Virus record (IMG/VR): IMGVR_UViG_3300044971_004534
Strand: one strand, 5' to 3'
Length of the DNA stretch: 64,000 bases
From: a virus
Shown: one piece after another, positions 1 through 64,000 of the stretch
Position numbering within the stretch: position 1 is the stretch's first letter
Layout: every line of letters starts with the position of its first letter
Translations under genes and position numbers: made by a program
The notes under the pieces: model-generated
Seen by the model: only the letters and a program-made list of their open reading frames with translations
What the model was told of the DNA's origin: nothing
The model's database searches: none

Positions 1-2
1 TA

Positions 3-3000
3 GTTTCTTGTAATAAATATGCATTTTATAAGAATGATACCAGTGATTACAATATTGATGGCGGAATTAACTATATTAATGACGTTGTTCTTGGCGCTTC
101 AGCTGAAAATGCATTTAATTATACTGGCAATATAGGTTTTGAATTTAGTAAAATAAAACAATTGTTTATTGACTACCTGTCTGTTCCTTCAGGCCTTGCC
201 GTTATGGGATCAGAATTAAACAAGGCCATCAGGCAGATGTTTGAGACTGTTGTTGTTTCTAAAAACTTTGCGCCAAAAGCAAAGATTGGTATAGTCAATT
301 CTCCTGTAGTTCCTTTTAGTATGCCAAATTTTGATTGGAGCACAGCAAGTGAGTCTGAAAGATATAACATTATTGACAAGTGTGCTTCTTTAATCGAGGA
401 TACTATATCAGAAGTAGATTTTATTGCCCTTGACATGAGGCAGCAATTTGAAATTCAAAATAATGTTCAATATGCTTCTTTCTTGTCTTATGCAATATCT
501 GTAGTTAAGCACTTTAAGCAGTGGCTTTCCAGTAAGGGATTAACTAAAAAGATATTCGCAGTTGTATCTAAAGAAAGCTATCAAGATTTTACAGAAGTCC
601 CAAACGACAAGTATACTACATTAATAGCTTCAGTATCAGAATATGTTGATGGATTTGTGTATAAGAGTTTAACTGCTGAAAAATGGATTCAACTATTTGA
701 TGGTGACGCAAATAATGACCAGGCTGCTTTTGATTCACTTTCTTCTATATTAAACAGAAATGTTGGTTCGGCAGATACTGCTACTTACAATGCCATACAG
801 TCTTACAATCTTAGCAACTTGACGACATTAAAGTCTACTGTATCTTTCAATTGCAGATCTTACAATGTCTCAAACAGTAGTGGAGATGTAATATCATTTA
901 GAGCAACCAGAGGACCTAGTTACCCAGAGTGGATGAGTAGCGCAAGACTTATGATGAAATTTAGTCTTTCTGCAGAAAACATAAAGTCATGTGCAGCATT
1001 GGCTGTGCCTCATATGCCAGCTGCAAGTTCTCTATCTGATGAAGACACTATAGTTTGCGTATTTGTAAATACTCAATATGTGTCTAATAGTAGCCTGTTT
1101 ACAATAAGTGGTGCGTCTTGCAATGCAGTTAGAAAAATATCTACAGCAAGATCTGTTTTCTTAAATGCTCTTCAACTACAGCAGTTTGTTAACTATGCAG
1201 TCAGTTATGCGCCAGACGTTTTAGTATTTGATGCACATCAATTTGATGAACCCCTATGGTACAGTACTGCCACTCCAATTGGTACTTGGAATATATTAAC
1301 ATCGCATCCAGGATATGGTCTTGGTCCTGGTTTGGATATAATAGACACATATGTTGCTGCAGCCAGTACTGTTGGTTCCAAGTGTGTACTAGATATCAAT
1401 CCATGCTCTTTTGTTACTTTGCCTGCATCTCAATATCCTTATAGTCTAAATTGCTTTGGCGGAATCATTAAAGAAAATTTTGACAATGGCATTAACATAT
1501 CTATTAGAAGTTTCTTAAATCAAAACTTTGTTGATCTTACTTATCAGTATCATGATGAGCTATTTAGTAAGGGTGTTGATGGCGTTATGTGGAACAGAGA
1601 AGTTTTATCCGATTATGGAGACTTTTCCGCAAATGTTATTGAAAAATTTGCTCGGTATTTAGGATACGAATCTGCAAATGAGTTAGAATTTAAAGAAAGA
1701 TTCCCTTTCCCAGCAGTCTGCGGTTCATCACTTGGAAATTATCTATATAGTGCAGCAGGATTCACTGGGACTTGTGATAGTAGCGCTAATATCAGTGTTG
1801 AAGATTTGGTGTTTAAAATACCGAATTTTGGCACATTATATACACAGGAGATAAAAGACACTTTAATTGAATACTTTGCATTCTGTCATAATTTGGCAAA
1901 TGCAAACATACTGTATATACAAAACAAAATTGATTATTCTTATGGAACTTCAGGATTAAAAGTAATTATCCCCCATGTTGGATCGGATATAATTTATAAA
2001 TGGAAGTCATCTTTAAGTTCTGAAATATTAAACTCAGCCAGCGTCATCACTGTTAATTCTGGTATTGAAAAACAAGCTCGCTCTCGTAGAATAAAAAATG
2101 CCAATACTTCTAATAATACTCAAGAAATACAAAGACCTGGAGCTGCTACTGTAGAAAACTTTGGCTTAGACTTGCTGTCTTCTTCTGATGGTAAAAAGAT
2201 TATAATTAGAAAGTTGCCAAATATATTTAAATATGCAGATACCAGTGTGGCGTCTCAGTGGAATAATTTTGATAATGTTAATGCAACGAATATAGTTGAA
2301 GACGGAATTGTTAGAGAGGACGGGATCAAGGGGCATCTTGCTTCTTGTGTATTTGACTACATAAGAGCTGGTCATGCTGTAATGCTTGACATGCCTAATT
2401 GGTCTAATTATCAAGAAGACGGTGAAACTGTCAATTATTCATATGTGAATAATGACCCGCCCAGAAATGATATGCCATTTGTCTTAAATGTAGTAGATAT
2501 TAACTCTTTAATGTCTACTCTAATATCCACTAGTGCTCGTAATAATAAGCATGCATGGGTTGGAGTGCATTATCCAAACAGAGCCAGAAAGTATGTTCAC
2601 GTTTCTGATTCTGTGGCTTCTTTTGGACAGGAATTCTATAGTGATTCAAATCTTGAGCTAAGTCGCTATGGCTATTCTGGAAGCATGTCAATAGGTCAGT
2701 TTAACTGGCCTATTTTTGGCGTGTATGAATCTTGCATATATAGTGGAATATCTTGTGCTGTTATAAATGATACTAGTTTAGAGAATGGAGATTTTTCAGG
2801 TTTAAGCGTAATAGTTATACCTCACAAGAAATTGTTGAGTTCTATGCAAAAAGATAAGTTAGATCAGTTTAACGGATCAGTAATTTATCTGGAAGATTTG
2901 TATGGTCAAGGTTTGCAGAACTTATGGCATAGCTCTTTAAACACTATTTCAACCAACAATCCTGACTATGTCACACTTTATAACTTGTTGATAAACAAGA

Positions 3001-6000
3001 TAAATGCTGTTGCAGGAAATCCTCCGGTAAAGGTTTCTGTTAATATTGATAATTCTATCAACACTGATAGTGGTAATTATATTCTCAAGCCATTTAGCGT
3101 TTTTGAGGTAAGCGAGTCTCCTGAATCTACTAAGATTGTTGTATGCGTTGCTAATGACAGAAACTGGGCAGATGTTAGAAACAACATAGATGAAAATGGA
3201 ATATATGGACAGATAGAAAGAAATAATGATTTATTGAATATAAGTTCAGCTAATCCTGTCTTCAATACAATATACAGTGGGGATGATTTTTATGTCAATA
3301 ATTCATATCCAGTTTTAGGACAATTTAATTACTATGCTGGAGACCCACCAGCTGGATTTGGAAAAACATTCTCTGTCAGACTTAGCTTTAAAAATAACAT
3401 TTCTCTTTTGAGTGTTACTCAAATATCTTGTAACTACTCAGATAATAATGTTTCTGGAACCAGTCTTTCTTGGTCTAGCGGAGCAAGCGGTCAGTCTGTA
3501 ATTTCAAATCTTATTTCTGATTTTGCATGGTTTGAAATAGAATTTTCATACATTACTCCTAGTTCAAGTTCTTCATCTTCTAGCTCGTCTTCAAGTTCTT
3601 CTTCTATTGATGATGGATGTATTACATGGACAGGACCTGGATGTTTAGACCTAGATGGTGATGGTGTTATAAAAGGATCTGATTTGGCTGCACTGTTTGC
3701 AGCTTATTCAGTATATGATCCTAAAGCAGACTTTAATGGGGATGGTGTTGTAAATAGTTTAGATTTAGGAATTTTGCAAGTAAATTGGGGTAGATGTGTA
3801 ACGTGTCCTAATTGGAATCCAAGTTCTAGCAGTTCTAGTAGTTCCAGCAGTTCTAGTAGTTCCAGCAGTTCTAGTAGTTCCAGCAGTTCCAGTTCCAGCA
3901 GTTCCAGTTCCAGCAGTTCCAGTTCCAGCAGTTCCAGTTCCAGCAGTTCTGAATGCGTTACATGGAACGGACCTGGCTGTCCAGATATGAATGTAGACGG
4001 CAAAGTTGACGGAGTAGACTTGCAAATATGCTTATCCGCTCAGTCTGAATATAATCCCGTTGCAGACTTGGATGGTAATGGAATTGTAAATGGAAATGAT
4101 TTAGGAATATTGATGACCTATTGGGGACAATGTGTAATATGTCCTAATTGGCCTCCAAGTTCGTCTAGTTCTAGCTCCAGTGTATCCAGTTCTAGTTCTT
4201 CTAGTTCAAGCTCCAGTGCATCCAGTTCTAGTTCTTCAAGCTCAAGCTCCAGCTCATCTACAATAGAGTTGTTTAGTATTTTGCAAGCCAGACCTTCAGT
4301 TGGTCCTAAACAGCCATCCTGGTGGTCAACAGCAAGCGTGCATTTCCAATCTTTCAATCCATATGCAACTATTAAGCAAATTTATGAAGCAAATATGGAT
4401 GAATCTGCTCCGGCAATCACAGAGCCATCTTTACTTGAGGTTTACAATGAGCAGTCATCTGGATGTGGGGTGCGTCCATATTACGCAAATAGTCCAACTG
4501 GGTATCCTCCTGGCTATGAGTTTACGTATCGTTCAGATTATGCATGGATGCGCTCTAATGGTAATAGCTTCAAGGAAAGATTTGAAAATGCATTAAATGC
4601 TTGGTTTAACCCAGAACAAAGAGCATTAGTGGCTCATAGATATAGGCCAGATATAGTTATGATAGATTTGCATAATGGTGATGAGCCATTTATCTATAAT
4701 TCTGCAGTCCCAAATGCAAAAACGTCTTTAATGATTGATGATGTTAGTGGTCTTTCTGATTATGATATGGTAAGGCCATTCATAAGAAAATCACACGAAC
4801 TTGGCATGAAATGCACTGCTTATTTCAAGCCGCACTTTGCTTTCCTAAACGAGAGCGTATTCCCTGCTGCACTTACTGCAAACGGGCAAAAAATAAGGGC
4901 AGAAGTTAACTTAACTCAGTCTTGTACTATTCAGAGAAGCATATTCAATGAAAACTTTAAAAACTTCTTGAAAAATTGCATGATTGAAATAGTTACACCT
5001 GAATCCGGTGGTGGACTTGAATGTGATGGAATTTATTGGGATGCAAGTTTGCTAGAAGAGTTATTAGATTTCAGTTCAGACGCAATAGATGTATATGCAA
5101 AATATTTAGGTTATTCTGGATACGACGACCCAGAGTATGTTTTGTGGGCTCAAAGTAACTTCCCATTCCCAAAAACTTCAGGATGGATCGTATCACAAGA
5201 GGATGGCTATATTGGCGGAGGTTCAAGGCCTTCTTACAAGAATGTTTATCCAGATAGTAATTTTGAAGGTTTAGGATATTACAATTTAATTAACAACAAT
5301 GTTGATTTAAATGAAAATCATATTGAGAATTTAAAAACTTTCGTATCAGTAATAAAGAATAGATACTATGAAATTTTAGATGAAATTTCTCAGGCTGTTT
5401 CTGTAGCTAGCAATGGCAATGCAGTTTTCTTCCCGGCAGAATTACCGTCATGGCCGGATCAACCACATGCATCTGTTTCTTCTGAGGTGGCCAGGTACAC
5501 TCATGCAGTAAAAACTGAATTTGCAGTTGAACCAAGAGGCTACAGTGGATTAAGACGAAAGTCAGAGCTTACTCAAGCTGTGTTGTCAAATGAGATATTA
5601 TACTGTGACATACAAAGACCTTCAATGTCTTTGTCTATGACTTTAAATCAAAAATTAGACTTCTTCTCTGGCAATAAGACAGCGATACAGTGGAATCCAC
5701 AGCGAGTGTGGATATCTGATTTACCAATTGGTTCCTCTGGATCTGCAAACACTCTTACCACATTTAATAGTGACCAGTTCTATGTTTATCCAACTGGCTA
5801 TCCTCTTTTCTTTGAAAGAGGGCTTGGAAGAGAGGATAGTATACATGGTTACTTGCGAGCCGTATATCAGATAATGATTAAAAATGGAAACATATTTGAC
5901 TTTAACACCTGGTACGGCGCAGGATGGGTTGGAGATCAGGATCAGTTTATACAAGATGCGACTTTGATTAATAATGATGGGTACTTCAACAATCCAGACA

Positions 6001-9000
6001 TGGGTGTTTCTCCTGGAAATACTTATGCTTTCTGGCGTAAGGCAATATATCACGCTAGAAAGATGAAAGAAGAAATTATTAAAGAAGGTTTAATATTTAA
6101 TATTCGTGAGGCATATTCTTGGGCAGCCATTCATGTTCCAGTACGCGGTCGCATAGGTATAGATGCACCTGTTTCTTGGGGTCAAGATTATGTAATAGGA
6201 CAGAATAAAACTATCAACAGGACTGTTACTACTAATGAAAACAATCAAAATTGGGGTCAATTTTGGTGGCCAATTTTGGGGGCAATGCAGGCATTTGAAG
6301 ATAGATTTATTCCTTATAGTTTGTTGTTGGACGAGCAGCTCTATAATGGTGAGCTAAACGGAATTAGTGTTATAATTATACCTCATCGTGAATGGCTGAC
6401 TGTCACTGATCAAATAAGGTTGCTGCAATTTGAGACTGCTGGCGGCAAAGTCGTGTATATGGATAATGCGTTCTCCGATTCTGGTGGAGGATCTTCTGAT
6501 CCAAGAAGAAAAGGTCGTTGGTATTCTTATGAAGATCAAAATTCTGAGTCTATCAAATTTATAAACTATGTAAAATTAATTGCTGGAGAGCCAACATTCA
6601 GCGGATCTGTTACTAGTTATGAGTATGACGATGGCACTTATCGTCATAAGCAGGCGGGCTGGTTTAAATTATCTGAGCAAGACTCAGACGGCAAGCTGCT
6701 AGTTGGAGTTCATTTATTAAACGACATGTCTTGGATGGATATGCGCAAAAATGCTTCTATGCTAAGTGGTATCGATCCAAGATTCAATCAATTAGACCCA
6801 GTGACTGTTCCAGTTAAGGGATTAATGGATCAAGATTTATTTGGCTGGGGCGAAGATTGGAGAAATTGGTACAACGAAAACTTTGATCCTACTAATCCGC
6901 CACACGCCTCAATATTACCTTATCCTATTCCCAACCCTGATCCATCTGCAAATGTAAAGCAATATTTCTACGATCCACACGCTGAAAACATGTGGGGCAA
7001 GCCATTGATTGGATATGGACAATATTGGTCTGCAAATCTCCGTTTAAATTTGCCATCAGATTTTAGAATTAACAAAGTTTATAAATTCTATGTTGATCAA
7101 GAAAACGATCCAAACGATGCTGGTATTACAAAGAAGGCATTTAACTATAGAGCTGCTGCTGAGTCTACAGTCATGTCGTTAAGTAATATGCCATATCTGC
7201 CTAGACTAAATAGTATAAATACTTCTAATACGGCTAACGTTATAAATTATGGAGCTATAGGCGATGGTGTTTCTGATGATACTCAAGCATTTATCGATGC
7301 AATTGCATCTGGATTTAGCGCAATATATATACCTGCTGGTAAATATAGAATCACTTCTTCTTTAAATATTAGTGATTCAGTTAATATAATTGGAGATATC
7401 GGATCTAGTATATTAATGTCTGACATTCAAGGCGGAAATGCTTTGTTTAATATTGTCCCAGAAGGTTCCGCAGTAACCTATTCTTATGAAGGTCAAATAT
7501 TTAGTGGTCAAAAAGAATTCCAACTTTCTAGCACCATAGGCTTAAGCGTAGGTCAAAAATTAATTTTCAAAATTGGACATGAGTCTGCAAGTTCACTTTC
7601 GTTTGAATATGCCTACGATATAGAAATACAATCTATTAATGGAAATATTATTACATCTGCTAGCGGTGCTCCGTTTGCATCTGATAAATTGATTCATAAA
7701 ATCGACGTGTATGCTATGTCTCCTCATGATTTAGTCATAGAGGGAATAGATATTACTAGTTATGATGAAAATTCTTCTTATTATGCATTTAATTTACTTA
7801 ATTGCATTAATGTTAATTTAAGAAATATTAATATATTTAATTCTTCTTTCCATGGTATAAGGATTAATAAATCTTCAAAAATTAGTATTGAAAGATGTGT
7901 ATTTGACAATATTGGTGCTGGTAGTGGTGCAATGCCAAGTGCAACAGCTATAACAGTCACCTATGCTTATGATCTTAATCTTTACAGGAATTATGTTAAG
8001 AACAGTCTTAGTGGATTATTGAATCTATTTAAATCAAGAAAAATCAATGGATCATATCTGTGGGTAAACAATTGTCAGGATGCATGCTCTTTTGCTTACA
8101 TAAGAGATATATTAGAATTTGAAGTAACTAATGTTTATATAAACAATAAAGACTTAATATTTGTAACAGATTTAGGAGTATCAAGTCCATACAGTACAAG
8201 TAATGTATATCTGCTGCAAAAACCATTTGAATTTAATGTTTCTAATCATAGTGGAATTTTGCGCATAGAAAATAGGGTTTTCAATGGCGTTACGTCTGGA
8301 GTGATTACTATTCCAGTCAATCCTCCAATTGTCTCAAGTTCTTCTGGAAATGAATCTTTAGATGTAATTGCATGGGGTGCTGGTTCTGATCCTTCCAAAT
8401 ATCAAAGAGCAAATAGTTGGAATGATTTATATGTCACTGTTCCTAGAAGCTATGCGCACAAAGACCAGTCATATATACCGTATATTGATAATCCAGAAAA
8501 GGTAGAAATACAAGAGGGCAATACCTTTGTTCTTGATGCTAATGGGAAAATGTATTCTTCTGGAAGCACCAAATTTAACATGAGACCGCTTCCGGCTAGC
8601 ATAACTGATAATACAGTAATAGATTTTTCATCATCTTTATATCAGTTAGGTTTAATTATATCAGATAATGGGACGGGAGACTTGAGTGTTCTTGTACATG
8701 GTAGAAAACAGTATAACTTGTGCAGAACATTAAAGTTTAATAATAACAGCAATGAAATATTTTATGTTAATGCAAATGGAAAAATAGGTAGAGTCAACGT
8801 ATTTAGTCAGCAAGAAATTGATGGAATAGTTTATGGTCACAACGATGTATGGTCAGATGGAAATCCACTGTATCAAATTTCATGCAACAGTATACAATTT
8901 ACACAAAACGGAAAGCTTGGTATATTTGGAGCTTTGTGGAGTTGGGAATTTGGAGCATATAATATAGCTCAAGTTTATAATTTAGAAACAAAACAAAATG

Positions 9001-12000
9001 ATCATATTACTCCAAAATCAGTCCTGCTTTTAAGAAGAGATGATCCTCAAAATGCTTGGATACCAGAGTGGGCATGGTCTAGTCAAGATACAGTACAGGA
9101 CAGAATGCTGTGTCATTCATTGTCTGATAGTAATGATCATATATTCATATTTGGATTATGGTACATCTATAAAATAGATATAGTAACTAAAGAAATAATT
9201 AGTAAGAAAAAAATATGGGACATATTCACTCCAGGTATGTTCTCTGATGATCCATGCCCAATAGGGTATGCAAAATACTTACCACAATCTTCAAAATGGG
9301 TTATCATGCTTCTCGACACTTATAATTATCCAGTGTTGAATGGATATCTTGGAGTAGTTACTGATTCTGACTTTAATGTTTTACATTATATAGAAGATCC
9401 TTCAAATGATGGTCAAGGATCTTTGATGTATCCTAATGTTCATAAGCAAGTAGACATTAGTAGTGATGAAAAAAGATTAGTTATTTCTTCTTATTCTTAC
9501 AGCGGTGAAAAAACTTTTGTCAATTTAATTAATTTAGCTAGTGGGGGAAGTAGTCTGTGGACATTAGAATTAAATTCAGAAACAGAAGACGACTTTGTTG
9601 CAAGATTTGTAAAGTTTACTCAAGATAACAGCTATATTGTAGTTGGACTAGTAAGGAATATAAAAATATTAAACTTGGCAGGAGCTCCTATTGATATTAA
9701 TGATTCAGAAAATTCATATACAAGCTTTGCATCTACAATTGATGATGTTTCTACGGGTGTTTTGAATAACGATATTATAGTTTGCACTCGTTCTACTGGA
9801 GGTTGGTGTATATCTGGATGGGAGTCTGTCGCTGAATTTGCGCCAACTGAAAATCAAATACAAAAATTCACCTTTGACAATGGTGGCGTAAGAAAATTTG
9901 CTTTTTCTCCTGATGGTCTAAGGTGTAGTTATTGGGGATGGTCTAATTATTATAGGGTTTCAAATTCACCAAGACTTGAAGACTTTAGCTTTGTTGATAC
10001 TAATTTTACTATCAAAGATAGATCTAATTTGGCTATAGATATATTTGACTATATAGGCGATGCTGTTCCAGTGTCTATAGCAACCGGTGTAGAAAATGCT
10101 GCTGTTGTGCTTTCTAACGGTTCTTTGTTCTGCTGGGGAACTAATCGTCAAAACGAAACTGATTATCCAGATGTTTCAAATGCAAAAAGTGTTCATTATG
10201 TTTCTGAGCATTGGTCAAACACTCTTTTTGACAGTGAGGGGCGGCCTCTTAGAGGAAGAGGTTACATAGTATTACTTAAAGATGGAACAATAAAACTATG
10301 GGGTAGTTGGGTATTCTTGGAGGGATATGCAGACCTGTTGCAAATAAACGATGCTATAAAAATATCTTGCAGCTCTTGGTATGTCACTGTGTTGCATTCT
10401 AATGGCGTTGCATCTTTGCATGGCAGAACTGACGTTGTGCCTCCAACAGAGCCTTTCCCTGAAAATGAGAGCAATATTATAGACATTGCTTCTACTAGAT
10501 TGGGTGGAATGTTGCTTAAAGCAAGCGGAGACGTAATTACTTGGGGATATGAATCTGTAGATAGTAATCCAGCTTCATGGACATATGGATCTGGATTGAC
10601 TCACAGGCCGAGTGCAGCTATAGGTAAAGTTGCCAAGTTAGGCACCTCTTATTTTGGAGCATATCCTGTTATTAAGCAAGATGGAAGAATCGCATGTTGG
10701 GGCTGGGATAGCTTTAGATTATGCGCTGGAGGTGATGATGCTAATGGAGACGGAATTCCTGATTATGTTTGCAATGGTATAGTTAGAGAAGGTTACAATT
10801 ACAATAACACTCCTCCATTAAGAAGTAGTTTCATAGATATTTCTGCTGGAAGAATGCATACTTCTTTCGTATTAAATGACAAAACTGCTTATTTTACGGA
10901 TTGGTCTTCGGATAAAATTGATAATTATGTTGACTATGGACAATTTGGTCCATTACAGGACTGGTATCCTGCTGCTAATTCATTCGCACAGTCTGATATG
11001 CCATCTCCTTTGAATAAAAATATAAAGAGTGTTTCTAGTGGATTTGGTTACACATATTTTATAAGAGAAGACAATTCTATATTCTCTATTGGAGCAGATC
11101 CTGGCATGGGATTGGTAAATGTTTTATGGGCCTGGCTATTTGAGTGGGATGTTGATTTTGAAATGCCACTTTTTGCTCCCATAACGTTCCAGGCAATAAC
11201 TCCTAGTGATCTCACCCATGCTAAGAAAATAGCTGCCGGAGATTTCCATACAGCAGCAATTACTATGGAAAATACGGTTAGGTGCTGGGGTTATAATAAA
11301 TTTGGTCAATGTGATGTGCCTGCAGAAGCTGTAGACATAGTGGATATTGCAGTTGGAAGGTATCATACCGTTGCTGTTAAGGCAGATGGTTCAGTGATTT
11401 GCTGGGGAAGAGACAATAAGGGGCAATGTGCTGTTCCCTCAAGCATTCCACCAATTAAAAAGGTTGCGGCATGCATGAGTCACAATGTGGCGTTGACAAC
11501 TAGTGGCAACTTGGTTTATTGGGGCAGTGGTGATCATTATGATGCATTAAGTTTATTTAATGGCAATCCGTTCCCCTCTGAGTCTCCTAATCAGCGTGGA
11601 GATTATGCATCCAGTGGAAATTACACTGATGTATCTACAGGAGTTTTCCATACGATAGCTCTTAAGAACGATGGAACAGTTGCAGTGTGGGGTAAGGCAA
11701 ATTATAATACCGGTATTCCAGGTTTTGACAATAATTTTGGTCAATTTGATTATCCAGAGCTTAATGGTAAAAAGGTAGTAAAAATTTCTGCTGGACATTA
11801 CCATAATGTAATATTGGTGAAAAATCAAAATATTGTTACTGAACAAAGAAGTGCTAATTTAGCTGACGGCATATTAAAGAAAGTAGAATTTAATTTAACC
11901 AACTCAAGTGGCATTAGTGAATTGTACTTAAATAACTCTTCTGGTCAATCTGTAATCGTTGTTCCAGAAAGTCTTGGGCCAACGGTAAATAAGCCAATAT

Positions 12001-14291
12001 CTGGAATAGACTATTTTGGTAACAACCATTTGTTCAATGACTATTCTGACAAGTCGTTTAATTGGACTATTAATTCTCTTGCAAATGAACAGAATATAAG
12101 TTTTAAGGTAGACTATTTTGATTACTCAAATTCTTATCTTGTTTCTGATGACAATGAGATTAGTCTATATTATGATGAGGATGCTTCTCAGTGGAACGTT
12201 AATGTAGAAAAGATTGGTATGCACGCTTTTGTTGTCATGGAAATGCAGCAAATGATGGTGTCTTCAAGTTCAAGTTCTTCTGAATCTTCTTCCAGTAGTT
12301 CCAGTTCCAGTAGTTCCAGTTCCAGTAGTTCCAGTTCCAGTAGTTCCAGTTCCAGTAGTTCCAGTTCCAGTAGTTCCAGTTCCAGTAGTTCCAGTTCTAG
12401 TAGTTCCAGTTCCAGTAGTTCTGTTTGTACTAGAATATGGAGTGGTCCATATGGCTGCCCTGACATCAATGGTGATGGTTTTGTTGACTTTAGAGACTTG
12501 GATGCTATGATATCTCTATCTGGTACAGTTAATCCAAGCTCTAGGCAATCTGTGTCTGCAGACTTAAATGGGGACGGCTCTATAAATGTTGCAGACCAAA
12601 TATTGTTACTTAATTTTGGATATGGCTGTTGTGAATGCCCAAATTTTGTATGGCCCATATCAAGTAGTTCAACCAGTGCTGGATCTAGTAGTTCATCTTC
12701 TTTTGAAGATGAAGATATAGATTTTACTTCTTCTTCAAGTAGTTCAAGACCTATTGGTTCTTCTTCTAGTTCTTCTTCTAGTTCTTCTTCAGAAGAATCA
12801 AGCTCATCAAGCTCAAATGAATTTGATCAAGCTGCTAATTTCTCTCAAATATCTACTCAAAGGTCTTCTAGTATAGACGCAGAATTTGGAATTCAGTTCT
12901 ACAACACTGGATTTGGAGGAGCAGTTGCTGATAGTTTAAATATTAATTTTGCTCAATTAAGTCCAGTTTCAATAGCTAGGGGAGACTCTTATTCAGGAAT
13001 AGTCACTTTTTACAATGGTACAAGAATTGGTAAATACGATACTGTATCTCTAGAGGTTAAAAATGAGTCTGTAAAGTATGCAGGCTCGGTGCCTCACACG
13101 GTTCTAGAAGATTCATTTGAAGGAGTGAATACCGGCTTGGCTGCAGGCCTCGGTCAAGTGCAAAATATTAATATTGTTTCTCAAAGAAGTAAAATGTTAA
13201 GTATGTATGTTGAGGATCTAAGATATGAGACAAATTATTTTGGTTACAATATGTATTTTGCAAAACAAAAAGAATCTGTAGAAAGAAATGGATCTTTCGT
13301 CACCAACTTTGATGCGATTACGGAGTCAAATATTGATCATGTATCTTCTGATATTTACTACAAGAAAGTTATATCTAGTTCTACAATTATTAAATCAATA
13401 GGATTATTGCAGCAAGTAGTTCTTTTAGAAGATAATAAAGTTATGGTAATTGGTAATAAGAATATTGGAATTCTAGATGGTGATCTTAATTTTGAATTTA
13501 TAAACTTTAGTTTTGAAGACGGTGAAAATGTATTAAGTGCAAATATATTTGACGATGGTATAGTGGTATGCACATCAAATAGATTTGTAGTATTTGATAT
13601 TTCTATTAAGTTTATGTATTCAGTTGGATATCCAGGTAGTATTGGCACTCCAATATGTGGTTATGGGAACAATAGCGAACTTGTATTAAGCACCAGTAAT
13701 GGTATTTACTACAAACTTTTTGATGCCCCAAGTTTTGTGAGAACATATATACCATCAATATCTGGATCAAACAATCCAGATGGTGTATATAAATTTATAG
13801 ATAATAATAATGCGACCATAGGAATAGGTAAAAATATATATTGGACAAATAATAATCAATTATTTTCTAAAGTTTCTACGGAGACTGTTAATTACAATAT
13901 TCGTTCAGTTGCCAAATTCTTTAATCGGTACGTTTTTGCTACTGACAAAGGCGTATTTGTTTCAGCACTTAACATGTTGGGTTCAAATAGCGTGCAGGCT
14001 TCTCTAGCTTCTCAGTCTATATTGCCAAATAGTCCCATATCTTTTATAGATATTGCGGTAGAACAGAACCAGGTGGGTGCAAATCTTGTTAGTGCTACCG
14101 TGTATGCAATACGTTCTGACGGCGTATTATTTATATCTGAAGATCCAGCTAATTATTTTGACACTATTGAAACCCCAATTAAAAAGCCTATTATGTTACT
14201 TGTTAAGGGGTCTGATGTTTTAGTGTTCTCTAATAATAATGTATATTCGAAAAATACTAATGTGATAAAGACTTTAACTAGGAGTTTGTAA
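3..14291 (+). CDS. Giant multidomain fibre/adhesin-depolymerase-like protein, 5' end outside the window (>4,760 aa)
   Basis: Frame 3 has no stop from nt 3 to the TAA at 14289-14291. The ORF track starts at an internal TTG at 162, but the 53 upstream codons are also open. Recognisable parts are two paralogous hydrolase-like modules, three dockerin-like modules between poly-Ser tracts, a pectate-lyase-3 type beta-helix, WD40/PD40-like blades (FAFSPDG), RCC1 blades and a C-terminal propeller-like region. Confidence 0.85.
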   Translation, partial: VSCNKYAFYKNDTSDYNIDGGINYINDVVLGASAENAFNYTGNIGFEFSKIKQLFIDYLSVPSGLAVMGSELNKAIRQMFETVVVSKNFAPKAKIGIVNSPVVPFSMPNFDWSTASESERYNIIDKCASLIEDTISEVDFIALDMRQQFEIQNNVQYASFLSYAISVVKHFKQWLSSKGLTKKIFAVVSKESYQDFTEVPNDKYTTLIASVSEYVDGFVYKSLTAEKWIQLFDGDANNDQAAFDSLSSILNRNVGSADTATYNAIQSYNLSNLTTLKSTVSFNCRSYNVSNSSGDVISFRATRGPSYPEWMSSARLMMKFSLSAENIKSCAALAVPHMPAASSLSDEDTIVCVFVNTQYVSNSSLFTISGASCNAVRKISTARSVFLNALQLQQFVNYAVSYAPDVLVFDAHQFDEPLWYSTATPIGTWNILTSHPGYGLGPGLDIIDTYVAAASTVGSKCVLDINPCSFVTLPASQYPYSLNCFGGIIKENFDNGINISIRSFLNQNFVDLTYQYHDELFSKGVDGVMWNREVLSDYGDFSANVIEKFARYLGYESANELEFKERFPFPAVCGSSLGNYLYSAAGFTGTCDSSANISVEDLVFKIPNFGTLYTQEIKDTLIEYFAFCHNLANANILYIQNKIDYSYGTSGLKVIIPHVGSDIIYKWKSSLSSEILNSASVITVNSGIEKQARSRRIKNANTSNNTQEIQRPGAATVENFGLDLLSSSDGKKIIIRKLPNIFKYADTSVASQWNNFDNVNATNIVEDGIVREDGIKGHLASCVFDYIRAGHAVMLDMPNWSNYQEDGETVNYSYVNNDPPRNDMPFVLNVVDINSLMSTLISTSARNNKHAWVGVHYPNRARKYVHVSDSVASFGQEFYSDSNLELSRYGYSGSMSIGQFNWPIFGVYESCIYSGISCAVINDTSLENGDFSGLSVIVIPHKKLLSSMQKDKLDQFNGSVIYLEDLYGQGLQNLWHSSLNTISTNNPDYVTLYNLLINKINAVAGNPPVKVSVNIDNSINTDSGNYILKPFSVFEVSESPESTKIVVCVANDRNWADVRNNIDENGIYGQIERNNDLLNISSANPVFNTIYSGDDFYVNNSYPVLGQFNYYAGDPPAGFGKTFSVRLSFKNNISLLSVTQISCNYSDNNVSGTSLSWSSGASGQSVISNLISDFAWFEIEFSYITPSSSSSSSSSSSSSSSIDDGCITWTGPGCLDLDGDGVIKGSDLAALFAAYSVYDPKADFNGDGVVNSLDLGILQVNWGRCVTCPNWNPSSSSSSSSSSSSSSSSSSSSSSSSSSSSSSSSSSSSSSSSSSSECVTWNGPGCPDMNVDGKVDGVDLQICLSAQSEYNPVADLDGNGIVNGNDLGILMTYWGQCVICPNWPPSSSSSSSSVSSSSSSSSSSSASSSSSSSSSSSSSTIELFSILQARPSVGPKQPSWWSTASVHFQSFNPYATIKQIYEANMDESAPAITEPSLLEVYNEQSSGCGVRPYYANSPTGYPPGYEFTYRSDYAWMRSNGNSFKERFENALNAWFNPEQRALVAHRYRPDIVMIDLHNGDEPFIYNSAVPNAKTSLMIDDVSGLSDYDMVRPFIRKSHELGMKCTAYFKPHFAFLNESVFPAALTANGQKIRAEVNLTQSCTIQRSIFNENFKNFLKNCMIEIVTPESGGGLECDGIYWDASLLEELLDFSSDAIDVYAKYLGYSGYDDPEYVLWAQSNFPFPKTSGWIVSQEDGYIGGGSRPSYKNVYPDSNFEGLGYYNLINNNVDLNENHIENLKTFVSVIKNRYYEILDEISQAVSVASNGNAVFFPAELPSWPDQPHASVSSEVARYTHAVKTEFAVEPRGYSGLRRKSELTQAVLSNEILYCDIQRPSMSLSMTLNQKLDFFSGNKTAIQWNPQRVWISDLPIGSSGSANTLTTFNSDQFYVYPTGYPLFFERGLGREDSIHGYLRAVYQIMIKNGNIFDFNTWYGAGWVGDQDQFIQDATLINNDGYFNNPDMGVSPGNTYAFWRKAIYHARKMKEEIIKEGLIFNIREAYSWAAIHVPVRGRIGIDAPVSWGQDYVIGQNKTINRTVTTNENNQNWGQFWWPILGAMQAFEDRFIPYSLLLDEQLYNGELNGISVIIIPHREWLTVTDQIRLLQFETAGGKVVYMDNAFSDSGGGSSDPRRKGRWYSYEDQNSESIKFINYVKLIAGEPTFSGSVTSYEYDDGTYRHKQAGWFKLSEQDSDGKLLVGVHLLNDMSWMDMRKNASMLSGIDPRFNQLDPVTVPVKGLMDQDLFGWGEDWRNWYNENFDPTNPPHASILPYPIPNPDPSANVKQYFYDPHAENMWGKPLIGYGQYWSANLRLNLPSDFRINKVYKFYVDQENDPNDAGITKKAFNYRAAAESTVMSLSNMPYLPRLNSINTSNTANVINYGAIGDGVSDDTQAFIDAIASGFSAIYIPAGKYRITSSLNISDSVNIIGDIGSSILMSDIQGGNALFNIVPEGSAVTYSYEGQIFSGQKEFQLSSTIGLSVGQKLIFKIGHESASSLSFEYAYDIEIQSINGNIITSASGAPFASDKLIHKIDVYAMSPHDLVIEGIDITSYDENSSYYAFNLLNCINVNLRNINIFNSSFHGIRINKSSKISIERCVFDNIGAGSGAMPSATAITVTYAYDLNLYRNYVKNSLSGLLNLFKSRKINGSYLWVNNCQDACSFAYIRDILEFEVTNVYINNKDLIFVTDLGVSSPYSTSNVYLLQKPFEFNVSNHSGILRIENRVFNGVTSGVITIPVNPPIVSSSSGNESLDVIAWGAGSDPSKYQRANSWNDLYVTVPRSYAHKDQSYIPYIDNPEKVEIQEGNTFVLDANGKMYSSGSTKFNMRPLPASITDNTVIDFSSSLYQLGLIISDNGTGDLSVLVHGRKQYNLCRTLKFNNNSNEIFYVNANGKIGRVNVFSQQEIDGIVYGHNDVWSDGNPLYQISCNSIQFTQNGKLGIFGALWSWEFGAYNIAQVYNLETKQNDHITPKSVLLLRRDDPQNAWIPEWAWSSQDTVQDRMLCHSLSDSNDHIFIFGLWYIYKIDIVTKEIISKKKIWDIFTPGMFSDDPCPIGYAKYLPQSSKWVIMLLDTYNYPVLNGYLGVVTDSDFNVLHYIEDPSNDGQGSLMYPNVHKQVDISSDEKRLVISSYSYSGEKTFVNLINLASGGSSLWTLELNSETEDDFVARFVKFTQDNSYIVVGLVRNIKILNLAGAPIDINDSENSYTSFASTIDDVSTGVLNNDIIVCTRSTGGWCISGWESVAEFAPTENQIQKFTFDNGGVRKFAFSPDGLRCSYWGWSNYYRVSNSPRLEDFSFVDTNFTIKDRSNLAIDIFDYIGDAVPVSIATGVENAAVVLSNGSLFCWGTNRQNETDYPDVSNAKSVHYVSEHWSNTLFDSEGRPLRGRGYIVLLKDGTIKLWGSWVFLEGYADLLQINDAIKISCSSWYVTVLHSNGVASLHGRTDVVPPTEPFPENESNIIDIASTRLGGMLLKASGDVITWGYESVDSNPASWTYGSGLTHRPSAAIGKVAKLGTSYFGAYPVIKQDGRIACWGWDSFRLCAGGDDANGDGIPDYVCNGIVREGYNYNNTPPLRSSFIDISAGRMHTSFVLNDKTAYFTDWSSDKIDNYVDYGQFGPLQDWYPAANSFAQSDMPSPLNKNIKSVSSGFGYTYFIREDNSIFSIGADPGMGLVNVLWAWLFEWDVDFEMPLFAPITFQAITPSDLTHAKKIAAGDFHTAAITMENTVRCWGYNKFGQCDVPAEAVDIVDIAVGRYHTVAVKADGSVICWGRDNKGQCAVPSSIPPIKKVAACMSHNVALTTSGNLVYWGSGDHYDALSLFNGNPFPSESPNQRGDYASSGNYTDVSTGVFHTIALKNDGTVAVWGKANYNTGIPGFDNNFGQFDYPELNGKKVVKISAGHYHNVILVKNQNIVTEQRSANLADGILKKVEFNLTNSSGISELYLNNSSGQSVIVVPESLGPTVNKPISGIDYFGNNHLFNDYSDKSFNWTINSLANEQNISFKVDYFDYSNSYLVSDDNEISLYYDEDASQWNVNVEKIGMHAFVVMEMQQMMVSSSSSSSESSSSSSSSSSSSSSSSSSSSSSSSSSSSSSSSSSSSSSSSSSSSSSVCTRIWSGPYGCPDINGDGFVDFRDLDAMISLSGTVNPSSRQSVSADLNGDGSINVADQILLLNFGYGCCECPNFVWPISSSSTSAGSSSSSSFEDEDIDFTSSSSSSRPIGSSSSSSSSSSSEESSSSSSNEFDQAANFSQISTQRSSSIDAEFGIQFYNTGFGGAVADSLNINFAQLSPVSIARGDSYSGIVTFYNGTRIGKYDTVSLEVKNESVKYAGSVPHTVLEDSFEGVNTGLAAGLGQVQNINIVSQRSKMLSMYVEDLRYETNYFGYNMYFAKQKESVERNGSFVTNFDAITESNIDHVSSDIYYKKVISSSTIIKSIGLLQQVVLLEDNKVMVIGNKNIGILDGDLNFEFINFSFEDGENVLSANIFDDGIVVCTSNRFVVFDISIKFMYSVGYPGSIGTPICGYGNNSELVLSTSNGIYYKLFDAPSFVRTYIPSISGSNNPDGVYKFIDNNNATIGIGKNIYWTNNNQLFSKVSTETVNYNIRSVAKFFNRYVFATDKGVFVSALNMLGSNSVQASLASQSILPNSPISFIDIAVEQNQVGANLVSATVYAIRSDGVLFISEDPANYFDTIETPIKKPIMLLVKGSDVLVFSNNNVYSKNTNVIKTLTRSL
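1140..3550 (+). other. Paralogous module A inside giant ORF 1 (glycoside-hydrolase-like, tentative)
   Basis: Colinear with module B. PDVLVFDAHQFDEPLWY matches PDIVMIDLHNGDEPFIY. GVDGVMWNREVLSDYGDFSANVIEKFARYLGY..ERFPFP matches CDGIYWDASLLEELLDFSSDAIDVYAKYLGY..SNFPFP. REDGIKGHLASCV matches REDSIHGYLRAVY. GQFNWPIFG..FSGLSVIVIPH matches GQFWWPILG..LNGISVIIIPH. The DG(V/I)xW motif and the trailing xxVIIPH segment resemble TIM-barrel GHL/GH42-type architecture, judged by eye only. Confidence 0.5.
3561..3605 (+). repeat. Poly-Ser tract 1 (15 Ser codons)
   Basis: Uninterrupted run of in-frame AGT/TCA/TCT/AGC/TCG codons. Confidence 0.95.
3606..3821 (+). other. Cys-bracketed dockerin-like / EF-hand pair module 1
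   Basis: Sequence is DGCITWTGPGCLDLDGDGVIKGSDLAALFAAY...DFNGDGVVNSLDLGILQVNWGRCVTCPNW. It has two DxDGDGxV-type Ca-binding loops, each followed by a helix, as in type I dockerins. Conserved Cys pairs flank the module. Confidence 0.65.
3822..3950 (+). repeat. Poly-Ser tract 2 (43 Ser codons) built from tandem DNA units
   Basis: The 18-nt unit agttctagtagttccagc occurs 3 times (3831-3884). The 15-nt unit agttccagttccagc then occurs 4 times (3885-3944). All units are in frame. Confidence 0.95.
3951..4157 (+). other. Cys-bracketed dockerin-like module 2
   Basis: ECVTWNGPGCPDMNVDGKVDGVDLQICL...DLDGNGIVNGNDLGILMTYWGQCVICPNW is colinear with module 1. Confidence 0.65.
4158..4259 (+). repeat. Ser-rich tract 3 (34 codons, Ser with single Val and Ala)
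   Basis: In-frame Ser codons, SSSSSSSVSSSSSSSSSSSASSSSSSSSSSSSS. Confidence 0.95.
4560..7150 (+). other. Paralogous module B inside giant ORF 1 (glycoside-hydrolase-like, tentative)
   Basis: Colinear with module A; see the motif pairs listed for 1140-3550. Confidence 0.5.
7233..8330 (+). other. Pectate-lyase-3 / tailspike-type right-handed beta-helix domain
   Basis: ANVINYGAIGDGVSDDTQAFIDAIASG..IYIPAGKYRI is the classic N-terminal signature. Parallel beta-helix repeats follow (NLLNCINVNLRNINIFNSSFHGIRINKSSKISIERCVFDNIG). Confidence 0.7.
10075..11825 (+). other. RCC1-like beta-propeller repeats
   Basis: Repeated blades are SLFCWGTNRQNETDYP, VITWGYES, RIACWGWDSF, TVRCWGYNKFGQCDVP, SVICWGRDNKGQCAVP, NLVYWGSGDH, TVAVWGKANYN and ISAGHYHNVIL. 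Confidence 0.75.
12261..12422 (+). repeat. Poly-Ser tract 4 (54 codons, one Glu) with a 15-nt tandem unit
   Basis: The unit agtagttccagttcc occurs 8 times from 12294 to 12413, plus a partial copy. There is a single tcc-to-tct variant. Confidence 0.95.
12423..12656 (+). other. Cys-bracketed dockerin-like module 3 (divergent)
   Basis: Sequence is VCTRIWSGPYGCPDINGDGFVDFRDLDAMISL...DLNGDGSINVADQILLLNFGYGCCECPNF. It has the same Cys-WxGP-GC-D-x-(D/N)-x-DG start and CxxCPN(W/F) end as modules 1 and 2. Confidence 0.6.
12660..12816 (+). repeat. Ser-rich / acidic low-complexity tract
   Basis: SSSSTSAGSSSSSSFEDEDIDFTSSSSSSRPIGSSSSSSSSSSSEESSSSSS. Confidence 0.9.
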
Positions 14292-15781
14292 TGGCTTACA
14301 TGGCAGCTTTGTCAAATGAATATGAACTTGAATGTTCTGGATTTTCTGGATCTGGAGGAGACAAGTCTTTCATATATAGAGAAAATGTTTATTTTTTGGG
14401 CAAGATACAAGCTTCAAACGTTTCTGCAGGCTATCTGGGCTTCCCGGGTTATTTTAAGATTGATGAAGCTCCATTTGCGATTGTATCTCAATTTGATGCA
14501 AGTACAAATTCTTTAAAATTAGTATGCAATGGTTACAGTTCTCCAGTTTTTAGAAATAGAGGCATTTGCAGGGATGACATTGTTGTTGGGGCCAAAAGCG
14601 GTGCAGTTAGATATGCTGGAAGAAATTTCAAAGTGTACACTGCAGACGGGGCTTCAATAGAAAAAACGGGCATTAAAGAAATTGGCTATAATCCTTTGCA
14701 CCACGATTTATTTGATTTTTCTTCTGATCCAGAAGTCATGTCTTTTGACAGATCTTTTCCTTTAAATAGAAATTTTTATAAAAACACTGTTTTTAATAAT
14801 TTAGATCAAAAGTTTGCTTGCATCGCCTTATTTGATAGAATTCCGCTACCTGTGCCATATACGGCAAATAAACATGGGTTTAGGCAGGCAGTAGCAGTTA
14901 CTCCTAGACATGTTTGTTTTTCAGATCACGTTTGGCCTTATATGGGTCACGACATTTCTTTTTACGATGTGGTACAAAAAACTATAGTTAATAGGACAAT
15001 AGTTAAAAAATTTAATTTTAATCTTCCAAATTATATATTAAAAAATGAAGATAACAATAATCTATCTTTTGGTCAAAGCGATCAAGGTATAGGCATATTA
15101 AACGAACCTTTGCCTCCAGGGGTTCCACTTGCGTATGTACCAGACGTAGCTTATAAGTCATATCCAGAAGCTACAAGAGTTAGAAAGATGCCAGCACTCG
15201 CTATTGATCTTTCAGCAAGAGGTTTATGCTGTAACGCTATAGTGGGTTTTTTAGGTAATGAAAATATTACTTCTAATATCACTATTATTAAAGCTGATCA
15301 ATTTACTGATGCTCTTGCATATCAAAACGCATGCTTAGATCACTGTAATGTTGGAGATTCTAGCACTATGTTTTTTACCTGTATTGATAACAGGTTAATT
15401 TACATGGGGTCTTTGGCTTCTGTTTCAAACAGTGTACATGGATTGTCTGGAACATTTTTGAACCAAGAATATGGATATGGAAAAATAGACTTGTCTTTCT
15501 TTCATTATCCTAATAGATCTGGAGTTATATCTTCTGAGGTAAAGGATAGATATTTACAAAATCAAAGCTATGGTACATCATTGAATTTTTGGTCTCGTGT
15601 TGGAAACAGGGCTTTAAGCTATATTTTTACTGATTTTGATGTATGGGAAACGAGCATAGACCCCTCTCATGTTCCATCAAGGATAAAAATAACTAATGAT
15701 ATAAATATTACAGAGTCTAATTCATATTTTGATTTGTCTAACGATAACTTATTAGACAGAAAAATAAAATTTATATCATGA
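14291..15781 (+). CDS. Hypothetical protein (496 aa) sandwiched between the two giant genes
   Basis: Long ORF. Its start overlaps the upstream stop (TAATG) and its stop overlaps the downstream start (ATGA). I recognised no motif. Confidence 0.75.
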   Translation: MAYMAALSNEYELECSGFSGSGGDKSFIYRENVYFLGKIQASNVSAGYLGFPGYFKIDEAPFAIVSQFDASTNSLKLVCNGYSSPVFRNRGICRDDIVVGAKSGAVRYAGRNFKVYTADGASIEKTGIKEIGYNPLHHDLFDFSSDPEVMSFDRSFPLNRNFYKNTVFNNLDQKFACIALFDRIPLPVPYTANKHGFRQAVAVTPRHVCFSDHVWPYMGHDISFYDVVQKTIVNRTIVKKFNFNLPNYILKNEDNNNLSFGQSDQGIGILNEPLPPGVPLAYVPDVAYKSYPEATRVRKMPALAIDLSARGLCCNAIVGFLGNENITSNITIIKADQFTDALAYQNACLDHCNVGDSSTMFFTCIDNRLIYMGSLASVSNSVHGLSGTFLNQEYGYGKIDLSFFHYPNRSGVISSEVKDRYLQNQSYGTSLNFWSRVGNRALSYIFTDFDVWETSIDPSHVPSRIKITNDINITESNSYFDLSNDNLLDRKIKFIS

Positions 15782-18700
15782 TTAACTTTACTAAATGCTC
15801 ATTAACTGGTTCTAGTTTTAAGCTTTTGTATGACGAAAACTCGTCTACTTTAGACAGTCAGCTATCGTATTTGGCGGTAAATTTTACAAATTCTGATTCC
15901 TTTTGGGTGCCATACAGGACCAGCTATAATGCCTTGAATGATGTATCTATGAAGCTTGGCAGGGTATCTATGGCCTCTTCGTTGGCTGATAGTGCTGAAA
16001 GTTCTTATGGACAGCTTGATTTTTCTGTTAATATTAAGGATGAGGGGGACTATGTAGCAGCTTTTAAGGTATCAAAAGAAGACGGTATTACTTTATGTTC
16101 TTCTGTATCTTTGATGCATTCAATGTTGCCTGGAAAAAATGTAACTTCATATGTCATATTAAATGACAGATACGGAATACCCAATGAATTTGCATTTGAT
16201 AGAAAAACAGAAGTTTTTGAATTTCAGCATAATATGTCTCAAATTGCACAGGATGCTGTATGGATTACTATAGAATTTCCTGCACTAGTGTCTGGAGAAT
16301 ATTCTTTTAGTATCAGATTAAGTGGTTCTGAGTCATTTGATTTTATTAATATTGATAGTGCAAACTTTATAGTAGAAGGTTTTACTATATTTAAGAAAAC
16401 CAATTTTACATCCGATGGGCTCGTTCTTAGAAATCAGGTTACAAGCAATTCTTCTGTTTTTAGCTCATACAGAATATCTAGCATAGAAGATTCTCATCCA
16501 CTATCTAAGGTGTCTTTTTTAAATACTCTGCAACAAGGTGAGGCTAGGATATCTGGCTTGATAGGAATGCAGAGCGGAAATACTTTTTATTCTTTAGAAA
16601 AAAGTGTATTTTTTAAGTTGTCAGATTTTTCAGAAAATGAAAGATCTGTAACTGCCATTATTCCTTATAGTATATCAGTAAATGAAAATGATCTAGATAA
16701 AATCTGCATTATTTTTAGTGAACACTATGACAAAAGTCTTTGGCATTTTTCGTATTCTGCTGATAGCTCCGGCGTGGCGGGTAAAACGTTTAAGCTTGTT
16801 GGCGAAGAATTGGAATTGCAAGAAAAAACTATTTCGCTGAACTTGTTTGAATCGGATCAAAAATATAGACCTATTACTTCTGGTCAAGATTCAGATGATA
16901 GTAAAAACGTGGTAGTTATTGAGCCACCTGTAGGAGTCCCACTTAATATTAATAGCGTTACAGATTCTTCTATATCAGAATCTGTAAAGGATAATTTTGC
17001 ACTACTTTCGGACGATAATGGAAATTATTATGCTTTAAATCTTCCAGATAGGCATCAAGCTTTTGTGCTCGACCATAGTGGAAGTATGTCTTGGTCTGAT
17101 GCTGGTGGTGAGCGTTTTAAATTGATTAATGAAATAGTAGACAGGTTTGAGCAAATTTATCCTGGCAAGGTAAGCTATTCACTTACTACATTCAAGGGCA
17201 CTCCTGTTATAGTAGAATGGTTTGGTGCTATTGAAAATAACGTGAGTGACAGCAATGATCCTGATTCAGTAAGAACTGGATTTCTTCAGGGTAAGTATAC
17301 TAATTTTAGAGGTTGTCATATAGTCAGGAAAAAGAGTATAGCGCCATCTAGTCCTACGGATGGAGATATAGTTTTTAATGGTTTTGACAAAGTGCTTTAT
17401 GACACTGATTTAGAAGAAGATGCTGATTATTATTATGCAATTTATCCAATTGATAGTAACAATCGCTTAGGTTCACCATCTATCATAAGAGCTAAAACTA
17501 GAGCAAATGAAATCGTTAAGGGAATAAAGAGCTTATCTGGTGATGAATTTATTGGTACTGGTATAAGAAAAGATGATAGGTCTGTTTTTATATATCACAT
17601 GAATGAAGGTTATGGCAGTAGAATTTATGATTTTTCTGGCAATAAAATGAACCTTGTCATTCCTGATGCAGCCAAAAATTCTGTTATTTGGCTTGACGAG
17701 TCTGAATCTCCTGCGATAGATATAGATTCAGATATAGGCAAAGGCTCTGGATTAAGACTAACAGGACGTAACTCATATTGCCAGTGGTCTGGCCTGTGTG
17801 ACAAGGATTTTGCTGGTCTTAATCTTTCTTTGTGGATTTATTTGTTTCAAAATATAACTCCCAGAGAAAAAAATATTATATCTATATATAATGCTTTTGG
17901 TCAAATAGATTTTAAAATTGGTAGTGAAAGTATTTTTATAAGACTTAATGGCACAACTGTGGGCGTTTTGTCGCATGTATTTTTAACAGAGTCTTGGAAT
18001 CATATTTCTATAAATGTAGATGCTGAATGGAACACTTGTTCTCTTTATGTTAATGGTGTGCTGTATGATAGTTTCTCTTTTGGATATTATTCTTCTGCAA
18101 TAAGTAATTTTTTCAATGAAAGTATTGTCAAAGTTGTATTGGGTGAAGAATTTGAGAACGGATTCAAAGGCAAAGTGTCTGAGATAAGTCTTAGAAATGA
18201 GGCAATTTCGCTAGAGGAAATAGAGCAAGAAAGCTTATTTATACCAAAAGACAACGGAGATAGGCTATTGCGTCTTTCTTGGTTTACTAATTTAGATAAT
18301 ACGGATCATAAAATAGTTATCAATTACAAGCAAGAATCAGGTCCACTCAGGCTGCTTGATGAAGACATTGCTGGACCAGCAAATTATGGTAGGTATCAGG
18401 GTGATTCTACGATTGGCAATCCTCCCAATAGTCCACCAGGTCAAATTGCTCAGTCTGACTTAAAAGCTCGTATCTGCTATGGAGATGACATAGGTCCTGT
18501 GTCTGCGGAAGATGGAATTACTGTATTTGATTCTTCAATTGATGGTAACTTAAATGAATGTACAGTTATTCAAAATTTTAGTTCTTCAATTGAGAAAAAA
18601 TATCGATTCTCTGTAGATGCTCCTGGCTTTAGAAACTTTTTCAGAATATTTAGAATCAATGCTAATGGCGAGCAAAGCTATCCAGACGATAGCGGCTTAC

Positions 18701-21700
18701 TTGAGTATACTCCCAAAGATTATGAAAATGCCTTATTGCCATCTAGTGAAGTCTCACAAGTTGAAAATGTTTCAGTTGTTTTAGGAAATAGAAAGATAAG
18801 ACTTAAATGGGATGTTCCAGTAGATAGCAATATTGAATCTGTGATAATATATTATGCAGACGAACCATTTGAATCTGATTTTATTGAACGTAGTGATAAC
18901 TTTCCTCAAAAATACCCAGTTTTTGCAGGTATAAAAAGTCAAAATAGTTTTACACATTTTTACGGGAGAGTTAGAGACTCTCAAAGAAAAAGCGCAGCTC
19001 CCGGTTCTTTTCAAAATACACTGACTGCTGCTATAGTCGAATCAGAAGACGATCTTGATAATGGAAAAATTGCATATTATGCTATAGTATCTCGAGATAG
19101 ATATGGAAGAATGTCTGATCCCATTTTTGTAAATGGGACTCCAAGTGCTGCAAGCAATGATGCAGGCATACCTCCAGAGGGTATTATAGCAGCAAGAGCT
19201 TATGGAGTAGATTACAATACTGTTTCTTTGCGTTGGATAAACCCAGTATCTGCTTCTAGATTTTTTGACATAGAAGGCTGGCTAGACGATAACGTTGTTT
19301 TGTATTTTAGAGTTACAGATATTTATGGAAGAAGAATTGACGAGCAGGGTAATTTTGAAATTAAATTTAGATTTAATGATTTTCTTAACGGAATAGTGTT
19401 TACCAACATAGGTGGCGGAGACGACACTAAGGTTGCATCAATTATTGGTAATTTTGATACAGAAACTAGATTGCCAGTTGTAGAAAATATTAGTTTTTCA
19501 GAATTGATTTCTTATAACTTAAGTAATCTAAGTAATGGTTGGACTCGAATAACTGTAAACACAAATAATGCTTCTTTGTCTGATAGGAACTGGGCGGATG
19601 CAGTATATACAGAAGTTTCTATGGTATTTGTTCGCAATAATAATGTTGGCGAAGATCCTATATTTTCTTTTTCAACTCAGCCAATTAGGATATATTTAAG
19701 ACATCCATTGAAGCTTGATCTTGTCACTAATGATGCGGTATTTTATAATCCTCAATCTTACAGTATTTTTGTGCCAACTTATGCTGCTGGTTCTCCTATA
19801 TGCGACATTGTTTATAATGGCGGCAATACAGATATTGGTGGAGAATTTCTCGTATATGGAGCATATAACGGAAGGGCTTTGCCTTATACTTTTACGGTAA
19901 ATGCTTCATATAAAAATTCTCCTTTGCCTGCTGGTTCTACTGCTACTATAGATATTTTTGAAGATTCTGAGCCGACCACAGGAGTTAGTCAGGACGGTGC
20001 GTATGCAAATTTGCGTGGTGGTTTTTCTGGCATTATTGGCGCAAATCCAGAATTGGGAACTCCGGCTTCTCAGGCTGGACTTAATTCAGAAGAAATAGTA
20101 GTAAGAGATTCATATCCGCTTAGTACTACTATACAGTCAGTCTCAAATCAGATTATTTTTGAAGATTCTCCTTCTGGAAAAGAGTCTTTTGGTATTGGTG
20201 AAATAAGAGTTCCTGGTTCAAGATCTTTTGGTAGGGTATTTGCCAGTGTAAGGGTTGGACTGTTTTACAGATCTGCAGGTTTTTATATTGGCTTTATGCC
20301 GACTTTATATGTCAAAATGAATGCTTCTGCTCCCAATCCAGATGGAGAAGATGTAGCAACTCAGTATGCATATGCTTATGTAATCGATCCAAATAGATTC
20401 AGAGTTTCTATGTTTGACAGCTTTAGCAACAATTTTTCAATAGAAAATTATGCTCAACCAGTTCCAGATGGCACAACAGTTTTATGGAGACTTAATAAAC
20501 TAAGAAACGGCATAGATAGGCCATTTTACTCTACATCTCAAAGAAGTATTTCTGGTAGTGCAGTTGACAAAACAATTGATGGTATTTCTCAAAATGTAGT
20601 TTTTGGTCCAGCATCTAATATTAATTCTAGCATAATCCAGGCAGACAGTGATAGTGTTCTTTTAATACCAGAGGAGTATATCATTACTGCGACTGTTTCT
20701 TATAATGGGGTCACTTCTTCTGCTGCTCAATCTGTATGTATTTATCCGGTCACCGTAAATCCAGATCAAGTTCTTCCTGCTATAAGTCAAACTTCTTTTT
20801 ACTTTGCCGGAAAATCTTTTGGCAAAACTGATCAATATACTCAATCAGTATATGCAGATGGTGAAGATTTTTCAGTATTAGAAATAGTAAAAGATCCTAG
20901 ACTTTTATTGGGTGAAGAAGGAGACGCAAGAATAGATGATATTAAAGCATTCTGTAAATGCTATAATGCAGATGGTGCAAGCAATGGTATAGAAAATGCG
21001 TCACTTACAGTTTTGCCTACTAATCAATTAATTGAGATAAAAGCCAATAAACTACCAGATTGTCAATCATCGGGACTGTCTTCATATATACGTGGACGCA
21101 TAGAGATACTTCATGGATCAACTTTGAATTATTATGTTGGAAGTAGTGGCAAGATTCTGGTATCTTCTAGTGAAATTGGCTCAGACACAGCTTTAGTGGA
21201 GGTGAGAAGCAGCAACAGATCTGATATAGTTGTCAGAGCAAATACTTTTATACCCTTAAAATGGAAGTATCACACTAAACTTGAAGCAGATCCAGGACCT
21301 CTTTCTCCAGTGTTTTGTAATTTTATAAATTCTGGTTTTGGAAATTCTGTGTATCATAATGTTACTATGTCTGCATCTACTTCAGTAATTATAAATGGAA
21401 CAGAAAGATCAGTATTTAGTGACGGTGGTATTGCTTCGGGCAATCCGCCTAAGATGATTAAATTTGTTGAGCCTTTGTATATGCAATTTGCATATATATT
21501 AAAAAATGGTCAAAAGGTAAACGGAGAATTAATTGAGGTTGATGGAGCAAGTATATATGAATTTGTTTTTGCTATAAAATTTGCAGGGCTACCAGTGCCT
21601 GATGGGACTGAAGTTAAGTTTTATAAATGTGGTAGCAATGATCTTATTTTGGAATCCAGTGTAGGCTATACTGTTACAAAGCAAGAAATTGGACCATGGA

Positions 21701-24700
21701 GTTATGGTCCAAACGGGAATTTAGAAACTTCATCAATCAGTATGGTGTATATGAAGATAGCACCTATATCACCAGTTAGTCCAGTTTTTGGATCTTTATT
21801 TGCAGAAATAAATTATGACAAAAGTGGTCAAGTATTTAGGCAAAGAGTTGCTGGTATAGACTTTGTATATACTGGCGGCAACAACTTGGCTGTAACATCT
21901 TCTAACTTACCGGATACTGGTTCTGGTTCTGTTAATACTGGAAATGATCCAGGTAATGGTCAGCTTGGATCTGGCTTGCCGTCTGGTGGAAATAGCTCTG
22001 GCAGTAACAATCAGTCTAATTCTTTTGGATCTGTTGGCGGTGGTACTTCTAATAATCCACCTGGATCAAACCCATCCTCTTCTCTTTTCCCATTCCCAGA
22101 AATATTTGCTGAGATGGAAAATGCAACATCAAGACTTTTGGTAAACACTGCTTTTAGCAATGAATGCTATATATATGATGCCTTGGTAACTGATGTTGAT
22201 TATAGGTGGAGAAAAATAGCTAATATGAATTTAAGAAGAGCTATGCATGTATCTGAATTCGTTGATGAAAAAATATATTCAATAGGCGGACTTGCTGGCT
22301 ATACAAGTGGAGAAGCGAATGCAGAAGCAACAGTTTTGCTAACTGACACGTGTGAGGTTTGGAACTCATCCGAAAATAGGTGGACTACTGCAAGAAAATG
22401 TTTGTCAAAACGATTTGGATGCCTATCTTGTGCTGATAATAGATTTATCTATGTAATTGGTGGATTTGAGACTAGGCTTAAGGGTTCTATATCTCCTAGC
22501 GGTCAGACTGTGCAAACCAGAGTCCCCTATGTGAGTAGGCGTGTTGAGCGATATGATACTATCTCTAATACATGGCTATCTTTATCTCCAATGCCAGTTT
22601 TTGACTCTATGGGTAATCAAGTAGAAATACCTGCAGAAAATACGTTAACTGACAGAATAGGTAATGATGATGTAAATTTTGATCAATATGGTTGTGCGCT
22701 AGGAAAAGCCTACATAAAAGACAATAAAATTATAGTTTTGTGTGGTGCAAGAAAAGTAGATGACAAATTAAATGTTGAGAAATATAATAACGCTATTTTG
22801 GTGTATGATATAAGCAATAATAGCTGGTCTGTTAGCGATAGATTTTCTGCAGAATTGGCTTCAGAATTGTGCAGACTATATCCAGTTGTGTGGGAGCAAG
22901 ATGAAAATATATACATATACGGAGGGTCTTCATCTATTGTAGAAAATGTAAATGCTCAAGTCGGTGATGAAGAGTTTATTATAGAAAAGAATAAGGTTTT
23001 TGGTTTACAAAATTCGTTTGGCATTCCTTTATCCGATTTAGTCAATGATTTAACTATAAATAATATATACAGAGCAGATTATTTGTTTGGTAATTTACCA
23101 AAGTCTAGAGACCAAGTGTCTTTTGCAAATATTGATGGAGAAGGTGTATATTTGTTTGGTGGAAGAGTATTTGCTCAAAATGAAAACTTAGGAACCAATG
23201 CAACTCGTACTGCAGAAAGAATTGTTAATTTAAACGAATTGTATGTTGTAGAAAACATGGTAAAACCTTCATTTGGATTTAGTAATGCAGGTTGCGCCTC
23301 TGATGGTCTGAGATTCATATACATTACTGGAGGAACTACGACTAATCAGTCTCCTGGATTTGTAAGGTTGGAAATTGAGGTATACGGAGAGCAAACAGAA
23401 CAAATTAATTCTGAAAGATTTAGTGCAGTAGAGCCAGCCGATGCAACTGTAAGACTTGATGGATTCTCTGGAGTTGATTTAAAAATAAGTGCATATGATG
23501 ATGAAGGTGAATATGTTGTTGGCGATTTGCAGGTAGAAATATCTGGACTTCTTTCTTATGGCACAGGAGATGACGATCTTGAAGGTGGGGGAGCCTCAAT
23601 AGGAGGCAACCAAAGAGCTCCTACTTTTAATAGGAGAAGAAGACGAAAGGGCACTAGAATTTATCCTATTGTATTGAGTCCTTACAGGGTAACCTTGAAA
23701 AATGGTATTGGTTATTCTAGACTTGAGGGTAGAAGTGAAGATGTGCTAAAAAGCATTACTGAAATACAGGAAATATTAAATGCTGACTTATCAGCGGATC
23801 AAGCTGTTTTAGGAACAGCTTCCGAGTTGCAATTAAAACAGGGCAGTGTAAGGTTCCCTTATAGGATAAGTATAGTTGGTCGTGTAACTGATGATTTTTA
23901 TTTTGGCAAAACAGCATACACTTCAACAGAGGATCAAAATACAGAGCAAGAAGTATTCTTGCCAGAAAATGAGATTAATGACGTAATTGCAGATGCTGGT
24001 GACTTTGGTAATGCCATCGTAATGCCTCCAATGCTACCAGCTTATGCAAGTGCTTCTTCTCCGTTACCAATTGCTGACTATGGTCCAGTCCTTACTTGCA
24101 GCGCAGTTGGTGTCATAGGTCCCATTGGTGACGTAGATTTATTTGCATTTATTCCACCAAAATCTGGAGTTTATACTGTTACGATAGAGCAGAGAGGTTT
24201 TTCTCAACTACTTCCCCTTGTGTCGGTATTTAATAGTTCACAAAGTCCATATCCAATTAATGGTACAGCGTCAAATGAAATAAAGTTTGATAGTTTTGGA
24301 TATTCTACGGATGGAAGAACTGCTAACTTAGAGCTTTTGAAAGATGTTGTATACTATTTCCAAGTTTCTACATATGCTGGAGCTGAAAGTCAAGATGTTA
24401 ACAAAGTCGGAGCTTATAGGATAAGATTTACTATTCCTATAGCAATTATACAAAATCAAAACACAAGTGGTTCTAGCAGCAGCTCTAGCAGTAGCTCTAG
24501 TAGCAGCTCTAGTAGCAGCTCTAGTAGTAATCAAGGCGGCAACGGATCTAGTAGTAGTTCTAGCAGTAGTTCTAGCAGTAGTCAAAATTCAGGAGAAGTG
24601 GTTTCTTTTAACATTTTTGAATATTTAACAGATAGTACGGTGTCAGGTCTAAGCGATTCTTGGTCTTCTGTTTTAAGAGATTTTTATAATACTTATTTTA

Positions 24701-27700
24701 GATTTTTACTAGTAAATGGCGGTTATAGCAGTCAATCATTACAGGTTGCCATAGATACAATAAATTCAATAGCATCTTGTCCTTTTAAATGTCCCACTTG
24801 TGTTGAGTCTACTGGAGGAAATACACCTTGTGAGTCAGGATCTTTGGATTGTACGGGTTCTGACAACACTACTTGCGTAACCATATTGGGTTTGGGAAAT
24901 ATAGTATTACCAAGCAATTCAGCCACAAGTTCTAGCTCAAGTTCTAGCTCAAGTTCTAGCTCAAGTTCTAGCAGTTATTCAGATAGTCAATATGACCCTT
25001 ATACTGAAGCTTCAGATGGCACTACTCAGATAGAACCATATCAGTCTGATATACCTCCATTCGAATTACCTCCTGCAGGTGCAAACGAATTGATTATTGA
25101 AGATTTGCCATTTGAAAGATTATCTATTCCTGCACGAGTTATATTTGCCGGTGAAAGCGCAGCTCCATTAACTGAGGGTGATAGTCCAATAGTTCAATAC
25201 TATTCTGATATTGATTGGATTCCAGAAATTAATACTGACCTATTCACTGGAATTGATGCAGCTTCAAATATAAAGTTAAAAGTAAAAAAGATAAAACAAA
25301 GCATACCATTTGGTTCATCTCCTGTTTATGATGGAATCAACGATGCTGCAAGAATTATAAAATCTACTTTTGATTCAGACGAAATAATTAAAAATATATT
25401 ATTACTAAGTGATAATGATGAAAACACTAGTGGCATTTCTCCATTACAAGCTATAGAAAATGTTGACGCTATTGACGGGAAGCGTAAGGTAAAAGTAAAT
25501 TCATTTAACATAAGTACTTTTTATCCAGTTACCATAAGTGCTCAGGCTTCTAGAGCAAATATGTCTGGTGTCGGTGATGTAATCCGTCAAACTGGTGGAG
25601 CTAATTTTGCTTTGTTGTCATCCAGCCTATTTGATGAAGGTGTAGAATTTGCCTTCACTGGATCTGCTGGATCTGCTGGTGCTGGTAGACTTTCTTTAGT
25701 TGTAGATTTTGATCAAGACATTATTGTCAATACTGTTAATCCTGGAGTTGAATTAGGTAAAGCTGATTTTATCTCTTACGCAATATCGTATTCAAGTGAT
25801 GGAGAAAATTATACTAATATTCCTGATGAATTTGACGCTGGGTCGGCATGTCAAGTTGGTGCAAAATGCAGATTTATAAAGATAGACTTTGAGGGCGTAA
25901 TAGACTTCGATAAAATTGAGAACAATTTTGTTGCAGATCCATATGATCCATATAGTGATTTTGTAAAGATTAGTAAATATGATTTGTCTAAAATTAGAAG
26001 TATAGCATTTAATGTTTCTGCGGCAGATGATAACTATATATACTTAGAAAAGATTCCATTAATATCTGCACCTCAGCAAATAGTAATATTTGTTAACTGG
26101 GACGGTCCTTCAGACTCAGAGATATCAGCAGGAGCATCTACTGTTGATAGCGGCGACTGGAAGGATTATAGTAGAGATGCACAAAACGTTGCAATGGGTT
26201 CTGGAAAAGTTATAATACCTATAAGATACAAAGACAAATTTAATGTTGTCAAAGAAGAATTAACACCAATAACTCCATTCATATTTGAGTTACCACATGG
26301 GTCCGTGCATAAAAATGCCGTTATTGAAGTTTTTGATGCATCTGGACTGACTATAAATCCTAATGACTACATGATAGATAGAGATGCTGGCTTAATAAGA
26401 TTCCAATACTCTTTTTATGGCCAAAAGATTTATGTAGCAGTTGAAGAAGAGAAGAGTATTAAAATAGGAGTAAAAGCATCGTTTGGAGTAAAGCCTGGAA
26501 ATATTACTATTCAAAGCATTGGGTACATGCTTACTGTAAATGAGGATCTTGCTCCAGCAGAAACAAATCAGCCTCCACTCGCAGTAAATGTAAGAATTAA
26601 TCCAATTATAGTATACCCTTACACTAACGTAACAGCTTCTTACCGTTATTTAGATCAAGAAGGTGATGTGGAGGACGTTGATAAGAGAGTAATAAAGTGG
26701 TATAAGAACGGTATAGAAATTCCTCAGCTTGAAAATATAATTTCTTTTAATGATCTGCATAACAGCGAAGATGTGACTTATTCTTTCTATTATACATCAA
26801 ACTATGCAGAAATAGAGGCAATGTCTCCTGGTGTTACTGCAGAATTGCTTGCTAGTTTTGCTAATGAAAGAATTTTTGAGCCTGGGGATCAGATATATTT
26901 TACAGTTCAGGTTCACGATGGCAATCAGTTAAGCGGCGCGTTTAGAAGTCCAACTGTTACAGTTTCGGACTATCCGGTTGCTCCATCTGCCATTACTATA
27001 AGATCTAGATATGCAAGTGCAGCTGAAATACAGCTTTCTGATGGTGGTAATCAAGGAGGTGGTGCAGGTGGTGGCGGAGACCCCGCTAATTTTGGAGAGC
27101 TTGCTAATGAGTTTACTAACAGAACAAGATTATTCTTAGATTTTGATCTGTTCTCTCCTGCAGTGTTTAATAAAGCTGTAGTAACTTGGTACGTAATTGA
27201 TAATGCCGGTAATATAATTACTTTTAAATCTGGCAGAATATCTGACACTCAGTCTGGCATGTTCTCAATTGGACCTTCTGACACTAATATATTAAATATT
27301 GAAGCGGTAAAAATTGGTCATCAAATATATGCAGATATGTTTATTCCAAAAAATTCTGCTCCTAGTATTCTTAATGATATTACAATAAGAAGTAATACAG
27401 TCATAATAACTAATATAGTTCCAAGAGCTTCAAATGTTGTTTTGGAAAAACTGGTTGATGCAGGTACGTTTATATCTTATTGGAGATTTGCTTATACTTT
27501 TGAAGACGAAGATGTATATCAAAATGAGCCCAATCAGTCTGACAGGAGCATATTGAGATTGTATAAAAAGCTTCCAGCTGAAGACACCTTTACCTTAGAG
27601 ACAAGAATAACAGATCCCCTTAATTTCTTCATTCCTTCTGATTACTATGATGAGGGTGCTAAAATTTATCTTGAAGTTATACCTTTTGACAATGTTGCAT

Positions 27701-27762
27701 ACGGAACATCAGTAAAAAGCGAAATAGCCGAGTGGAGAAGGCCAACAGGTCCGCCGCTATAA
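15778..27762 (+). CDS. Giant multidomain adhesin/fibre-like protein (3,994 aa)
   Basis: Uninterrupted ORF. It contains a MIDAS-like FVLDHSGSMSW, FN3-like ends (DADYYYAIYPIDSNNRLGSPS; KIAYYAIVSRDRYGRMSDP), LamG, a Gly/Asn/Ser/Pro linker, Kelch blades, a polybasic RRRRRK, a PPC domain, poly-Ser tracts, a second vWA-like segment, a discoidin-like segment and C-terminal repeated Ig-like modules. Confidence 0.85.
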   Translation: MINFTKCSLTGSSFKLLYDENSSTLDSQLSYLAVNFTNSDSFWVPYRTSYNALNDVSMKLGRVSMASSLADSAESSYGQLDFSVNIKDEGDYVAAFKVSKEDGITLCSSVSLMHSMLPGKNVTSYVILNDRYGIPNEFAFDRKTEVFEFQHNMSQIAQDAVWITIEFPALVSGEYSFSIRLSGSESFDFINIDSANFIVEGFTIFKKTNFTSDGLVLRNQVTSNSSVFSSYRISSIEDSHPLSKVSFLNTLQQGEARISGLIGMQSGNTFYSLEKSVFFKLSDFSENERSVTAIIPYSISVNENDLDKICIIFSEHYDKSLWHFSYSADSSGVAGKTFKLVGEELELQEKTISLNLFESDQKYRPITSGQDSDDSKNVVVIEPPVGVPLNINSVTDSSISESVKDNFALLSDDNGNYYALNLPDRHQAFVLDHSGSMSWSDAGGERFKLINEIVDRFEQIYPGKVSYSLTTFKGTPVIVEWFGAIENNVSDSNDPDSVRTGFLQGKYTNFRGCHIVRKKSIAPSSPTDGDIVFNGFDKVLYDTDLEEDADYYYAIYPIDSNNRLGSPSIIRAKTRANEIVKGIKSLSGDEFIGTGIRKDDRSVFIYHMNEGYGSRIYDFSGNKMNLVIPDAAKNSVIWLDESESPAIDIDSDIGKGSGLRLTGRNSYCQWSGLCDKDFAGLNLSLWIYLFQNITPREKNIISIYNAFGQIDFKIGSESIFIRLNGTTVGVLSHVFLTESWNHISINVDAEWNTCSLYVNGVLYDSFSFGYYSSAISNFFNESIVKVVLGEEFENGFKGKVSEISLRNEAISLEEIEQESLFIPKDNGDRLLRLSWFTNLDNTDHKIVINYKQESGPLRLLDEDIAGPANYGRYQGDSTIGNPPNSPPGQIAQSDLKARICYGDDIGPVSAEDGITVFDSSIDGNLNECTVIQNFSSSIEKKYRFSVDAPGFRNFFRIFRINANGEQSYPDDSGLLEYTPKDYENALLPSSEVSQVENVSVVLGNRKIRLKWDVPVDSNIESVIIYYADEPFESDFIERSDNFPQKYPVFAGIKSQNSFTHFYGRVRDSQRKSAAPGSFQNTLTAAIVESEDDLDNGKIAYYAIVSRDRYGRMSDPIFVNGTPSAASNDAGIPPEGIIAARAYGVDYNTVSLRWINPVSASRFFDIEGWLDDNVVLYFRVTDIYGRRIDEQGNFEIKFRFNDFLNGIVFTNIGGGDDTKVASIIGNFDTETRLPVVENISFSELISYNLSNLSNGWTRITVNTNNASLSDRNWADAVYTEVSMVFVRNNNVGEDPIFSFSTQPIRIYLRHPLKLDLVTNDAVFYNPQSYSIFVPTYAAGSPICDIVYNGGNTDIGGEFLVYGAYNGRALPYTFTVNASYKNSPLPAGSTATIDIFEDSEPTTGVSQDGAYANLRGGFSGIIGANPELGTPASQAGLNSEEIVVRDSYPLSTTIQSVSNQIIFEDSPSGKESFGIGEIRVPGSRSFGRVFASVRVGLFYRSAGFYIGFMPTLYVKMNASAPNPDGEDVATQYAYAYVIDPNRFRVSMFDSFSNNFSIENYAQPVPDGTTVLWRLNKLRNGIDRPFYSTSQRSISGSAVDKTIDGISQNVVFGPASNINSSIIQADSDSVLLIPEEYIITATVSYNGVTSSAAQSVCIYPVTVNPDQVLPAISQTSFYFAGKSFGKTDQYTQSVYADGEDFSVLEIVKDPRLLLGEEGDARIDDIKAFCKCYNADGASNGIENASLTVLPTNQLIEIKANKLPDCQSSGLSSYIRGRIEILHGSTLNYYVGSSGKILVSSSEIGSDTALVEVRSSNRSDIVVRANTFIPLKWKYHTKLEADPGPLSPVFCNFINSGFGNSVYHNVTMSASTSVIINGTERSVFSDGGIASGNPPKMIKFVEPLYMQFAYILKNGQKVNGELIEVDGASIYEFVFAIKFAGLPVPDGTEVKFYKCGSNDLILESSVGYTVTKQEIGPWSYGPNGNLETSSISMVYMKIAPISPVSPVFGSLFAEINYDKSGQVFRQRVAGIDFVYTGGNNLAVTSSNLPDTGSGSVNTGNDPGNGQLGSGLPSGGNSSGSNNQSNSFGSVGGGTSNNPPGSNPSSSLFPFPEIFAEMENATSRLLVNTAFSNECYIYDALVTDVDYRWRKIANMNLRRAMHVSEFVDEKIYSIGGLAGYTSGEANAEATVLLTDTCEVWNSSENRWTTARKCLSKRFGCLSCADNRFIYVIGGFETRLKGSISPSGQTVQTRVPYVSRRVERYDTISNTWLSLSPMPVFDSMGNQVEIPAENTLTDRIGNDDVNFDQYGCALGKAYIKDNKIIVLCGARKVDDKLNVEKYNNAILVYDISNNSWSVSDRFSAELASELCRLYPVVWEQDENIYIYGGSSSIVENVNAQVGDEEFIIEKNKVFGLQNSFGIPLSDLVNDLTINNIYRADYLFGNLPKSRDQVSFANIDGEGVYLFGGRVFAQNENLGTNATRTAERIVNLNELYVVENMVKPSFGFSNAGCASDGLRFIYITGGTTTNQSPGFVRLEIEVYGEQTEQINSERFSAVEPADATVRLDGFSGVDLKISAYDDEGEYVVGDLQVEISGLLSYGTGDDDLEGGGASIGGNQRAPTFNRRRRRKGTRIYPIVLSPYRVTLKNGIGYSRLEGRSEDVLKSITEIQEILNADLSADQAVLGTASELQLKQGSVRFPYRISIVGRVTDDFYFGKTAYTSTEDQNTEQEVFLPENEINDVIADAGDFGNAIVMPPMLPAYASASSPLPIADYGPVLTCSAVGVIGPIGDVDLFAFIPPKSGVYTVTIEQRGFSQLLPLVSVFNSSQSPYPINGTASNEIKFDSFGYSTDGRTANLELLKDVVYYFQVSTYAGAESQDVNKVGAYRIRFTIPIAIIQNQNTSGSSSSSSSSSSSSSSSSSSSNQGGNGSSSSSSSSSSSSQNSGEVVSFNIFEYLTDSTVSGLSDSWSSVLRDFYNTYFRFLLVNGGYSSQSLQVAIDTINSIASCPFKCPTCVESTGGNTPCESGSLDCTGSDNTTCVTILGLGNIVLPSNSATSSSSSSSSSSSSSSSSYSDSQYDPYTEASDGTTQIEPYQSDIPPFELPPAGANELIIEDLPFERLSIPARVIFAGESAAPLTEGDSPIVQYYSDIDWIPEINTDLFTGIDAASNIKLKVKKIKQSIPFGSSPVYDGINDAARIIKSTFDSDEIIKNILLLSDNDENTSGISPLQAIENVDAIDGKRKVKVNSFNISTFYPVTISAQASRANMSGVGDVIRQTGGANFALLSSSLFDEGVEFAFTGSAGSAGAGRLSLVVDFDQDIIVNTVNPGVELGKADFISYAISYSSDGENYTNIPDEFDAGSACQVGAKCRFIKIDFEGVIDFDKIENNFVADPYDPYSDFVKISKYDLSKIRSIAFNVSAADDNYIYLEKIPLISAPQQIVIFVNWDGPSDSEISAGASTVDSGDWKDYSRDAQNVAMGSGKVIIPIRYKDKFNVVKEELTPITPFIFELPHGSVHKNAVIEVFDASGLTINPNDYMIDRDAGLIRFQYSFYGQKIYVAVEEEKSIKIGVKASFGVKPGNITIQSIGYMLTVNEDLAPAETNQPPLAVNVRINPIIVYPYTNVTASYRYLDQEGDVEDVDKRVIKWYKNGIEIPQLENIISFNDLHNSEDVTYSFYYTSNYAEIEAMSPGVTAELLASFANERIFEPGDQIYFTVQVHDGNQLSGAFRSPTVTVSDYPVAPSAITIRSRYASAAEIQLSDGGNQGGGAGGGGDPANFGELANEFTNRTRLFLDFDLFSPAVFNKAVVTWYVIDNAGNIITFKSGRISDTQSGMFSIGPSDTNILNIEAVKIGHQIYADMFIPKNSAPSILNDITIRSNTVIITNIVPRASNVVLEKLVDAGTFISYWRFAYTFEDEDVYQNEPNQSDRSILRLYKKLPAEDTFTLETRITDPLNFFIPSDYYDEGAKIYLEVIPFDNVAYGTSVKSEIAEWRRPTGPPL
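17590..18230 (+). other. LamG / concanavalin-A-like lectin domain
   Basis: Motifs are LSLWIYLFQ, ISIYNAFGQIDFKIGSESIFIRLNG, SWNHISINVDAEWNTCSLYVNGVLYDS and FKGKVSEISLRNEAIS. Confidence 0.55.
22150..23390 (+). other. Kelch-type beta-propeller repeats
   Basis: Blades are IYSIGGLAGY, RFIYVIGGFE, YDTISNTWLSLSPMP, IIVLCGARK, VYDISNNSWSV, IYIYGGSS, GVYLFGGRV and FIYITGGTT. Confidence 0.65.
24061..24440 (+). other. Bacterial pre-peptidase C-terminal (PPC)-like domain
   Basis: Motifs are GPIGDVDLFAFIPPKSGVYTVTIE, VYYFQVSTYAG and GAYRIRF. Confidence 0.5.
24466..24582 (+). repeat. Two poly-Ser runs split by NQGGNG
   Basis: In-frame AGC/TCT/AGT codons (SGSSSSSSSSSSSSSSSSSSSNQGGNGSSSSSSSSSSSS). Confidence 0.95.
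24928..24975 (+). repeat. Poly-Ser tract with a 12-nt tandem unit
   Basis: The unit agttctagctca occurs about 4 times, in frame. Confidence 0.95.
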
Positions 27763-27784
27763 TAAAGAATTACGATAAAGCAGT

Positions 27785-28510
27785 ATGAATTTGTTAATTG
27801 GCATATTGCAATATAATAAATATAATGTTACGTTAAAATGTATAGAGTCTATAGAAGCTTTTACGGGCTCTGTAGACTATACAATTTATTTATTAGATAA
27901 TAATTCCTATGACGGAAGTTTTGATCACATCAAAAATACATGCTCGTCTAAAAACAATATTGTTTTAGAAAAAAGCGAAACCAATAAGGGTGTTATAGGT
28001 GGCAGAAACGCTATATTTGAATATTTTAATCTTCATCAAAATTATACTCATTTGTTATTTATTGATAACGATCAATTTGTAAAAGACAAATGGATTGATG
28101 GATACATTGAAATATTTAAGAAATCACCTAATGCTATATGTGGTATAGAAGCATGGATACTGTCTAGCAACTTTACTCCATTGAGAAAATGTTCAGAAAA
28201 AGATTTTGGTTTTTCTTATGTTGGTTGCGGTGGCATGATGGTGTCTAGAGAAGCTTTTAACTCTATAGGTAAATTTGACGATGATTTTAATCCGGCTTAC
28301 TTTGAAGATCCAGATTATTGCTTAAGAGCTTTCTTTGAAAAAATTCCTGTTATATGGAATAGGGTTTCAAGAATTGATCATCTTCCTCATCAAACGCTTG
28401 GTCAAAGATCATTAAAAGCTGGTTTATCTTTTAGAAAATCCTTAAATGCGTTCAGGCAAAAATGGAAAGGCAAGTTTGGTGGTGGTATTATTTTTAGAGA
28501 TAATTTATGA
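27785..28510 (+). CDS. Family 2 glycosyltransferase
   Basis: Motifs are YLLDNNSYDGS, LLFIDNDQFV (DxD), GGMMVSREAF and YFEDPDYCLRA. Confidence 0.8.
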   Translation: MNLLIGILQYNKYNVTLKCIESIEAFTGSVDYTIYLLDNNSYDGSFDHIKNTCSSKNNIVLEKSETNKGVIGGRNAIFEYFNLHQNYTHLLFIDNDQFVKDKWIDGYIEIFKKSPNAICGIEAWILSSNFTPLRKCSEKDFGFSYVGCGGMMVSREAFNSIGKFDDDFNPAYFEDPDYCLRAFFEKIPVIWNRVSRIDHLPHQTLGQRSLKAGLSFRKSLNAFRQKWKGKFGGGIIFRDNL

Positions 28511-29583
28511 AAAAAACTTGCATACTTTCTAACCATATATATCCATTTCATGTAGGCGGTTCTGAGATGGTTATAAAAAACGTAACAGAAAATCTTTTTG
28601 AAAAAGGTATTGTTGTAGACATTTTTGGGTGGGACGTTCCTCGTGATGATGTTGTAAATAATATTAAAATAAACAAAATGTCAATAGAAAGAATAAGAAG
28701 TATTCTTTCGACGTATGATAATATTATTGTATATAGCGATGCATTTATTAATTTAATTCATTTATTAAAAATGAATTCTATGTTCAATAAAAAAATTATT
28801 ATTTTTCCTGTTGGATTTACGGGCATAAAGTCAAGTTCTGCTTTAAAAGAAATGGTCATAAAAAATATTGATAAGTTACATTTTGTATGTCACGATTCAA
28901 GTTATGTAGATGCTAAATTTTTAAATGAGAATAGTATAACATACGACATAATTCCTAATGGGGTTTGCCAGAAAGAATTTAAATTTACTAATAAACTTTT
29001 GTCTAGTAATTTAAGGAAGAAAATTGTATGTGTTGCAAACACTTTTCCCAAAAAGGGACACGCAGAACTTTTGCAAGTTTGTGATTTGTTGTCTAAAGAA
29101 TTAGAATTAGAGCTTGAAGTATTTTGCCACACTCCATCTTGGGATGTTGGCAAGCGTCTTCAAAATCAATTGTTACAATTTTGTAAATCAAAAAATTATA
29201 AAGTAAGCTTCCAAATTGACAAATCTAGATCAGATATTATTAAAGGTTTGGAATCTAGTGATTTATTTTTGTTTTGTTCTTTAAAAGAAGTTGCACCTTT
29301 GTGCATTATTGAAAGTGCTGCTGCTGGTTTACCATGGATATCTTTTAATGTAGGAAATGTTAGCCAGGTAAAAGGTGGATTGGTAAATGAGTCGTGTCAA
29401 TATGATCAAGGTGGATACGTTATTCCAAGTCCATCTTTGATTGAATCTCATGCAAAATTGGCTGTAAATATTTTGAGCAATGAAGACACATATAATCAAA
29501 TGTCATTTGATGGAGTATGTTTTGCTAAGCAGTTTACTTGGCAAGTTATAGTGGAAAAGTATGCATCAATTATACAAAATTAA
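28507..29583 (+). CDS. GT-B (family 1/4-like) glycosyltransferase
   Basis: C-terminal EVAPLCIIESAAAGLPWIS is an E-x7-E type motif. ATGA overlap with the upstream gene. Confidence 0.7.
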   Translation: MKKTCILSNHIYPFHVGGSEMVIKNVTENLFEKGIVVDIFGWDVPRDDVVNNIKINKMSIERIRSILSTYDNIIVYSDAFINLIHLLKMNSMFNKKIIIFPVGFTGIKSSSALKEMVIKNIDKLHFVCHDSSYVDAKFLNENSITYDIIPNGVCQKEFKFTNKLLSSNLRKKIVCVANTFPKKGHAELLQVCDLLSKELELELEVFCHTPSWDVGKRLQNQLLQFCKSKNYKVSFQIDKSRSDIIKGLESSDLFLFCSLKEVAPLCIIESAAAGLPWISFNVGNVSQVKGGLVNESCQYDQGGYVIPSPSLIESHAKLAVNILSNEDTYNQMSFDGVCFAKQFTWQVIVEKYASIIQN

Positions 29584-30352
29584 ATCTAATTTAAAAAAAC
29601 AAGATCATGATGTATGCGTAATATGTTGTGCAAAAAATGGTGCTATATACGCAAAAGAATGTTTAGAGTCAATAGTAAATCAAAAATCTTGTAATTTTAA
29701 ATTGATGATTCTTGATGATGGTTCTGACGACAGTACTACTCAAGTCTGCCTTGACATATTGAGTAATGACTTAATTGATTACGAAATATATCGATCTCAT
29801 ATCAATATTGGTGTTCCTGCAGCAAGAAACGCTCTTATAAATATCTGCACATCAAAATATATAGCTATTCATGATATTGATGATATAATGATGCCTTTTA
29901 GATTATGTATTCAAAGCAATTTTTTAAACCAGTTTTTAGACATTGACTGTGTTGGTGGCCACGCTTATAAGATTAACGTGGATGGCGACTTCGTTGACAC
30001 AATGTCTTATCCTCCAAGAGATAATGCCGATATAGTTGATATGCTTCCTGGAAGGGTTAATCCGATGATTGATCCAACGATGATGATGCGACTTAGTTCT
30101 TTCAAAAAAATGAATGGCTATTCAGAAAATGAAAACTTGAGACTTGCTCAGGACTTTGATTTGTGGATTAGAATGTGCAAATCTGGCATGAAGCTGGCAA
30201 ACATTCAATCTTTTTTTACTCAATATAGAGTTTCAGATTCTAGTCTGACTGTATCAAAAAAGAATGAGATGATTAAAGCGCATGTGTATGTGCAGTCTGT
30301 GCACAGACCTTTTTTAGAAAATATTAGGAGAAACAATGGCAAAAGCAAATAG
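29561..30352 (+). CDS. Family 2 glycosyltransferase
   Basis: Motifs are VCVICCAKNGAIYAKECLESIVNQ, LMILDDGSDDST, IAIHDIDDIM and AQDFDLWIRM. Confidence 0.85.
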   Translation: MHQLYKIKSNLKKQDHDVCVICCAKNGAIYAKECLESIVNQKSCNFKLMILDDGSDDSTTQVCLDILSNDLIDYEIYRSHINIGVPAARNALINICTSKYIAIHDIDDIMMPFRLCIQSNFLNQFLDIDCVGGHAYKINVDGDFVDTMSYPPRDNADIVDMLPGRVNPMIDPTMMMRLSSFKKMNGYSENENLRLAQDFDLWIRMCKSGMKLANIQSFFTQYRVSDSSLTVSKKNEMIKAHVYVQSVHRPFLENIRRNNGKSK

Positions 30353-31556
30353 CAAAACAGCTGCCGATGGCGGATCTGAGAGTGGCTCTTGGAGTGTAGA
30401 AGATTTAGAGTATTTATATCTTGCTAAGATGCAGGGGGTTCCCTATGCGGTGATCGCAGAAGAGCTGAAAAGGTCTGTAGAAGCTTGCAAGAGCAAATGG
30501 CTTAAGCACGACTGGGATTCATCTGGCATAGCTGACATTGTTCTTGAAAGAAATGCAAAAGCAAAAAGAGCAGCATTTGAACAAAAGCATATGAAGTCTG
30601 TTGAAGATAGGCTTAGTATGTATAGAATGCGATACGACATTATTGCAGATCGCATGGAAAAGGCAATAGATAAATTGCCAGAAATTAAAAGATGCAATTG
30701 GAATCCCCCAAAGAGAAAGGTTCATCGTGGAGAAGAGCATGTTGGGCTGATACTGAGCGACCTTCATATTGGGCATTCACACTCAATGGAAGAGACTGGA
30801 GGGTTATCTGAATATAATCTAGATATATTTATTAAAAGACTTCACTCTTTGCAGAAAAGTGTTTCTGATATTTATGAGCTTCATAGTTATCTTTATGAAT
30901 TGCCAACTTTACACATATTTTGTCTTGGTGATATCGTAGATGGAAGCAATGCTGCAGGTGCTTGGTCTCCAGTCTATATTGATACGCCAGTTTATGACCA
31001 GTTGATGCTTGGGTTTGAGCACTTGTCTCAAAGCATACAGTATCTTTTGACAATTTTTAAGAACATTAAATTCTATGGAGTTCGAGGAAATCACGGACGC
31101 ATTGCACCAAATGGTGTTGAAAAAGATTATGCAAACTGGGACAATGTAATATATCACATGTTGCGTGTCAAATTTGCAGATAATCCGCGTATCGAATTTA
31201 ATATACCAAAAACTTGGTGGATTATGGAAAACATAAAAGAGCACAATTTCTTATTAGTTCACGGCGACGATGTAAGAGGTAGTGGAAATGCTATTAAAAA
31301 TCTTGAAAGATTTTCTGCCAGTATGTCTGGCATGCTAAAAGCAAGGCCTGATTACACAATATGTGGTCACTTTCACGAATCTACCGAATTGACTTCTAAC
31401 TTTGGCAAAATGATCATAAATGGTTCTTTTGTCGGTGCTGACGTATATGCCATAAAAAACCTACATAAGTATAGCAGGCCAGAACAGAAGATTTTTGGTA
31501 TTAATAATAGTCATGGAGTGACATGGCGTTATGATCTTGACTTGGGACACATGTAA
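30336..31556 (+). CDS. Myb/SANT-like N-terminal domain fused to a calcineurin-type metallophosphoesterase (SbcD/Mre11-like motif set)
   Basis: The N-terminus is WSVEDLEYLYLAKMQGVPYAVIAEELKRSVEACKSKWLKHDW. The phosphoesterase motifs are SDLHIGH, LGDIVDG, RGNHG, LVHGDD and CGHFHE. Confidence 0.7.
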   Translation: MAKANSKTAADGGSESGSWSVEDLEYLYLAKMQGVPYAVIAEELKRSVEACKSKWLKHDWDSSGIADIVLERNAKAKRAAFEQKHMKSVEDRLSMYRMRYDIIADRMEKAIDKLPEIKRCNWNPPKRKVHRGEEHVGLILSDLHIGHSHSMEETGGLSEYNLDIFIKRLHSLQKSVSDIYELHSYLYELPTLHIFCLGDIVDGSNAAGAWSPVYIDTPVYDQLMLGFEHLSQSIQYLLTIFKNIKFYGVRGNHGRIAPNGVEKDYANWDNVIYHMLRVKFADNPRIEFNIPKTWWIMENIKEHNFLLVHGDDVRGSGNAIKNLERFSASMSGMLKARPDYTICGHFHESTELTSNFGKMIINGSFVGADVYAIKNLHKYSRPEQKIFGINNSHGVTWRYDLDLGHM

Positions 31557-32017
31557 TGTTAAACATACCTGATTGGGCTCACAATTTTATGAAAAAAAGG
31601 GAATGTCCCCATTGCTCTAATTCAATGAGGGATGCTACAATAGTCCAAGTTGGCATAAAGATGCAGGACAAAAAGCCTTGCTTGTTTTACGAAAGCAAGT
31701 GCAAGTTTTGTAATAAAGTTTCTCATACCACAATTTATACAGATGCAAACCTTTCTGCATATCAATTAGCTGCAGAGATTCTCAATAGTTTTGACGAAGA
31801 CTCTTTAGTTGTTGAACACTCAAAGGTGGGATCTGCTAAAAAGAAAAAAAGTAAAATGGCAGGTTTTGAAAAAGACTTTTTAAAGTTAAAAAGTTTTATG
31901 AAAAATAATGACAATTACTTAGAATTTTTAAAATACGTAGGTTTAACAGACGCAGAAATAGAAATGTATGCAAGATGGGACAATAACGAAAATGAAGACA
32001 AAGATATCTCTAAATAA
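31556..32017 (+). CDS. Zinc-ribbon protein, function unknown
   Basis: CPHC...CKFC four-Cys arrangement. The start overlaps the upstream stop. Confidence 0.6.
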   Translation: MLNIPDWAHNFMKKRECPHCSNSMRDATIVQVGIKMQDKKPCLFYESKCKFCNKVSHTTIYTDANLSAYQLAAEILNSFDEDSLVVEHSKVGSAKKKKSKMAGFEKDFLKLKSFMKNNDNYLEFLKYVGLTDAEIEMYARWDNNENEDKDISK

Positions 32018-32996
32018 TTTTGTATTGCCTTACTTTATTATAAAATCTGCATGCAGAGATTATGGACTATATCCATTTGATATATTTATTAATATTTGCG
32101 ATAAGGATATGCCAGACGCAAGTCCTGTGCAATTTAATATTAATCAAGGCATGTCTAGAAAGCAAATCAATTTAACTATACTTAATAAGTATTTTACAAA
32201 TTTTAAATCATTACATGGTGTGGATCTAGACGCTTCTGTAGTCGTTAATGGATTAAGTTCTTGCTCTATACTTAGTGATTTGTATTTTAATAATAGTCAA
32301 TTTAATATTCCTAATGCTAATACAAATGGTCAAAATTTTCCTTATTATGTAATATCAACTAAAAATATTATATTCCCTTATTATAATATAGATCATTTAG
32401 ATTTAAATATTTATTGCCAATCAGACAGCTGCCACGATTTTTCATTTAATGAAAATGAATTAAGTATTGGTATTAAAAATTTAAAAACAGAATTTAGAGA
32501 CGCTTTTATACTAATATTGTCTGACTATGTTTTTAGAAACCAAAAGAAAAATTCTTCTGGTTTTATAAAAGAAGCGTTAAACAGTCCAGATATTATGCGC
32601 ATGCTTTATCCTTTTACTGTGTCTTATTTTAATGATGATATGATAAAGTCAGATGCTTTTATAGGTCTTTTGCAAATGTACTCGGACACAGTCGCAGGAA
32701 AACATTGGTTTGATTCTACTGTTTCTCCAATCAAAACGGCAAGAATGAACATGGATGGCAACTTTTGGATTTATGGATTAATAGAAAAAATGTTAGCACC
32801 GGCAAGAGGTCCAGATTTTAGTGTTACTAAAAAATGGGCTCCAATTACTAACATGATTTGGGAAAATATTGAAAGCGCTAGAAAACAGTCTGGTCTTTCT
32901 GGTGCTAGCTTAGAGTTTATGCTGAGAGTCAAGGATCATGGATCGTCCGATGACAGTATTGTCATACAGAAAATGATAGAGGAACTAAGGCCATGA
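31992..32996 (+). CDS. Hypothetical protein
   Basis: Long ORF. I prefer the internal ATG at 31992 over 31968 because it shortens the overlap. No motif recognised. Confidence 0.6.
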   Translation: MKTKISLNNFVLPYFIIKSACRDYGLYPFDIFINICDKDMPDASPVQFNINQGMSRKQINLTILNKYFTNFKSLHGVDLDASVVVNGLSSCSILSDLYFNNSQFNIPNANTNGQNFPYYVISTKNIIFPYYNIDHLDLNIYCQSDSCHDFSFNENELSIGIKNLKTEFRDAFILILSDYVFRNQKKNSSGFIKEALNSPDIMRMLYPFTVSYFNDDMIKSDAFIGLLQMYSDTVAGKHWFDSTVSPIKTARMNMDGNFWIYGLIEKMLAPARGPDFSVTKKWAPITNMIWENIESARKQSGLSGASLEFMLRVKDHGSSDDSIVIQKMIEELRP

Positions 32997-33181
32997 AAAA
33001 AGAAGAGATTGAATTTGAATTAGAAAATTTAAAAAAAATTCTGCAGAAGATGGATACTATTATAAGTTTTAACATTTCTGGAAAATTTATTTTGTCCCAT
33101 GAAAAAATCATAGGGGTTAGACAGATGGTTCTTAATAGCACCTTGAGATTAAAAGATCATTTGGAAAAATCAGATGGCTAA
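32993..33181 (+). CDS. Small hypothetical protein (62 aa)
   Basis: ATGA-coupled to the upstream gene and fills an otherwise empty gap. Confidence 0.45.
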   Translation: MKKEEIEFELENLKKILQKMDTIISFNISGKFILSHEKIIGVRQMVLNSTLRLKDHLEKSDG

Positions 33182-33398
33182 AAATAGAACTTCTGGACCA
33201 GTAGAAGGTTTTGGAGATGCAGGTTTGCCAAAAGCAAATAAAAATTTTTCATATCCATCTTTAGAGCTTAGTGGAATGGATATTAAGATTGATAAAAATA
33301 ACAGAATGGGCAAAAGAAGAATATACCAACTTGGCACATGGATGCCGTGCCAGGAAAATGACGATGAATGCAAAGATGATACAACTGAAAGTAGATAA
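33174..33398 (+). CDS. Small hypothetical protein (74 aa)
   Basis: ORF that fills the gap before the helicase gene. No motif recognised. Confidence 0.4.
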   Translation: MAKNRTSGPVEGFGDAGLPKANKNFSYPSLELSGMDIKIDKNNRMGKRRIYQLGTWMPCQENDDECKDDTTESR

Positions 33399-34875
33399 CG
33401 TTGTTACTTATATAAGTCCACCTTTGTCTGGACAAACCTACGCTGAATTTAAAAAGAAACTTGGATACAAGCCACAAGATTCAGTATGGATGTCTAATGC
33501 AAATCCTCACTGGGATGGCTGGATTACTACAGTTTGTTACGGATCAGGCAAGTGCAGGTGTCCAAACAAAAAATCTGAAATGCATTTTCCAACTGGCTTG
33601 CTTTCTCATGCTCGAGAGTTTTTTGCTTCTAAAGAAATAGAATACGAAATTGTAGATTGTAGAGCACAAATTGATGATTTACGTCCTTTAGATTTAAGCA
33701 ATGCTTATGTTCTTAGAGATTACCAGGAAGAAGCTATATCTAACGCTATTAAAAAGCAAAGAGGCATAATAAAGGCTGCAACTGGTGCTGGTAAAACAGT
33801 AATAGCTGGATCTATCATAGCAAAAGTCGGAGCATTTCCTACATGTTTTTTTGTTACCACTAAAGATCTTTTGCATCAGGCCAAAGAAGAATTAGAAAAA
33901 CTTATACTAGAAAACGGCAAACCTGTAAAGGTCGGGATGGTTGGTGCTGGAAGATGTGAAATAGAAGACATCAATGTTGTCACTGTGCAAACTGCAGTAA
34001 GGGCTTTTGGTTTAAAATATCAGCAGTTTGATGACGAGGAAGATGACGATGGTTCTGAATTTATTGATAAAGATGAATCAAAGCGTCAGGCCATAAAGTC
34101 TTTAATCAATAATTCAAAAATGATTATATGTGATGAAGTTCAGCATTGGGCTGCATCAACATGTCAAATTATTAGTGATCACTGTAAATCTGCTCGCTAC
34201 AGGTATGGTGTTTCTGCTACTCCATGGAGAGACATGGACGATGATTTACTAATTGATGCTTGTTTTGGTAAGATAATTTCAGAGATAAGTGCAAGTAAAT
34301 TAATAGAAAAAAAAGTTTTAGTACCACCTAAAATATATTTTGTTCATATTAAAAATAAATTTGGTGGAACGTATGCAGAAGTTTACAAAAGGGGCATAGT
34401 TGAAAATACTTATAGAAATACTATTATAAAAAATTTAGCTGAGGACATGGTTGCTGATGGTAGGCAGACTCTTATTTTAGTAAGGCATGTTGCCCATGGA
34501 GAAATCCTGCAGGACATGATTCCTAATTCAATATTTTTGCATGGTTCTATTGCAAGTAAAAGTAGGCAGAACGCAATTAATATGATGAAGAAGGGTAAGC
34601 ACAGGTGCATAATAGCCTCATCAATATTTGATGAGGGCGTTGACGTAAGGCCTTTAAGCGCACTTATACTTGCTGGTTCTGGCAAAAGTCAAACTAGAGC
34701 TCTTCAAAGAATAGGAAGGGTAATTAGGTCGTATGAGGGTAAAAATGATGCTATCATTATTGATTTTTTTGATGACATGAAATACATGAGAAAACATAGT
34801 CAGGCAAGAAGAAAAATGTATAAAACTGAACCAAAGTTTGAGATCTCTGACATTGAGATGGATACTAATGGGTAG
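33376..34875 (+). CDS. uvsW: UvsW-like SF2 DNA helicase
   Basis: The N-terminal domain (HWDGWITTV..FPTGLLSHAREFF) is laid out as in T4 UvsW. Helicase motifs are YQEEAI, ATGAGKT, ICDEVQH, SATPWR and QRIGRVIR. I chose the start at MIQLKVDN; 33271 and 33358 are also possible. Confidence 0.7.
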   Translation: MIQLKVDNVVTYISPPLSGQTYAEFKKKLGYKPQDSVWMSNANPHWDGWITTVCYGSGKCRCPNKKSEMHFPTGLLSHAREFFASKEIEYEIVDCRAQIDDLRPLDLSNAYVLRDYQEEAISNAIKKQRGIIKAATGAGKTVIAGSIIAKVGAFPTCFFVTTKDLLHQAKEELEKLILENGKPVKVGMVGAGRCEIEDINVVTVQTAVRAFGLKYQQFDDEEDDDGSEFIDKDESKRQAIKSLINNSKMIICDEVQHWAASTCQIISDHCKSARYRYGVSATPWRDMDDDLLIDACFGKIISEISASKLIEKKVLVPPKIYFVHIKNKFGGTYAEVYKRGIVENTYRNTIIKNLAEDMVADGRQTLILVRHVAHGEILQDMIPNSIFLHGSIASKSRQNAINMMKKGKHRCIIASSIFDEGVDVRPLSALILAGSGKSQTRALQRIGRVIRSYEGKNDAIIIDFFDDMKYMRKHSQARRKMYKTEPKFEISDIEMDTNG

Positions 34876-34876
34876 G

Positions 34877-35716
34877 ATGAATAAGTTAGCTATAAGCGAC
34901 GCCATCAAGAAGGCAAGAAAAGAAGTAGACGGTGTAACTGTCGAAATAAAAAAAGAAGTTTCTTTTCAAGAAAATTGTGATCTTTTTCCTTCAGAAACTT
35001 TTAAGATTGCTAATGCAGATTGGTTTGACGAAAGAGTAGTTGGTGCTTTTAGGGCAAAAAGCATTGTTGATTGGAACAAGAAAGACTTTCTTGATTTTGT
35101 TAAGCATCTTTATTTTCAAAAATTTGCATGTACTCCGACAATACCGCCAGCACATGGTTATATGTATTTGAATGTAATAGAAGAAATATGCGTAAACAAC
35201 TTTCCAGAGTCTCAAATTAAAATGTTAAAGGCAAGATATATATCTTGGTACTTTGAGAATCAAATACTAAAAGACACTATTAAGTACAGAACTTGGAACA
35301 TTAAAAAGATGGTCCATCCAAAAGTAGTTGCTGCATTTATTATGCATTTTTCAGGCTCTGCATCTGACTCAGTTGATTCTATCAAAAAAAGCAATCGATT
35401 ACCAGTTAATGAAAGTCTTTTAGAGCTTTATTTTAGGGGAGATGCTGCAGAGTTCATTCGTTGTTATGGGGTAATTATTCCATTCGCATTTTTGTTCTAT
35501 TCTAAAAAGTTTTCTTGGGAAGATTCTTTAGAATATGTTGCTGCTGCAATAGCAGATTTGGTTTTAAGTAAAAATATTAAGGATACTGTATTGCGTAAAG
35601 TAACAGAGCAGTATGGTCCTTACAATAGTCGTTTTGACAAAATAGCGCCTGAGCGTTTGTTTGTTGCGTTGACAGACAAAACTGGCGTCAACTTTATAGG
35701 AGTAAAGATAAAATAA
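34877..35716 (+). CDS. Hypothetical protein
   Basis: Long ORF. The ATG at 34877 lies just after the helicase stop. No motif recognised. Confidence 0.6.
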   Translation: MNKLAISDAIKKARKEVDGVTVEIKKEVSFQENCDLFPSETFKIANADWFDERVVGAFRAKSIVDWNKKDFLDFVKHLYFQKFACTPTIPPAHGYMYLNVIEEICVNNFPESQIKMLKARYISWYFENQILKDTIKYRTWNIKKMVHPKVVAAFIMHFSGSASDSVDSIKKSNRLPVNESLLELYFRGDAAEFIRCYGVIIPFAFLFYSKKFSWEDSLEYVAAAIADLVLSKNIKDTVLRKVTEQYGPYNSRFDKIAPERLFVALTDKTGVNFIGVKIK

Positions 35717-36210
35717 TGAGTTCCTTAGCTCAAAAGTATCCGGTTAATTTTCACATTCGTGCCTCTTTTGTTCATTTGATTGATGAGTCTGGTAGGTCTT
35801 GCGGTTCTGTTCATATTGATGACGCCCTAAGAAGGGCAAGAGACGCTGGTTTGGATCTAGTGCAGGTTTCTATGGATTCAAATAAGCCAACTTGTAAGAT
35901 CATGGATTTTGGTAAGTTTAAGTATGAACTTTCCAAGCAAAAGCAGTCTTCTACTCATAAAACAAAAGAACTTTTTATTACTGCTCATATTGGAAAGCAC
36001 GACTTAGATACTAAAGTTAACAAGTTGAAGGAATTTGTTTCTAAAAAATACTCTGTTCTTTTTGGAGTTAAATTTAAGACGAAAAAAGAAAAGTCAAATG
36101 TTGAGCCATTAAAGCAGATGATAGTTCAGTGTCTTAGTAATGCTGGAGTCAATGCTGATAATGTTGAATTTCAGTATGCACCTGATAAGATTACAGTGTT
36201 TATAAAATGA
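35716..36210 (+). CDS. infC: Translation initiation factor IF-3 homologue (both domains)
   Basis: VNFHIRASFVHLIDESGRSCGSVHIDDALRRARDAGLDLVQVSMDSNKPTCKIMDFGKFKYELSK aligns with the bacterial IF-3 N-domain and linker (INGEIR..VRL....G....ALE.AEEAGVDLVEIS....PVCRIMDYGKF.YE.SK). A C-domain-sized remainder follows. Confidence 0.85.
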   Translation: MSSLAQKYPVNFHIRASFVHLIDESGRSCGSVHIDDALRRARDAGLDLVQVSMDSNKPTCKIMDFGKFKYELSKQKQSSTHKTKELFITAHIGKHDLDTKVNKLKEFVSKKYSVLFGVKFKTKKEKSNVEPLKQMIVQCLSNAGVNADNVEFQYAPDKITVFIK

Positions 36211-36986
36211 GTGAAATTGAAAATACATACAATAAAAAACTTGCAGAATTGCGCCAGAAATGTGGAGTATATCGTCCTGATGAAAAACGATGTCCAGCAG
36301 CAAGATGCATATGTTCTTCTATGGCAGAATGTATGGCCTATCACAGCAGTGTTTTGCCACATGGGTATGTAGATGTAGAAATTTCTTCTTTTAATGGTCA
36401 CGTGAACGGCAATAGAACTGTTGACAATCATGTTGTGGCAACTGCTATCACAAAGGTTATGAGCTATTGCTTTGGTGATCATAAGATCAAGACTGATGCT
36501 TCAAGATATGAGCTATACAAAGCTTCGGTAATGGACGAAAGATTTGCTTCAGGTACTAATTTAGTTATACACGGAGAGAGCAAGTCTGCAAATAAAAACA
36601 AGCTTGGAAAGACTATGCTTGCATCTATTGTTGTAAAAGAAGCAATTTGGAGAAGAATGTTTAAAGACAATAAGGCATATACATATATGTTTAAAAGTTG
36701 TGCTGAGATTATTGATGATATTATATCAAAAAGATCTGTAGATGCCCAAGTGAACTCTTTTAATGCAGATTGGCTTTGTATAGATGATATATTTTTGTCT
36801 AACAGGCAATCTCAGGGTCACATACTGGATCAAATCATGTCAGTACGACTGCGTGAAAATTTGCCTTCTATACTAGTTATTCAGTTTGATCCTTTTAAAA
36901 TTAATAATCCAGAAGAATCACTTGGCAACCATGTGATGAAGATGCTATCCGATAAATCAAATACGTTTGTAGTCTCACTGGGTTAA
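36207..36986 (+). CDS. DnaC/IstB-like AAA+ helicase-loader candidate with an interrupted P-loop
   Basis: LVIHGESKSANKNKLGKTMLA is a Walker A with an insertion. WLCIDDIF is Walker-B-like. The gene sits immediately upstream of dnaB. Confidence 0.45.
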   Translation: MSEIENTYNKKLAELRQKCGVYRPDEKRCPAARCICSSMAECMAYHSSVLPHGYVDVEISSFNGHVNGNRTVDNHVVATAITKVMSYCFGDHKIKTDASRYELYKASVMDERFASGTNLVIHGESKSANKNKLGKTMLASIVVKEAIWRRMFKDNKAYTYMFKSCAEIIDDIISKRSVDAQVNSFNADWLCIDDIFLSNRQSQGHILDQIMSVRLRENLPSILVIQFDPFKINNPEESLGNHVMKMLSDKSNTFVVSLG

Positions 36987-36987
36987 T

Positions 36988-38442
36988 ATGCAACCAGATA
37001 TTGAAAATCCACATGTTAAGCTGCTATTCCTTTTGACTCAGTCAAAAGAGCACGTAGAAGAAGTTTTGTCTCTAGTCCAGGAGCCAAGCAATCTATTTGT
37101 TGAGCCATCTCATCAAGCTATACTAAAAGCTTGTATTTGGGCTAGAGACAAGAATAAGCATTTAACATCAGAGCAATTAGAGTATTTTTGCAGATTTAAT
37201 CTTTCTTATACTCCTCAAAAAACAGCAGTTCTTGTTGCAGAATATTCTGCCATTGAGTCTATAGAGCATGTAAAAAAAGAAGATCTAAACGTACTTATTA
37301 ATGAATGTCAAAATCTTTACTATTATAGATTTTTAAAATTTGAACTTGATAAGATTAAAACTGATAGGTCTCCAGATTTCTTTAAAAAGCTGAATAGCTT
37401 ACACGACAATATAGGAAAGTGCTTATCTACTGGCGTAAGTAACACATTCTCTTTTCATGACACTGTAGAAAATTTTGGATCGTTTGTTGAAGATCTTCAT
37501 CTGAAAGCAAACCAGCCAGAAAAAAGAATTACTTGTGGAATAAAAGAAATTGATGATTGCATGACGGTTGGTTTTAGACCAGGAACTCTTACGTTAACTG
37601 TTGCAGATGTTGGCGGTGGTAAGTCCACTATGATGCTCAACATTGCTTACAATTTATGGAAGAGAAATTGCAATGTGCTTTTCCTGCCATTAGAAATGCC
37701 ATGGGAAGAGATATTCAAAAAGTTTCTTTCTAGAGAAACTCTCATAGAATTTGAAAAGTTTGCAAGACCTGAATTGATGACAGAAAAAGATTGGGAAATA
37801 CTTAGAAAAAGGTCTGACGATCTTGCATCCATGAAGCAAAAGCTTGTTTGGGCTGATGTAAAAAGCAGACCTACTGTTCAAGAGATAAAAAGAGCTATAG
37901 AAAGCAAGATGCATTATTTCAAGCCAGATGTAGTTGTAATTGACTATATTGCCAATATAAAGCCGGATGGAAAAGTTGATAACTGGCTTGCCATTGGCGA
38001 TATACTTAAAGAGCTAAGAGCTTTAGGTAAGCAGTATGGATTCGCTATCCTCAGTGCTGCTCAGATGACAAGAGACGGCATTAAGAAGCTAAAGAGTGAC
38101 AAGGATCAGTCAAAGAGTCCAGGCAGTGAAGACTTGCGTGGAAGTCATGAGTACTCTGCAGACGCAGACAATATTTTTGCTCAATCACCGTCTCCAGATG
38201 AACCTAACAGAAAAATGCTATTATGGTGTATTAAGGCAAGGTATGGTAAAAAAACTTTTGATGGTAAAAATTACGCTATATTAGATTTTTATCCAGAATA
38301 TAGCAAGATAGATAGCTCTACTGCATACTCATTTGATGTAAATGATGAAGAGTTTAAAAAGCAACTAGATGCCATGTCTGGCTTTGCAAAGCCACAAAAT
38401 TCTGATCAGGCCTCAGAAGACGATTATGGATGGATGGCATAA
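36988..38442 (+). CDS. dnaB: DnaB-family replicative helicase
   Basis: Motifs are GIKEIDDCMTVGFRPGTLTLTVADVGGGKSTMMLNIAYN, VVVIDYI and ILSAAQMTRDG. Confidence 0.85.
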   Translation: MQPDIENPHVKLLFLLTQSKEHVEEVLSLVQEPSNLFVEPSHQAILKACIWARDKNKHLTSEQLEYFCRFNLSYTPQKTAVLVAEYSAIESIEHVKKEDLNVLINECQNLYYYRFLKFELDKIKTDRSPDFFKKLNSLHDNIGKCLSTGVSNTFSFHDTVENFGSFVEDLHLKANQPEKRITCGIKEIDDCMTVGFRPGTLTLTVADVGGGKSTMMLNIAYNLWKRNCNVLFLPLEMPWEEIFKKFLSRETLIEFEKFARPELMTEKDWEILRKRSDDLASMKQKLVWADVKSRPTVQEIKRAIESKMHYFKPDVVVIDYIANIKPDGKVDNWLAIGDILKELRALGKQYGFAILSAAQMTRDGIKKLKSDKDQSKSPGSEDLRGSHEYSADADNIFAQSPSPDEPNRKMLLWCIKARYGKKTFDGKNYAILDFYPEYSKIDSSTAYSFDVNDEEFKKQLDAMSGFAKPQNSDQASEDDYGWMA

Positions 38443-38969
38443 TGCGAGAATACATAGATCAGTTAAAGCGTAAGGTAAGAATAGCTGATGTCTTGAGAGA
38501 AAGGGGCATTCAGCCTTCTAGGTCTCATGCGGGTAAGTTAGTATATAAATGCCCACTGCATAAGGGAGATAATTCTCCTAGTTTTTATGTTTATGAAAAA
38601 GATTCAGGAGATGATTATTTTTGCTACGGCTGCAAAGCTGGGGGCAATGTTGTACATCTTGTAAAGTCATTAAATAACTGTAGCGGCTCTGAGGCAGTTA
38701 AGTCTCTTGGCGAGATAGCAGGAATAGATGTAGATCCTTATTATTTTCAGTATGATATAGATGTATATATTGAAAGTCCAATGTCTGCAGACATGAATGT
38801 TGATGACATATTGTGTAAATCAACTTTGTCTTTTAGAAAATTAAGACAATTAAATGCTATTAAAAATTCTTACGACGTTGATTTAAAATGGCAAAAAATA
38901 GATCATGCTTATTGGGCAAATGATGTGCGTGCCATAAAAGAGAGTTCTTCATGGACCAATGGGAAATAA
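38442..38969 (+). CDS. dnaG: Stand-alone DnaG zinc-binding (zf-CHC2) domain protein
   Basis: Contains CPLHKGDNSPSFYVYEKDSGDDYFCYGCKAGGNVVHLV. TAATG-coupled to dnaB. No Toprim or RNA-polymerase core. Confidence 0.8.
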   Translation: MREYIDQLKRKVRIADVLRERGIQPSRSHAGKLVYKCPLHKGDNSPSFYVYEKDSGDDYFCYGCKAGGNVVHLVKSLNNCSGSEAVKSLGEIAGIDVDPYYFQYDIDVYIESPMSADMNVDDILCKSTLSFRKLRQLNAIKNSYDVDLKWQKIDHAYWANDVRAIKESSSWTNGK

Positions 38970-39379
38970 GAAATAAAGAAGAAGAATATTCAGTTTCATT
39001 TAACAACTCTCTTGTGGAAAAATGTTTAGGAAAATACACTAGAGTTTGTAAAAAAATGCAAGAAACTGAACCTTTTGCGTCTCAGTGGACTTTACAAACA
39101 AGTTTTTCTGTCGTGCACCCAGTGGGGTCATTTTCATGTGTTTGTAATTTGTACTACAATGGTCAAGTTGTAATCTATGATACTCAAGGTCAGGTAATGC
39201 GTGCTCATAACATTAATGATATTCGCTTTCTTAAAAAAGCTGTTTTGTGGCTTGGCTGGAATTCATTAACAGTCATTCCATCCGAAATAGATAGTAGTAT
39301 AGATTTTTGGAGACGCACTTGGGAAACTGGTCTCATTGATAGCGACTATTTAGAAAAGAAATATAAGAGGAAACAGTAA
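38951..39379 (+). CDS. Hypothetical protein
   Basis: ORF in the operon context. No motif recognised. Confidence 0.55.
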   Translation: MDQWEIRNKEEEYSVSFNNSLVEKCLGKYTRVCKKMQETEPFASQWTLQTSFSVVHPVGSFSCVCNLYYNGQVVIYDTQGQVMRAHNINDIRFLKKAVLWLGWNSLTVIPSEIDSSIDFWRRTWETGLIDSDYLEKKYKRKQ

Positions 39380-39889
39380 ATGGCAATTATCACTCAACAA
39401 GAAAGCTTCTTGCTTAAATTTAAGCAAGAAAATTCTAAAGAAGGCTCTAAGCCTATAGAAGTGTCTGTAACAAAATCTGAAGAACAGTATATAATTGAAT
39501 TGCGTTATGATAAAAAAAGTTCTTTAAAAATTGATCTTGATTCTTTAAAAGAAATTTTGCATTATGTAGATTCTAAAATTAATTTGAATATAAATCATAA
39601 GCAAATAAGCAGAAATATCATTTCTGACACTCGTCTTCATGGGCAGGCTACTGATCACTTAAGGATATCTGGTAATAGCAATGTCTCTTTTGCTGGTCAG
39701 CCTGGACTAAATGGCCCATCCCCTATGGAGGTTGCTGTAACACATGCTCCAGAAGATGTTGCTGGATACGCAGATCTTTTAAAAGATATCAGCAAAAATG
39801 ATATAGATTCAAACAAGAATGGGGTATATAATTCTCAGGCGGATGTTATTTTGTCTAACGCCATAGATATCAGTTCATTGTCAGATTAA
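39380..39889 (+). CDS. Hypothetical protein
   Basis: ORF that starts directly after the upstream stop. No motif recognised. Confidence 0.55.
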   Translation: MAIITQQESFLLKFKQENSKEGSKPIEVSVTKSEEQYIIELRYDKKSSLKIDLDSLKEILHYVDSKINLNINHKQISRNIISDTRLHGQATDHLRISGNSNVSFAGQPGLNGPSPMEVAVTHAPEDVAGYADLLKDISKNDIDSNKNGVYNSQADVILSNAIDISSLSD

Positions 39890-39893
39890 GTAC

Positions 39894-40142
39894 ATGGAAT
39901 ATAAGTGTAGATTTGAAAGATTGGATAAGATAAAAACAGATGATCTAAAAAAGATCAGCCTGTGTACTGAGTGTCATAGTTTTGATTGTAGTAACCCGAT
40001 ACAGAACGTTACAATAAGCGTTTTTGGTATTAATAAAACTATAAGGGCGTATGTTACTCCTAATAACACCTATGGTGTTCAGGATTGCGAAGGTTTTAGC
40101 TGTCACAGCTCAATAGAGGAAGAAGATGACTCTGAAGATTAA
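39894..40142 (+). CDS. Small Cys-rich protein with an acidic tail
   Basis: Contains CTECHSFDC and CEGFSCH. The C-terminus is EEEDDSED. Overlaps the start of the polymerase gene. Confidence 0.5.
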   Translation: MEYKCRFERLDKIKTDDLKKISLCTECHSFDCSNPIQNVTISVFGINKTIRAYVTPNNTYGVQDCEGFSCHSSIEEEDDSED

Positions 40143-41424
40143 CAATTCTAATTTTGTTCACTTGCATAACCATTCTGAATTTAGTGCCTTTGACGGCTTA
40201 AATAAAATGTCAGAGTTTCCCAAGCTTGCCAGAAGTATGGGTTTTAAAGCTTTAGGAATTACAGATCACGGCAACGTTGGTGGATTAATTAAGTTTTTTC
40301 AAGAATGCACAAAGTCAGTTGACAAGAATGGTAACAAGATTGAGTATGATCCAATAAAGCCTATTTTGGGATGTGAATTTTATTTAGCAAAAGATAGATT
40401 TGCAAAAAGCAAAAAGGATCAGCCAGATGGAAGAAAAGGCAACAGACACATTGTTTTGATTGCAAAAAACTGGCAGGGTTTTCAGAATCTTTGTACACTA
40501 TCAGAAAAGAGTTGGACAGAAGGTTTTTATAATGATCCTAGAATAGACTTTGAATTACTTACAAAGCATCATGAGGGTTTAATTTGCAGTACTGCCTGCT
40601 TAAGTTCGGTTGTAAACAATAATTTACTTCACGGCAGATACGATCAAGCAAAAAAAGTTGCAACTATATTAAAAAATATATTTGGAGAAGATTTTTATTT
40701 CGAAGTTATGTATCATGGTCTTGATGCTGAAAGGTATATTATTCCAGATGTATTTAAGTTGGCTGATTCTTTAGGCTCAAAAGTGCTTGCAACAAATGAT
40801 GTGCACTATTCTCACAAAGAAGATGGAGCAAGTCATGAAGTATTAATGTGCATGAGCACTTCACGATGCATACACGATCCTAAGAGATTAAAATTTCCGT
40901 ATCATGAGTTTTATCTTAAGAGCGCTCAAGAGATGGCTGGCATATTTCAAAACCGTCTTGACTCTTTGTATAATACCTTGGAGGTTGCGGACAAAATAGA
41001 TCACAAGGACATATCTAAAAACTTTGGAGGTATGAGGCTTCCTAAATTTCCACTACCAAACAGTTTTTCAGATCCGCATGATTATCTTGAATATATAGCT
41101 TGGGACGGTTTAAAGCAACTTGGATTAGACCACTCGCAAAAGCATATTGATCGGTTGAGACTTGAATTAGACGACGTTAAGATAGCAAAGATGAATAATA
41201 ACTATGATTTTGCTACATACTTTTTAATTGTGCGCGATTATATTCAATATGCAAACACCAAAGGTATATTAACTGGCTGTGGAAGAGGATCTGGCTTTGG
41301 CAGTCTTCTTCTAAAGACTCTTGGAATAACTTACGGGGTAGATCCTATTGAGCATGATTTGTTGTGGGAAAGATTCCTGGGATTTGATACGAAGAGATTT
41401 GTAAGGGAGCAAGACTTTGTCTAA
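40126..41424 (+). CDS. dnaE: DNA polymerase III alpha (DnaE-type), N-terminal part: PHP domain to pre-palm segment
   Basis: FVHLHNHSEFSAFDG and GITDHGNVGG mark the PHP domain. The ORF ends GRGSGFGSLLLKTLGITYGVDPIEHDLLWERFLGFDTKRF, just before the position of the catalytic DxD. Confidence 0.85.
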   Translation: MTLKINNSNFVHLHNHSEFSAFDGLNKMSEFPKLARSMGFKALGITDHGNVGGLIKFFQECTKSVDKNGNKIEYDPIKPILGCEFYLAKDRFAKSKKDQPDGRKGNRHIVLIAKNWQGFQNLCTLSEKSWTEGFYNDPRIDFELLTKHHEGLICSTACLSSVVNNNLLHGRYDQAKKVATILKNIFGEDFYFEVMYHGLDAERYIIPDVFKLADSLGSKVLATNDVHYSHKEDGASHEVLMCMSTSRCIHDPKRLKFPYHEFYLKSAQEMAGIFQNRLDSLYNTLEVADKIDHKDISKNFGGMRLPKFPLPNSFSDPHDYLEYIAWDGLKQLGLDHSQKHIDRLRLELDDVKIAKMNNNYDFATYFLIVRDYIQYANTKGILTGCGRGSGFGSLLLKTLGITYGVDPIEHDLLWERFLGFDTKRFVREQDFV

Positions 41425-43369
41425 TTTAGAATTTATTAAAGCAAAGGTTCTTGAATCTGAAAGGTATCTATCATTAAGTGAAGCACATAAAAAAAGGTGC
41501 TTGGATGAAATAGATATGATGAATTCATCTCCAGGCTTGTCTGGGGATACTGTATTAGAAGAATTTATTAATGTTTATAAAAAACTTCAAGGTAAAGATG
41601 GTCCAAGGAATGCAGTAAATAGCTGTGTTGCATATTGCTTGTCTATGACTTCATGCTTGCCTTCTTTAAGCGAAGAGTTTCTTCCTTCTCGTCGTATTTT
41701 TGCTAGAGCTGGATTTCCAGATATTGATGCAGATTTTGACTACGAAAGAAGGCATGAGGTTTATGAGTATTTAATTGAAAAATATGGAAGAGATAGAGTT
41801 GGCAATATTGGTACATATGGTACTTTAAAAATGAAGAGCTATATTACCAGAGTGGTTAAGGCTTTAGATTTAGCAAATAGTTTTCATTTAGGTAAAGAAA
41901 GTTATGTAAAGAACAACAATATGCTTGTTCGTGAAATTATCGATTCTTTGCCTGAGCAAAAAGGCGCCTTCTTAAAGGTAAGAGATGATGAGGGCGAAGA
42001 TCATGTAATAAAAAATCTTTCAGATGCCATGACACACTGTGATTCTTTTGGTCAATATATGAAAAAGTATTCACAGATATCAGATCACTCTAATAGAATT
42101 GAAGGATTAGCTTCTAGTTATGGTGTTCATGCTGCCGGTATTGTTATATCTGGTGAGCCTTTGGCGCGAATAGCTCCACTGAGAGCAACAAGTAAGAGCG
42201 ATGAGAATGCAGGCGCTGAATATGCAACTCAGTTTGCGTATGAAGACTTAGAATATCTTGGTCTTATTAAGTTTGATATCTTAGCTCTTAGTACTTTGAG
42301 CGTCATATCTGAAACTGTAAAAACCATTAAAGAAAGACTTGGAATAGACATTGACATACAAAAACTACCATTGGACGATGAAAAATCTTTTGAACTTTAT
42401 CGCAGCGGCAATTTGACGGGAGTTTTTCAATGTGAAGAAAAGGGCATGCAAAAGACCATGATGCAAATGGGTGTAGACAGATTTGAAGATATTTGTGCAG
42501 GCATCGCTCTTTTTAGACCTGGACCTATGGCCAGTATCCCAAAATACTGTGGAAGAAAAAATGGAACCGAATCTATAGATTACTATGACGATTCAATTGT
42601 AAAGTATGTTGAAAATATTTTAAAACCAACTTATGGTATTTTAGTTTATCAAGAACAGGTTATGCAGATATGCAATAGTCTTGCTGGTATGACGGTAAGC
42701 GATGGCTATCAAGTTATTAAGGCTGTAGGTAAGAAGAAAGAAGATCAGCTCAAAAAGTACAAATCTATATTCGTAGATGGGTGCTGTAAGAATGGTATTG
42801 ACAAATCTTTGGCTTCTCGATATTGGGAAGAATTTATTATGCCATTTGCAGCATACGGATTTAATAAGTCTCACTCATATTGCTATGGACTTTTAAGTTA
42901 TCAAACTGCTTATTTAAAAGCAAATTTTCCTGCAGAATTTATGCTTAGTTATCTTAATGTGGAATGCTTCCAAAAGAAATGGGACAGAGTTGATATTCTT
43001 ATTGATGAAACTCGCAGAATGGGCATATTAATAAGTGCAAAAAATCTAAATGTATGTAAATTAAAGTTCTCTATGAGTGAAGATCGTGTTGGTGGCAGGA
43101 CAAAGTACACCATCACTCCATCTTTATTGTGCAAAGGATTAAAGATGAGTGCTGCTGAGGAGATATCTCTCAAGCAGCCTTTCAAGAGTTATGAAGATTT
43201 TGTGCAAAAGATAGATACTACAGTTGTTGATACAGAAGCAATTACTGCTTTGCAGGATGCTGGATTTTTCCCTAAAACAAAAGATGCTGTTGATAAATTT
43301 ATAAAACTTCGTGATCATATCCGCGCAACTCGCAAAAAAGGCATGAGTGGTGTCGATATATTTCAATAA
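41417..43369 (+). CDS. dnaE: DNA polymerase III alpha (DnaE-type), C-terminal part: palm, fingers and HhH; no OB/tau-binding tail
   Basis: Motifs are FPDIDADFDYERR, GVHAAGIVIS, LIKFDILALSTLSV, ALFRPGPM, YGILVYQEQVMQI and YGFNKSHSYCYG. TTG start; the first ~100 aa are not typical DnaE sequence. Confidence 0.85.
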   Translation: MSNLEFIKAKVLESERYLSLSEAHKKRCLDEIDMMNSSPGLSGDTVLEEFINVYKKLQGKDGPRNAVNSCVAYCLSMTSCLPSLSEEFLPSRRIFARAGFPDIDADFDYERRHEVYEYLIEKYGRDRVGNIGTYGTLKMKSYITRVVKALDLANSFHLGKESYVKNNNMLVREIIDSLPEQKGAFLKVRDDEGEDHVIKNLSDAMTHCDSFGQYMKKYSQISDHSNRIEGLASSYGVHAAGIVISGEPLARIAPLRATSKSDENAGAEYATQFAYEDLEYLGLIKFDILALSTLSVISETVKTIKERLGIDIDIQKLPLDDEKSFELYRSGNLTGVFQCEEKGMQKTMMQMGVDRFEDICAGIALFRPGPMASIPKYCGRKNGTESIDYYDDSIVKYVENILKPTYGILVYQEQVMQICNSLAGMTVSDGYQVIKAVGKKKEDQLKKYKSIFVDGCCKNGIDKSLASRYWEEFIMPFAAYGFNKSHSYCYGLLSYQTAYLKANFPAEFMLSYLNVECFQKKWDRVDILIDETRRMGILISAKNLNVCKLKFSMSEDRVGGRTKYTITPSLLCKGLKMSAAEEISLKQPFKSYEDFVQKIDTTVVDTEAITALQDAGFFPKTKDAVDKFIKLRDHIRATRKKGMSGVDIFQ

Positions 43370-43372
43370 GCT

Positions 43373-43669
43373 ATGGACATAGAAATAAGAAAATCAATAT
43401 CTAGAAAAATAAACACAGGTCAATATGAAAATATTGTCATAACATGCGAACTGCAAGGTAACGCTAGTGTTGAAAATGACATGGACTTGCAAAAGCTTCA
43501 AAGAGAAATCACAGATAAACTTATTAAAGATTACAAGCTAACAGAAATGTCTGTTCTTGAAGAACTTGATTTATCTGAGAAAAAAGCATTTATGGAGTCT
43601 CCATCTCAAAATGAAAATAATGTGAAGCTCGCACTTACACCAGAGCAAGAGAGTGAGTTATTTGGATGA
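43373..43669 (+). CDS. Hypothetical protein (98 aa)
   Basis: ORF in the operon context, ATGA-coupled to the next gene. Confidence 0.55.
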   Translation: MDIEIRKSISRKINTGQYENIVITCELQGNASVENDMDLQKLQREITDKLIKDYKLTEMSVLEELDLSEKKAFMESPSQNENNVKLALTPEQESELFG

Positions 43670-44793
43670 TAGATAAAAATGATTTAGATGACATATTTGG
43701 TATTCCACAAGACGGTAGTCACTTGGACGATGATAGCGGAAGTACTGATGATGTCGCATTTGGCAATGTTGTTGCTCAAAGTGGCAATAAAACTTTTGAA
43801 GACCAGGTAAAAATATTAATTAAAGACACAAATGAAGTTGCAAAGTCTGAAGATGAAATAATAAAGGATTCTAAAATTAAAAAAGATAAAAAAGAATCAG
43901 GAGGTAATGGCGATGAGCTTCAAAATGAAAAAATTAATCAATCAGCACAAGCGAATGGTCAAGATACTTCTTCCGTCCACAGCGCAGCCAATAATCAAGT
44001 TCTTGCCGAATCCACTAAACTTTTGGGAGATGAACTTCATGCCAGAGGGCGAGTTCATAAATCTGAGGTGGATAATTCCATCCAGAGCAATGCAAGTCAA
44101 GCGCAAGTGATTATCAAGATTACTGGATGGAATACATCGACCAAAGATCTATTATTTATCTCTTTTTATGAGATGAAGAAAGATGCTCTTTCAGGTTGGC
44201 TTCTTCCAGGTGGAGAAATTAATTTTATTAATACTCAAGAAGAGCTTGTTCATGCTCGTGTGGATTTAAGTACAATAGAATTTGGAGATCTTCACGCAAT
44301 GTTTGATGCTCTAAAGGGTGTGCAGCATTGGAAAGATAGAGTAACTGAAATAAGTCTTAGGGTCAATGCTCAATATTATTCCTGGAAGAGAGCTATAGAC
44401 TTATTCCGTGGAACTCTAGCGCGAATGCATTACGAAAAGCCTGCTGAAAAGCAAGATGGCGTTGTAATGGAGCATATGGGTGATATGATAAGATACTTTT
44501 CTCAACTAGAGTCTTTGCATGCTAATGTAGATGCTGTAGTTAGAAATTTAGATAATGCTTTTGATTGCATATCAAGGCAAATTACGGTTTCTTTGCCTCA
44601 GGGTCATAAAGACAGTGATACGGTAGAAAAGAGGGTGTCTAAAAATGCATCTATTTCGCCCGGCTCTGCAGACAATTTTGCCGATATAATGCAAGCAGCT
44701 GACAGATTGCCGTCAGCTAAAAACTTTGGTTTAAAAAACAATAACGCCTCTTCTTCAAAGAAGATAGGCACAGTCAATTGGAATGAGATCTAA
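43666..44793 (+). CDS. Hypothetical protein (375 aa), acidic and low-complexity N-terminal half
   Basis: Long ORF between the polymerase and SSB/RecA genes. No motif recognised. Confidence 0.6.
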   Translation: MIDKNDLDDIFGIPQDGSHLDDDSGSTDDVAFGNVVAQSGNKTFEDQVKILIKDTNEVAKSEDEIIKDSKIKKDKKESGGNGDELQNEKINQSAQANGQDTSSVHSAANNQVLAESTKLLGDELHARGRVHKSEVDNSIQSNASQAQVIIKITGWNTSTKDLLFISFYEMKKDALSGWLLPGGEINFINTQEELVHARVDLSTIEFGDLHAMFDALKGVQHWKDRVTEISLRVNAQYYSWKRAIDLFRGTLARMHYEKPAEKQDGVVMEHMGDMIRYFSQLESLHANVDAVVRNLDNAFDCISRQITVSLPQGHKDSDTVEKRVSKNASISPGSADNFADIMQAADRLPSAKNFGLKNNNASSSKKIGTVNWNEI

Positions 44794-44814
44794 CTTTTAG
44801 AAAGAGGTAACAAA

Positions 44815-45462
44815 ATGGGATTGATTGATTGGACATCGTTTAGTAAAGGTGAAAAGTCTGGTAACGGAGCAAAATACCTGAAGCTTGAGGCTGGAAAGTC
44901 TTATCGCATCAGACCTGTCTTTAAGCCACATATTTTTTATAAGTACTTTGTCGAAAGACCACAGGGAGGCTTTGGTCAGGCTATTACTGATACGCCAGAT
45001 ACTTGTGTAATTCGCAAGAAGTACGGGGAGCAGGCAAAGCAGAGATTTGCCGTCAATGTAATTGATAGAGCTGATGGTCTTATTAAGGTTTTAGAAGGCC
45101 CAATTAGTATTCTAAAGCAGTTCTCCACTTGGGCTAGCGAGACTGGTACTGATCCAGGCAGCAAGGATGGCGGAGAGTTTGCCATACGAGTTGAATGCCC
45201 AGGAAACGACAAGAAGAAGACACGTTATGTTGTCAGCTTCATTAACTATGCTCCATTCACTGATGAAGAAAAAGCTCTTATCAAGTCTGGAGCTATGAAT
45301 GATCTTGAGACCCTTTACAAGGCTACAGCTCAGGAGCAGATTGAGGCAAAGGTTTATGGTTCTGACGACGAAGAGCCTTCATCGCAGTCTAAGTTTAAGA
45401 AGACTCCTGAGAAGCAGAGTGCTTCTTCTAAGTCTCAGATTTCAGACGATTTGGACTTTTGA
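44815..45462 (+). CDS. gp32-like ssDNA-binding protein with an acidic C-terminal tail
   Basis: YLKLEAGKSYRIRPV, RFAVNVIDRADGLIKVLEGPISILKQF and GGEFAIRVE follow the pattern of the T4 gp32 OB core. The C-terminus is SQISDDLDF. There is an SD-like agagg upstream, and GC content and codon bias are higher than in neighbouring genes. Confidence 0.6.
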   Translation: MGLIDWTSFSKGEKSGNGAKYLKLEAGKSYRIRPVFKPHIFYKYFVERPQGGFGQAITDTPDTCVIRKKYGEQAKQRFAVNVIDRADGLIKVLEGPISILKQFSTWASETGTDPGSKDGGEFAIRVECPGNDKKKTRYVVSFINYAPFTDEEKALIKSGAMNDLETLYKATAQEQIEAKVYGSDDEEPSSQSKFKKTPEKQSASSKSQISDDLDF

Positions 45463-45480
45463 TAATTACAAGGAAATATA

Positions 45481-46665
45481 ATGAAGAAATCATCAGTTGG
45501 TATTGAAAATTTAAAAGGCTTCCAGTTAGGAGCTAATGTCGAGGTTAAGGATCTGATCCCAACTGGGCATGCAGAGCTTGACCACACAATAGCTGCTGGC
45601 TTGATGGAAGATGGAGAAAAGTTCACCACTGGTGGACTGCCTCTTGGAAAACTGTGCTTGTTTTATGGTAATGAGGGAAGCGGCAAAAGCAGTTTAGCTT
45701 ATCGAGTTGTCGGCTCAGCACAGCGTATGGGATACAACTGTGCATGGGTTGATACCGAGCACTCGTTTAGTGATCAACTTGCTGAGGTCAATGGAGTTGA
45801 TAAAAAGAAATTGTTTTACAGTAACCTTATCAACTTAGAAGATCCAGATAAGATTTCTACTGCGGAAAATGTCATGGATATGGTCATTAATGCTTGTGCA
45901 AGCAAGAAGATTAATGTCATAGTTCTAGATTCTGTTGCCAATCTGATACCAGAACGAGTAATGGATAATGACGCAGATAAAGATACTGTTGCAGAGTTAG
46001 CACGAGTTTTAAGTAAAACCTTAGGAAAAATGCTAAGTTTTGCTGCATCTAACAACGTTTTAGTAATCTTTATTAATCAACTTAGAGAAAAGATAGGTGT
46101 TATGTTTGGAAGTCCAGATACAATGCCTGGCGGCAGAGCTTTAAAGCATGCTTCAAGTCTTATTCTTAAGGTTACAAAGTTAGAATCTAAGGCTCACAAT
46201 ATCATGATGCAAAATGAAGATGGAACTGAACGTCTAATTGGCAGATACTCAAGCGTCATGATTGAGAAGAATAGATTTGCCAAGCCTAATCAGGGTTCTA
46301 TGCCAGTGCCAATTTATTATGAGCCATATTTCCCGGATGTTTCTGACGTTGCTTTTGATGCTGGCAGAAATACTAAGGTGATAAAGGTTAGGAACGGAAC
46401 ATTTATGTGGAACGACATCAAGGCTGATGGTCGTAAGTCTTTCATAGACTTAATAAAAGATGTTGACATTTTAGAAAACCTTGTATCAGAAATCAAAGAG
46501 CAGGCTGAGGAACAAGATATTGTTTTGCCGATTGAATTGGTAAAATTTGATCGTGAAAAGTATATCGAAACTATGAAAAAGGCAAGACCAGCTTCTGAGG
46601 ATTCTGTTTCAGAAAAGCCAACAACAAAGCGTAATAAGAACGTTCCAGAACAAGCAGAGGCATAA
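45481..46665 (+). CDS. recA: RecA recombinase (bacterial type)
   Basis: Motifs are GGLPLGKLCLFYGNEGSGKSSLA, VIVLDSVANL and LVIFINQLREKIGVMFGSPDTMPGGRALKHASSL. Confidence 0.9.
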   Translation: MKKSSVGIENLKGFQLGANVEVKDLIPTGHAELDHTIAAGLMEDGEKFTTGGLPLGKLCLFYGNEGSGKSSLAYRVVGSAQRMGYNCAWVDTEHSFSDQLAEVNGVDKKKLFYSNLINLEDPDKISTAENVMDMVINACASKKINVIVLDSVANLIPERVMDNDADKDTVAELARVLSKTLGKMLSFAASNNVLVIFINQLREKIGVMFGSPDTMPGGRALKHASSLILKVTKLESKAHNIMMQNEDGTERLIGRYSSVMIEKNRFAKPNQGSMPVPIYYEPYFPDVSDVAFDAGRNTKVIKVRNGTFMWNDIKADGRKSFIDLIKDVDILENLVSEIKEQAEEQDIVLPIELVKFDREKYIETMKKARPASEDSVSEKPTTKRNKNVPEQAEA

Positions 46666-47423
46666 TGGAGTTAGATCAGTTCTCAATGCTTGAGAGAGAG
46701 CAAATAGTCGCTCTCTCTCAAGCATCTTTATATGAAGCTAGTAACGATGCTGCTGAGGCACGAGACTACTTATTTAATACAAGAAAAATTTCAGAGTCTA
46801 TATCAAAAGATTTTGCAATAGGATATGTGCCTGTAAGAGTAAACAATAAAAAAATAAGTGGTCGTATTATATTTCCAATTTGGGACTGTCATGGCAATAT
46901 GGTCGCATTGTCAACAAGAGATTTCCGTTCGTCTATTAAAAATAGAGGTCATTGGCATGAGTCTTTTAATAAAAAACATCACCTTTATGGATGGAAAGCT
47001 GCTGAAGATAAAATAAAGCACAGTAAGCAGGTTGTGGTAGTGGAAGGGCAGTTTGATGTATTAGCAATGCATTCTCACGGTTTTACTAACACTGTAGGAG
47101 TATTGGGTAGTCATCTGTCAACATTTCACATAATGCTTCTGATAAGATATGCTGATGAAATAGTCTTTGCTTTTGATAATGATGATGCTGGTAAAAAAGC
47201 TTATCAAGAAAGTTATAAAATCATAGCATCTAACGGATTATTATACGATAAAACATTGAGTTTCTTTAAGGTGGATCTTGGCGTACATAAAGACCCAGAC
47301 GAATTATTAAAAAACTCAGGAAGAGACGACATGGAAATGCACATAGAAGCATCAAGAAAGGTGAAACACACAAATGACGCAGCACAATGGTCAGCAAATG
47401 TATCTGATCTCTCAATTGATTGA
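46665..47423 (+). CDS. dnaG: DnaG primase catalytic core (RNA-polymerase + Toprim) lacking the zinc-binding domain
   Basis: Motifs are ARDYLFNTRKIS..FAIGYVP, GRIIFPIWDCHGNMVALSTRDF, HLYGW, VVVVEGQFDVLAMHSHGF and IVFAFDNDDAGKKA. Confidence 0.8.
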   Translation: MELDQFSMLEREQIVALSQASLYEASNDAAEARDYLFNTRKISESISKDFAIGYVPVRVNNKKISGRIIFPIWDCHGNMVALSTRDFRSSIKNRGHWHESFNKKHHLYGWKAAEDKIKHSKQVVVVEGQFDVLAMHSHGFTNTVGVLGSHLSTFHIMLLIRYADEIVFAFDNDDAGKKAYQESYKIIASNGLLYDKTLSFFKVDLGVHKDPDELLKNSGRDDMEMHIEASRKVKHTNDAAQWSANVSDLSID

Positions 47424-48309
47424 TCAGTTTTTATTATATAGGCAGAGTAAGCCAAGTAATAGATCTTATAAGGTTTTTCATCCTAGCGCATTTGGTAAAT
47501 GCTTGCGCAAGATGCAATATCAGAAATACGTTTCTGAGGGTTTAATGGACGCTCCTGTTCAGAGCGTAGAACCAAGAATGATTCGTATTTGGGATACTGG
47601 GCATACGATGCATTCTAGATGGAGTCAATACATGGAGGACTTGGGGGTTTTAAGAGGAGTATGGAAGTGCGCGAATCCACTATGCAAGCATGTTCACGGA
47701 GAGGAAGCAAAGATAGGTATATTTAAGCCGGTTAAGTGTGAAAGATGTGATTCAAGTAAATTTCATTATGAAGAAATTACAATTGATCATCCAGAATTAA
47801 ACTTTCATGGCCATTGTGATCAAGTGCTTGATTTTTCAAACATGGACAATGAATTTAAGAATAGTGATCAATTTAAATCACTTTCTAGCATGATTGATTT
47901 TATGCCTAGTTCGCCTATTGTAGTTGATATGAAAACGATAGGTAAAAATCAGTGGTCTAAGCTTGAAAAGGGAGCGCATTTTTACTATATAGTCCAGTTG
48001 ACCGTGTATTTACACGTATTAAATTTGGATATGGGTATTATTATTTATGAAAGAAAAGATGATTCAGAAATTAAAATGTTTAAAGTAACTAAAAATGATG
48101 AGTGGTGGGATGTCATAAACAAGCAGGCAAAGCTTATGCTTAATATGTTTGAAAAGAAAACACTACCACCGCCAAGACCTACTGATAAGAATGATTTTGA
48201 TTGTAAGTTTTGTGAGTTTAAAGACACATGTCATGATTCTAATATATGGAATTCTCCTAATTTGGATGAATTGAGGAGAAAGTTTTATAGTTTTGATAAT
48301 TTTGATTAA
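47374..48309 (+). CDS. Cas4/RecB-family PD-(D/E)xK nuclease with a 4-Cys cluster
   Basis: Features are an N-terminal Cys (FGKCLRKM), HGHCDQVLDF, VVDMKT (DxK), YYIVQLTVY (QxxxY) and a C-terminal CKFCEFKDTC. The start is either 47374 or 47398. Confidence 0.65.
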   Translation: MTQHNGQQMYLISQLIDQFLLYRQSKPSNRSYKVFHPSAFGKCLRKMQYQKYVSEGLMDAPVQSVEPRMIRIWDTGHTMHSRWSQYMEDLGVLRGVWKCANPLCKHVHGEEAKIGIFKPVKCERCDSSKFHYEEITIDHPELNFHGHCDQVLDFSNMDNEFKNSDQFKSLSSMIDFMPSSPIVVDMKTIGKNQWSKLEKGAHFYYIVQLTVYLHVLNLDMGIIIYERKDDSEIKMFKVTKNDEWWDVINKQAKLMLNMFEKKTLPPPRPTDKNDFDCKFCEFKDTCHDSNIWNSPNLDELRRKFYSFDNFD

Positions 48310-48321
48310 CAGGAGATTTGT

Positions 48322-48648
48322 ATGAGTGCTCAAAACATTGATAATGTTTTAAAAATTCGTGGAGATAAAGAATTTCAGCAAAACAATGCTAATGGTAAGG
48401 CTTACATTAGAAAGTTGGCTTCAGCCATTCTAACTGTTTTGGATAAATACGATGAGGTTAAGCTTAAGGCTGTTGGCGCTCCATCGGTAAACAACGCAGT
48501 AAAAGCTTTTATTGTTGCCAGAAATATGTCAAAGAATAAGAACCTAGATTTAGTATGCACTGCTTCGTTTGATGTGGCAGATTTTGATGGTGGTCAGAAA
48601 ACAGCAATTATGTTTACTATATTTGCAGACGAGGTAGTTGATGACTAA
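48322..48648 (+). CDS. SpoVS-like (Alba-like fold) small protein
   Basis: LKAVGAPSVNNAVKAFIVARNM...DLVCTASF...DGGQKTAIMFTIF parallels SpoVS (IQAIGAGALNQAVKAVAIARGF...DLICIPAF...DGEERTAIKLIV). A strong SD caggag lies upstream. Confidence 0.6.
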   Translation: MSAQNIDNVLKIRGDKEFQQNNANGKAYIRKLASAILTVLDKYDEVKLKAVGAPSVNNAVKAFIVARNMSKNKNLDLVCTASFDVADFDGGQKTAIMFTIFADEVVDD

Positions 48649-49156
48649 CAGTATAGAAAATTTTGTTAAAAGAATCAAAGAATTAGATGAAGAAATTGAC
48701 AATCTTTCTAATGATAAAAAATCTATTGATTCTAAAATGTCCGATTGTAAAAAAGAGCGTGACAGTATAAGGGAGTCTATATCTCAATTAATGAATGAAA
48801 ATTCTTCTGTATTTGCTACTTTAAGAGATGGTACAGAAATATCAATTCGTAATGGAGTTAAGACTTTTGAATGGCAATCTGATGATGTTATGGTTGATTA
48901 TTTAAAATCAATTGGCAAATTTGAAAAAATATGTACAGTTGAAACAACAATTAACAAAAGGAAGTTAAAGTCTATTCTTGATGATTTGTGTGATTGTGAT
49001 GGTCTGCCAGATTTTGTTACTATGAGTCAGGAAAAAGTTTTACAAATTAGAGCTCCAGGCAAGCATGAAGAAGAAAAGCCAGTCAACAAATCAGGATCAT
49101 CTTCTAAAAAGATGAGCATCGACGACTTTGATGATAACTCTTTAGACGGTATTTAA
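48638..49156 (+). CDS. Hypothetical coiled-coil protein
   Basis: ORF with a heptad-like charged N-terminus. No family assigned. Confidence 0.55.
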   Translation: MMTNSIENFVKRIKELDEEIDNLSNDKKSIDSKMSDCKKERDSIRESISQLMNENSSVFATLRDGTEISIRNGVKTFEWQSDDVMVDYLKSIGKFEKICTVETTINKRKLKSILDDLCDCDGLPDFVTMSQEKVLQIRAPGKHEEEKPVNKSGSSSKKMSIDDFDDNSLDGI

Positions 49157-49157
49157 T

Positions 49158-49385
49158 ATGTCAAGTGAAGTAATATGTTTAAATTTAGAGTACGATGAAG
49201 GCAATGATATGCTATTATGGACTATTAAATTTTTACATAATTCAAATGTTCAAACAATAGCTTCTCCTGCCGCATCTTTTGCGGAGGCGGTAGGAATTAA
49301 AGGAAAAATTAGTAAACAAGATTGGGATTCATTTTGCACTAAAATGAAAAACAAAAAATGTAATTTTGTTTTACCGCAGGAGTAA
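49158..49385 (+). CDS. Small hypothetical protein (75 aa)
   Basis: ORF that starts 2 nt after the upstream stop. Confidence 0.5.
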   Translation: MSSEVICLNLEYDEGNDMLLWTIKFLHNSNVQTIASPAASFAEAVGIKGKISKQDWDSFCTKMKNKKCNFVLPQE

Positions 49386-49388
49386 TTT

Positions 49389-49724
49389 ATGAGTGATTCT
49401 ACAAGTAAACTTAAAATTAGAATATTTGGTGCAAGCGAATGTATATATTGTAAAAGACTATGTGAAGAAATGTCAATGATGGGCGTACCATACGATTTTG
49501 TTGATGCAAATTCCAGTGACACACAGGCTCTTTGCGATAAGTATAATGTCGATAAACTACCTCATGCTCAATGCTATGATAGGGCTGATGGCAATATTGT
49601 ATTTGAGCATGCTGGCACAATAGGTGCTCAAGATTTTATGAATAAATTGGCTGAAAAAATAAGTGGCAAAAAAGGTGCCACATTTACTGGTAAGTCAAGA
49701 TGCAACAATTGTAAGAAAAATTAA
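49389..49724 (+). CDS. Glutaredoxin/NrdH-like thioredoxin-fold protein
   Basis: KIRIFGASECIYCKRL contains a CxxC after beta-1. GVPYDFVD follows. Confidence 0.6.
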   Translation: MSDSTSKLKIRIFGASECIYCKRLCEEMSMMGVPYDFVDANSSDTQALCDKYNVDKLPHAQCYDRADGNIVFEHAGTIGAQDFMNKLAEKISGKKGATFTGKSRCNNCKKN

Positions 49725-49725
49725 A

Positions 49726-51657
49726 ATGTCAAAACTAAATGATGAACAAATAATGGCTGTGGACCATGTTTTTGGTCCATGCTTGGTAAGTGCTTGTCCT
49801 GGGGCTGGAAAAACAAGAGTAATAACTCATAGAGCTATATCATTAGTAAAAAAGGGCATACAGCCGTCAAAAATATTGCTTGTTACATTTACTAATAAGG
49901 CTTCTCGAGAAATGCAAGAGCGTATTAATAAGCTAGCTCAAGATGTTGGCGTTTCGGTTGATGGCATGTCTGTTGGTACTTTTCATAAAACATGTCTTCA
50001 AATTTTGCGATACTCTAAAAGTGTGAAAAGATCATACAGATCTTGCAATATTATGGACCCTGATGATGTAGATTCTTTATTAAAATCTGTAGCAGAAGAT
50101 CACCATGTATCTTTAGAAAAAGAAGAGTTAGAAAAATTTAAGTATCTTTATGATTCTTTGAGAGAAAAAGCTTTAACTAAAGATTTAATAATAGACGGAT
50201 TGAGGTCTTCCAATCCTGCTTATGAACATTTGTATAGTTTGTACGAGCAAGCGGTGTCGAACGTAAATGCTATAGATTTTAGTGGTATTATGTATAACTT
50301 TTGGGATGAACTATGTAATAATCATGAATTTAGAAAAGAAGTAAAAAGCCTTTATGATTTTATGATGGTTGATGAAGTCCAAGATACCAATACCATACAA
50401 TTTGAGATTGCAAAAATTATGTGCGAAAATCATCAAAACATATTTATGGTAGGAGACACTGACCAGAGTATTTACCAGTGGCGTGGAGCTAATCCAGGTC
50501 AAGTCTCTAAGTTTATTAAAGAGACAGGCTGTAAGGTTTACAGGTTAAGTAAAAACTATCGTTGTACTGGCGCAATTGCAAATACTGCTTCTAATTTAAT
50601 ATGCAATAACCCAAATAGGCTTAATTCTCAGATTATTGCACACAGAGAAATTGGAGAACCAGTTTCTTTAGCTGTGCATATGACAAGAGATGAAGAGTCA
50701 GATGTACTATGTAGAAATATTGTAAAAATTAAATTAATGGGTACAAAAATGAATGACGTGGCAGTTTTAGTGAGGGCTAGTCATTTAACTCGTAGTATTG
50801 AGCAAGCCATGATGCGGCATAATGTGCCATATTCTATGACTGGTGGCTTTAGATTTTATGATCGAGAAGAGATAAAAGATGTAGTGTCAATGTTGAAATT
50901 TGTTAATAATCCCAGAGATGTTTTAAGTCTATCTCGCTTTATGAACAAGCCAAAGCGTGGATTGGGAGGTAAGTGTGTTCAGTTTATTAGTTCACTGTCG
51001 TTGAAAAATGGCATGTCTGAAAACATTGCTGAATATATAAGCAGTTCGTCAGAATTAAAGGAAGCTCAAAAAAATGCTCTCATAAGATTGTTGAAAGATA
51101 TATTTAGCAAGGATCTTACTGGATTGTCTGTTGCAGATCTCATTAGTCATTTACTAGAAGCCACTAAGTATTTTGATTATATTAAAACTTTTAAGGGTGA
51201 AGTTCCAGTAGATAAAACTGAAAATATTCAAGAGTTAATTAAGAGCGTTTCAATTTCTCAGCAGTCTTTAGAAGAATTCTTGATGTCTGTGTCTTTAATG
51301 TCTACTCCTAAGGAAGCGTCTGAACAGGATGAAATAAACTCAGTTAAAATTATGACTATGCATGCCGCAAAAGGTCTTGAATTTAAGTATGTTTTCATTC
51401 CTTGTTTTGAAGAAAATATCATACCCCACCGTCGATCAATTGCAGAAAGTGCTACTGGCATTGAAGAAGAAAGAAGATTAGCATATGTTGCTATAACAAG
51501 AGCTATGGATAAGCTTTTTGTTAGTACTGCAATATCTGATGGAGGTTTTTCTAGAGAACTCAAGATGCCAAGTAGATTCATATTTGAGAGTGGACTATGT
51601 GACCAGAGTCAGTATTATGATCTCGTACAAGAAGCTAGAAACAATTTCATGGGCTAA
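49726..51657 (+). CDS. UvrD/Rep/PcrA-family SF1 helicase
   Basis: Motifs are ACPGAGKTRVITHR, MVDEVQDTN, VGDTDQSIYQWRGA, LSKNYRC, TMHAAKGLEFKYVFI and ERRLAYVAITRA. I chose the ATG at 49726, one nt after the upstream stop, rather than 49663. Confidence 0.9.
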   Translation: MSKLNDEQIMAVDHVFGPCLVSACPGAGKTRVITHRAISLVKKGIQPSKILLVTFTNKASREMQERINKLAQDVGVSVDGMSVGTFHKTCLQILRYSKSVKRSYRSCNIMDPDDVDSLLKSVAEDHHVSLEKEELEKFKYLYDSLREKALTKDLIIDGLRSSNPAYEHLYSLYEQAVSNVNAIDFSGIMYNFWDELCNNHEFRKEVKSLYDFMMVDEVQDTNTIQFEIAKIMCENHQNIFMVGDTDQSIYQWRGANPGQVSKFIKETGCKVYRLSKNYRCTGAIANTASNLICNNPNRLNSQIIAHREIGEPVSLAVHMTRDEESDVLCRNIVKIKLMGTKMNDVAVLVRASHLTRSIEQAMMRHNVPYSMTGGFRFYDREEIKDVVSMLKFVNNPRDVLSLSRFMNKPKRGLGGKCVQFISSLSLKNGMSENIAEYISSSSELKEAQKNALIRLLKDIFSKDLTGLSVADLISHLLEATKYFDYIKTFKGEVPVDKTENIQELIKSVSISQQSLEEFLMSVSLMSTPKEASEQDEINSVKIMTMHAAKGLEFKYVFIPCFEENIIPHRRSIAESATGIEEERRLAYVAITRAMDKLFVSTAISDGGFSRELKMPSRFIFESGLCDQSQYYDLVQEARNNFMG

Positions 51658-52381
51658 AAAACCTGTTGTTATTTTAGGAGCAGGTCCGTCACTTATTTCT
51701 TATGACTTTACTGCTTGCAGCTGTCATATGATTGTTGTTAATAGTGCTATATTAAAAACTAAATGGGATAGAGAATTTGAAAAAGATATTTTGCGTGCAT
51801 GGATTAGCAATGATAGCTTATGTAGAAAATGGTCTTATTTTGACAAAGTAAAATCAGATTTTTGTTATAAAATTGTTAGAGACTCTTGGGCCAAGTATGC
51901 GGATGAATTGAAGGATTTTATTTTTTTTAAACCAAGAAAAACAAGAGAAGATATTATTGAAGAAAATGACGATGGATTATTATATAATTCTTCTGTTCCA
52001 TCAGCTATAGATTTAGCTATTAAAATTGGATTTAATGAAATTTATCTATTTGGAATAGATCATACAGTAAGTGGAGAAAAAACTCATTTTTGGCAATTTT
52101 TACCAAAACATATACAACCAAAAGAAAAAATTATTAGCAATAACCGCACCATTTTTGCACAGCCTACGCGCATAATGCAGCCAGTTCCTATGCAAAAAAA
52201 TGTATGGAACATGAATATAGAGGTATTCAAATCTCTTAGCAACTACGCAAAAACAAAAAATGTAAATATTTTTAACATAAATGATTCCTCTACTTTAATA
52301 CCTTTTGAGCATAAACATTTATCAAACACAGATTTAATAAATTATGGCGTTAAACATATGCCAATTTCAAAATATTCATAA
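51617..52381 (+). CDS. DUF115 / Maf-like (MptE-like fold) putative nonulosonic-acid transferase, paralogue 1
   Basis: Contains PVVILGAGPSL and SSVPSAIDLAIKIGFNEIYLFGIDH..GEKTHFWQF. I chose the start at 51617 (MISYKK); the ORF opens at 51518. Confidence 0.55.
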   Translation: MISYKKLETISWAKKPVVILGAGPSLISYDFTACSCHMIVVNSAILKTKWDREFEKDILRAWISNDSLCRKWSYFDKVKSDFCYKIVRDSWAKYADELKDFIFFKPRKTREDIIEENDDGLLYNSSVPSAIDLAIKIGFNEIYLFGIDHTVSGEKTHFWQFLPKHIQPKEKIISNNRTIFAQPTRIMQPVPMQKNVWNMNIEVFKSLSNYAKTKNVNIFNINDSSTLIPFEHKHLSNTDLINYGVKHMPISKYS

Positions 52382-53090
52382 AGATAAGCTTGGTTTTATC
52401 TTAGGATCTGGTCCATCTTTAAGGGATATTAAGCCAGATTTACTGTCCCCATATGTTACTATGACAGTAAACTCTTCAATACTGTTTGACAAATCATGTG
52501 ATTATTTTGTCAGTGACGACTGGTCTGTTTCTAATTGGTCTTATTTTATAAGAGATTTGTCGCAGTCGTCTTGTGTAAAATTTCTTTATGATAAAAAGTT
52601 TCAAGGTAGAGCTTACCATTTGCGTCAGCACGAGGTTTGTATGTTTGAGCACACATGGTATTTTGATCCTAAAACAAAAAGATATAACATGAAAGGCTTA
52701 GTGATGGGCAGAGATTGCCAGCAGCCGGTTATAGGGGCTCGTACCAGTTTGGCAAGCGGCATCCACATTATGCGGATGATGGGCTGTAATCCGATTGTAA
52801 TGCTTGGATGTGATTGCAAAATGAATGGTGACAAAAGATACTTTTGGGAGTATCCAGGTTTTGTAAAGCCCGTAAGATTAGATAAGAGATCGGTTATGCC
52901 TTCTCATGCAAAAATTGCAATTGGATCAAAAGAGTGTCAAGATATTTTAGAATATTGGAAATTGTTTAAAAAAATGAATGAAAAATGTGATACTCATATA
53001 ATAAACGCAACTAAAGACTCTGCTTTAAATATTTTTGACCAATTTGAACTCGATAAAGTATTAGAAAAATATGGTGACAGGAAAAAATGA
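52344..53090 (+). CDS. DUF115 / Maf-like putative nonulosonic-acid transferase, paralogue 2
   Basis: GFILGSGPSL and TSLASGIHIMRMMGCNPIVMLGCDCKMNGDKRYFWEY are colinear with paralogue 1. Confidence 0.55.
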   Translation: MALNICQFQNIHKDKLGFILGSGPSLRDIKPDLLSPYVTMTVNSSILFDKSCDYFVSDDWSVSNWSYFIRDLSQSSCVKFLYDKKFQGRAYHLRQHEVCMFEHTWYFDPKTKRYNMKGLVMGRDCQQPVIGARTSLASGIHIMRMMGCNPIVMLGCDCKMNGDKRYFWEYPGFVKPVRLDKRSVMPSHAKIAIGSKECQDILEYWKLFKKMNEKCDTHIINATKDSALNIFDQFELDKVLEKYGDRKK

Positions 53091-53822
53091 ATGAAAAATA
53101 TTTGCTTTATTCCAGCTCGTGGCGGTTCAAAAGGAATCAAAAATAAAAATATAGTGCCACTGAATGGTTTGCCGCTTATTTATTGGACAATCTTAGCAGC
53201 TGCAGAGTCTGAAATTTTTGATACCATATATCTTTCATCTAACGATGTCTCTATTTTGGCGTATGCAGATATTTTTAATGGCAATATTGGTGGATGTAAT
53301 ATAAAAAAAATTATTAGATCAGATTTAACAAGTCAAGATAAATCTACTACTGAATCTTCAGTATTGGAATTTTTACAAAACAATTATTCTGTAAAGAGTG
53401 AAGATTTTATTTATATATTACAGCCTACTTCTCCATTAAGACATAATGATTTAATAGCTGAATTTGATTCGGATTTTAAAAAATCAGGCAAGCAATCTGG
53501 TTTTACTGTACAGCCTGTTACTCCGTTTTTGTGGTATAATAAAATTCCTATGTATGATATTCATAAAAGAAAAATGCGTCAAGATTTGTGTGAAAATGAG
53601 TTTTACTATCATGAAGACGGAAACATTTATGCATGCACTGTTGAGCATATGATGAATAAAAATTTAAGATTGTCAGAAGATTCTTACATGCACGTAAATG
53701 ATGAATTAAGATCTTTTCAAATTGATACTTATTTGGAATTAGAATTTTTAAATTTTATAGCAATAAAAAATATGGAGGTTTCTGAATGGAAGAAAGACAT
53801 TGCAAGCTTGTTGCCGAAATAG
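53091..53822 (+). CDS. neuA: CMP-N-acylneuraminate (nonulosonate) cytidylyltransferase
   Basis: MKNICFIPARGGSKGIKNKNIVPLNGLPLIYWTI and LQPTSPLR. Confidence 0.85.
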   Translation: MKNICFIPARGGSKGIKNKNIVPLNGLPLIYWTILAAAESEIFDTIYLSSNDVSILAYADIFNGNIGGCNIKKIIRSDLTSQDKSTTESSVLEFLQNNYSVKSEDFIYILQPTSPLRHNDLIAEFDSDFKKSGKQSGFTVQPVTPFLWYNKIPMYDIHKRKMRQDLCENEFYYHEDGNIYACTVEHMMNKNLRLSEDSYMHVNDELRSFQIDTYLELEFLNFIAIKNMEVSEWKKDIASLLPK

Positions 53823-54631
53823 GTGCGTCTCATGCAGGCTCTTTAAAAAGGGCTATTATGCTTACGGAATTAGCGGCATATAATGGTGCCGATGTTGTTA
53901 AGTTTCAAAAAAGAAATCCTTACAAGTCTGTACCTAATGATATAGCTAACAAGCCTCATCCAAATCCTCATTTTGCATATGGTGACACGTATCTAGAGCA
54001 CAGACTAAATTTAGAGTTAGACATACAAGATCATGAAGTTTTAAAACAACGTTGTGATGAATTGGGGGTTGAGTACGGATGTAGCGTTTGGGATATGGAC
54101 AGTGCCGAAGAAATAATAGACATAAAGCCTGGCTTACTAAAGATACCAAGTGCTTGTAACATGCATTTTAATTTAATTGAATATTGCTTGTCAAATTTTG
54201 ACGGCATGTTGCACATAAGCTTGGGTATGATGAATCAGGATGACAGAAATATTTTATTTACAAAATTTAAGTCAAAAAATGTAATATTTTATCATACCAC
54301 TACTGAATATCCATGTCCATTTGAAAGACTATATTTAAAAGAAATATCTAATATTTATAATTTATTTGGTCAGGTAGGGTTTAGTAATCACGGATATGGA
54401 ATATCTGCTGACATTGCAGCTCTTGCATTAGGGGCTACATTCATTGAAAGACATTTTATAGATGATAGAACTTTTAGACATACAGATGCTGCTGCTAGTC
54501 TTGAGCCAAACGGTCTTAAAACATTAAAAAGAGATATTAGACATGTTGGACGAGCGTTAAAATTTATGAATAATGAATGTACTGACGAGGAAAAAAGTCA
54601 ATCTCTTAAGCTAAGGAATTCTTTTAAATGA
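53786..54631 (+). CDS. neuB: NeuB-family nonulosonate (sialic-acid-type) synthase, short form without a SAF domain
   Basis: Contains VAEIGASHAGSLKRAIMLTELAAYNGADVVKFQKR, LLKIPS, FSNHGYGISADIAALALGATFIERHF. At 281 aa there is no room for the C-terminal SAF domain. Confidence 0.75.
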   Translation: MEERHCKLVAEIGASHAGSLKRAIMLTELAAYNGADVVKFQKRNPYKSVPNDIANKPHPNPHFAYGDTYLEHRLNLELDIQDHEVLKQRCDELGVEYGCSVWDMDSAEEIIDIKPGLLKIPSACNMHFNLIEYCLSNFDGMLHISLGMMNQDDRNILFTKFKSKNVIFYHTTTEYPCPFERLYLKEISNIYNLFGQVGFSNHGYGISADIAALALGATFIERHFIDDRTFRHTDAAASLEPNGLKTLKRDIRHVGRALKFMNNECTDEEKSQSLKLRNSFK

Positions 54632-55104
54632 TAATTTTTTCAGACGTTGATGGTGTTTTGACTGATGGAATGTATTATCATAACGAAGAGGGTATGATAG
54701 GCAAGGGATTTTCTACTAGAGATTTTCATGCAATTAACGCATTTGTAAAAAATGGTTTTAATTTTGTTTTTTTAACTGCAGCAACAGATATTGCTACAAT
54801 AAAAAAAATTAAAAACAATAAATTAAAACTTATTGCAGGATGCAAAGACAAAAAAGAAGCTGTTATATCTACATGCATACAGCAGGGCTATTTGGCGTCT
54901 GATTGCATTTTCGTAGGAGATGGGCCTCAAGATATATGTGCTATGCAGGCTTGTGGTCAATGTTTTTGTCCGTATGATGCTTGTCATGCAGTACTTAGTG
55001 TTCCTGGTGTTAATAGGCTTGAATCTTGCGGAGGTAAGGGAGTCATAGACGAATTACTTTTTAAATTATTTAAAACAGAATATATGAGCATAATGATTAA
55101 ATGA
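54628..55104 (+). CDS. KdsC-type HAD phosphatase (KDO-8-P / KDN-9-P / Neu5Ac-9-P phosphatase family)
   Basis: Motifs are IIFSDVDGVLTDG, FSTRDFHAI, FLTAAT, KDKKEA, FVGDGPQD and GGKGVIDEL. Confidence 0.75.
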   Translation: MIIFSDVDGVLTDGMYYHNEEGMIGKGFSTRDFHAINAFVKNGFNFVFLTAATDIATIKKIKNNKLKLIAGCKDKKEAVISTCIQQGYLASDCIFVGDGPQDICAMQACGQCFCPYDACHAVLSVPGVNRLESCGGKGVIDELLFKLFKTEYMSIMIK

Positions 55105-56699
55105 AGCTTATTCATGTCATAGAAAAAACTTTTAATTCTGGCGCTGCATCTTCTTTGAAGCAAATATATGATGCATTGAGTGATTCTTCATTCATAAGCG
55201 AACAGGAAGTTGTGTGTGTAAAAACTAAAAGAGTAGACAAAAACATGCCGGATTTTTTCCCAGTTCCAGCAAGCTATTCTACTTTTGAATCTATTATTAA
55301 TGACGCGAAAAGTAATAAGTATAATGAAAGCGTTTTTGTTTTTCATAAACTTATGTGCTCTCCAACAAAAATGTTTGCTAATTTATTATGGAAAGTAAAA
55401 CGACCATATTTTGTTATCAATCATACATATTCTGATTGTGCAAATTTTAATAAATTATTTAATTTTACAGAGTGTGTATGTGTAAGCGAGCATATGAGAA
55501 AAAAAATGTCCGTCAATAACAGAAACACTAATTTTTATACTATAAAAAACATTGTAGACCAAAACTTTGTGTCTCAGTTTTCTTGTAGAGAAGTTAAAGA
55601 TACTTCAATTTTTAAAACAGGACGTATTAATTCAATTAATGCCATAAAGTATAGTCCAGACTTTATTAAATGGGTGTCTAATTTAAGTTTATCTAAAAAT
55701 CATTTTCATGAATACATGGGTACAGGTCAGTATTATAATGAAGCCTACACTTTAGCTGAATCGTGCAGGAAAGAAAAAAGTCATTGCGCCATGATAGGAG
55801 CAATAAATAATGATGAAGAAAAATTTAGTAAACTTAAATCGTGGGATGTTTTCCTGTATCACATTAATAGACCAGAGGGAACATCTATGGCTGTACTGGA
55901 AAGTTTGGCATCTGGAGTGCCAGTAGTTTGCTCTAATCTTCCTGGCAATAATGAGCTTATAGTTAATGGAGTTAATGGTTATGTATTTGACTCTTTTGTA
56001 GAAGCTGAATCTATACTTAATATGCTTTGTTCAAATAATGAAAAACTCGAATCCCTTAAGGCTTCTACTCAAAATTGGGCTTTTAAAAATTTAAATAAAA
56101 ATTATTTAAAACAACAATATGAAAAAGTTATATCTTCCGTAATAGAAAATTTTAATAATAAGACTTCGGGCAGATCAGCTCCAGAAAAATTTGTTAAATT
56201 AAATAAGGAAGCAAGAGCTGCAAATGTAAGGGAAAACATAAAGCAAGTAATTCAAAATAGGGTTTCTGATAAAAAAATCAGTAAGGTTAAAAATGTTTAT
56301 CCTAAAAATACATATAGAAACAAGCACGTCGTTGGTAGCAAGATTATAAAAAAAAGAGCTTTTACTTCAGATGTTCCACTTATTGCTGAAGTGCAAAAAA
56401 CTTTCTTTCCCATATTGTCAATAAAAGAAATTGATCGTGCGGCATTTATGCATTCAGATATGATTGGCTTTAGTTGCAGTGACAATAATGATAGAGACTG
56501 CTTTTTGCTAAACGCAAAGAATTACGCTGATTGTGACTGTGTAATTTTGCATACTGATAATTATTTAATAGAAAAATCTAATGATTTAGAAAAAGCGAAT
56601 TTAGAAAAATCCGATATAATCTATGTTAATATAAAATATATTAATAATTTTAAAAATCTAATTATAAGTAAATCTATATGGGCAGAAAAAGAAAAATAA
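55101..56699 (+). CDS. GT-B family 1/4 glycosyltransferase with a ~180-aa basic/unknown C-terminal extension
   Basis: Contains EGTSMAVLESLASGVPVVCSNLPGNNELIVNGVNGYVF. Confidence 0.7.
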   Translation: MKLIHVIEKTFNSGAASSLKQIYDALSDSSFISEQEVVCVKTKRVDKNMPDFFPVPASYSTFESIINDAKSNKYNESVFVFHKLMCSPTKMFANLLWKVKRPYFVINHTYSDCANFNKLFNFTECVCVSEHMRKKMSVNNRNTNFYTIKNIVDQNFVSQFSCREVKDTSIFKTGRINSINAIKYSPDFIKWVSNLSLSKNHFHEYMGTGQYYNEAYTLAESCRKEKSHCAMIGAINNDEEKFSKLKSWDVFLYHINRPEGTSMAVLESLASGVPVVCSNLPGNNELIVNGVNGYVFDSFVEAESILNMLCSNNEKLESLKASTQNWAFKNLNKNYLKQQYEKVISSVIENFNNKTSGRSAPEKFVKLNKEARAANVRENIKQVIQNRVSDKKISKVKNVYPKNTYRNKHVVGSKIIKKRAFTSDVPLIAEVQKTFFPILSIKEIDRAAFMHSDMIGFSCSDNNDRDCFLLNAKNYADCDCVILHTDNYLIEKSNDLEKANLEKSDIIYVNIKYINNFKNLIISKSIWAEKEK

Positions 56700-56983
56700 A
56701 AAGAGTATACTTAAAAAAATCAAACATAGATATCACGGAAGTTTTGCAACATGTTAGTTATGCTCAGTTGGTAAAAAAGAACACAATATTTTATGTGTCA
56801 GAGACTGATAGTCATACTGTCGATAATTTATTAAAAGATGCGAATGTTATTTATAACAGAAACTATCTTGTTAGGAGTAAGAGATTTAAGTATCAAATAA
56901 TAGTCAAGCAATCGAATGAAAAGGAATCAGTCGATATAGTTAGTGAGTTTATAAACAATTTTAAGCTTAAGGAGAAAAAATGA
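56678..56983 (+). CDS. Hypothetical basic protein (101 aa)
   Basis: ORF in the operon context. Confidence 0.5.
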   Translation: MGRKRKIKRVYLKKSNIDITEVLQHVSYAQLVKKNTIFYVSETDSHTVDNLLKDANVIYNRNYLVRSKRFKYQIIVKQSNEKESVDIVSEFINNFKLKEKK

Positions 56984-57306
56984 TTAGAAAGTTACAGGCA
57001 TACGTTAATGATGAGGGCATCAAGATTGAGCACATCGAAAAGGCTGGAGACAGTGATTCTTTAGAATTTTCCTATTTCGGTGTTGCACAGATGGTTACCA
57101 ATTTTGGTCAGTCAGAGGTTAGATTTGTTATACCTGCTGTGTCCTTAGAGGAAGCTTTTGAAAAGTACGAAGAAGAACTTAAGAAGTTCTCTGACGAAAT
57201 GAAGAAGCAGATTGCTGAGCGTCAGGCAGCTGCTCAAAAGAAGCAGGCAGATTCTGCAGCAACTTCAGCTGAAGGTGTTGTGATGAGTGCTCAGCCCGCT
57301 GATTGA
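56980..57306 (+). CDS. Hypothetical protein (108 aa), probably highly expressed
   Basis: A strong SD aaggag lies upstream. GC content and the AAG/CAG/GCT codon bias are higher than in neighbouring genes. Confidence 0.65.
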   Translation: MIRKLQAYVNDEGIKIEHIEKAGDSDSLEFSYFGVAQMVTNFGQSEVRFVIPAVSLEEAFEKYEEELKKFSDEMKKQIAERQAAAQKKQADSAATSAEGVVMSAQPAD

Positions 57307-57346
57307 AAGGATTGGTAAGAGTCAGTAGCTATGTTGGAATTTTTAA

Positions 57347-57994
57347 ATGAAAATAGGATTTTGTACAGACTTATGTGACGGTCTTTTTGATTTAAAAGAA
57401 AATCTAGATTGTTTAATTTGCTGCGGAAACTTTTTGCCTATTTATGACAAAGAGTTACTGACTTGGAACATTACAAATCAAGTGGATTGGATAGAGGACC
57501 ATCTAAATAAATGGATGGACCGCTATCCAAACACTTGTTTTATTTTTGGCGGTGGTCCAAATGATCATTTGGCAAAGTTTTATGGATCAAATGCTAATTA
57601 CTATATGAGAGCAAACTATTTGCAAGACGAATTAATGACCTATAAGGGTCTTAAAGTTTACTCAATGCCTTGGGTTCCTATTCACTTTTCAAACATGGAG
57701 CCAAATGCATTCAAGTCTAGAGATATAGATCTTTACTTAGCTGCTGTTGATAGCATACCTGAAGAAACTGATATTTTAATCACGTGGAATCATTGTTACA
57801 TGCATAAAAATTGTAATGATATATCTGAGCAGGGGGATATTTACTTGAATAAAAAAGTGCAGTCTCTAAAAAATTTAAAGATTCATGCATTTGGACAGCT
57901 GGTTGAGGATAATGTAATACAGAACGCAACAAGTCACCTTGTCGTGTGTGCTAATAGGTCCCATGTTGGGAACTACACGACGGTGCAGATTTGA
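57347..57994 (+). CDS. Metallophosphoesterase-fold protein with substituted metal ligands (probable pseudoenzyme)
   Basis: Colinear with the MPP motifs, but they are altered: TDLCDG for DxH(G), CGNF for GDx, GGPNDH for GNHD, ILITWNHC for THxPP, and HAFGQLVE for GHxH. Confidence 0.4.
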   Translation: MKIGFCTDLCDGLFDLKENLDCLICCGNFLPIYDKELLTWNITNQVDWIEDHLNKWMDRYPNTCFIFGGGPNDHLAKFYGSNANYYMRANYLQDELMTYKGLKVYSMPWVPIHFSNMEPNAFKSRDIDLYLAAVDSIPEETDILITWNHCYMHKNCNDISEQGDIYLNKKVQSLKNLKIHAFGQLVEDNVIQNATSHLVVCANRSHVGNYTTVQI

Positions 57995-58006
57995 CGGAGT
58001 AAGGAT

Positions 58007-58345
58007 ATGAATCCTGAAGACATTAGTAAGTTTGTTCATGGTTGTGAGATAGGCGATTTAAGAGGTTCTGATTTTGAAGGACATGTTGGCATATTAATGA
58101 TGCATCATTTTCTTTCTAAGGCATCTCTAGATGTGAGTAAGTTTTCCAAAGAGCACAAGTTGAATTATGACATGTGCATCGCGGTTGCTGACAGATTTGT
58201 TGTTAATGGACTAATGCAGCCTTATAGTTGGCCATGCAAGTCCAGAAACAGCATGCTTTCGGTGCTTAAGCACAAGAGTAAGATTTCTGTGCGTGATTGG
58301 TGCTATATTGCTGGTATTGCGTCTGGCTACACTGGAAAGTTTTAA
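58007..58345 (+). CDS. Hypothetical protein (112 aa)
   Basis: ORF with an SD-like taagga upstream. Confidence 0.55.
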   Translation: MNPEDISKFVHGCEIGDLRGSDFEGHVGILMMHHFLSKASLDVSKFSKEHKLNYDMCIAVADRFVVNGLMQPYSWPCKSRNSMLSVLKHKSKISVRDWCYIAGIASGYTGKF

Positions 58346-58852
58346 GTGAAACATTCACGTAAAATTGCCCACAGGTTAGCTGATGTTATTCTGAAATCAG
58401 CTACCAATAGTCTTGAGCCAAATCGCATGAGAGACATGTATCTGCAGACCTCTACGATTACTAGTGGCTCTAGTGATGAAATGGATCAGCATAATAGTGC
58501 TATTGTGGTGTCAGCATGGGTAGATTCAATAATCGAACATATGGCTGACAGGAAGGATCGAATAATTTCCGACTATGTGTTGGATTTGATTCAAAGCATT
58601 GAGATTTATCTGGAAAATCACTACACTGAAGAAGAGCTTTTGTTTATTGTAGATGCAATAGAGAATAAGTCTTTTAAAAAACTATTGCTTGATGAAGGCA
58701 TTTTTGAGTCTGTTCTAAATGCCAAAGAAGTTTTTAACAAGAAAGTGCTTAAAGAAATGCAGTCAGAAGAGTGCATAAATATTATGCAAAAAAAGCTGCA
58801 TGATCTCATGATGAGAAAGCATTTTGACGATAACACTTTAGACTCCGATTGA
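58346..58852 (+). CDS. Hypothetical protein (168 aa, GTG start)
   Basis: The GTG follows the upstream TAA directly. No motif recognised. Confidence 0.5.
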   Translation: MKHSRKIAHRLADVILKSATNSLEPNRMRDMYLQTSTITSGSSDEMDQHNSAIVVSAWVDSIIEHMADRKDRIISDYVLDLIQSIEIYLENHYTEEELLFIVDAIENKSFKKLLLDEGIFESVLNAKEVFNKKVLKEMQSEECINIMQKKLHDLMMRKHFDDNTLDSD

Positions 58853-58885
58853 CGGAGAGAAAGCTAATTAAAAGGAGAAAAAGCT

Positions 58886-59140
58886 ATGATGATTTATAAG
58901 AGAGTTGTTTCAACGAAGCGCCACACTGTCGGTTACATGATTACTGGAGTTGGCCAGGTTTCTCGTCGCGAGGCAGTCCGCCTTGCTAAGGCTGGCAAGA
59001 TCAAGGGTGTTCGCGTTGCGCGTAGCCCACAGGGTGAGTATATCACCAGCAGCACTTCTCGCAATCTTTACAGTTTGCCAACTGTAGTTTCCAATCGAAG
59101 CGAGACACGTCGTCCGGTCGCAGCTGGCCGTCGTCGCTGA
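58886..59140 (+). CDS. Small basic DUF3892-like protein (84 aa), GC-rich, probably highly expressed
   Basis: An SD aggag at 58873-58877 lies 8 nt before the ATG. Arg is encoded by CGC/CGT here, against AGA elsewhere. VSRREAVRLAKAGKIKGVRV..GEYITSSTSRNLYSLP resembles the DUF3892 pattern. The C-terminus is Arg-rich. A terminator follows. Confidence 0.7.
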   Translation: MMIYKRVVSTKRHTVGYMITGVGQVSRREAVRLAKAGKIKGVRVARSPQGEYITSSTSRNLYSLPTVVSNRSETRRPVAAGRRR

Positions 59141-59161
59141 TTGTTTAGGTGCTTTTGCCGA

Positions 59162-59203
59162 CATAGTGGGAGAGGCTAGTCCTCTCCCACTATGTTTTTA
59201 TTT
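59162..59203 (+). terminator. Rho-independent terminator
   Basis: A perfect 14-bp stem (CATAGTGGGAGAGG at 59162-59175, CCTCTCCCACTATG at 59181-59194) encloses a 5-nt loop CTAGT. TTTTTATTT follows. Confidence 0.85.
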
Positions 59204-60100
59204 AAAGCACATTCTATACACAAAGACATTCGTAAGGCTATTTCTTGCAAATTTGACCAAATAGAATTGGCAAGTTTGTTTTATGGAAGTATTGAAAATG
59301 AATTCATCAAAAATTTAGCGTCATATAAAAATACAGATGAAGAATATATTTTATATAAAAAAATTAACATCATAAATAATAATGTTTTTTCAGAGCAAGA
59401 AAGAAATAATTTGTACTTTTTTGCCAAGGTTAGAAATATACTGTCTGCTTACAAAATGAATGGGATTTCCATATTCTCTCATGTATTTTTGCACATGTTT
59501 GAATTTAAAAATCAGCTAGAAATTGCTGATCAAATATGGAATATGGAAGTAATTAAAAATTCTAAAAATCAACATTTCTATATTCAGTATCTATTTTGGG
59601 AATTATCTTTATCAGGGGGTCAAGAAGTATTGACTCAAGTTTCACGAAAAAGACTATTTGATTTTTATGACTTAAATTACAAAATATCAAGTTTTGAAAA
59701 AGATTTTATTAAAGTTTATGGTCATTTAATAAATGAAAAAAAACTAGATAACAGTTTTATAAAAAAATATATACTCGGTTCTCAAAAAGATTTTGAAGCA
59801 AATATGAATTTAAATATTGATAAACTTGGATCTTGTTTTTCTATGTTTGATGACATGATGCTTTTGTTAATGTTATTTCATTTAGAAAAAGATAATATAA
59901 TGTCTTCAGTAAACGGCTCTATGATGATACACAAAAATTTTATTGATAATAAAAGAACTATAAAAAGTAAAGTTGCAGATACTAAAAAAGTAATCAATGA
60001 ATTAATTTCTGAAATTTCTTATGGTAATCATGAATTAAAAAGATGTTCAGATAAAGAAGTTTATAAAGTATACAGGAGTATGTGTTATGGCAAAATGTGA
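59192..60100 (+). CDS. Hypothetical protein (302 aa), markedly AT-rich
   Basis: Long ORF whose ATG lies inside the 3' arm of the terminator stem. Rich in Asn, Lys, Ile and Phe. No motif recognised. Confidence 0.55.
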   Translation: MFLFKAHSIHKDIRKAISCKFDQIELASLFYGSIENEFIKNLASYKNTDEEYILYKKINIINNNVFSEQERNNLYFFAKVRNILSAYKMNGISIFSHVFLHMFEFKNQLEIADQIWNMEVIKNSKNQHFYIQYLFWELSLSGGQEVLTQVSRKRLFDFYDLNYKISSFEKDFIKVYGHLINEKKLDNSFIKKYILGSQKDFEANMNLNIDKLGSCFSMFDDMMLLLMLFHLEKDNIMSSVNGSMMIHKNFIDNKRTIKSKVADTKKVINELISEISYGNHELKRCSDKEVYKVYRSMCYGKM

Positions 60101-60515
60101 ATGGATTGAGATGGCAGATGCAAAGAGTATGGCTATTTCTTTAATCAATAAATATGAGGATAAGTTTGGAAAAATTCCATATGAGCGTTTAAGATTTATT
60201 GGAATATTGAATGCAAGACCACCCAAGGAAGGTAATAAGATATGGCATTTTGTTTTTATAGCAGATCCAGTTAATGAACTTTTGGAGGCAGATTTAGCTG
60301 TTATAATAAATTTTGATTCATGGTCAAGTATGGATGAAAAATCTCAGGCGCTAGTAGTGGCTTCTATGCTTTCATGTATGGAGTGGAAAGATAGAATTGT
60401 TGCTAGAGGTTATGATTTGCATGATTCTAAATCTATGGTGCTAAATTTTGGAGTTGACTACGAAACTAATCCAGATATACCCGATATACTTAATACACAC
60501 CACAACTGGAGGTAA
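60087..60515 (+). CDS. Hypothetical protein (142 aa)
   Basis: ORF overlapping the upstream gene by 14 nt. It only vaguely resembles phage putative-metallopeptidase proteins, and the HExxH position reads ASMLS. Confidence 0.5.
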   Translation: MAKCEWIEMADAKSMAISLINKYEDKFGKIPYERLRFIGILNARPPKEGNKIWHFVFIADPVNELLEADLAVIINFDSWSSMDEKSQALVVASMLSCMEWKDRIVARGYDLHDSKSMVLNFGVDYETNPDIPDILNTHHNWR

Positions 60516-60517
60516 CA

Positions 60518-60916
60518 ATGATTGAAGTATGGATGAGAGATGAATATGGTCAGGCCAGCATTCAGGGGCGTTTTAAGACAGTTCCTGAGGCATCCAAAAA
60601 GGCTATGGAGGTTTTGGACTCCTTGAATACAGACAATGCCCTTACTTCTGCTGAAAGAGATCGTAACTGGGAGTGTTTTTTACCTCAGTCTAATGATTCA
60701 AATGATCTTCTTTATGGTGGAAAAGTAAGAGGAAGCGTACACTTTTTCTTCAATCCAGATGATGGTTCCAAGATAGAAACCAAGTCTGCAAAAATACTTC
60801 TTGGTAATAGAAATGGCAAGTCTTGGTATGCCAAAAATCACAAGAACGCAGAGATTGCTGTAGTAGACGATCCTAACTTAAATGGCAAGGCTGTACTTTT
60901 CTTTAAGAAGGTGTAA
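60518..60916 (+). CDS. Hypothetical protein (132 aa)
   Basis: ORF starting 3 nt after the upstream stop. Confidence 0.55.
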   Translation: MIEVWMRDEYGQASIQGRFKTVPEASKKAMEVLDSLNTDNALTSAERDRNWECFLPQSNDSNDLLYGGKVRGSVHFFFNPDDGSKIETKSAKILLGNRNGKSWYAKNHKNAEIAVVDDPNLNGKAVLFFKKV

Positions 60917-60922
60917 AATAAA

Positions 60923-61729
60923 ATGAAGGCGGTTATTGCGATTGCTGGATGTAAAAATTCCGGCAAAAGTAGCCTTTGTCGCTACTTAACTTATCTCATA
61001 GCAAGAGTCGATGGATTAATCACCAACGACAGGTTAGCTGGTTCATTTGACAATAGAATGCTAGCGCAGGTGCCTAGAGATGCCTCACAAAAAGTGTACA
61101 TTACAGATAATGGGCGGAATTACACCGAAGCAAAGTTAAAGCGAGACCCAAATGTTGAAACTTTAAGTTTTGCTGGACCTATTAAAGAGTTTTGTGTTAA
61201 TGTGCTGAATCTTGATCAAAATAGCGTGTACGGTACTGACGAGCAGAAGAATTCTGTAACTCAATATGTATGGGAGAATATGCCAGATAGCATTAGGGGT
61301 GCATACGGATCTGAAAAATCTGGATCTATGACATCTAGGGAAATTATGCAAGTCTTGGGTACTGACATATTTAGAAATTATTTTTCACAGTCAATATGGA
61401 TCGATTGCTTGATTAATAAAGTTAAAAAATCAGACGCAGACGTTATATTTGTAGACGATTTAAGATTTAATAATGAGGCATCTGCTTTGATGAAAGAAGA
61501 TGCCATGATAGTTCACCTCCAGAGAATGTGGGGGCAGGGCGGTTCTCATAAAAGTGAGAACGGTTTAGATTTAAGTTTATTCACGGGATACCCTCATTTT
61601 TACAGCATTCCAGACGTAGATATTATGTCGAAAAATGATATAGCTTTTCGTGCAACAAGAAAGTACTTTGAATATGTCATACGTAAACAAGACGAGCTTA
61701 GCGAACAAGTACAGACCCAAACTGCTTGA
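60923..61729 (+). CDS. Deoxynucleoside monophosphate kinase (T4 gp1-like)
   Basis: IAIAGCKNSGKSS is the P-loop. FAGPIKEF, TSREIMQVLGTDIFRNYFSQSIWIDCL and VIFVDDLRFNNEA parallel T4 gp1 (LAGPIKDAL, LMQALGTDLIVNNFDRMYWVKL, IVPDTRQDHE). Confidence 0.75.
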   Translation: MKAVIAIAGCKNSGKSSLCRYLTYLIARVDGLITNDRLAGSFDNRMLAQVPRDASQKVYITDNGRNYTEAKLKRDPNVETLSFAGPIKEFCVNVLNLDQNSVYGTDEQKNSVTQYVWENMPDSIRGAYGSEKSGSMTSREIMQVLGTDIFRNYFSQSIWIDCLINKVKKSDADVIFVDDLRFNNEASALMKEDAMIVHLQRMWGQGGSHKSENGLDLSLFTGYPHFYSIPDVDIMSKNDIAFRATRKYFEYVIRKQDELSEQVQTQTA

Positions 61730-62804
61730 TGATGTGGTTGGGCAGGATCATGTTAAAGCGTATTTTAAAAATGCAATAAATAAAAATATGCTTCATCATG
61801 CATATCTGTTTACTGGATCTTCCGGTACAGGTAAGACGACTATTGCCAGAATTATAGCGGCAGCTGTTAATAATGAATCTGGTCAATCTTTAACGCCAGA
61901 CATGAAAGACGGCAGCTTGTCTTTAAAGATTGTAGAGGGCATGTGTAACGACATTAGAGAAATTGATGCTGCGTCAAACAGAAGCATTGATGACATAAGA
62001 AACTTACGGCAGGAAATCAAATACGCACCATTTGAGTGCAGAAAAAGATTTGTCATTATTGATGAAGCTCACGGTCTCACTGGTCAGGCTATTGAGGCTG
62101 CTTTAAAGATGATAGAAGAGCCACCAAGTCATACTATATTTATTTTTTGCACTACAGAAGTTGATAAGTTAAAAGAAACTATTATCAACAGATGTATTGA
62201 CTTTGTTTTTAAACCTGTTTCTAACCAAATGATATCTTCTCATTTAGCAAAAATTTGCTCTCTGGAAAGTCAAAAAGCTGACCAAGATGCTTTAGCAATT
62301 ATTGCTGATCATAGTGATGGATGTGTAAGAAAGTCTTTGCAGCTTTTGGAGAAAATTATTACTTGTTCTGATGGTCATATATCAAAAGATGAAGTTAAAA
62401 AATATCTTATGATAGTTGATGAAGATCAGTTTGTTGAAATATTTAATTGCATTATCAAGAAAGATGCTGCTGGATGCATTGAAAAGTCATTGAGGTTAGC
62501 AAATGACGGAATTACTTATGAAAACAATTTAAAAAACATGGCTAGAATTATAAGATATATACTTCTTGCTAAAACTTGTCCAAATACAAATGACATTATT
62601 GACATTAATCCTAAAACTAAATTTTATATAAAGCAAATTTTGTCGAAAATAAGTATTGAAAGCTTAATTGAAATTGTTGGTTTTATTAAAGAAGCTAGAG
62701 AAGAAATGTCACAGGGAATTATACCAGCATTAGCATTTGAAACTTTCGTTGTAAAATCTATTATATCATACCATAAAAATCATGTCAAAAAAGAAAGTAA
62801 ATAA
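61674..62804 (+). CDS. dnaX: Clamp-loader ATPase (DnaX gamma/tau / RFC-like)
   Basis: Motifs are LANKYRPKLLDDVVGQDHV, HAYLFTGSSGTGKTTIARI, VIIDEAHGL and INRCIDFVF. The start at 61674 overlaps the kinase gene. Confidence 0.85.
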   Translation: MSYVNKTSLANKYRPKLLDDVVGQDHVKAYFKNAINKNMLHHAYLFTGSSGTGKTTIARIIAAAVNNESGQSLTPDMKDGSLSLKIVEGMCNDIREIDAASNRSIDDIRNLRQEIKYAPFECRKRFVIIDEAHGLTGQAIEAALKMIEEPPSHTIFIFCTTEVDKLKETIINRCIDFVFKPVSNQMISSHLAKICSLESQKADQDALAIIADHSDGCVRKSLQLLEKIITCSDGHISKDEVKKYLMIVDEDQFVEIFNCIIKKDAAGCIEKSLRLANDGITYENNLKNMARIIRYILLAKTCPNTNDIIDINPKTKFYIKQILSKISIESLIEIVGFIKEAREEMSQGIIPALAFETFVVKSIISYHKNHVKKESK

Positions 62805-63552
62805 AAAAATAAAAAAGACTTCTACTAAGAAGTCTGTTTCAAAGAAAGCTGATAAGGTTGATGCTGTTAAAAAGCCAAGCGTAGCAAGGCCTGGCTCAAT
62901 CGCAGAAATGGTTATAAAGCTTCAGAAAGAAAGCACCAAGCAAGGGCAAGACATTATCTTCAATGAAATTATTGAAAAGATAGATCCGCTTATTAAAAGA
63001 ATAGTAGGAAAATTTAATATACCTGGATATGAAAGTTCTGACTTATACCAAGAAGCTTTGTATGCGGTAAGGTTTAAGGCAATATCGGATTTTGATGTAA
63101 GTAGAATTATTGGAGACGATTTTGTAGGTTTTGAAAAATTTGCAGCGTTATGTGTAAAGAGACATCTGTCTACATTATTAAAATGCAGTTTTCAGAATAA
63201 AAAAGCAGCTTTAAATACATCTGTAAGTTTTAATGCTCTTGCTTCAGAAGACGAAGAAAGTTTTGATATGAGTTCTTTAATGAACTCTGAAGAAACTCCA
63301 CAGTCAATTGCAAGTGAAAATCAAGAAATATTTCGCTCTATAATTTCTCATCTTATGGAGCATTTGTCAGACTTTGAAAAAAAGGTGTTGGCTTTATATG
63401 CACAGAGGTTTAGCTATGAGGAAATTGCCGATAAACTCAATAGAAATGGAGACGGCAAAAAAGTCAACATAAAGGGCGTGGATAATGCTCTTAGTAGAAT
63501 AAAGATTAAGGCGAAGCAAGTGGTTGACGAGTTAGGAATTGAGCCGTTTTAA
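62782..63552 (+). CDS. Sigma-70 family RNA polymerase sigma factor with a Lys-rich N-terminal tail
   Basis: Region 2-like SDLYQEALYAVRFKAISDFD. Region 4-like LSDFEKKVLALYAQRFSYEEIADKLN...VDNALSRIKIKA. Confidence 0.8.
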   Translation: MSKKKVNKKIKKTSTKKSVSKKADKVDAVKKPSVARPGSIAEMVIKLQKESTKQGQDIIFNEIIEKIDPLIKRIVGKFNIPGYESSDLYQEALYAVRFKAISDFDVSRIIGDDFVGFEKFAALCVKRHLSTLLKCSFQNKKAALNTSVSFNALASEDEESFDMSSLMNSEETPQSIASENQEIFRSIISHLMEHLSDFEKKVLALYAQRFSYEEIADKLNRNGDGKKVNIKGVDNALSRIKIKAKQVVDELGIEPF

Positions 63553-63556
63553 TTAG

Positions 63557-64000
63557 ATGAATATATTTGATGTAGCAAAAGCGCTTTCTGGAATATCTCA
63601 AAAACTAATACCTAAAGATGTCCCTAGTCATGGACTTCTTTCACTTATTATCAAAGAAAGCCGCACTTTTTTAGCAGTTTATACTGACAAGTTTTCTTGC
63701 CTTGTTCCCATAGATATTAAACACAATGCTCCAGCTGATTTAGAGTGCATGGTTGATGGAAGACTTTTGTCTAAATTTATTAATAAATCTAAATCTACAG
63801 ACGTAGTAGTTGAATTTCTATTTAACGTCGAGGGTGTTCCGTCTTCTATAAAAATATCTAGTGGGTCTAATACAAACGTTTCAATACCTCTTTCTCAGCC
63901 AGTGAGTTCTATAAAGAACAAAAAGCTATGTAAAGAGTGTGTGGAAATTAACACAGCTTCTTTTGCTTCAGTAATTAAGAGTACTGTATTTGCTGGATCT
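63557..64000 (+). CDS. Sliding-clamp (DnaN-like) candidate, 3' end outside the window
   Basis: I translated the frame by hand from the ATG at 63557 to the window end and found no stop. LLSLIIKESRTFLAVYTD, RLLSKFINKSKSTDVVVEF, IKISSGSNTNVSIPL and FASVIKSTVFAGS follow the domain-I pattern of the beta clamp. The gene sits after the clamp loader. It is not in the ORF track because it has no stop in the window. Confidence 0.45.
   Translation, partial: MNIFDVAKALSGISQKLIPKDVPSHGLLSLIIKESRTFLAVYTDKFSCLVPIDIKHNAPADLECMVDGRLLSKFINKSKSTDVVVEFLFNVEGVPSSIKISSGSNTNVSIPLSQPVSSIKNKKLCKECVEINTASFASVIKSTVFAGS

What the first reader, a model, noticed from the sequence alone, without database searches (positions are those of the whole stretch)
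3..27762. Translationally coupled three-gene block dominated by two giant mosaic proteins (>4,760 aa and 3,994 aa)
Seen: frame 3 is open from nt 3 to 14291, so gene 1 starts upstream of the window. Gene 2 starts in the TAATG at 14289-14293. Gene 3 starts in the ATGA at 15778-15781 and runs uninterrupted to 27762. These ORFs occupy about two fifths of the window. Each is a chain of unrelated recognisable folds separated by poly-Ser or Gly/Asn/Ser/Pro linkers. Gene 1 has duplicated hydrolase-like modules, dockerin-like modules, a tailspike-type beta-helix, and WD40/PD40-like and RCC1 propellers. Gene 3 has a MIDAS-like DHSGS, FN3-like segments, LamG, a Kelch propeller, a PPC domain, a discoidin-like segment and C-terminal Ig-like repeats. 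Inference: this is a virion-surface or secreted fibre/adhesin-depolymerase complex much larger than ordinary tail fibres. I cannot map the combination to a described fibre system.
Basis: partly seen in the sequence, partly recalled or inferred. Interest (0 to 1): 0.8.

Follow-up and report, generated by a model that had tools for sequence, protein, structure and literature searches.

The report
Giant phage surface-enzyme genes flanking a protease
A very large (probably about 400 kb) uncultured phage carries a conserved three-gene block: a 7,798-residue chain of sugar-degrading and binding domains, a previously unnoticed chymotrypsin-type protease, and a 3,994-residue multi-domain protein. The block is most likely a host-surface attachment and degradation apparatus, and its first protein would be about the largest phage protein on record.

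Summary
The ORF observation is correct. Frame 3 is open from nt 3 to 14291. Gene 2 (496 aa) starts in the TAATG and gene 3 (3,994 aa) in the ATGA. Three other assemblies match the window exactly over nt 4291-25781. Their gene calls give gene 1 a full length of 7,798 aa.

Confirmed domains:
- Gene 1: three dockerins, a pectate-lyase-type beta-helix, an RCC1 propeller, and a real internal duplication (E 4e-39) of a glycoside-hydrolase-like module.
- Gene 3: LamG and Kelch.

VWA is weak. The WD40/PD40, FN3, PPC, discoidin and Ig-repeat calls are unverified.

It is a chymotrypsin-fold serine protease with conserved His-Asp-Ser motifs.

The order giant gene, protease, ~3,950-aa gene recurs in every sufficiently long related metagenomic contig. 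No homologue was found in cultured phages or in GTDB genomes.

Gene 3 is collinear and 45-69% identical across the family, so it is not shuffled. Gene 1 is modular and is split in relatives.

Best reading: a host-glycan binding and degrading apparatus, probably on the virion, with the protease maturing the giant chains. Virion location and cleavage are untested.

Giant proteins in huge phages (up to 7,694 aa) are already published, so this is a new variant of a known kind.

The parts
3..14291 (+). Gene 1, the 3' 4,762 codons of a 7,798-aa ORF. It is a chain of enzyme and binding modules joined by poly-Ser linkers.
   Evidence: The frame is open. Full length is 7,798 aa in two other assemblies and 7,788 aa in a third. 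The sequence is identical in three other assemblies.
888..3560 (+). GH-like module, copy A (gene 1 aa ~296-1186).
   Evidence: It is a paralogue of copy B at 24% identity, E 4e-39. There is no direct Pfam hit.
3606..4157 (+). Dockerin modules 1 and 2 (aa 1202-1273 and 1317-1385), separated by a poly-Ser tract (nt 3822-3950).
   Evidence: PF00404 E 5e-10. NF041540 dockerin_GC E 2e-8. Duplicated DxDGDG Ca-loop motifs and flanking Cys pairs are visible.
4260..7202 (+). GH-like module, copy B (aa 1420-2400): a TIM-barrel-like part followed by a GH42M-like alpha/beta domain.
   Evidence: Only 39 relatives exist in 1.84 billion proteins. Of 32 hits scanned, 10 carry GHL6, and others carry DUF4015, GHL10 or Glyco_hydro_42M. 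The AF2 model is poor (pLDDT 52.6). Its weak Foldseek hits are mostly TIM-barrel glycoside hydrolases, best E 1e-3.
7203..8372 (+). Right-handed beta-helix of pectate-lyase / tailspike type (aa 2401-2790).
   Evidence: PF12708 E 2e-14 and Beta_helix E 5e-3. Weak tblastn matches to minor tail, tail fibre and pectin lyase genes in 86 cultured-phage records.
8373..10022 (+). Unassigned beta-rich region (aa 2791-3340).
   Evidence: No Pfam or PDB match. This region and the RCC1 region are absent from relative L001.
10023..11852 (+). RCC1-type beta-propeller (aa ~3341-3950).
   Evidence: PF25390 E 4e-51 and RCC1_2 E 2e-38.
12423..12650 (+). Dockerin module 3 (aa 4141-4216), preceded by a poly-Ser tract at nt 12261-12422.
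   Evidence: PF00404 E 1e-8. The array is reported.
12843..14288 (+). Conserved C-terminal domain of gene 1 (aa 4281-4762). It is the only part of gene 1 retained in all relatives.
   Evidence: tblastn gives 41-73% identity in L001-L004. No Pfam or PDB hit.
14291..15781 (+). Gene 2, 496 aa: a chymotrypsin-fold (PA clan, S1-like) serine protease with a ~195-aa N-terminal extension. The candidate triad is H207 (nt 14909-14911), D264 (15080-15082) and S357 (15359-15361).
   Evidence: AF2 gives pLDDT 74, pTM 0.78. Foldseek finds 517 PDB hits at E<=1e-3, and the top 50 are all trypsin-like proteases. BFVD hits are viral 3C/trypsin-like proteases. Conserved motifs are AVTPxHV, GDxAIxLLxxPLP and GDS.
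15778..27762 (+). Gene 3, 3,994 aa: a conserved multi-domain protein.
   Evidence: ORF confirmed. It is collinear with 3,929-3,983-aa orthologues.
17038..17577 (+). VWA-like segment with the MIDAS motif DHSGS (aa 432-436, nt 17071-17085).
   Evidence: VWA_2 E 5e-5 at 24.3 bits, below the cut-off of 27, and only the N-terminal half of the profile is matched.
17767..18222 (+). LamG / concanavalin-like lectin domain (aa 664-815).
   Evidence: PF13385 E 8e-9.
22075..23457 (+). Kelch beta-propeller (aa ~2100-2560), preceded by a Gly/Asn/Ser/Pro linker.
   Evidence: PF24981 E 1e-12 and Kelch_6 E 6e-12. Weak resemblance to the YjhT/NanM mutarotases.
23629..23655 (+). Near-invariant polybasic motif NRRRRRKGT following a Gly-rich stretch in gene 3. 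It is a possible processing site (inference only).
   Evidence: Most columns of the motif are invariant in the 6-sequence alignment A6.
24472..24975 (+). Two poly-Ser tracts (aa 2899-2935 and 3051-3066) flanking a Cys-rich segment of gene 3.
   Evidence: Short-read contigs end at nt 24955, inside the second tract.
27785..30352 (+). Three glycosyltransferase genes (GT2, GT1, GT2) directly downstream of gene 3. Their link to the block is inferred only.
   Evidence: Pfam and PHROGs. The same order follows gene 3 in relative L007.

Best explanation
The block is a conserved module of a lineage of very large uncultured phages, with contigs up to 401-406 kb.

Gene 1 (7,798 aa) strings polysaccharide-active catalytic modules together with binding and assembly modules on flexible poly-Ser linkers. 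The catalytic modules are two to three GH-like TIM barrels, a pectate-lyase-type beta-helix, and a SASA-type esterase in the N-terminal part as seen in a relative. The binding and assembly modules are three Ca-dependent dockerins, an RCC1 propeller and a conserved C-terminal domain.

Gene 3 (3,994 aa) is a conserved scaffold or adhesin with VWA-like, LamG and Kelch modules.

Gene 2 is an active chymotrypsin-type serine protease made at a fixed ratio with both giants.

I infer the following. The three products form one apparatus that binds and digests the host's capsule, slime or cell-surface glycans so that the phage can reach the envelope. It is most likely carried on the virion as oversized fibres or 'hair'. 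The protease most likely cleaves the giant chains at linkers into working pieces, or trims them during assembly.

Shown: the ORFs, the domain identities listed, the protease fold with its conserved triad, conserved synteny, and the absence of secretion signals. Inferred: complex formation, virion location, substrates, and proteolytic processing.
For: - ORF integrity and the 7,798-aa length.
- Glycan-active and glycan-binding domains. A SASA esterase lies in the orthologous N-terminal part of the relative.
- Gene 2 has a protease fold and an H-D-S triad, with H207 and the G355-D356-S357 motif invariant in all 16 aligned homologues and D264 present in 15 of 16.
- The order giant gene, protease, ~3,950-aa gene, with overlapping or closely abutting stop and start codons, recurs in every sufficiently long related contig.
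- Across the family, the only conserved pieces are the C-terminal domain of gene 1, gene 2 and gene 3. That pattern fits an interacting core.
- In relatives gene 1 is broken at domain or linker boundaries. A TGA plus 64-nt spacer interrupts it in L003/L007, and the frame changes inside a poly-Ser tract in L001. The modules therefore work as separate polypeptides elsewhere, as processing would produce here.
- There is no signal peptide or transmembrane segment, so the proteins leave the cell only in particles or at lysis.
- In the relative, three paralogous beta-helix proteins of tailspike style lie just upstream of gene 1.
- Al-Shayeb et al. 2020 (PMC7162821) report huge-phage proteins up to 7,694 aa, some tentatively annotated as structural.
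Against: - No capsid, portal, terminase, tail or baseplate gene was recognised next to the block. The upstream ORFs of the relative have no PHROG or tblastn hit.
- The window downstream holds glycosyltransferases and replication genes.
- Gene 3 shows the reverse of the usual fibre pattern: a variable N-terminus and a conserved remainder.
- No trimerisation, coiled-coil or known anchor domain was found, and no cohesin partner for the dockerins.
- The GH assignment is transitive and rests on a poor model (pLDDT 52.6).
- The protease matches no Pfam S1 model and gave no hhalign signal against trypsin.
- No cleavage site has been demonstrated.
Confidence: 0.5

Rival explanations
1. The proteins are lysis-released soluble enzymes, not virion parts. 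They accumulate in the cytoplasm and are freed at lysis. Outside the cell they digest capsule, biofilm matrix or cell debris, which frees progeny and prevents their re-adsorption. In this reading the dockerins and the protease act in the extracellular milieu.
For: - There is no signal peptide and no recognisable virion-anchor domain.
- The block sits next to glycosyltransferase and replication genes rather than recognisable structural genes.
- Gene 3 lacks the conserved-N, variable-C pattern of fibres.
- Paired Cys residues flanking each dockerin suggest folding in an oxidising, extracellular setting.
Against: - Committing 37 kb, about 9% of a ~400-kb genome, to diffusible enzymes is costly.
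- The beta-helix type is typical of tail proteins in cultured phages.
- Tailspike-style paralogues lie immediately upstream in the relative.
- Fixed-ratio coupling of three genes suggests an assembled complex.
Confidence: 0.2
2. The apparatus is virion-borne, but the protease is itself a weapon rather than a maturation enzyme. In this reading gene 2 rides on the fibre complex and cuts host surface proteins such as an S-layer, outer-membrane proteins or proteinaceous capsule, while genes 1 and 3 stay intact.
For: - The triad is intact and conserved.
- The ~195-aa N-terminal extension could dock gene 2 to the conserved C-terminal domain of gene 1.
- No conserved cleavage motif was identified at module borders.
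Against: - The different splits of gene 1 in relatives show that separate polypeptides are functional.
- A near-invariant polybasic site in a flexible stretch of gene 3 looks like a processing site.
- No precedent for an S1-type virion enzyme turned up in the literature I searched.
Confidence: 0.15
3. The element is not a phage. The ~400-kb element would be a plasmid-like or other extrachromosomal element, or part of a small cellular genome, and the giants would be cell-surface adhesins of that organism.
For: - No hallmark virion gene was seen in any stretch I could read.
- Giant dockerin-bearing proteins with peptidase domains are known from Omnitrophota bacteria (bioRxiv 10.1101/2023.11.21.568195).
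Against: - A 78%-identical relative is a 223.6-kb IMG/VR viral contig.
- The replication genes match phage families: split DnaE-type polymerase, UvsX-like recombinase, DnaB, primase, Cas4-type exonuclease and clamp loader.
- All ORFs of at least 150 aa but one lie on one strand.
- There are no tRNA genes, ribosomal genes or secretion signals.
- GTDB genomes contain no homologue of gene 2.
Confidence: 0.07
4. The giant ORFs are assembly artefacts: chimeric joins or collapsed repeats at the poly-Ser arrays.
For: Short-read contigs end inside the poly-Ser arrays. Some distant relatives show frame breaks.
Against: - Three other assemblies are base-for-base identical over 21.5 kb, arrays included.
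- Module order is collinear in relatives at 45-78% identity.
- Gene 1 is called at 7,798 aa in two other assemblies and 7,788 aa in a third.
Confidence: 0.02

Closest known systems
Giant predicted proteins of huge phages (Al-Shayeb et al. 2020, Nature; PMC7162821)
   Same: Both are metagenomic phages over 200 kb with predicted proteins of thousands of residues. That paper reports proteins 'up to 7,694 amino acids', some tentatively called structural.
   Different: That paper gives no domain anatomy, partner genes or mechanism. Here the giant is 7,798 aa, is paired with a second giant of 3,994 aa and a dedicated S1-like protease, and the trio is conserved as a unit.
Virion-associated polysaccharide depolymerases and branched tailspike systems (for example Klebsiella jumbo phage phiKp24, PMC9700779; review PMC5380687)
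   Same: Both use right-handed beta-helix enzyme domains of the pectate-lyase type. Both carry several different glycan-active modules in one phage, and paralogous beta-helix proteins lie nearby.
   Different: In the known systems each enzyme is a separate trimeric protein of 500-1,300 aa attached through conserved N-terminal adaptors. Here many modules are strung on single chains by poly-Ser linkers, together with dockerins, propellers and a separate protease. No adaptor domain was recognised.
Dockerin-type giant proteins of Omnitrophota (West-Roberts et al. 2023, bioRxiv 10.1101/2023.11.21.568195)
   Same: Both combine dockerin/EF-hand modules, glycan-binding and glycan-degrading domains and an associated peptidase that is proposed to cut the giant precursor. 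Both have a proposed role in attaching to and digesting another cell's surface.
   Different: The Omnitrophota proteins are bacterial, exceed 30,000 aa, are membrane-anchored, and carry in-chain C39 or S8 peptidase domains beside a secretion locus. Here the genome is phage-like, there are no transmembrane segments, and the protease is a separate chymotrypsin-fold protein.
Cellulosome (dockerin-cohesin enzyme assembly)
   Same: Both have type-I-like dockerins with duplicated Ca-binding loops, attached by Ser-rich linkers to glycoside-hydrolase-like and lyase-like modules.
   Different: No cohesin-bearing scaffoldin was detected in gene 3 or elsewhere. The dockerins are internal and lie in the same chain as several enzymes.
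Polyprotein plus chymotrypsin-like protease of RNA viruses (3C/3C-like)
   Same: Both pair a PA-clan protease with very long multi-domain chains. Foldseek matches gene 2 to 3C-like and trypsin-like viral proteases.
   Different: Here the protease is a separate gene with a Ser nucleophile and S1-like motifs. No cleavage sites are known, and processing is only inferred.

Membership tests
PA-clan / S1-like serine protease (gene 2) | Chymotrypsin double beta-barrel fold | tested here: met
   The AF2 model has pLDDT 74 and pTM 0.78. Foldseek finds 517 PDB hits at E<=1e-3. The top 50 are all trypsin-like proteases, with target TM 0.4-0.5 over ~220 columns. The BFVD search gives the same kind of hit.
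PA-clan / S1-like serine protease (gene 2) | Catalytic His, Asp, Ser in that order, within the family's signature contexts | tested here: met
   H207 sits in AVTPxHV (compare TAAHC). D264 sits in GDxAIxLLxxPLP (compare DIALLKL). S357 sits in an invariant GDS followed by strand-turn-strand (compare GDSGGP). H207 and the GDS motif are invariant in all 16 sequences and D264 is present in 15 of 16. The 3-D geometry of the triad could not be measured.
PA-clan / S1-like serine protease (gene 2) | Significant match to a curated S1/trypsin sequence model | tested here: not met
   No Pfam, PHROG or NCBIfam hit. hhalign against bovine trypsin gave E 0.39. PDB sequence search gave nothing relevant.
PA-clan / S1-like serine protease (gene 2) | Proteolytic activity | not testable with these tools
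   This needs a recombinant enzyme assay and an S357A control.
Type I dockerin | Pfam/NCBIfam dockerin model above its curated cut-off, with duplicated Ca-binding loops | tested here: met
   PF00404 scores 39.8 and 35.7 bits against a cut-off of 22.9. NF041540 scores 34.4 against 29. DxDGDG / DxNGDG pairs are present in all three modules.
Cellulosome-like assembly | A cohesin-bearing partner for the dockerins | tested here: not met
   No cohesin family hit in genes 1-3 at E<=1 on segments. Other genes of the genome were not examined.
Phage tailspike / depolymerase | Right-handed parallel beta-helix catalytic domain | tested here: met
   PF12708 scores 54.1 bits against a cut-off of 27. There is weak similarity to tail proteins of 86 cultured phages.
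Phage tailspike / depolymerase | Presence in the virion, attached through an N-terminal anchor, as a trimer | not testable with these tools
   No anchor domain was recognised. Proteomics or cryo-EM is needed.
Glycoside hydrolase (GHL6 / GH42-like architecture) | Direct match to a GH family model | tested here: not met
   No Pfam hit on either copy, even at E<=1. No PDB sequence hit.
Glycoside hydrolase (GHL6 / GH42-like architecture) | TIM-barrel fold and homologues that carry GH models | tested here: inconclusive
   Of 32 distant homologues scanned, 10 carry GHL6, and others carry DUF4015, GHL10 or GH42M. The Foldseek hits are mostly TIM-barrel GHs, but the best E is 1e-3 on a model with pLDDT 52.6. 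Catalytic residues were not identified.
VWA domain with MIDAS (gene 3) | DxSxS motif and a full-length VWA model above its cut-off | tested here: inconclusive
   DHSGS is present at aa 432-436. VWA_2 scores 24.3 bits against a cut-off of 27, and only profile positions 3-52 of 107 are matched.
RCC1 / Kelch / LamG modules | Curated model above its cut-off | tested here: met
   PF25390 scores 175 bits against 150. RCC1_2 scores 129.8 against 22. Kelch_6 scores 45.5 against 25.3 (all). Laminin_G_3 scores 36.2 against 27.6.
Huge-phage genome | Viral hallmark genes (capsid, portal, terminase) on the same contig | not tested
   Only replication-type phage families were seen. A relative is listed in IMG/VR. 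The rest of the 401-kb contig could not be fetched.

The most novel reading that the evidence does not exclude
Genes 1 and 3 would be polyprotein precursors of a self-assembling, phage-glycosylated fibril coat. The gene 2 protease would cut them at linkers into a set of dockerin-tagged enzymes and binders. These would re-assemble, cellulosome-style, on the gene 3 scaffold on the particle. The poly-Ser linkers would be O-glycosylated in the host cytoplasm by the phage's own glycosyltransferases, using nonulosonic (sialic-acid-like) sugars made by the phage's NeuB / cytidylyltransferase / Maf-like cluster (window 27785-30352 and 51518-56699). This would be a bacterial-virus counterpart of the glycosylated fibrils of giant eukaryotic viruses.
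Probability: 0.12. Interest if true: 0.85.

Novelty: new variant of a known kind. Interest (0 to 1): 0.58.

Why it matters
If the reading holds, a bacterial virus spends about 37 kb of coding sequence on one host-surface apparatus. That apparatus would be built from a ~7,800-residue multi-enzyme chain, a ~4,000-residue scaffold and a dedicated chymotrypsin-type protease.

- It would give the giant 'structural?' proteins of huge phages their first concrete anatomy and a testable mechanism.
- It would add proteolytic maturation by an S1-like enzyme to the known ways of building phage host-recognition organelles.
- It would supply a compact set of new glycan-active modules. The GH-like module has only 39 detectable relatives among 1.84 billion proteins.
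- The neighbouring sugar-synthesis genes make phage-directed protein glycosylation directly testable.

Tried and rejected
- Megablast and blastn of the block, and tblastn of the gene 3 N-terminal half and of gene 2, against 50,697 GenBank phage records: no match.
- PHROGs on genes 1-3: only a low-complexity hit.
- Word-indexed homologue search with gene 1 aa 1-1186: nothing scored. I think the giant ORFs are probably not indexed, or the candidate list was saturated.
- GTDB genome scan for gene 2: none, so no host clue.
- PDB sequence and profile searches on ten segments or alignments: nothing usable. PPC, FN3, Ig-like, WD40/PD40 and the second VWA-like stretch therefore stay unverified.
- Pairwise test of the three C-terminal 'Ig-like' segments of gene 3: z below 2.4, not significant.
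- hhalign of the gene 2 family against trypsin: no signal.
- AF2 of GH-like module B: low confidence, so its fold search is only weak support.
- Upstream ORFs of the relative (1,519, 212, 541, 303, 1,245, 1,228, 783 and 568 aa): no structural annotation by PHROG, Pfam or tblastn beyond a LamG domain and weak pentapeptide hits.
- Alternative genetic code as the cause of the split in the relative: rejected. Two different stops plus an AT-rich spacer and a new ATG mark a true gene boundary.
- Moraphage lineage paper (PMC12619734): no link could be established.
- Promoter and terminator scan: no more sites than shuffled sequence.
Full report
**1. Observation**

The window is about 35% GC, and all ORFs of at least 150 aa but one lie on the + strand. 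Frame 3 is open from nt 3 to the TAA at 14289-14291, which is 4,762 codons. Gene 2 runs 14291-15781 (496 aa), with its ATG inside TAATG. Gene 3 runs 15778-27762 (3,994 aa), with its ATG inside ATGA. With about 7% stop codons expected at this composition, such open frames cannot be chance. In a relative the two non-coding frames carry 244 and 430 stops per 10 kb, against 3 in the coding frame. The only tandem repeats are the poly-Ser coding arrays.

The exact gene 2 protein occurs on 12 public contigs. Three of them are base-for-base identical to window nt 4291-25781, arrays included:
- NCBI JBFDSL010005901.1, 179,655 bp
- JGI Ga0453138_0000025, 161,456 bp
- JGI Ga0334988_0000001, 401,021 bp

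On those contigs gene 1 is called as 7,798 aa in two assemblies and 7,788 aa in a third. The window therefore holds only the last 61% of it. A further contig of 406,100 bp carries the same gene 2, so the genome is probably about 400 kb. Short-read contigs break exactly at the poly-Ser arrays. Tract lengths are thus the only soft spot in the assembly.

**2. Anatomy of gene 1**

Pfam and NCBIfam confirm three dockerins at aa ~1202-1273, 1317-1385 and 4141-4216. Each has duplicated Ca-loop motifs and flanking Cys pairs. They also confirm a pectate-lyase / rhamnogalacturonase-type beta-helix at aa 2412-2639 (E 2e-14) and an RCC1 propeller at aa ~3341-3950 (E 4e-51).

The 'duplicated hydrolase-like modules' are a genuine duplication: aa 296-1061 against 1426-2250, 24% identity, E 4e-39. 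They have no direct family hit.

A profile built from the two copies finds only 39 relatives in 1.84 billion proteins. Of 32 of those scanned, 10 carry GHL6, and others carry DUF4015, GHL10 or the GH42 trimerisation domain. An AlphaFold model of copy B is poor (pLDDT 52.6). Its weak Foldseek hits are mostly TIM-barrel glycoside hydrolases, including GH29, GH31, GH13, Cwp19, GH35 and GH20. I accept 'glycoside-hydrolase-like' as probable but not proven.

The WD40/PD40-like call for aa 2791-3340 and the identity of the C-terminal domain (aa 4281-4762) are unverified. The beta-helix shows weak tblastn similarity to minor tail, tail fibre and pectin lyase genes in 86 cultured-phage records.

**3. 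Gene 2**

This gene had no annotation anywhere: no Pfam, PHROG, NCBIfam or PDB sequence match. It has 17 homologues, all metagenomic and unnamed. A profile search adds none.

AlphaFold with 16 sequences gives a usable model (pLDDT 74, pTM 0.78). Foldseek returns 517 PDB hits at E<=1e-3, and the top 50 are all trypsin, elastase, thrombin or plasmin-type proteases. In BFVD the best hit is an uncharacterised Caudovirales protein aligned over 438 columns. It is followed by 3C-like and trypsin-like viral proteases.

The alignment shows three conserved contexts, in the canonical order His-Asp-Ser:
- AVTPxH207V, compare TAAHC
- GD264xAIxLLxxPLP, compare DIALLKL
- an invariant G355-D356-S357 followed by strand-turn-strand, compare GDSGGPVVC...GIVSWG

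H207 and the GDS motif are invariant in all 16 aligned sequences, and D264 is present in 15 of 16. Gene 2 is therefore a divergent but apparently active chymotrypsin-fold serine protease with a ~195-aa N-terminal extension. I regard this as the most informative new result.

**4. Gene 3**

Confirmed are LamG (aa 664-815, E 8e-9) and a Kelch propeller (aa ~2124-2274, E 1e-12), which weakly resembles the NanM/YjhT sialic-acid mutarotases. DHSGS at aa 432-436 lies in a sub-threshold, half-length VWA match. FN3, PPC, discoidin and Ig-like repeats could not be verified.

Orthologues of 3,929-3,983 aa are collinear over the whole length. Identity is 45-69% in most 150-aa windows even in the most distant members, and the first 300 aa are the least conserved at 21-38%. 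Gene 3 is thus a stable multi-domain protein, not a shuffled mosaic. Its conservation pattern is the reverse of a classical receptor-binding fibre. A near-invariant polybasic motif NRRRRRKGT follows a Gly-rich stretch at aa ~2618-2626.

**5. Conservation and context**

Every sufficiently long related contig shows the order giant gene, gene 2 homologue, ~3,950-aa gene, with stop and start codons overlapping or closely abutting. The contigs are L001-L004, L007, L013-L017 and L019-L022.

Only the C-terminal domain of gene 1 is conserved in all relatives (41-73% identity). The RCC1 region and the preceding region are missing in L001. The 78%-identical relative is IMGVR_UViG_3300042326_002445, 223,646 bp. 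There gene 1 is two genes, up to 5,380 aa and 2,587 aa, separated by a TGA, a second stop and a 64-nt AT-rich spacer, at the point equivalent to window aa ~2150. In L001 the frame changes inside a poly-Ser tract.

The relative's N-terminal 3,200 aa correspond to the part missing from the window. They contain a further beta-helix-like region, a third GH-like copy and a SASA-type carbohydrate esterase. Three paralogous beta-helix-like proteins of 1,228, 783 and 568 aa share an N-terminal motif and lie just upstream of it. Further upstream ORFs have no recognisable family.

None of the proteins has a signal peptide or transmembrane segment.

Downstream of gene 3 come three glycosyltransferases, then a phage-type replication module: exonuclease, helicases, DnaB, split DnaE-type polymerase, UvsX-like recombinase, primase, Cas4-type nuclease and clamp loader. 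After that comes a nonulosonic-acid cluster: two Maf/DUF115-like proteins, a cytidylyltransferase, NeuB, a HAD phosphatase and GT1. No cultured phage and no GTDB genome carries a relative of gene 2.

**6. Mechanism**

Shown:
- two intact giant ORFs and a protease gene, tightly packed and conserved as a unit
- glycan-active and glycan-binding modules
- Ca-dockerins
- no secretion signals

Inferred:
- The three products form one apparatus for binding and degrading the host's surface polysaccharides.
- It is most likely mounted on the virion, given the tailspike-type beta-helix, the tailspike-style neighbours in the relative, and the cost of 37 kb of coding sequence.
- The protease matures the giant chains. 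In support, the modules exist as separate polypeptides in relatives, the linkers are flexible, and gene 3 has a conserved polybasic site.

I put about 0.5 on the glycan-targeting, virion-borne reading and about 0.3 on proteolytic maturation within it. The rivals are lysis-released soluble enzymes (0.2), the protease acting on host surface proteins rather than on the giants (0.15), a non-phage element (0.07) and an assembly artefact (0.02).

**7. Comparison and novelty**

Al-Shayeb et al. 2020 already noted huge-phage proteins 'up to 7,694 amino acids', some tentatively structural (PMC7162821). The existence of such giants is therefore known, and at 7,798 aa this one is marginally longer.

Multi-enzyme tailspike arrays such as phiKp24 use separate trimeric proteins. 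Omnitrophota dockerin-type giants combine dockerins, glycan-active domains and peptidase domains proposed to cleave the precursor, but they are bacterial and membrane-anchored. Cellulosomes share the dockerin logic, but no cohesin was found here.

What is new:
- the resolved anatomy
- the conserved trio with a stand-alone S1-like protease
- the contrast between a modular gene 1 and a fixed gene 3
- the possible link to phage-encoded glycosylation

I rate it a new variant of a known kind, with interest 0.58.

Noticed in passing
window 51518-56699: A nonulosonic-acid (sialic-acid-like) sugar cluster. It holds two MptE/DUF115 Maf-like proteins (sub-threshold, E 1e-6; PHROG calls one an alpha-2,3-sialyltransferase), a CMP-sugar cytidylyltransferase, NeuB (E 5e-52), a HAD phosphatase and a GT1 glycosyltransferase. 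Maf-type enzymes O-glycosylate Ser/Thr of flagellins (my own knowledge, not checked here), so the poly-Ser linkers of genes 1 and 3 are candidate substrates.
   Followed up: partly
window 27785-30352: Three glycosyltransferase genes (GT2, GT1, GT2) follow gene 3 directly. The same three follow it in the 78%-identical relative, at L007 21921-24488.
   Followed up: partly
window 40126-43369: The DnaE-type DNA polymerase III alpha subunit is split into two ORFs that overlap by 8 nt (432 aa and 650 aa, the second with a TTG start). They cover consecutive parts of the same PHROG profile. This could be a split gene, a programmed frameshift or a sequencing error.
   Followed up: no
window 23629-23655 (gene 3 aa ~2618-2626): A near-invariant polybasic motif NRRRRRKGT after a Gly-rich, probably disordered stretch, conserved across six family members. 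It is a possible protease processing site.
   Followed up: no
L009 104-520 (relative IMGVR_UViG_3300042326_002445, start of gene 1a): The N-terminal ~135 aa of the relative's gene 1a contain 'VWVGDSGTPVF...LYSAWGG...WFDALKQYIF' and are followed by poly-Ser. This looks like the C-terminal barrel of an S1 protease (GDSG motif, then a terminal helix). The window phage's own N-terminus could not be read.
   Followed up: no
L003 2184-2250 / L007 687-751; L001 3647-3711: Gene 1 is one ORF in the window. In the 76-78% relative it is split by TGA, TAA and a 64-nt AT-rich spacer. In a 45-50% relative the frame changes inside a poly-Ser tract.
   Followed up: yes
L010 1503-9262: Three paralogous proteins (1,228, 783 and 568 aa) share an N-terminal motif (LAGxRGxAPAxxF...VWGxE) and repetitive 'FKNCTF'-type beta-helix-like repeats. 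The first ends in a LamG domain. They lie immediately upstream of gene 1a in the relative.
   Followed up: partly
contigs Ga0334988_0000001 (401,021 bp) and one of 406,100 bp: The exact gene 2 protein sits on two contigs of about 401-406 kb, and near-identical variants sit on contigs of 281 and 301 kb. The genome is probably about 400 kb, well above the 223.6-kb IMG/VR relative.
   Followed up: no
window nt ~12368-12394 and 24955: Short-read (Logan) contigs of the same phage and of a 98%-identical one begin and end inside the poly-Ser coding arrays. These arrays limit short-read assembly, so their exact lengths may vary. The 7,798 against 7,788 aa difference fits this.
   Followed up: yes
L023 13387-14349 (about 3.4 kb beyond the window's 3' end): An NDP-sugar epimerase/dehydratase gene and a deoxynucleoside-monophosphate kinase lie just outside and at the edge of the window. 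This adds to the sugar-metabolism content of this genome region.
   Followed up: no

Follow-up and report, generated by a model that had tools for sequence, protein, structure and literature searches.

The DNA examined here contains short cysteine-bracketed modules set between long runs of serine in a giant predicted protein, which raises the question of what kind of domain these modules are and what they might do in such a protein. We refer to the whole stretch of 64,000 nucleotides that was analysed (IMG/VR record IMGVR_UViG_3300044971_004534) as the window.

The giant gene and its modules

The ORF that holds the modules is cut off at the 5' end of the window (Table 1). An ORF start at position 162 in the initial annotation is wrong, because the frame is open from base 3 and two contigs of 401 kb and 180 kb, both 100% identical to the window over 21.5 kb, carry a complete gene whose product is called at 7,798 aa. 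The window therefore contains only the C-terminal 4,762 aa. The genome is phage-like and ~400 kb in size, and its full sequence is available as IMG 3300036398 contig Ga0334988_0000001 (401,021 bp), also under GenBank JBFDSL010005901.1. Megablast of 24 kb against deposited phages gave no match, and the best relative of its DnaE is only 34% identical. No relative giving the N-terminal ~3,036 aa was returned by a related-locus search of IMG/VR and the JGI metagenome collection, and the giant protein itself was absent from the results of both protein homologue searches. The moraphage and Jug-phage literature offered nothing relevant on the lineage, giant proteins or dockerins.

Two paralogous units of ~850 aa, a beta-helix, an RCC1 propeller and a C-terminal domain are large globular modules of the ~7,800-aa protein. 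The two paralogous units (A and A') share 24% identity over 872 columns (BLASTP, E = 7e-39), and unit A has an orthologue in a related phage (L097) at 67% identity. BLIP-II and UVR8 are among the PDB sequence matches of the propeller repeats.

Between units A and A', the translation of 3561-4259 reads S15, IDDG, module M1, NP, S43, E, module M2, PP and S8-V-S11-A-S13, which is exactly the order first described (Ser15, module 1, Ser43, module 2 and a 34-residue Ser-rich stretch). The Ser codons of the poly-Ser tracts are mixed and the sequence is 100% identical in three independent assemblies, so that neither low-complexity noise nor an artefact of assembly can explain the tracts. Further downstream, again inside poly-Ser, lies a third such module, M3, which was absent from the initial annotation. 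The modules are 66-77 aa long, and each protein has at least three of them, all internal. M1 and M2 are 52% identical, and the three modules share 45-52% identity with one another.

Table 1. Positions of the giant ORFs, their modules and linkers, and neighbouring genes in the window
Feature	Position	Strand	Basis or remark
Giant ORF, C-terminal 4,762 aa	3..14291	+	runs off window 5' end; frame open from base 3
Unit A, large globular, paralogue of unit A'	1278..3560	+	without Pfam match
Poly-Ser linker, 15 Ser	3561..3605	+	translation
Dockerin module M1, four-Cys frame CITWTGPGC ... WGRCVTCPNW	3618..3815	+	Dockerin_1 28.7 bits, AF2, Foldseek
Poly-Ser linker, 43 Ser	3822..3950	+	translation
Dockerin module M2, four-Cys frame CVTWNGPGC ... 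WGQCVICPNW	3954..4151	+	Dockerin_1 24.3 bits
Ser-rich linker, S8-V-S11-A-S13 (34 residues)	4158..4259	+	translation
Unit A', paralogue of unit A	4260..7199	+	BLASTP, Pfam search
Pectate-lyase-like right-handed beta-helix (Pect-lyase_RHGA_epim)	7236..7919	+	E = 2e-10 to 1e-12
RCC1 / BLIP-II-like beta-propeller repeats	10071..11954	+	WD40_RLD 182 bits, RCC1_2 130 bits
Poly-Ser linker S7-E-S46, precedes M3	12261..12422	+	translation
Dockerin module M3, CTRIWSGPYGC ... GYGCCECPNFVWP	12426..12656	+	Dockerin_1 35.6 bits
Ser-rich acidic linker, after M3	12657..12815	+	translation
Predicted 496-aa chymotrypsin-fold serine protease	14291..15781	+	AF2 pTM 0.78, Foldseek, motifs
Second giant ORF, 3,994 aa	15778..27762	+	VWA, ConA-like lectin and Kelch domains plus poly-Ser linkers
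Three glycosyltransferases (GT2, GT1-type, GT2), candidate linker-glycosylation enzymes	27785..30352	+	make linker O-glycosylation plausible
Nonulosonic-acid gene set	51518..56699	+	two MptE-like/DUF115, CMP-sugar cytidylyltransferase, NeuB, HAD phosphatase, GT1

Family membership and predicted fold

M1 and M2 had each been described as carrying two loops of the form D-x-(D/N)-G-(D/N)-G-x-(V/I). This description holds for the two loops of M1 (DLDGDGVI and DFNGDGVV) and for loop 2 of M2 (DLDGNGIV) but not for loop 1 of M2 (DMNVDGKV), which departs slightly from that consensus in having V instead of G at position 4. All six loops follow D-x-[DN]-x-[DN]-G-x-x-x-x-x-[DE], with the canonical Ca ligands at positions 1, 3, 5 and 12, and the giant ORF contains exactly six canonical loops while its two neighbouring ORFs contain none. 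The Dockerin_1 (PF00404) scores of all three modules exceed the curated gathering cut-off of that family (22.9 bits), in support of the dockerin identity originally proposed, and the modules of related phages score 19.9-30 bits.

The AF2 model of M1 (pLDDT 89.9) has helices at residues 23-31 and 50-58, one after each loop, and Foldseek matched it to solved dockerins from cohesin-dockerin complexes. The first 20 PDB ranks were all dockerins (probability 0.66-1.0), and the model fits 2y3n_B with an rmsd of 1.1 Å over 50 columns at 44% identity. The same B. cellulosolvens dockerin is the best PDB sequence match of a module (E = 7.5e-12).

It is very improbable that the modules are instead ordinary EF-hand (calmodulin-like) Ca2+ sensors. 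Sub-threshold matches to EF-hand Pfam models, the appearance of calmodulins in the PDB sequence search (E ~1e-6) and the similar EF-hand and Dockerin_1 scores of some divergent relatives would fit such sensors. However, EF-hand_1, 5, 6, 7 and 8 all fall below their own cut-offs whereas M1-M3 pass that of Dockerin_1, troponin and other EF-hand proteins reach Foldseek probabilities of at most 0.02 against the M1 model, and in the modelled geometry a single helix follows each loop (F-hand) rather than the loop lying within an EF-hand helix-loop-helix.

Among solved structures, the dockerin of Pseudobacteroides cellulosolvens Cel48 (2y3n chain B, type I PF00404) comes closest, and the phage modules share with it a duplicated 12-residue Ca loop (D1, N/D3, D/N5, D12) with a helix after it, a core of ~50-60 residues, the predicted fold and Ser-rich linkers to carbohydrate-active-type modules. 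They differ from it in their four-Cys frame, with its extra N- and C-terminal brackets. Type I dockerins typically occur as a single C-terminal copy in a secreted enzyme, whereas the phage modules are internal, multi-copy and encoded by a huge phage with no cohesin found in the window or the 10 kb downstream. Because this placement is typical of the dockerin family rather than defining for it, internal multi-copy placement is no bar to membership, and tandem dockerins exist in solved proteins (8x39).

Fungal (Neocallimastigomycota) dockerins, which are CBM10-like, are small, Cys-rich, disulfide-bonded and often tandem modules with a non-catalytic docking role. They differ from the phage modules in having an unrelated fold without EF-hand-type Ca loops, and a CBM_10 profile did not match the modules at E up to 10.

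A conserved four-cysteine frame

The four-Cys frame noted at the outset proved to be real and conserved. Its N-terminal bracket, C-x2-3-W-x-G-x-G-C, immediately precedes loop 1, its C-terminal bracket, [WFY]-G-x-C-x2-C-P-N-[WF], immediately follows helix 2, and the frame is invariant across 10 modules from the source phage and four related phages (seven aligned modules that are otherwise 35-54% identical and three more from IMG/VR relatives). M2 has one additional Cys in helix 1, and the relatives show two Cys arrangements (types A and B) at equivalent places. At the DNA level, the N-bracket pattern occurs twice in the window, compared with 0.01 occurrences expected from shuffles.

In the M1 model, residues 5-6 form a strand pairing with residues 63-65. 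DSSP of this model suggests that a short beta-ladder joins the two brackets, which would gather the four Cys. These may in turn bond as two disulfides, in the simplest case C1-C4 and C2-C3, and so hold the ends of the module together. Two such disulfides would imply that the modules work in an oxidising, Ca-containing place outside the cytoplasm, such as the virion surface or released material.

The complete frame was found in none of the 169 proteins retrieved. Partial Cys staples at the same positions (CPxD...WGxC) are present in metagenomic non-cellulosomal dockerins. The best sequence matches are of this kind, namely Planctomycetota/Phycisphaerales-type metagenomic dockerin repeats (CPADLDGNGxVNGADLGxLLxxWGxCP), one of which (P0004) is 74% identical over the second repeat. 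Like the phage modules, these repeats have a Cys just before the loop (C-P-x-D) and end in W-G-x-C(-x2-C), but their Cys flank each single repeat, they lack the C-x2-W-x-G-x-G-C bracket and they are neither embedded in poly-Ser nor phage-borne. A search of 185k species genomes with the exact N-bracket gave 77 matches, all of them out-of-frame chance occurrences with none preceding a Ca loop, and thus no host lead. The exact N-bracket was absent from IMG/VR, and a relaxed bracket-plus-loop pattern gave no matches in JGI metagenome contigs and three in IMG/VR, all from relatives.

We conclude that these modules are true dockerins of the bacterial type, in a variant that is new in being disulfide-framed and carried by a phage; it is very probable that they have the dockerin fold and that their Cys frame has been selected. 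Our literature search found no paper describing dockerins in phage proteins.

Conservation in related phages

Orthologues of M3 in two related phages are 87% (L092) and 78% (L096) identical to it, with no indels and every Cys kept, and M3 is thereby more conserved than the domains that flank it (70-75%). The linker in front of M3 differs in length by 20-22 residues in these orthologues; between relatives, linkers vary in length and modules are without indels. The tandem arrangement is kept in the 67% identical L097 orthologue, and one relative has five or more modules per gene set. With M1 as the query, tblastn gave no similar sequence in any of 50,697 deposited phage genomes.

Linkers and glycosylation genes

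The poly-Ser linkers may serve as flexible tethers that are probably O-glycosylated. Such O-glycosylation is plausible because the window contains both glycosyltransferase genes and a nonulosonic-acid gene set. Saccharophagus degradans, Cellvibrio japonicus and Teredinibacter turnerae secrete modular carbohydrate depolymerases with long poly-Ser stretches between their modules (PMC2386152). The phage protein resembles these enzymes in that poly-Ser tracts separate functional modules, but they are cellular, about ten times smaller, and carry carbohydrate-binding modules instead of dockerins.

Search for a partner

No cohesin-like partner had been recognised in the window, and this result was upheld by searches with Pfam Cohesin (PF00963) and against PDB sequences, which found no cohesin among window ORFs of at least 150 aa or the called genes in the 10 kb downstream. 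The Pfam search was run on segments at E up to 1, and together the searches covered the 64-kb window and the 10 kb downstream out of the ~400-kb genome, with the C-terminal 4,762 aa of the giant protein.

The best-placed candidate for a cohesin partner was the 496-aa protein encoded by the adjacent gene, the start and stop codons of which overlap both giant ORFs. It was rejected because an alignment of 16 sequences, its model and the fold search all indicate a chymotrypsin-fold protease. Foldseek matched it to thrombin, elastase and plasmin with a probability of 1.0, and 16 homologues retain the motifs TPxHV, DxAIxLL and GDSNS.

Neither giant protein matched a tail-fibre or virion family in a PHROGs search. 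Because the 64-kb window has no virion genes, a virion location of the giant protein is unsupported.

Possible functions of the modules

We consider it rather probable, taking the explanation as a whole, that the modules are disulfide-framed dockerins carried on poly-Ser linkers as Ca2+-dependent docking sites outside the cytoplasm. They are strung on poly-Ser linkers of variable length that connect large globular modules, and might mediate Ca2+-dependent protein-protein docking to a partner, cohesin-like or otherwise, whose gene would lie in another part of the phage genome or in the host. In the initial interpretation, they would fasten the giant protein to a partner on the virion or the host surface. 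The extracellular-type companion domains of the giant proteins (VWA, ConA-like lectin, Kelch and beta-helix) and the glycosylation gene set count in favour of this explanation, while the lack of a cohesin among the genes searched, the identity of the adjacent gene as a protease and the internal position of the modules, unlike the C-terminal one in classical cellulosomal enzymes, count against it. Many non-cellulosomal dockerins are reportedly without a known cohesin partner. The claim that a protein partner in fact docks on the modules is more tentative, and we regard it as a distinct possibility.

Alternatively, the modules might be structural beads rather than plugs, i.e. mini-domains stabilised by Ca2+ and disulfides that punctuate long poly-Ser linkers without any dedicated partner. 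They might then provide spacing or stiffness, confer resistance to proteolysis, or behave as a folding switch, becoming compact only when the protein has left the low-Ca, reducing cytoplasm. We consider both this alternative and these roles rather unlikely, although several observations fit them. In addition to the lack of a cohesin among the window ORFs and in the 10 kb downstream, the modules are without exception placed in linkers that separate large domains, with at least five per gene set in a relative, and Cys arrangements of types A and B occupy equivalent places in relatives. Moreover, the poly-Ser linkers of the second giant ORF surround an unrelated Cys knot (~24472-24975) in the same position, which suggests a generic design of a small stapled domain in a linker. 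On the other hand, M3 is conserved slightly above its flanking domains even at helix surface positions, which exceeds what a spacer needs, and M1-M3 have drifted apart in sequence, yet orthologues retain each of them, consistent with distinct specificities. In addition, the solved structures with this fold among the Foldseek matches are all partner-binding dockerins.

It is also conceivable, but improbable, that the modules are adhesion modules with a dockerin fold that directly bind a non-cohesin ligand, such as a host surface glycan, an S-layer or another phage protein. Neighbours resembling those of adhesins and depolymerases (the pectate-lyase-type beta-helix, ConA-like lectin, VWA and Kelch/RCC1 propellers) and the absence of a visible cohesin would agree with such binding. 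However, the modules have no aromatic platform of the usual CBM kind other than the bracket Trp, and the model seemingly places these in the staple and not on a free face, which argues weakly against it. We know of no precedent for a bacterial-type dockerin that binds carbohydrate.

If a partner were found, the role of the giant genes of huge phages would become directly testable; if no partner exists, the modules would offer a clean case for what orphan dockerins do. Multiple modules in a ~7,800-aa protein encoded beside protease and sugar-decoration genes might represent an unexplored way to large extracellular or virion-surface structures. More speculatively, and in our judgement unlikely, this clade of ~400-kb phages might encode an extracellular assembly resembling a cellulosome, in which giant multi-enzyme/adhesin polyproteins are processed by the S1 protease (and perhaps by Hint domains), their poly-Ser is glycosylated by phage enzymes and their stapled dockerins attach to a scaffold of divergent cohesin type on the virion or the infected cell. 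Such an assembly, if true, would establish a cohesin-dockerin system in a virus for the first time and would parallel, in a bacterial virus, the glycosylated fibrils that giant eukaryotic viruses carry.

The textbook case of programmable, Ca-dependent assembly of proteins is the dockerin, which has found wide use in synthetic biology. A natural disulfide-stapled dockerin would be a more robust module that is possibly less dependent on Ca, and it could suit dilute waters if such is the habitat of the phage.

Dockerin modules of the giant protein

Translation of the + strand reproduced, residue for residue, the order of Ser tracts and modules proposed for 3561-4259 in the initial annotation, namely S15, IDDG, M1, NP, S43, E, M2, PP and S8-V-S11-A-S13, where M1 and M2 are Cys-bracketed modules with 52% identity to each other. 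The poly-Ser tracts around them use mixed Ser codons, and across 21.5 kb the window matches three independent assemblies with 100% identity. The module region is therefore genuine coding sequence, and we reject an assembly artefact. The DNA pattern of the N-terminal bracket occurs twice in the window, compared with 0.01 occurrences expected from shuffles. A third module of the same design (M3) had been overlooked; it lies between S7-E-S46 on its N-terminal side and an acidic, Ser-rich stretch on its C-terminal side.

Against a Pfam gathering threshold of 22.9 bits, the Dockerin_1 scores are 28.7 bits for M1, 24.3 for M2 and 35.6 for M3, so every module passes, and EF-hand models on M1-M3 each fall below their own thresholds. 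With a three-sequence profile the best PDB sequence is 2y3n_B, a dockerin of P. cellulosolvens (E = 7.5e-12), which ranks above calmodulins. M1 was modelled confidently by AlphaFold2 (mean pLDDT 89.9): residues 23-31 and 50-58 are helical, and residues 5-6 of the N-bracket pair as a short strand with 63-65 of the C-bracket. When this model was compared with the PDB by Foldseek, each of ranks 1-20 was a dockerin whose complex with a cohesin has been solved; 2y3n_B again came first (rmsd 1.1 Å over 50 columns, 44% identity), and EF-hand proteins reached probabilities of at most 0.02. It is thus very improbable that the modules are calmodulin-like sensors.

At the motif level, the two Ca-type loops followed by helices that had been described for each module are present, and the proposed loop consensus holds with a single departure, a V at position 4 of M2 loop 1. 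D1, D/N3, D/N5 and D12 occur in all six loops of M1-M3; canonical loops number exactly six in the giant ORF and zero in the two neighboring ORFs. By sequence profile, motif and predicted fold, M1-M3 are bacterial-type dockerins, and we consider it well supported that they are dockerin-fold modules, predicted to bind Ca, with a selected four-Cys frame.

The ORF that encodes them had been listed as 162-14291, but its frame is already open at base 3 and continues beyond the 5' edge of the window. Full-length contigs (401 kb and 180 kb) encode a product of 7,798 aa, or 7,788 aa in one variant, so that the window carries only its C-terminal 4,762 residues. In a relative with 76% identity, an IMG/VR viral contig, the gene is split into parts of 5,086 and 2,584 aa. 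M1 and M2 lie in the linker between two paralogous units of ~850 aa (24% identity, E = 7e-39) for which we found no Pfam, PHROG or PDB sequence match. Past these units follow a pectate-lyase-like beta-helix, an RCC1/BLIP-II-type propeller, M3 and a C-terminal domain.

Coordinates of modules, ORFs and gene sets (window positions unless a related locus is named)
Feature	Position	Details
First giant ORF	3-14291 (+)	
Paralogous ~850-aa units	1278-3560 and 4260-7199	
M1	3618-3815	CITWTGPGC ... WGRCVTCPNW; 66 residues
M2	3954-4151	CVTWNGPGC ... WGQCVICPNW; 66 residues
M3	12426-12656	CTRIWSGPYGC ... GYGCCECPNFVWP
496-aa gene	14291-15781 (+)	
Second giant ORF	15778-27762 (+)	3,994 aa
Cys knot of second giant protein	24472-24975	CPFKCPTCVESTGGNTPCESGSLDCTGSDNTTC
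Three glycosyltransferases	27785-30352	directly past second giant ORF
IF3 homologue	35716-36210	IF3_N, 86 bits
DNA polymerase III alpha, DnaE type	40126-41424 and 41417-43369	two overlapping ORFs
Small ORFs	~48322-48648 and ~49389-49724	
Nonulosonic-acid set	51518-56699	two MptE-like/DUF115 (Maf-type), cytidylyltransferase, NeuB (177 bits), HAD phosphatase, GT1
Sugar epimerase/dehydratase	L101 13387-14349	just outside window
Type B dockerins	L093 nt ~1600-1800; L095 nt ~2150-2350; L091 nt ~3290-3930	

Distribution of the four-Cys frame

Each module is framed by four Cys residues, C1 and C2 before loop 1 and C3 and C4 after helix 2. At E ≤ 0.001, an exhaustive profile search recovered a dockerin-like core in 25,172 proteins. 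The complete frame was present in none (0/169) of the homologues retrieved, nor in 50,697 deposited phage genomes, the species-genome collection or the searched literature, and the same four sources yielded neither the multi-copy internal placement on poly-Ser nor an occurrence of the frame in giant proteins of a clade of huge phages. These three features, found in none of those sources, appear to be what is new here. A few viral entries in BFVD, all uncharacterised, also have a dockerin fold, so viral dockerins per se are not unique; dockerins are also well known outside cellulosomes. The exact bracket had no match in IMG/VR and only out-of-frame chance matches in 185k species genomes. A 45-bit pattern of bracket plus loop 1 gave zero matches in JGI metagenome contigs and three in IMG/VR, all of them relatives of this phage.

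Partial frames recur in other dockerins. Planctomycete-type repeats have C-P-x-D before the loop and W-G-x-C(-x2-C) after the helix, the retrieved proteins P0031 and P0131 have VWTGPCPD...FTCN, and P0032, P0106 and P0142 have GGCxD...KCP; metagenomic dockerins commonly have a Cys behind their second helix. The inner pair (C2 before loop 1 and C3 after helix 2) is thus a theme extending beyond the clade, and what is specific to this phage clade is the outer pair (C1 and C4) along with the brackets of Trp and Pro-Asn-Trp.

An alignment of seven modules (whole-module identity 35-54%) shows no variation at C1, W4, G6, G8, C9 and C60. Each of the seven also has the fourth Cys; in the L095 copy, with its C-x3-C spacing, this residue was displaced by the aligner. 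Because the two brackets are beta-paired in the M1 model, the four Cys residues would form two disulfides joining the module ends. Two small ORFs have precomputed matches, in identical contigs, to SpoVS and (weakly) Thioredoxin_2; the thioredoxin-like ORF could be relevant to disulfide formation.

Modules in related phages

Relatives were found through homologues of the 496-aa gene (36-99% identical). All share the order giant ORF, ~500-aa gene, second giant ORF, and their upstream giant ORFs again carry dockerins within poly-Ser. L092 and L096 have orthologues of M3 with every Cys kept, and L097 is an orthologue of the M1/M2 region (67% identity over 866 residues) in which the tandem arrangement is kept. 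Further modules of the same type (type A) occur in L093 (CLSWEGSGCPD...FGLCITCPNW) and L095 (CIVWSELGYLGCPD...YRCISNC), and L098 has two more in a part of its giant ORF without counterpart in the window. Type B, a second subtype, carries its Cys pair in the stretch that separates the repeats (C-[WF]-[GN]-S-x4-C), with an additional pair (C-x2-G-D-x-N-C-D-G) in L091. Cys stapling is thus a conserved principle whose placement varies.

The M3 orthologues are 78-87% identical without any indel, compared with 70-75% identity in the flanking globular domains, and the poly-Ser tract before M3 differs by 20-22 residues in length between them. This pattern shows that purifying selection acts on the modules and their Cys frame, and that the poly-Ser linkers behave as elastic spacers.

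Residues ~290-460 of the open frame of L098 (IMG/VR UViG_3300042326_002445) include a segment, beginning CFGLGTMIKMADGSEKRIEDIKEGDILLS, whose weak similarity to Hint stays below threshold (Hom_end_hint, 20.3 bits; cut-off 32.1 bits) and which may be a domain for autoprocessing; several more Cys knots lie between poly-Ser tracts in this stretch. Contigs of related phages also stop, or show N-gaps, exactly at poly-Ser tracts (L093 nt 1-30, L095 nt 1-30, L091 nt ~3600-3700). The linkers thus disrupt short-read assembly, and such giant genes are probably under-reported.

Candidate partners and possible functions

The initial annotation recognised no cohesin-like partner in the window. We likewise found no cohesin there by Pfam (whole proteins at E ≤ 0.01, segments at E ≤ 1), nor by phmmer against all PDB sequences (the two giant proteins and other ORFs of at least 150 aa), nor in the gene calls of the next 10 kb downstream; the search thus covered the 64-kb window, with the C-terminal 4,762 residues of the giant protein, and those 10 kb, out of a genome with contigs of up to 401 kb. 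The 496-aa gene was an obvious partner candidate because its start and stop codons overlap both giant ORFs. Its product has no Pfam or PHROG match, but its model (pTM 0.78) matched hundreds of chymotrypsin-family proteases at probability 1.0, and the motifs for the catalytic-triad His, Asp and Ser (TPxHV, DxAIxLL and GDSNS) are kept in 16 of 16 homologues. We rejected it as a cohesin on these grounds; judged by modelled fold and motifs it is a predicted serine protease, which, speculatively, may process the giant proteins.

The most economical reading, which we favor tentatively, is that the modules dock to a protein partner outside the cell, because all solved examples of the same fold in the Foldseek list bind a partner, the three paralogous modules stay distinct in orthologues, and an oxidising, Ca-containing setting would suit the conserved Cys and Ca sites. 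Its main rival, in our judgment rather unlikely, is that the modules have no partner and serve as stabilised beads giving structure to the long linkers. The failure to find a cohesin favors such beads, as does the second giant protein (VWA, ConA-like lectin and Kelch domains), whose own poly-Ser linkers surround an unrelated Cys knot in a comparable position. It is improbable that the modules bind a non-protein ligand directly.

Genomic context and glycan genes

The window is a gene array on one strand that encodes replication and recombination functions (a DnaB-like helicase, a UvsX-like recombinase, primase parts, a clamp loader and UvrD), a sigma-like factor and a homologue of translation initiation factor IF3. 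DnaE is split into PHP plus N-terminal part and core plus fingers in all assemblies seen. The same genome occurs in many metagenomes in contigs of up to 401 kb. Gene content, the viral relative and contig sizes fit a huge phage; the window holds no virion genes, and no close relative was found among deposited phages.

The nonulosonic-acid set appears to make and activate a nonulosonic acid, and probably to transfer it too. Taken together, the glycan genes resemble a nonulosonic-acid pathway carried by the phage. In secreted depolymerases of Saccharophagus and Cellvibrio, modules separated by poly-Ser linkers are an established arrangement (PMC2386152), and it is reasonable to suppose that the phage's own enzymes O-glycosylate the poly-Ser linkers described here.

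Follow-up and report, generated by a model that had tools for sequence, protein, structure and literature searches.

A two-domain translation initiation factor IF3 in the replication operon of an uncultured huge-phage lineage

The window, meaning the whole 64,000-nt stretch of viral DNA analysed here (IMG/VR record IMGVR_UViG_3300044971_004534), carries a gene for translation initiation factor IF3 among phage replication genes. The gene and its surroundings comprise the following features:

33271–34875, plus strand: SF2 helicase gene, the upstream synteny marker
34838–35716, plus strand: upstream coupled ORF of about 282–292 aa, TAATG overlap, no family
35698–35702, plus strand: SD-like AGGAG, 13 nt before the IF3 ATG, inside the upstream ORF and identical in 7/7 loci of the subclade
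35716–36210, plus strand: infC (IF3) gene, 164 aa, ATG start, TGA stop
36207–36986, plus strand: gene for a DnaC-like loader candidate (phrog_50, E 1.7e-4), ATGA overlap
36988–38442, plus strand: DnaB-like helicase gene, a lineage marker independent of IF3

The block runs in the order exonuclease, SF2 helicase, 292-aa ORF, IF3, DnaC-like loader candidate, DnaB, primase Zn-ribbon, split DnaE and RecA/UvsX, and 22/22 of its genes lie within about 40 nt of the preceding stop. The original prediction had placed an IF3 homologue inside a replication module and coupled to both neighbours. This was confirmed: the helicase, loader-candidate, DnaB, primase and DnaE genes form a co-directional phage replication operon, the stop of the 292-aa ORF shares base 35716 with the IF3 ATG at the upstream TAATG junction, and the downstream ATGA junction lies at 36207–36210. 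The contrast it drew between the normal ATG start and the non-canonical starts of bacterial genes also holds, as E. coli infC starts with ATT and 41/80 bacterial infC loci have no canonical start (no in-frame ATG, GTG or TTG up to 40 codons upstream of N16), whereas the IF3 gene starts with ATG in 7/7 loci compared, where its neighbours are phage genes. The thrS-infC-rpmI-rplT context was not found around the phage IF3, and promoter-like sites around the gene were seen at chance level only. In a marine RNA run one 151-nt contig falls within the IF3 gene; it may be DNA.

Several other genes of the block are unusual as well. The DnaC-like loader candidate (36207–36986), syntenic in all relatives, carries an insertion in the Walker A loop and has a cluster of Cys residues at its N-terminus. 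DnaE is split over two genes (window 40126–43369), of which one contains PHP and the other begins with a TTG conserved in six loci; relatives carry inteins in the DnaE region. The primase is also split, with a Zn-ribbon gene (38430–38969) after dnaB and a Toprim core (46665–47423) 8 kb downstream.

The 164-aa protein matches the TIGR00168 infC profile with 100 bits (E 1.2e-28; cut-off 60 bits) and Pfam IF3_N (PF05198) with 86 bits, while Pfam IF3_C is matched only partially, with 24 bits over profile positions 2–44 and thus under its cut-off of 34.8. It also matches the phrog_9787 profile (E 5e-23) and solved IF3 chains with E-values down to 1e-16. The AlphaFold model (pLDDT 84) has the two-domain layout of IF3 and retrieves IF3 structures, its N-terminal domain reaching TM-scores of 0.82–0.87 to 1tif and 6o6d. 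When the C-terminal 87 residues were folded alone, the top five structure matches were all IF3-C (Z 7.2–8.9, rmsd 2.4–3.0 over 80–85 residues), and because of this the 'C-domain-sized region' of the original prediction is, by its modelled fold, a real IF3-C domain. The two domains are located as follows:

35743–35946, plus strand: IF3 N-terminal domain, residues 10–77 (PF05198 match and model)
35962–36207, plus strand: IF3 C-terminal domain, residues 83–164 (beta-alpha-beta-alpha-beta-beta)

The profile alignments proposed as a check therefore support the assignment with TIGR00168 and IF3_N and stay sub-threshold with IF3_C. Full-length similarity stands for the N-domain, the fold of the C-domain and the TIGR00168 match; the linker, claimed to be colinear, is not (15 versus 20 residues). 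Positions 35716–36210 thus encode a two-domain IF3 carried by a phage.

For comparison we used G002, a 223-kb IMG/VR relative (55% complete) that is colinear with the window at 70–79% nucleotide identity. It carries seven tRNAs, one tail-fibre match and one virion-protein match; IF1, S1, S21, terminase, capsid, sheath and gp23 were not found in this 55% fragment. The phage IF3 protein is present on contigs up to 406 kb. No close isolated phage was found, DnaB identity being about 22–26%. The source is most naturally read as a huge tailed phage, and it belongs to a broad uncultured phage lineage with genomes of ~400 kb. Elsewhere the window contains two giant ORFs of 4709 aa (162–14291) and 3994 aa (15778–27762) with RCC1, dockerin, pectate-lyase-like and Kelch domains, and a sialic-acid-like sugar cluster (51518–55104) of two sialyltransferase-like genes, a cytidylyltransferase, NeuB and a HAD hydrolase. 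A sigma-factor-like gene (window sites 62737–62788 and 62782–63552) has a sense promoter, and a perfect antisense TTGACA-17-TATAAT overlaps its start; both promoter sites recur in G002 at 119861 and 119912.

The window protein has 20 close homologues (56–96% identity, nearly all 164–165 aa) that stand well apart from other IF3s, and the gene order is common to those of their loci that were looked up. Compared with G002, dN/dS of IF3 is 0.03, like that of neighbouring replication genes, and the linker plus first half of the C-terminal domain (CTD) is 98% identical; by such sequence comparison IF3 is strongly selected where it is kept. In order not to select on IF3, we collected further relatives via DnaB. 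Of the loci obtained in this way, 35 (including a few duplicates, and reaching down to 31% DnaB identity) have IF3 upstream of DnaB; another 10 lack it cleanly, their flanking genes abutting. In the DnaB tree these 10 loci (L134–L136, L139, L143, L145–L148 and L150) fall into two distinct clades, each with full support and each lying among IF3-bearing clades. IF3 was thus lost from this site twice, and because both losses are clean it is probably accessory and dispensable there, although it may have moved elsewhere in the IF3-less genomes. The two IF3-less sub-lineages have a GC content of 0.38–0.52, compared with about 0.33–0.34 in IF3-bearing relatives, which possibly marks host shifts.

The lineage IF3s form one clade (98/92), and the trees suggest that IF3 was acquired once by the ancestor of the lineage and then inherited vertically in the replication operon. 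The top bacterial IF3 matches are from Planctomycetota and Pelagibacteraceae, and identity does not exceed about 45% for any of the bacterial IF3s found; the tree sets the clade apart on a long branch, and no bacterial donor is identifiable from it. In the best tree the clade is separate from the Rak2-like and Atu_ph07 copies, and a single clade with the IF3 of phage Hallingskeid was not rejected (p-AU 0.36).

The residue anatomy was compared among 22 proteins of the clade, 81 bacterial and 16 other phage proteins in E. coli numbering. T. thermophilus R91, R123, G124, R125 and R159 were mapped to R99, R131, G132, R133 and R168 with an offset derived from structure-chain alignment. Segments 72–79 and 94–110 of IF3 contact 16S rRNA, while the five T. 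thermophilus residues lie at the start codon, where R91 contacts A+1 (PMC5037330). R25 binds the elbow of the initiator tRNA, and R25A lowers fidelity (PMC9723500). In mitochondrial IF3 (mtIF3), H170/D171/K175 are needed for subunit dissociation (PMC3401457). The corresponding sites of the phage gene are:

35923–35967, plus strand: linker Y70–K84, five residues shorter than in E. coli
35980–35982, plus strand: T89 for E. coli R99 (alignment); F87 replaces K97
35998–36015, plus strand: H95-D96...K100, rRNA-binding/subunit-dissociation motif (E. coli D106, K110; mtIF3 H170/D171/K175)
36070–36090, plus strand: KFKTKKE for the start-codon loop RFRGRE, G132 lost and one residue inserted
36181–36189, plus strand: hairpin turn P156-D157-K158 for G167-R168-Q169 (alignment, model), in a register uncertain by one residue, so that K158 may stand in for R168

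The phage IF3 keeps the core of the N-terminal domain (NTD), K66, Y75, K94-E95, H105-D106, K110, F117 and K131. Changed in the clade are R25 (to H/Y), E55 (Q), P62 (K/R), K97 (F), R99 (T/S) and K123 (S), together with G132, which became N/T plus a one-residue insertion, and G167-R168, which became P-D. In the N-domain of the window protein itself, H20 stands for R25, Q50 for E55 and K57 for P62, and Y70 is E. coli Y75. The linker has 15 residues with 4 Lys, compared with 20 residues and 8 Lys in E. coli; 62/81 bacterial IF3s have 20 residues and the lineage mostly 15–18. Planctomycetota IF3s (L035–L093) have linkers of 16–19 residues; in them the RGR loop is retained, and R/K25 and R99 are almost always present.

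All clade proteins (22/22) and all lineage loci (35/35) have the H-D...K motif unchanged, and Y75, K/R66, H105, D106 and K110 are likewise present in 35/35 loci. R/K25, found in 81/81 bacteria, remains in 2/35 lineage loci, and R/K99 in 4/35 versus 71/81. G132 is kept in 30/35 loci and was lost mainly in the subclade of the window; within the clade R25 and R99 are each found in 0/22 proteins and G132 in 1/22. Aligned in this way, the erosion appears graded across the lineage. All eight marker residues are present in 69/81 bacteria, mostly 6–7 in other phages and 0–3 in this clade. The rRNA-binding segments (72–79, 94–110) keep 8/9 bacterially conserved sites, K97 being the one lost, and the second CTD half keeps 9/21. 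The replacements F87, T89 and Q50 are themselves fixed (21–22/22 clade proteins). Losses are not significantly concentrated on tRNA/codon contacts (4/7 lost versus 1/9 in the rRNA segments, p=0.11; versus other polar conserved sites, p=1.0). General drift on a long branch could explain them. It is safe to say from the alignments that the rRNA-binding surface appears preserved and that much of the remainder has moved to new, often fixed, residues. The idea of altered fidelity in the original prediction thus has a basis in the alignments, where R25, R99 and the RFRGR loop all appear changed. However, the fidelity residues Y75 and K131 are kept, which counts against relaxed proofreading, and mitochondrial IF3 proofreads even without the arginines (PMC11775629).

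The specific roles suggested for such a change fared less well. Tolerance of TTG and GTG starts is not supported by the relatives: IF3-less sub-lineages use more of them (17/89 versus 14/177 in IF3-bearing near relatives, a difference confounded by higher GC). Among 22 syntenic genes across 7 loci no non-canonical start was found, every conserved N-terminus being readable from a canonical codon, mostly ATG. In G002, ATG accounts for 78/93 coupled starts. SD motifs precede 36% of coupled starts versus 5% of internal ATGs, with no significant difference in SD use between loci with and without IF3 (p=0.25). As to overlapping starts, overlaps in 74/183 cases with IF3 versus 29/99 without amount to a weak difference (p=0.07) between loci that are not independent. 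With host IF3 in excess, re-initiation falls and M13 is blocked (PMC2268962), while another study found IF3 to be required for 70S scanning (PMC12548453).

A class of transcripts that such a factor might more plausibly affect, and that the original prediction did not mention, are leaderless mRNAs. In G002, sigma70-type promoters with a -10 element ending exactly 6 nt before an operon-first ATG occur 3 times versus 0.07 expected, in a post hoc count. Pooled over G002–G004 there are 9 promoters of leaderless geometry versus 0.5 expected, and another four relatives, in which the spacers have diverged, preserve this geometry. This two-hexamer test was devised after viewing the sequences concerned and later held out of sample; a -10-only test for leaderless genes gave no excess (5 versus 4.8 expected). 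No promoter of this geometry lies within the window. The sites are:

G002, 165476, 208768, 215464 and 220405: leaderless-geometry promoters
G003, 44806, 94114, 96730 and 185083, and G004, 33422: leaderless-geometry promoters
L195:9838, L196:10001, L203:1613 and L204:2454: leaderless-geometry promoters

Just upstream of one promoter of this type in G003 lies a peptide-deformylase-like ORF (L208:759–1400; HEVDH motif, by eye). Judged by promoter geometry, the lineage appears to make leaderless mRNAs. Excess E. coli IF3 inhibits leaderless translation, and exchanging RFRGR of E. coli IF3 for mitochondrial KKGK ends this inhibition and relaxes codon discrimination (PMC11775629). KFKTKKE may be regarded as a comparable Lys-rich loop replacement, and by this analogy IF3 may help to translate the leaderless mRNAs of the lineage. 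Against a link between loop and leaderless mRNAs, G003 and G004 keep RGR despite their leaderless-type promoters. Many phages without IF3 translate leaderless mRNAs. It also counts against the link that early leaderless mRNAs may be translated before IF3 from the replication operon exists.

Taking these observations together, we lean towards a 30S-binding IF3 with low proofreading that would ease leaderless and coupled phage initiation, a reading that is quite possible, if somewhat short of probable. The factor would probably dock on h23/h24/h44 via the intact 72–79 and 94–110 surface and block premature 50S joining like host IF3; its inspection of tRNA and codon would be weaker than that of host IF3. 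Its ATG start would escape AUU-type autoregulation. It is more doubtful that the phage IF3, free of this autoregulation, supplements or competes with its host counterpart; anti-association and recycling would then be supplied, and leaderless and re-initiated phage mRNAs would be spared the penalty they incur when host-type IF3 is plentiful. Our confidence thus falls from 30S binding to relaxed checking to mRNA preference, all of which we infer. A more far-reaching version, in which a proofreading-light phage IF3 displaces host IF3 and biases initiation towards leaderless and coupled mRNAs, converging by analogy on mitochondrial IF3, is rather unlikely; if true, a defined preference for an mRNA class would be a first among phage initiation factors.

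Alternatively, the phage may simply supplement its host with an IF3 that is host-like in all respects including fidelity and that keeps 30S subunits and recycling going when the host factor is diluted or destroyed, the substitutions being compensated drift on a long branch. This is possible, though not probable. The retained NTD core, Y75, K66, K131 and rRNA surface, a loss of checking residues that is not enriched, the canonical starts and the normal SD use (36% versus 5% background) all agree with it, as does the role proposed for other jumbo-phage IF3s (PMC7824862). However, it leaves R/K25, universal in bacteria (81/81), at 0/22 in the clade and 2/35 in the lineage, the fixation of F87, T89 and Q50 (21–22/22) suits a new constraint, and other phage IF3s mostly retain 6–7/8 markers. 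A dominant-negative mimic for host takeover, which would hold 30S away from host mRNAs or displace host IF3 with initiation not completed, is improbable: normal initiation is needed for the SD-led or coupled genes of the phage itself, and both domains are intact. Such a mimic would suit a conserved binding surface with diverged ligand contacts and second CTD half (9/21 kept), and the linker may be too short for the tRNA-following movement (PMC5037330), but Planctomycetota IF3s function with linkers of 16–19 residues.

The place between the helicase and loader/DnaB genes, kept across the lineage, could also speak for a non-translation role tied to the replication module. We consider this very improbable, as conservation peaks at 16S rRNA-binding residues, IF3 was lost twice while the replisome genes stayed, functions are mixed in the block, which is a single coupled operon, and in other phages IF3 adjoins clp genes. 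As to a decaying pseudogene or a misassembled bacterial infC, the IF3_C score under its cut-off is the one observation in this direction, and selection (dN/dS 0.03) and synteny refute both, making the chance negligible. Against both stand also the length fixed at 164–165 aa, the constant neighbours in many independent assemblies, the missing thrS/rpmI/rplT context and a position outside all sampled bacterial IF3 clades; a pseudogene and bacterial contamination were accordingly rejected.

Phage IF3 as such is already known. It has been reported in huge phages (PMC7162821, PMC11748809) and in jumbo phages (PMC7824862), the function of the Sharanji IF3 was called undetermined (PMC11895373), and the JGI annotation names members of this clade IF-3. 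Our literature search returned no paper on the IF3 variant of this lineage and no functional test of any phage IF3. New are the ancestral replication-operon copy, the graded residue loss, the two gene losses and the possible leaderless link. If the protein is an ordinary IF3, the finding is routine. The lineage offers a natural gradient, from near-canonical IF3 through R25/R99-less and RFRGR-less forms to loss of the gene, in phages that appear to use leaderless mRNAs. On it one could test for what reason giant phages have initiation factors of their own, and whether nature can separate anti-association from proofreading.

Compared with bacterial IF3 (TIGR00168; PF05198 + PF00707; E. coli 8jsg, T. 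thermophilus 5lmn), the phage protein has the same two-domain architecture and fold and shares Y75, K94-E95, D106, K110 and F117. It differs in its ATG start, its operon and a linker shorter by five residues; R25, E55, P62, K97, R99, K123, G132 and probably R168 are replaced, and it ends before P176. The IF3s of jumbo and huge phages (PHROG 9787; compared were Atu_ph07 AUZ94813.1, Phosso, Hallingskeid, Sharanji WNN14575.1 and LR756501/504/511) are likewise full-length and phage-borne in very large genomes, with 30–35% identity. Their sampled linkers have 20–22 residues, they mostly keep 6–7/8 markers (one aligned Rak2-like copy has R99->S and R131->V) and they adjoin clp genes, whereas the window copy is part of a replication operon and comes from an uncultured lineage. 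Mammalian mtIF3, which is not close kin, has H-D-x3-K for dissociation in common with the phage IF3 (PMC3401457); it lacks most of the bacterial arginines, has Lys-rich KKGK for RFRGR and serves leaderless mRNAs (PMC11775629). The long terminal extensions of mtIF3 are absent from the phage protein, which retains Y75 and no longer has the loop glycine.
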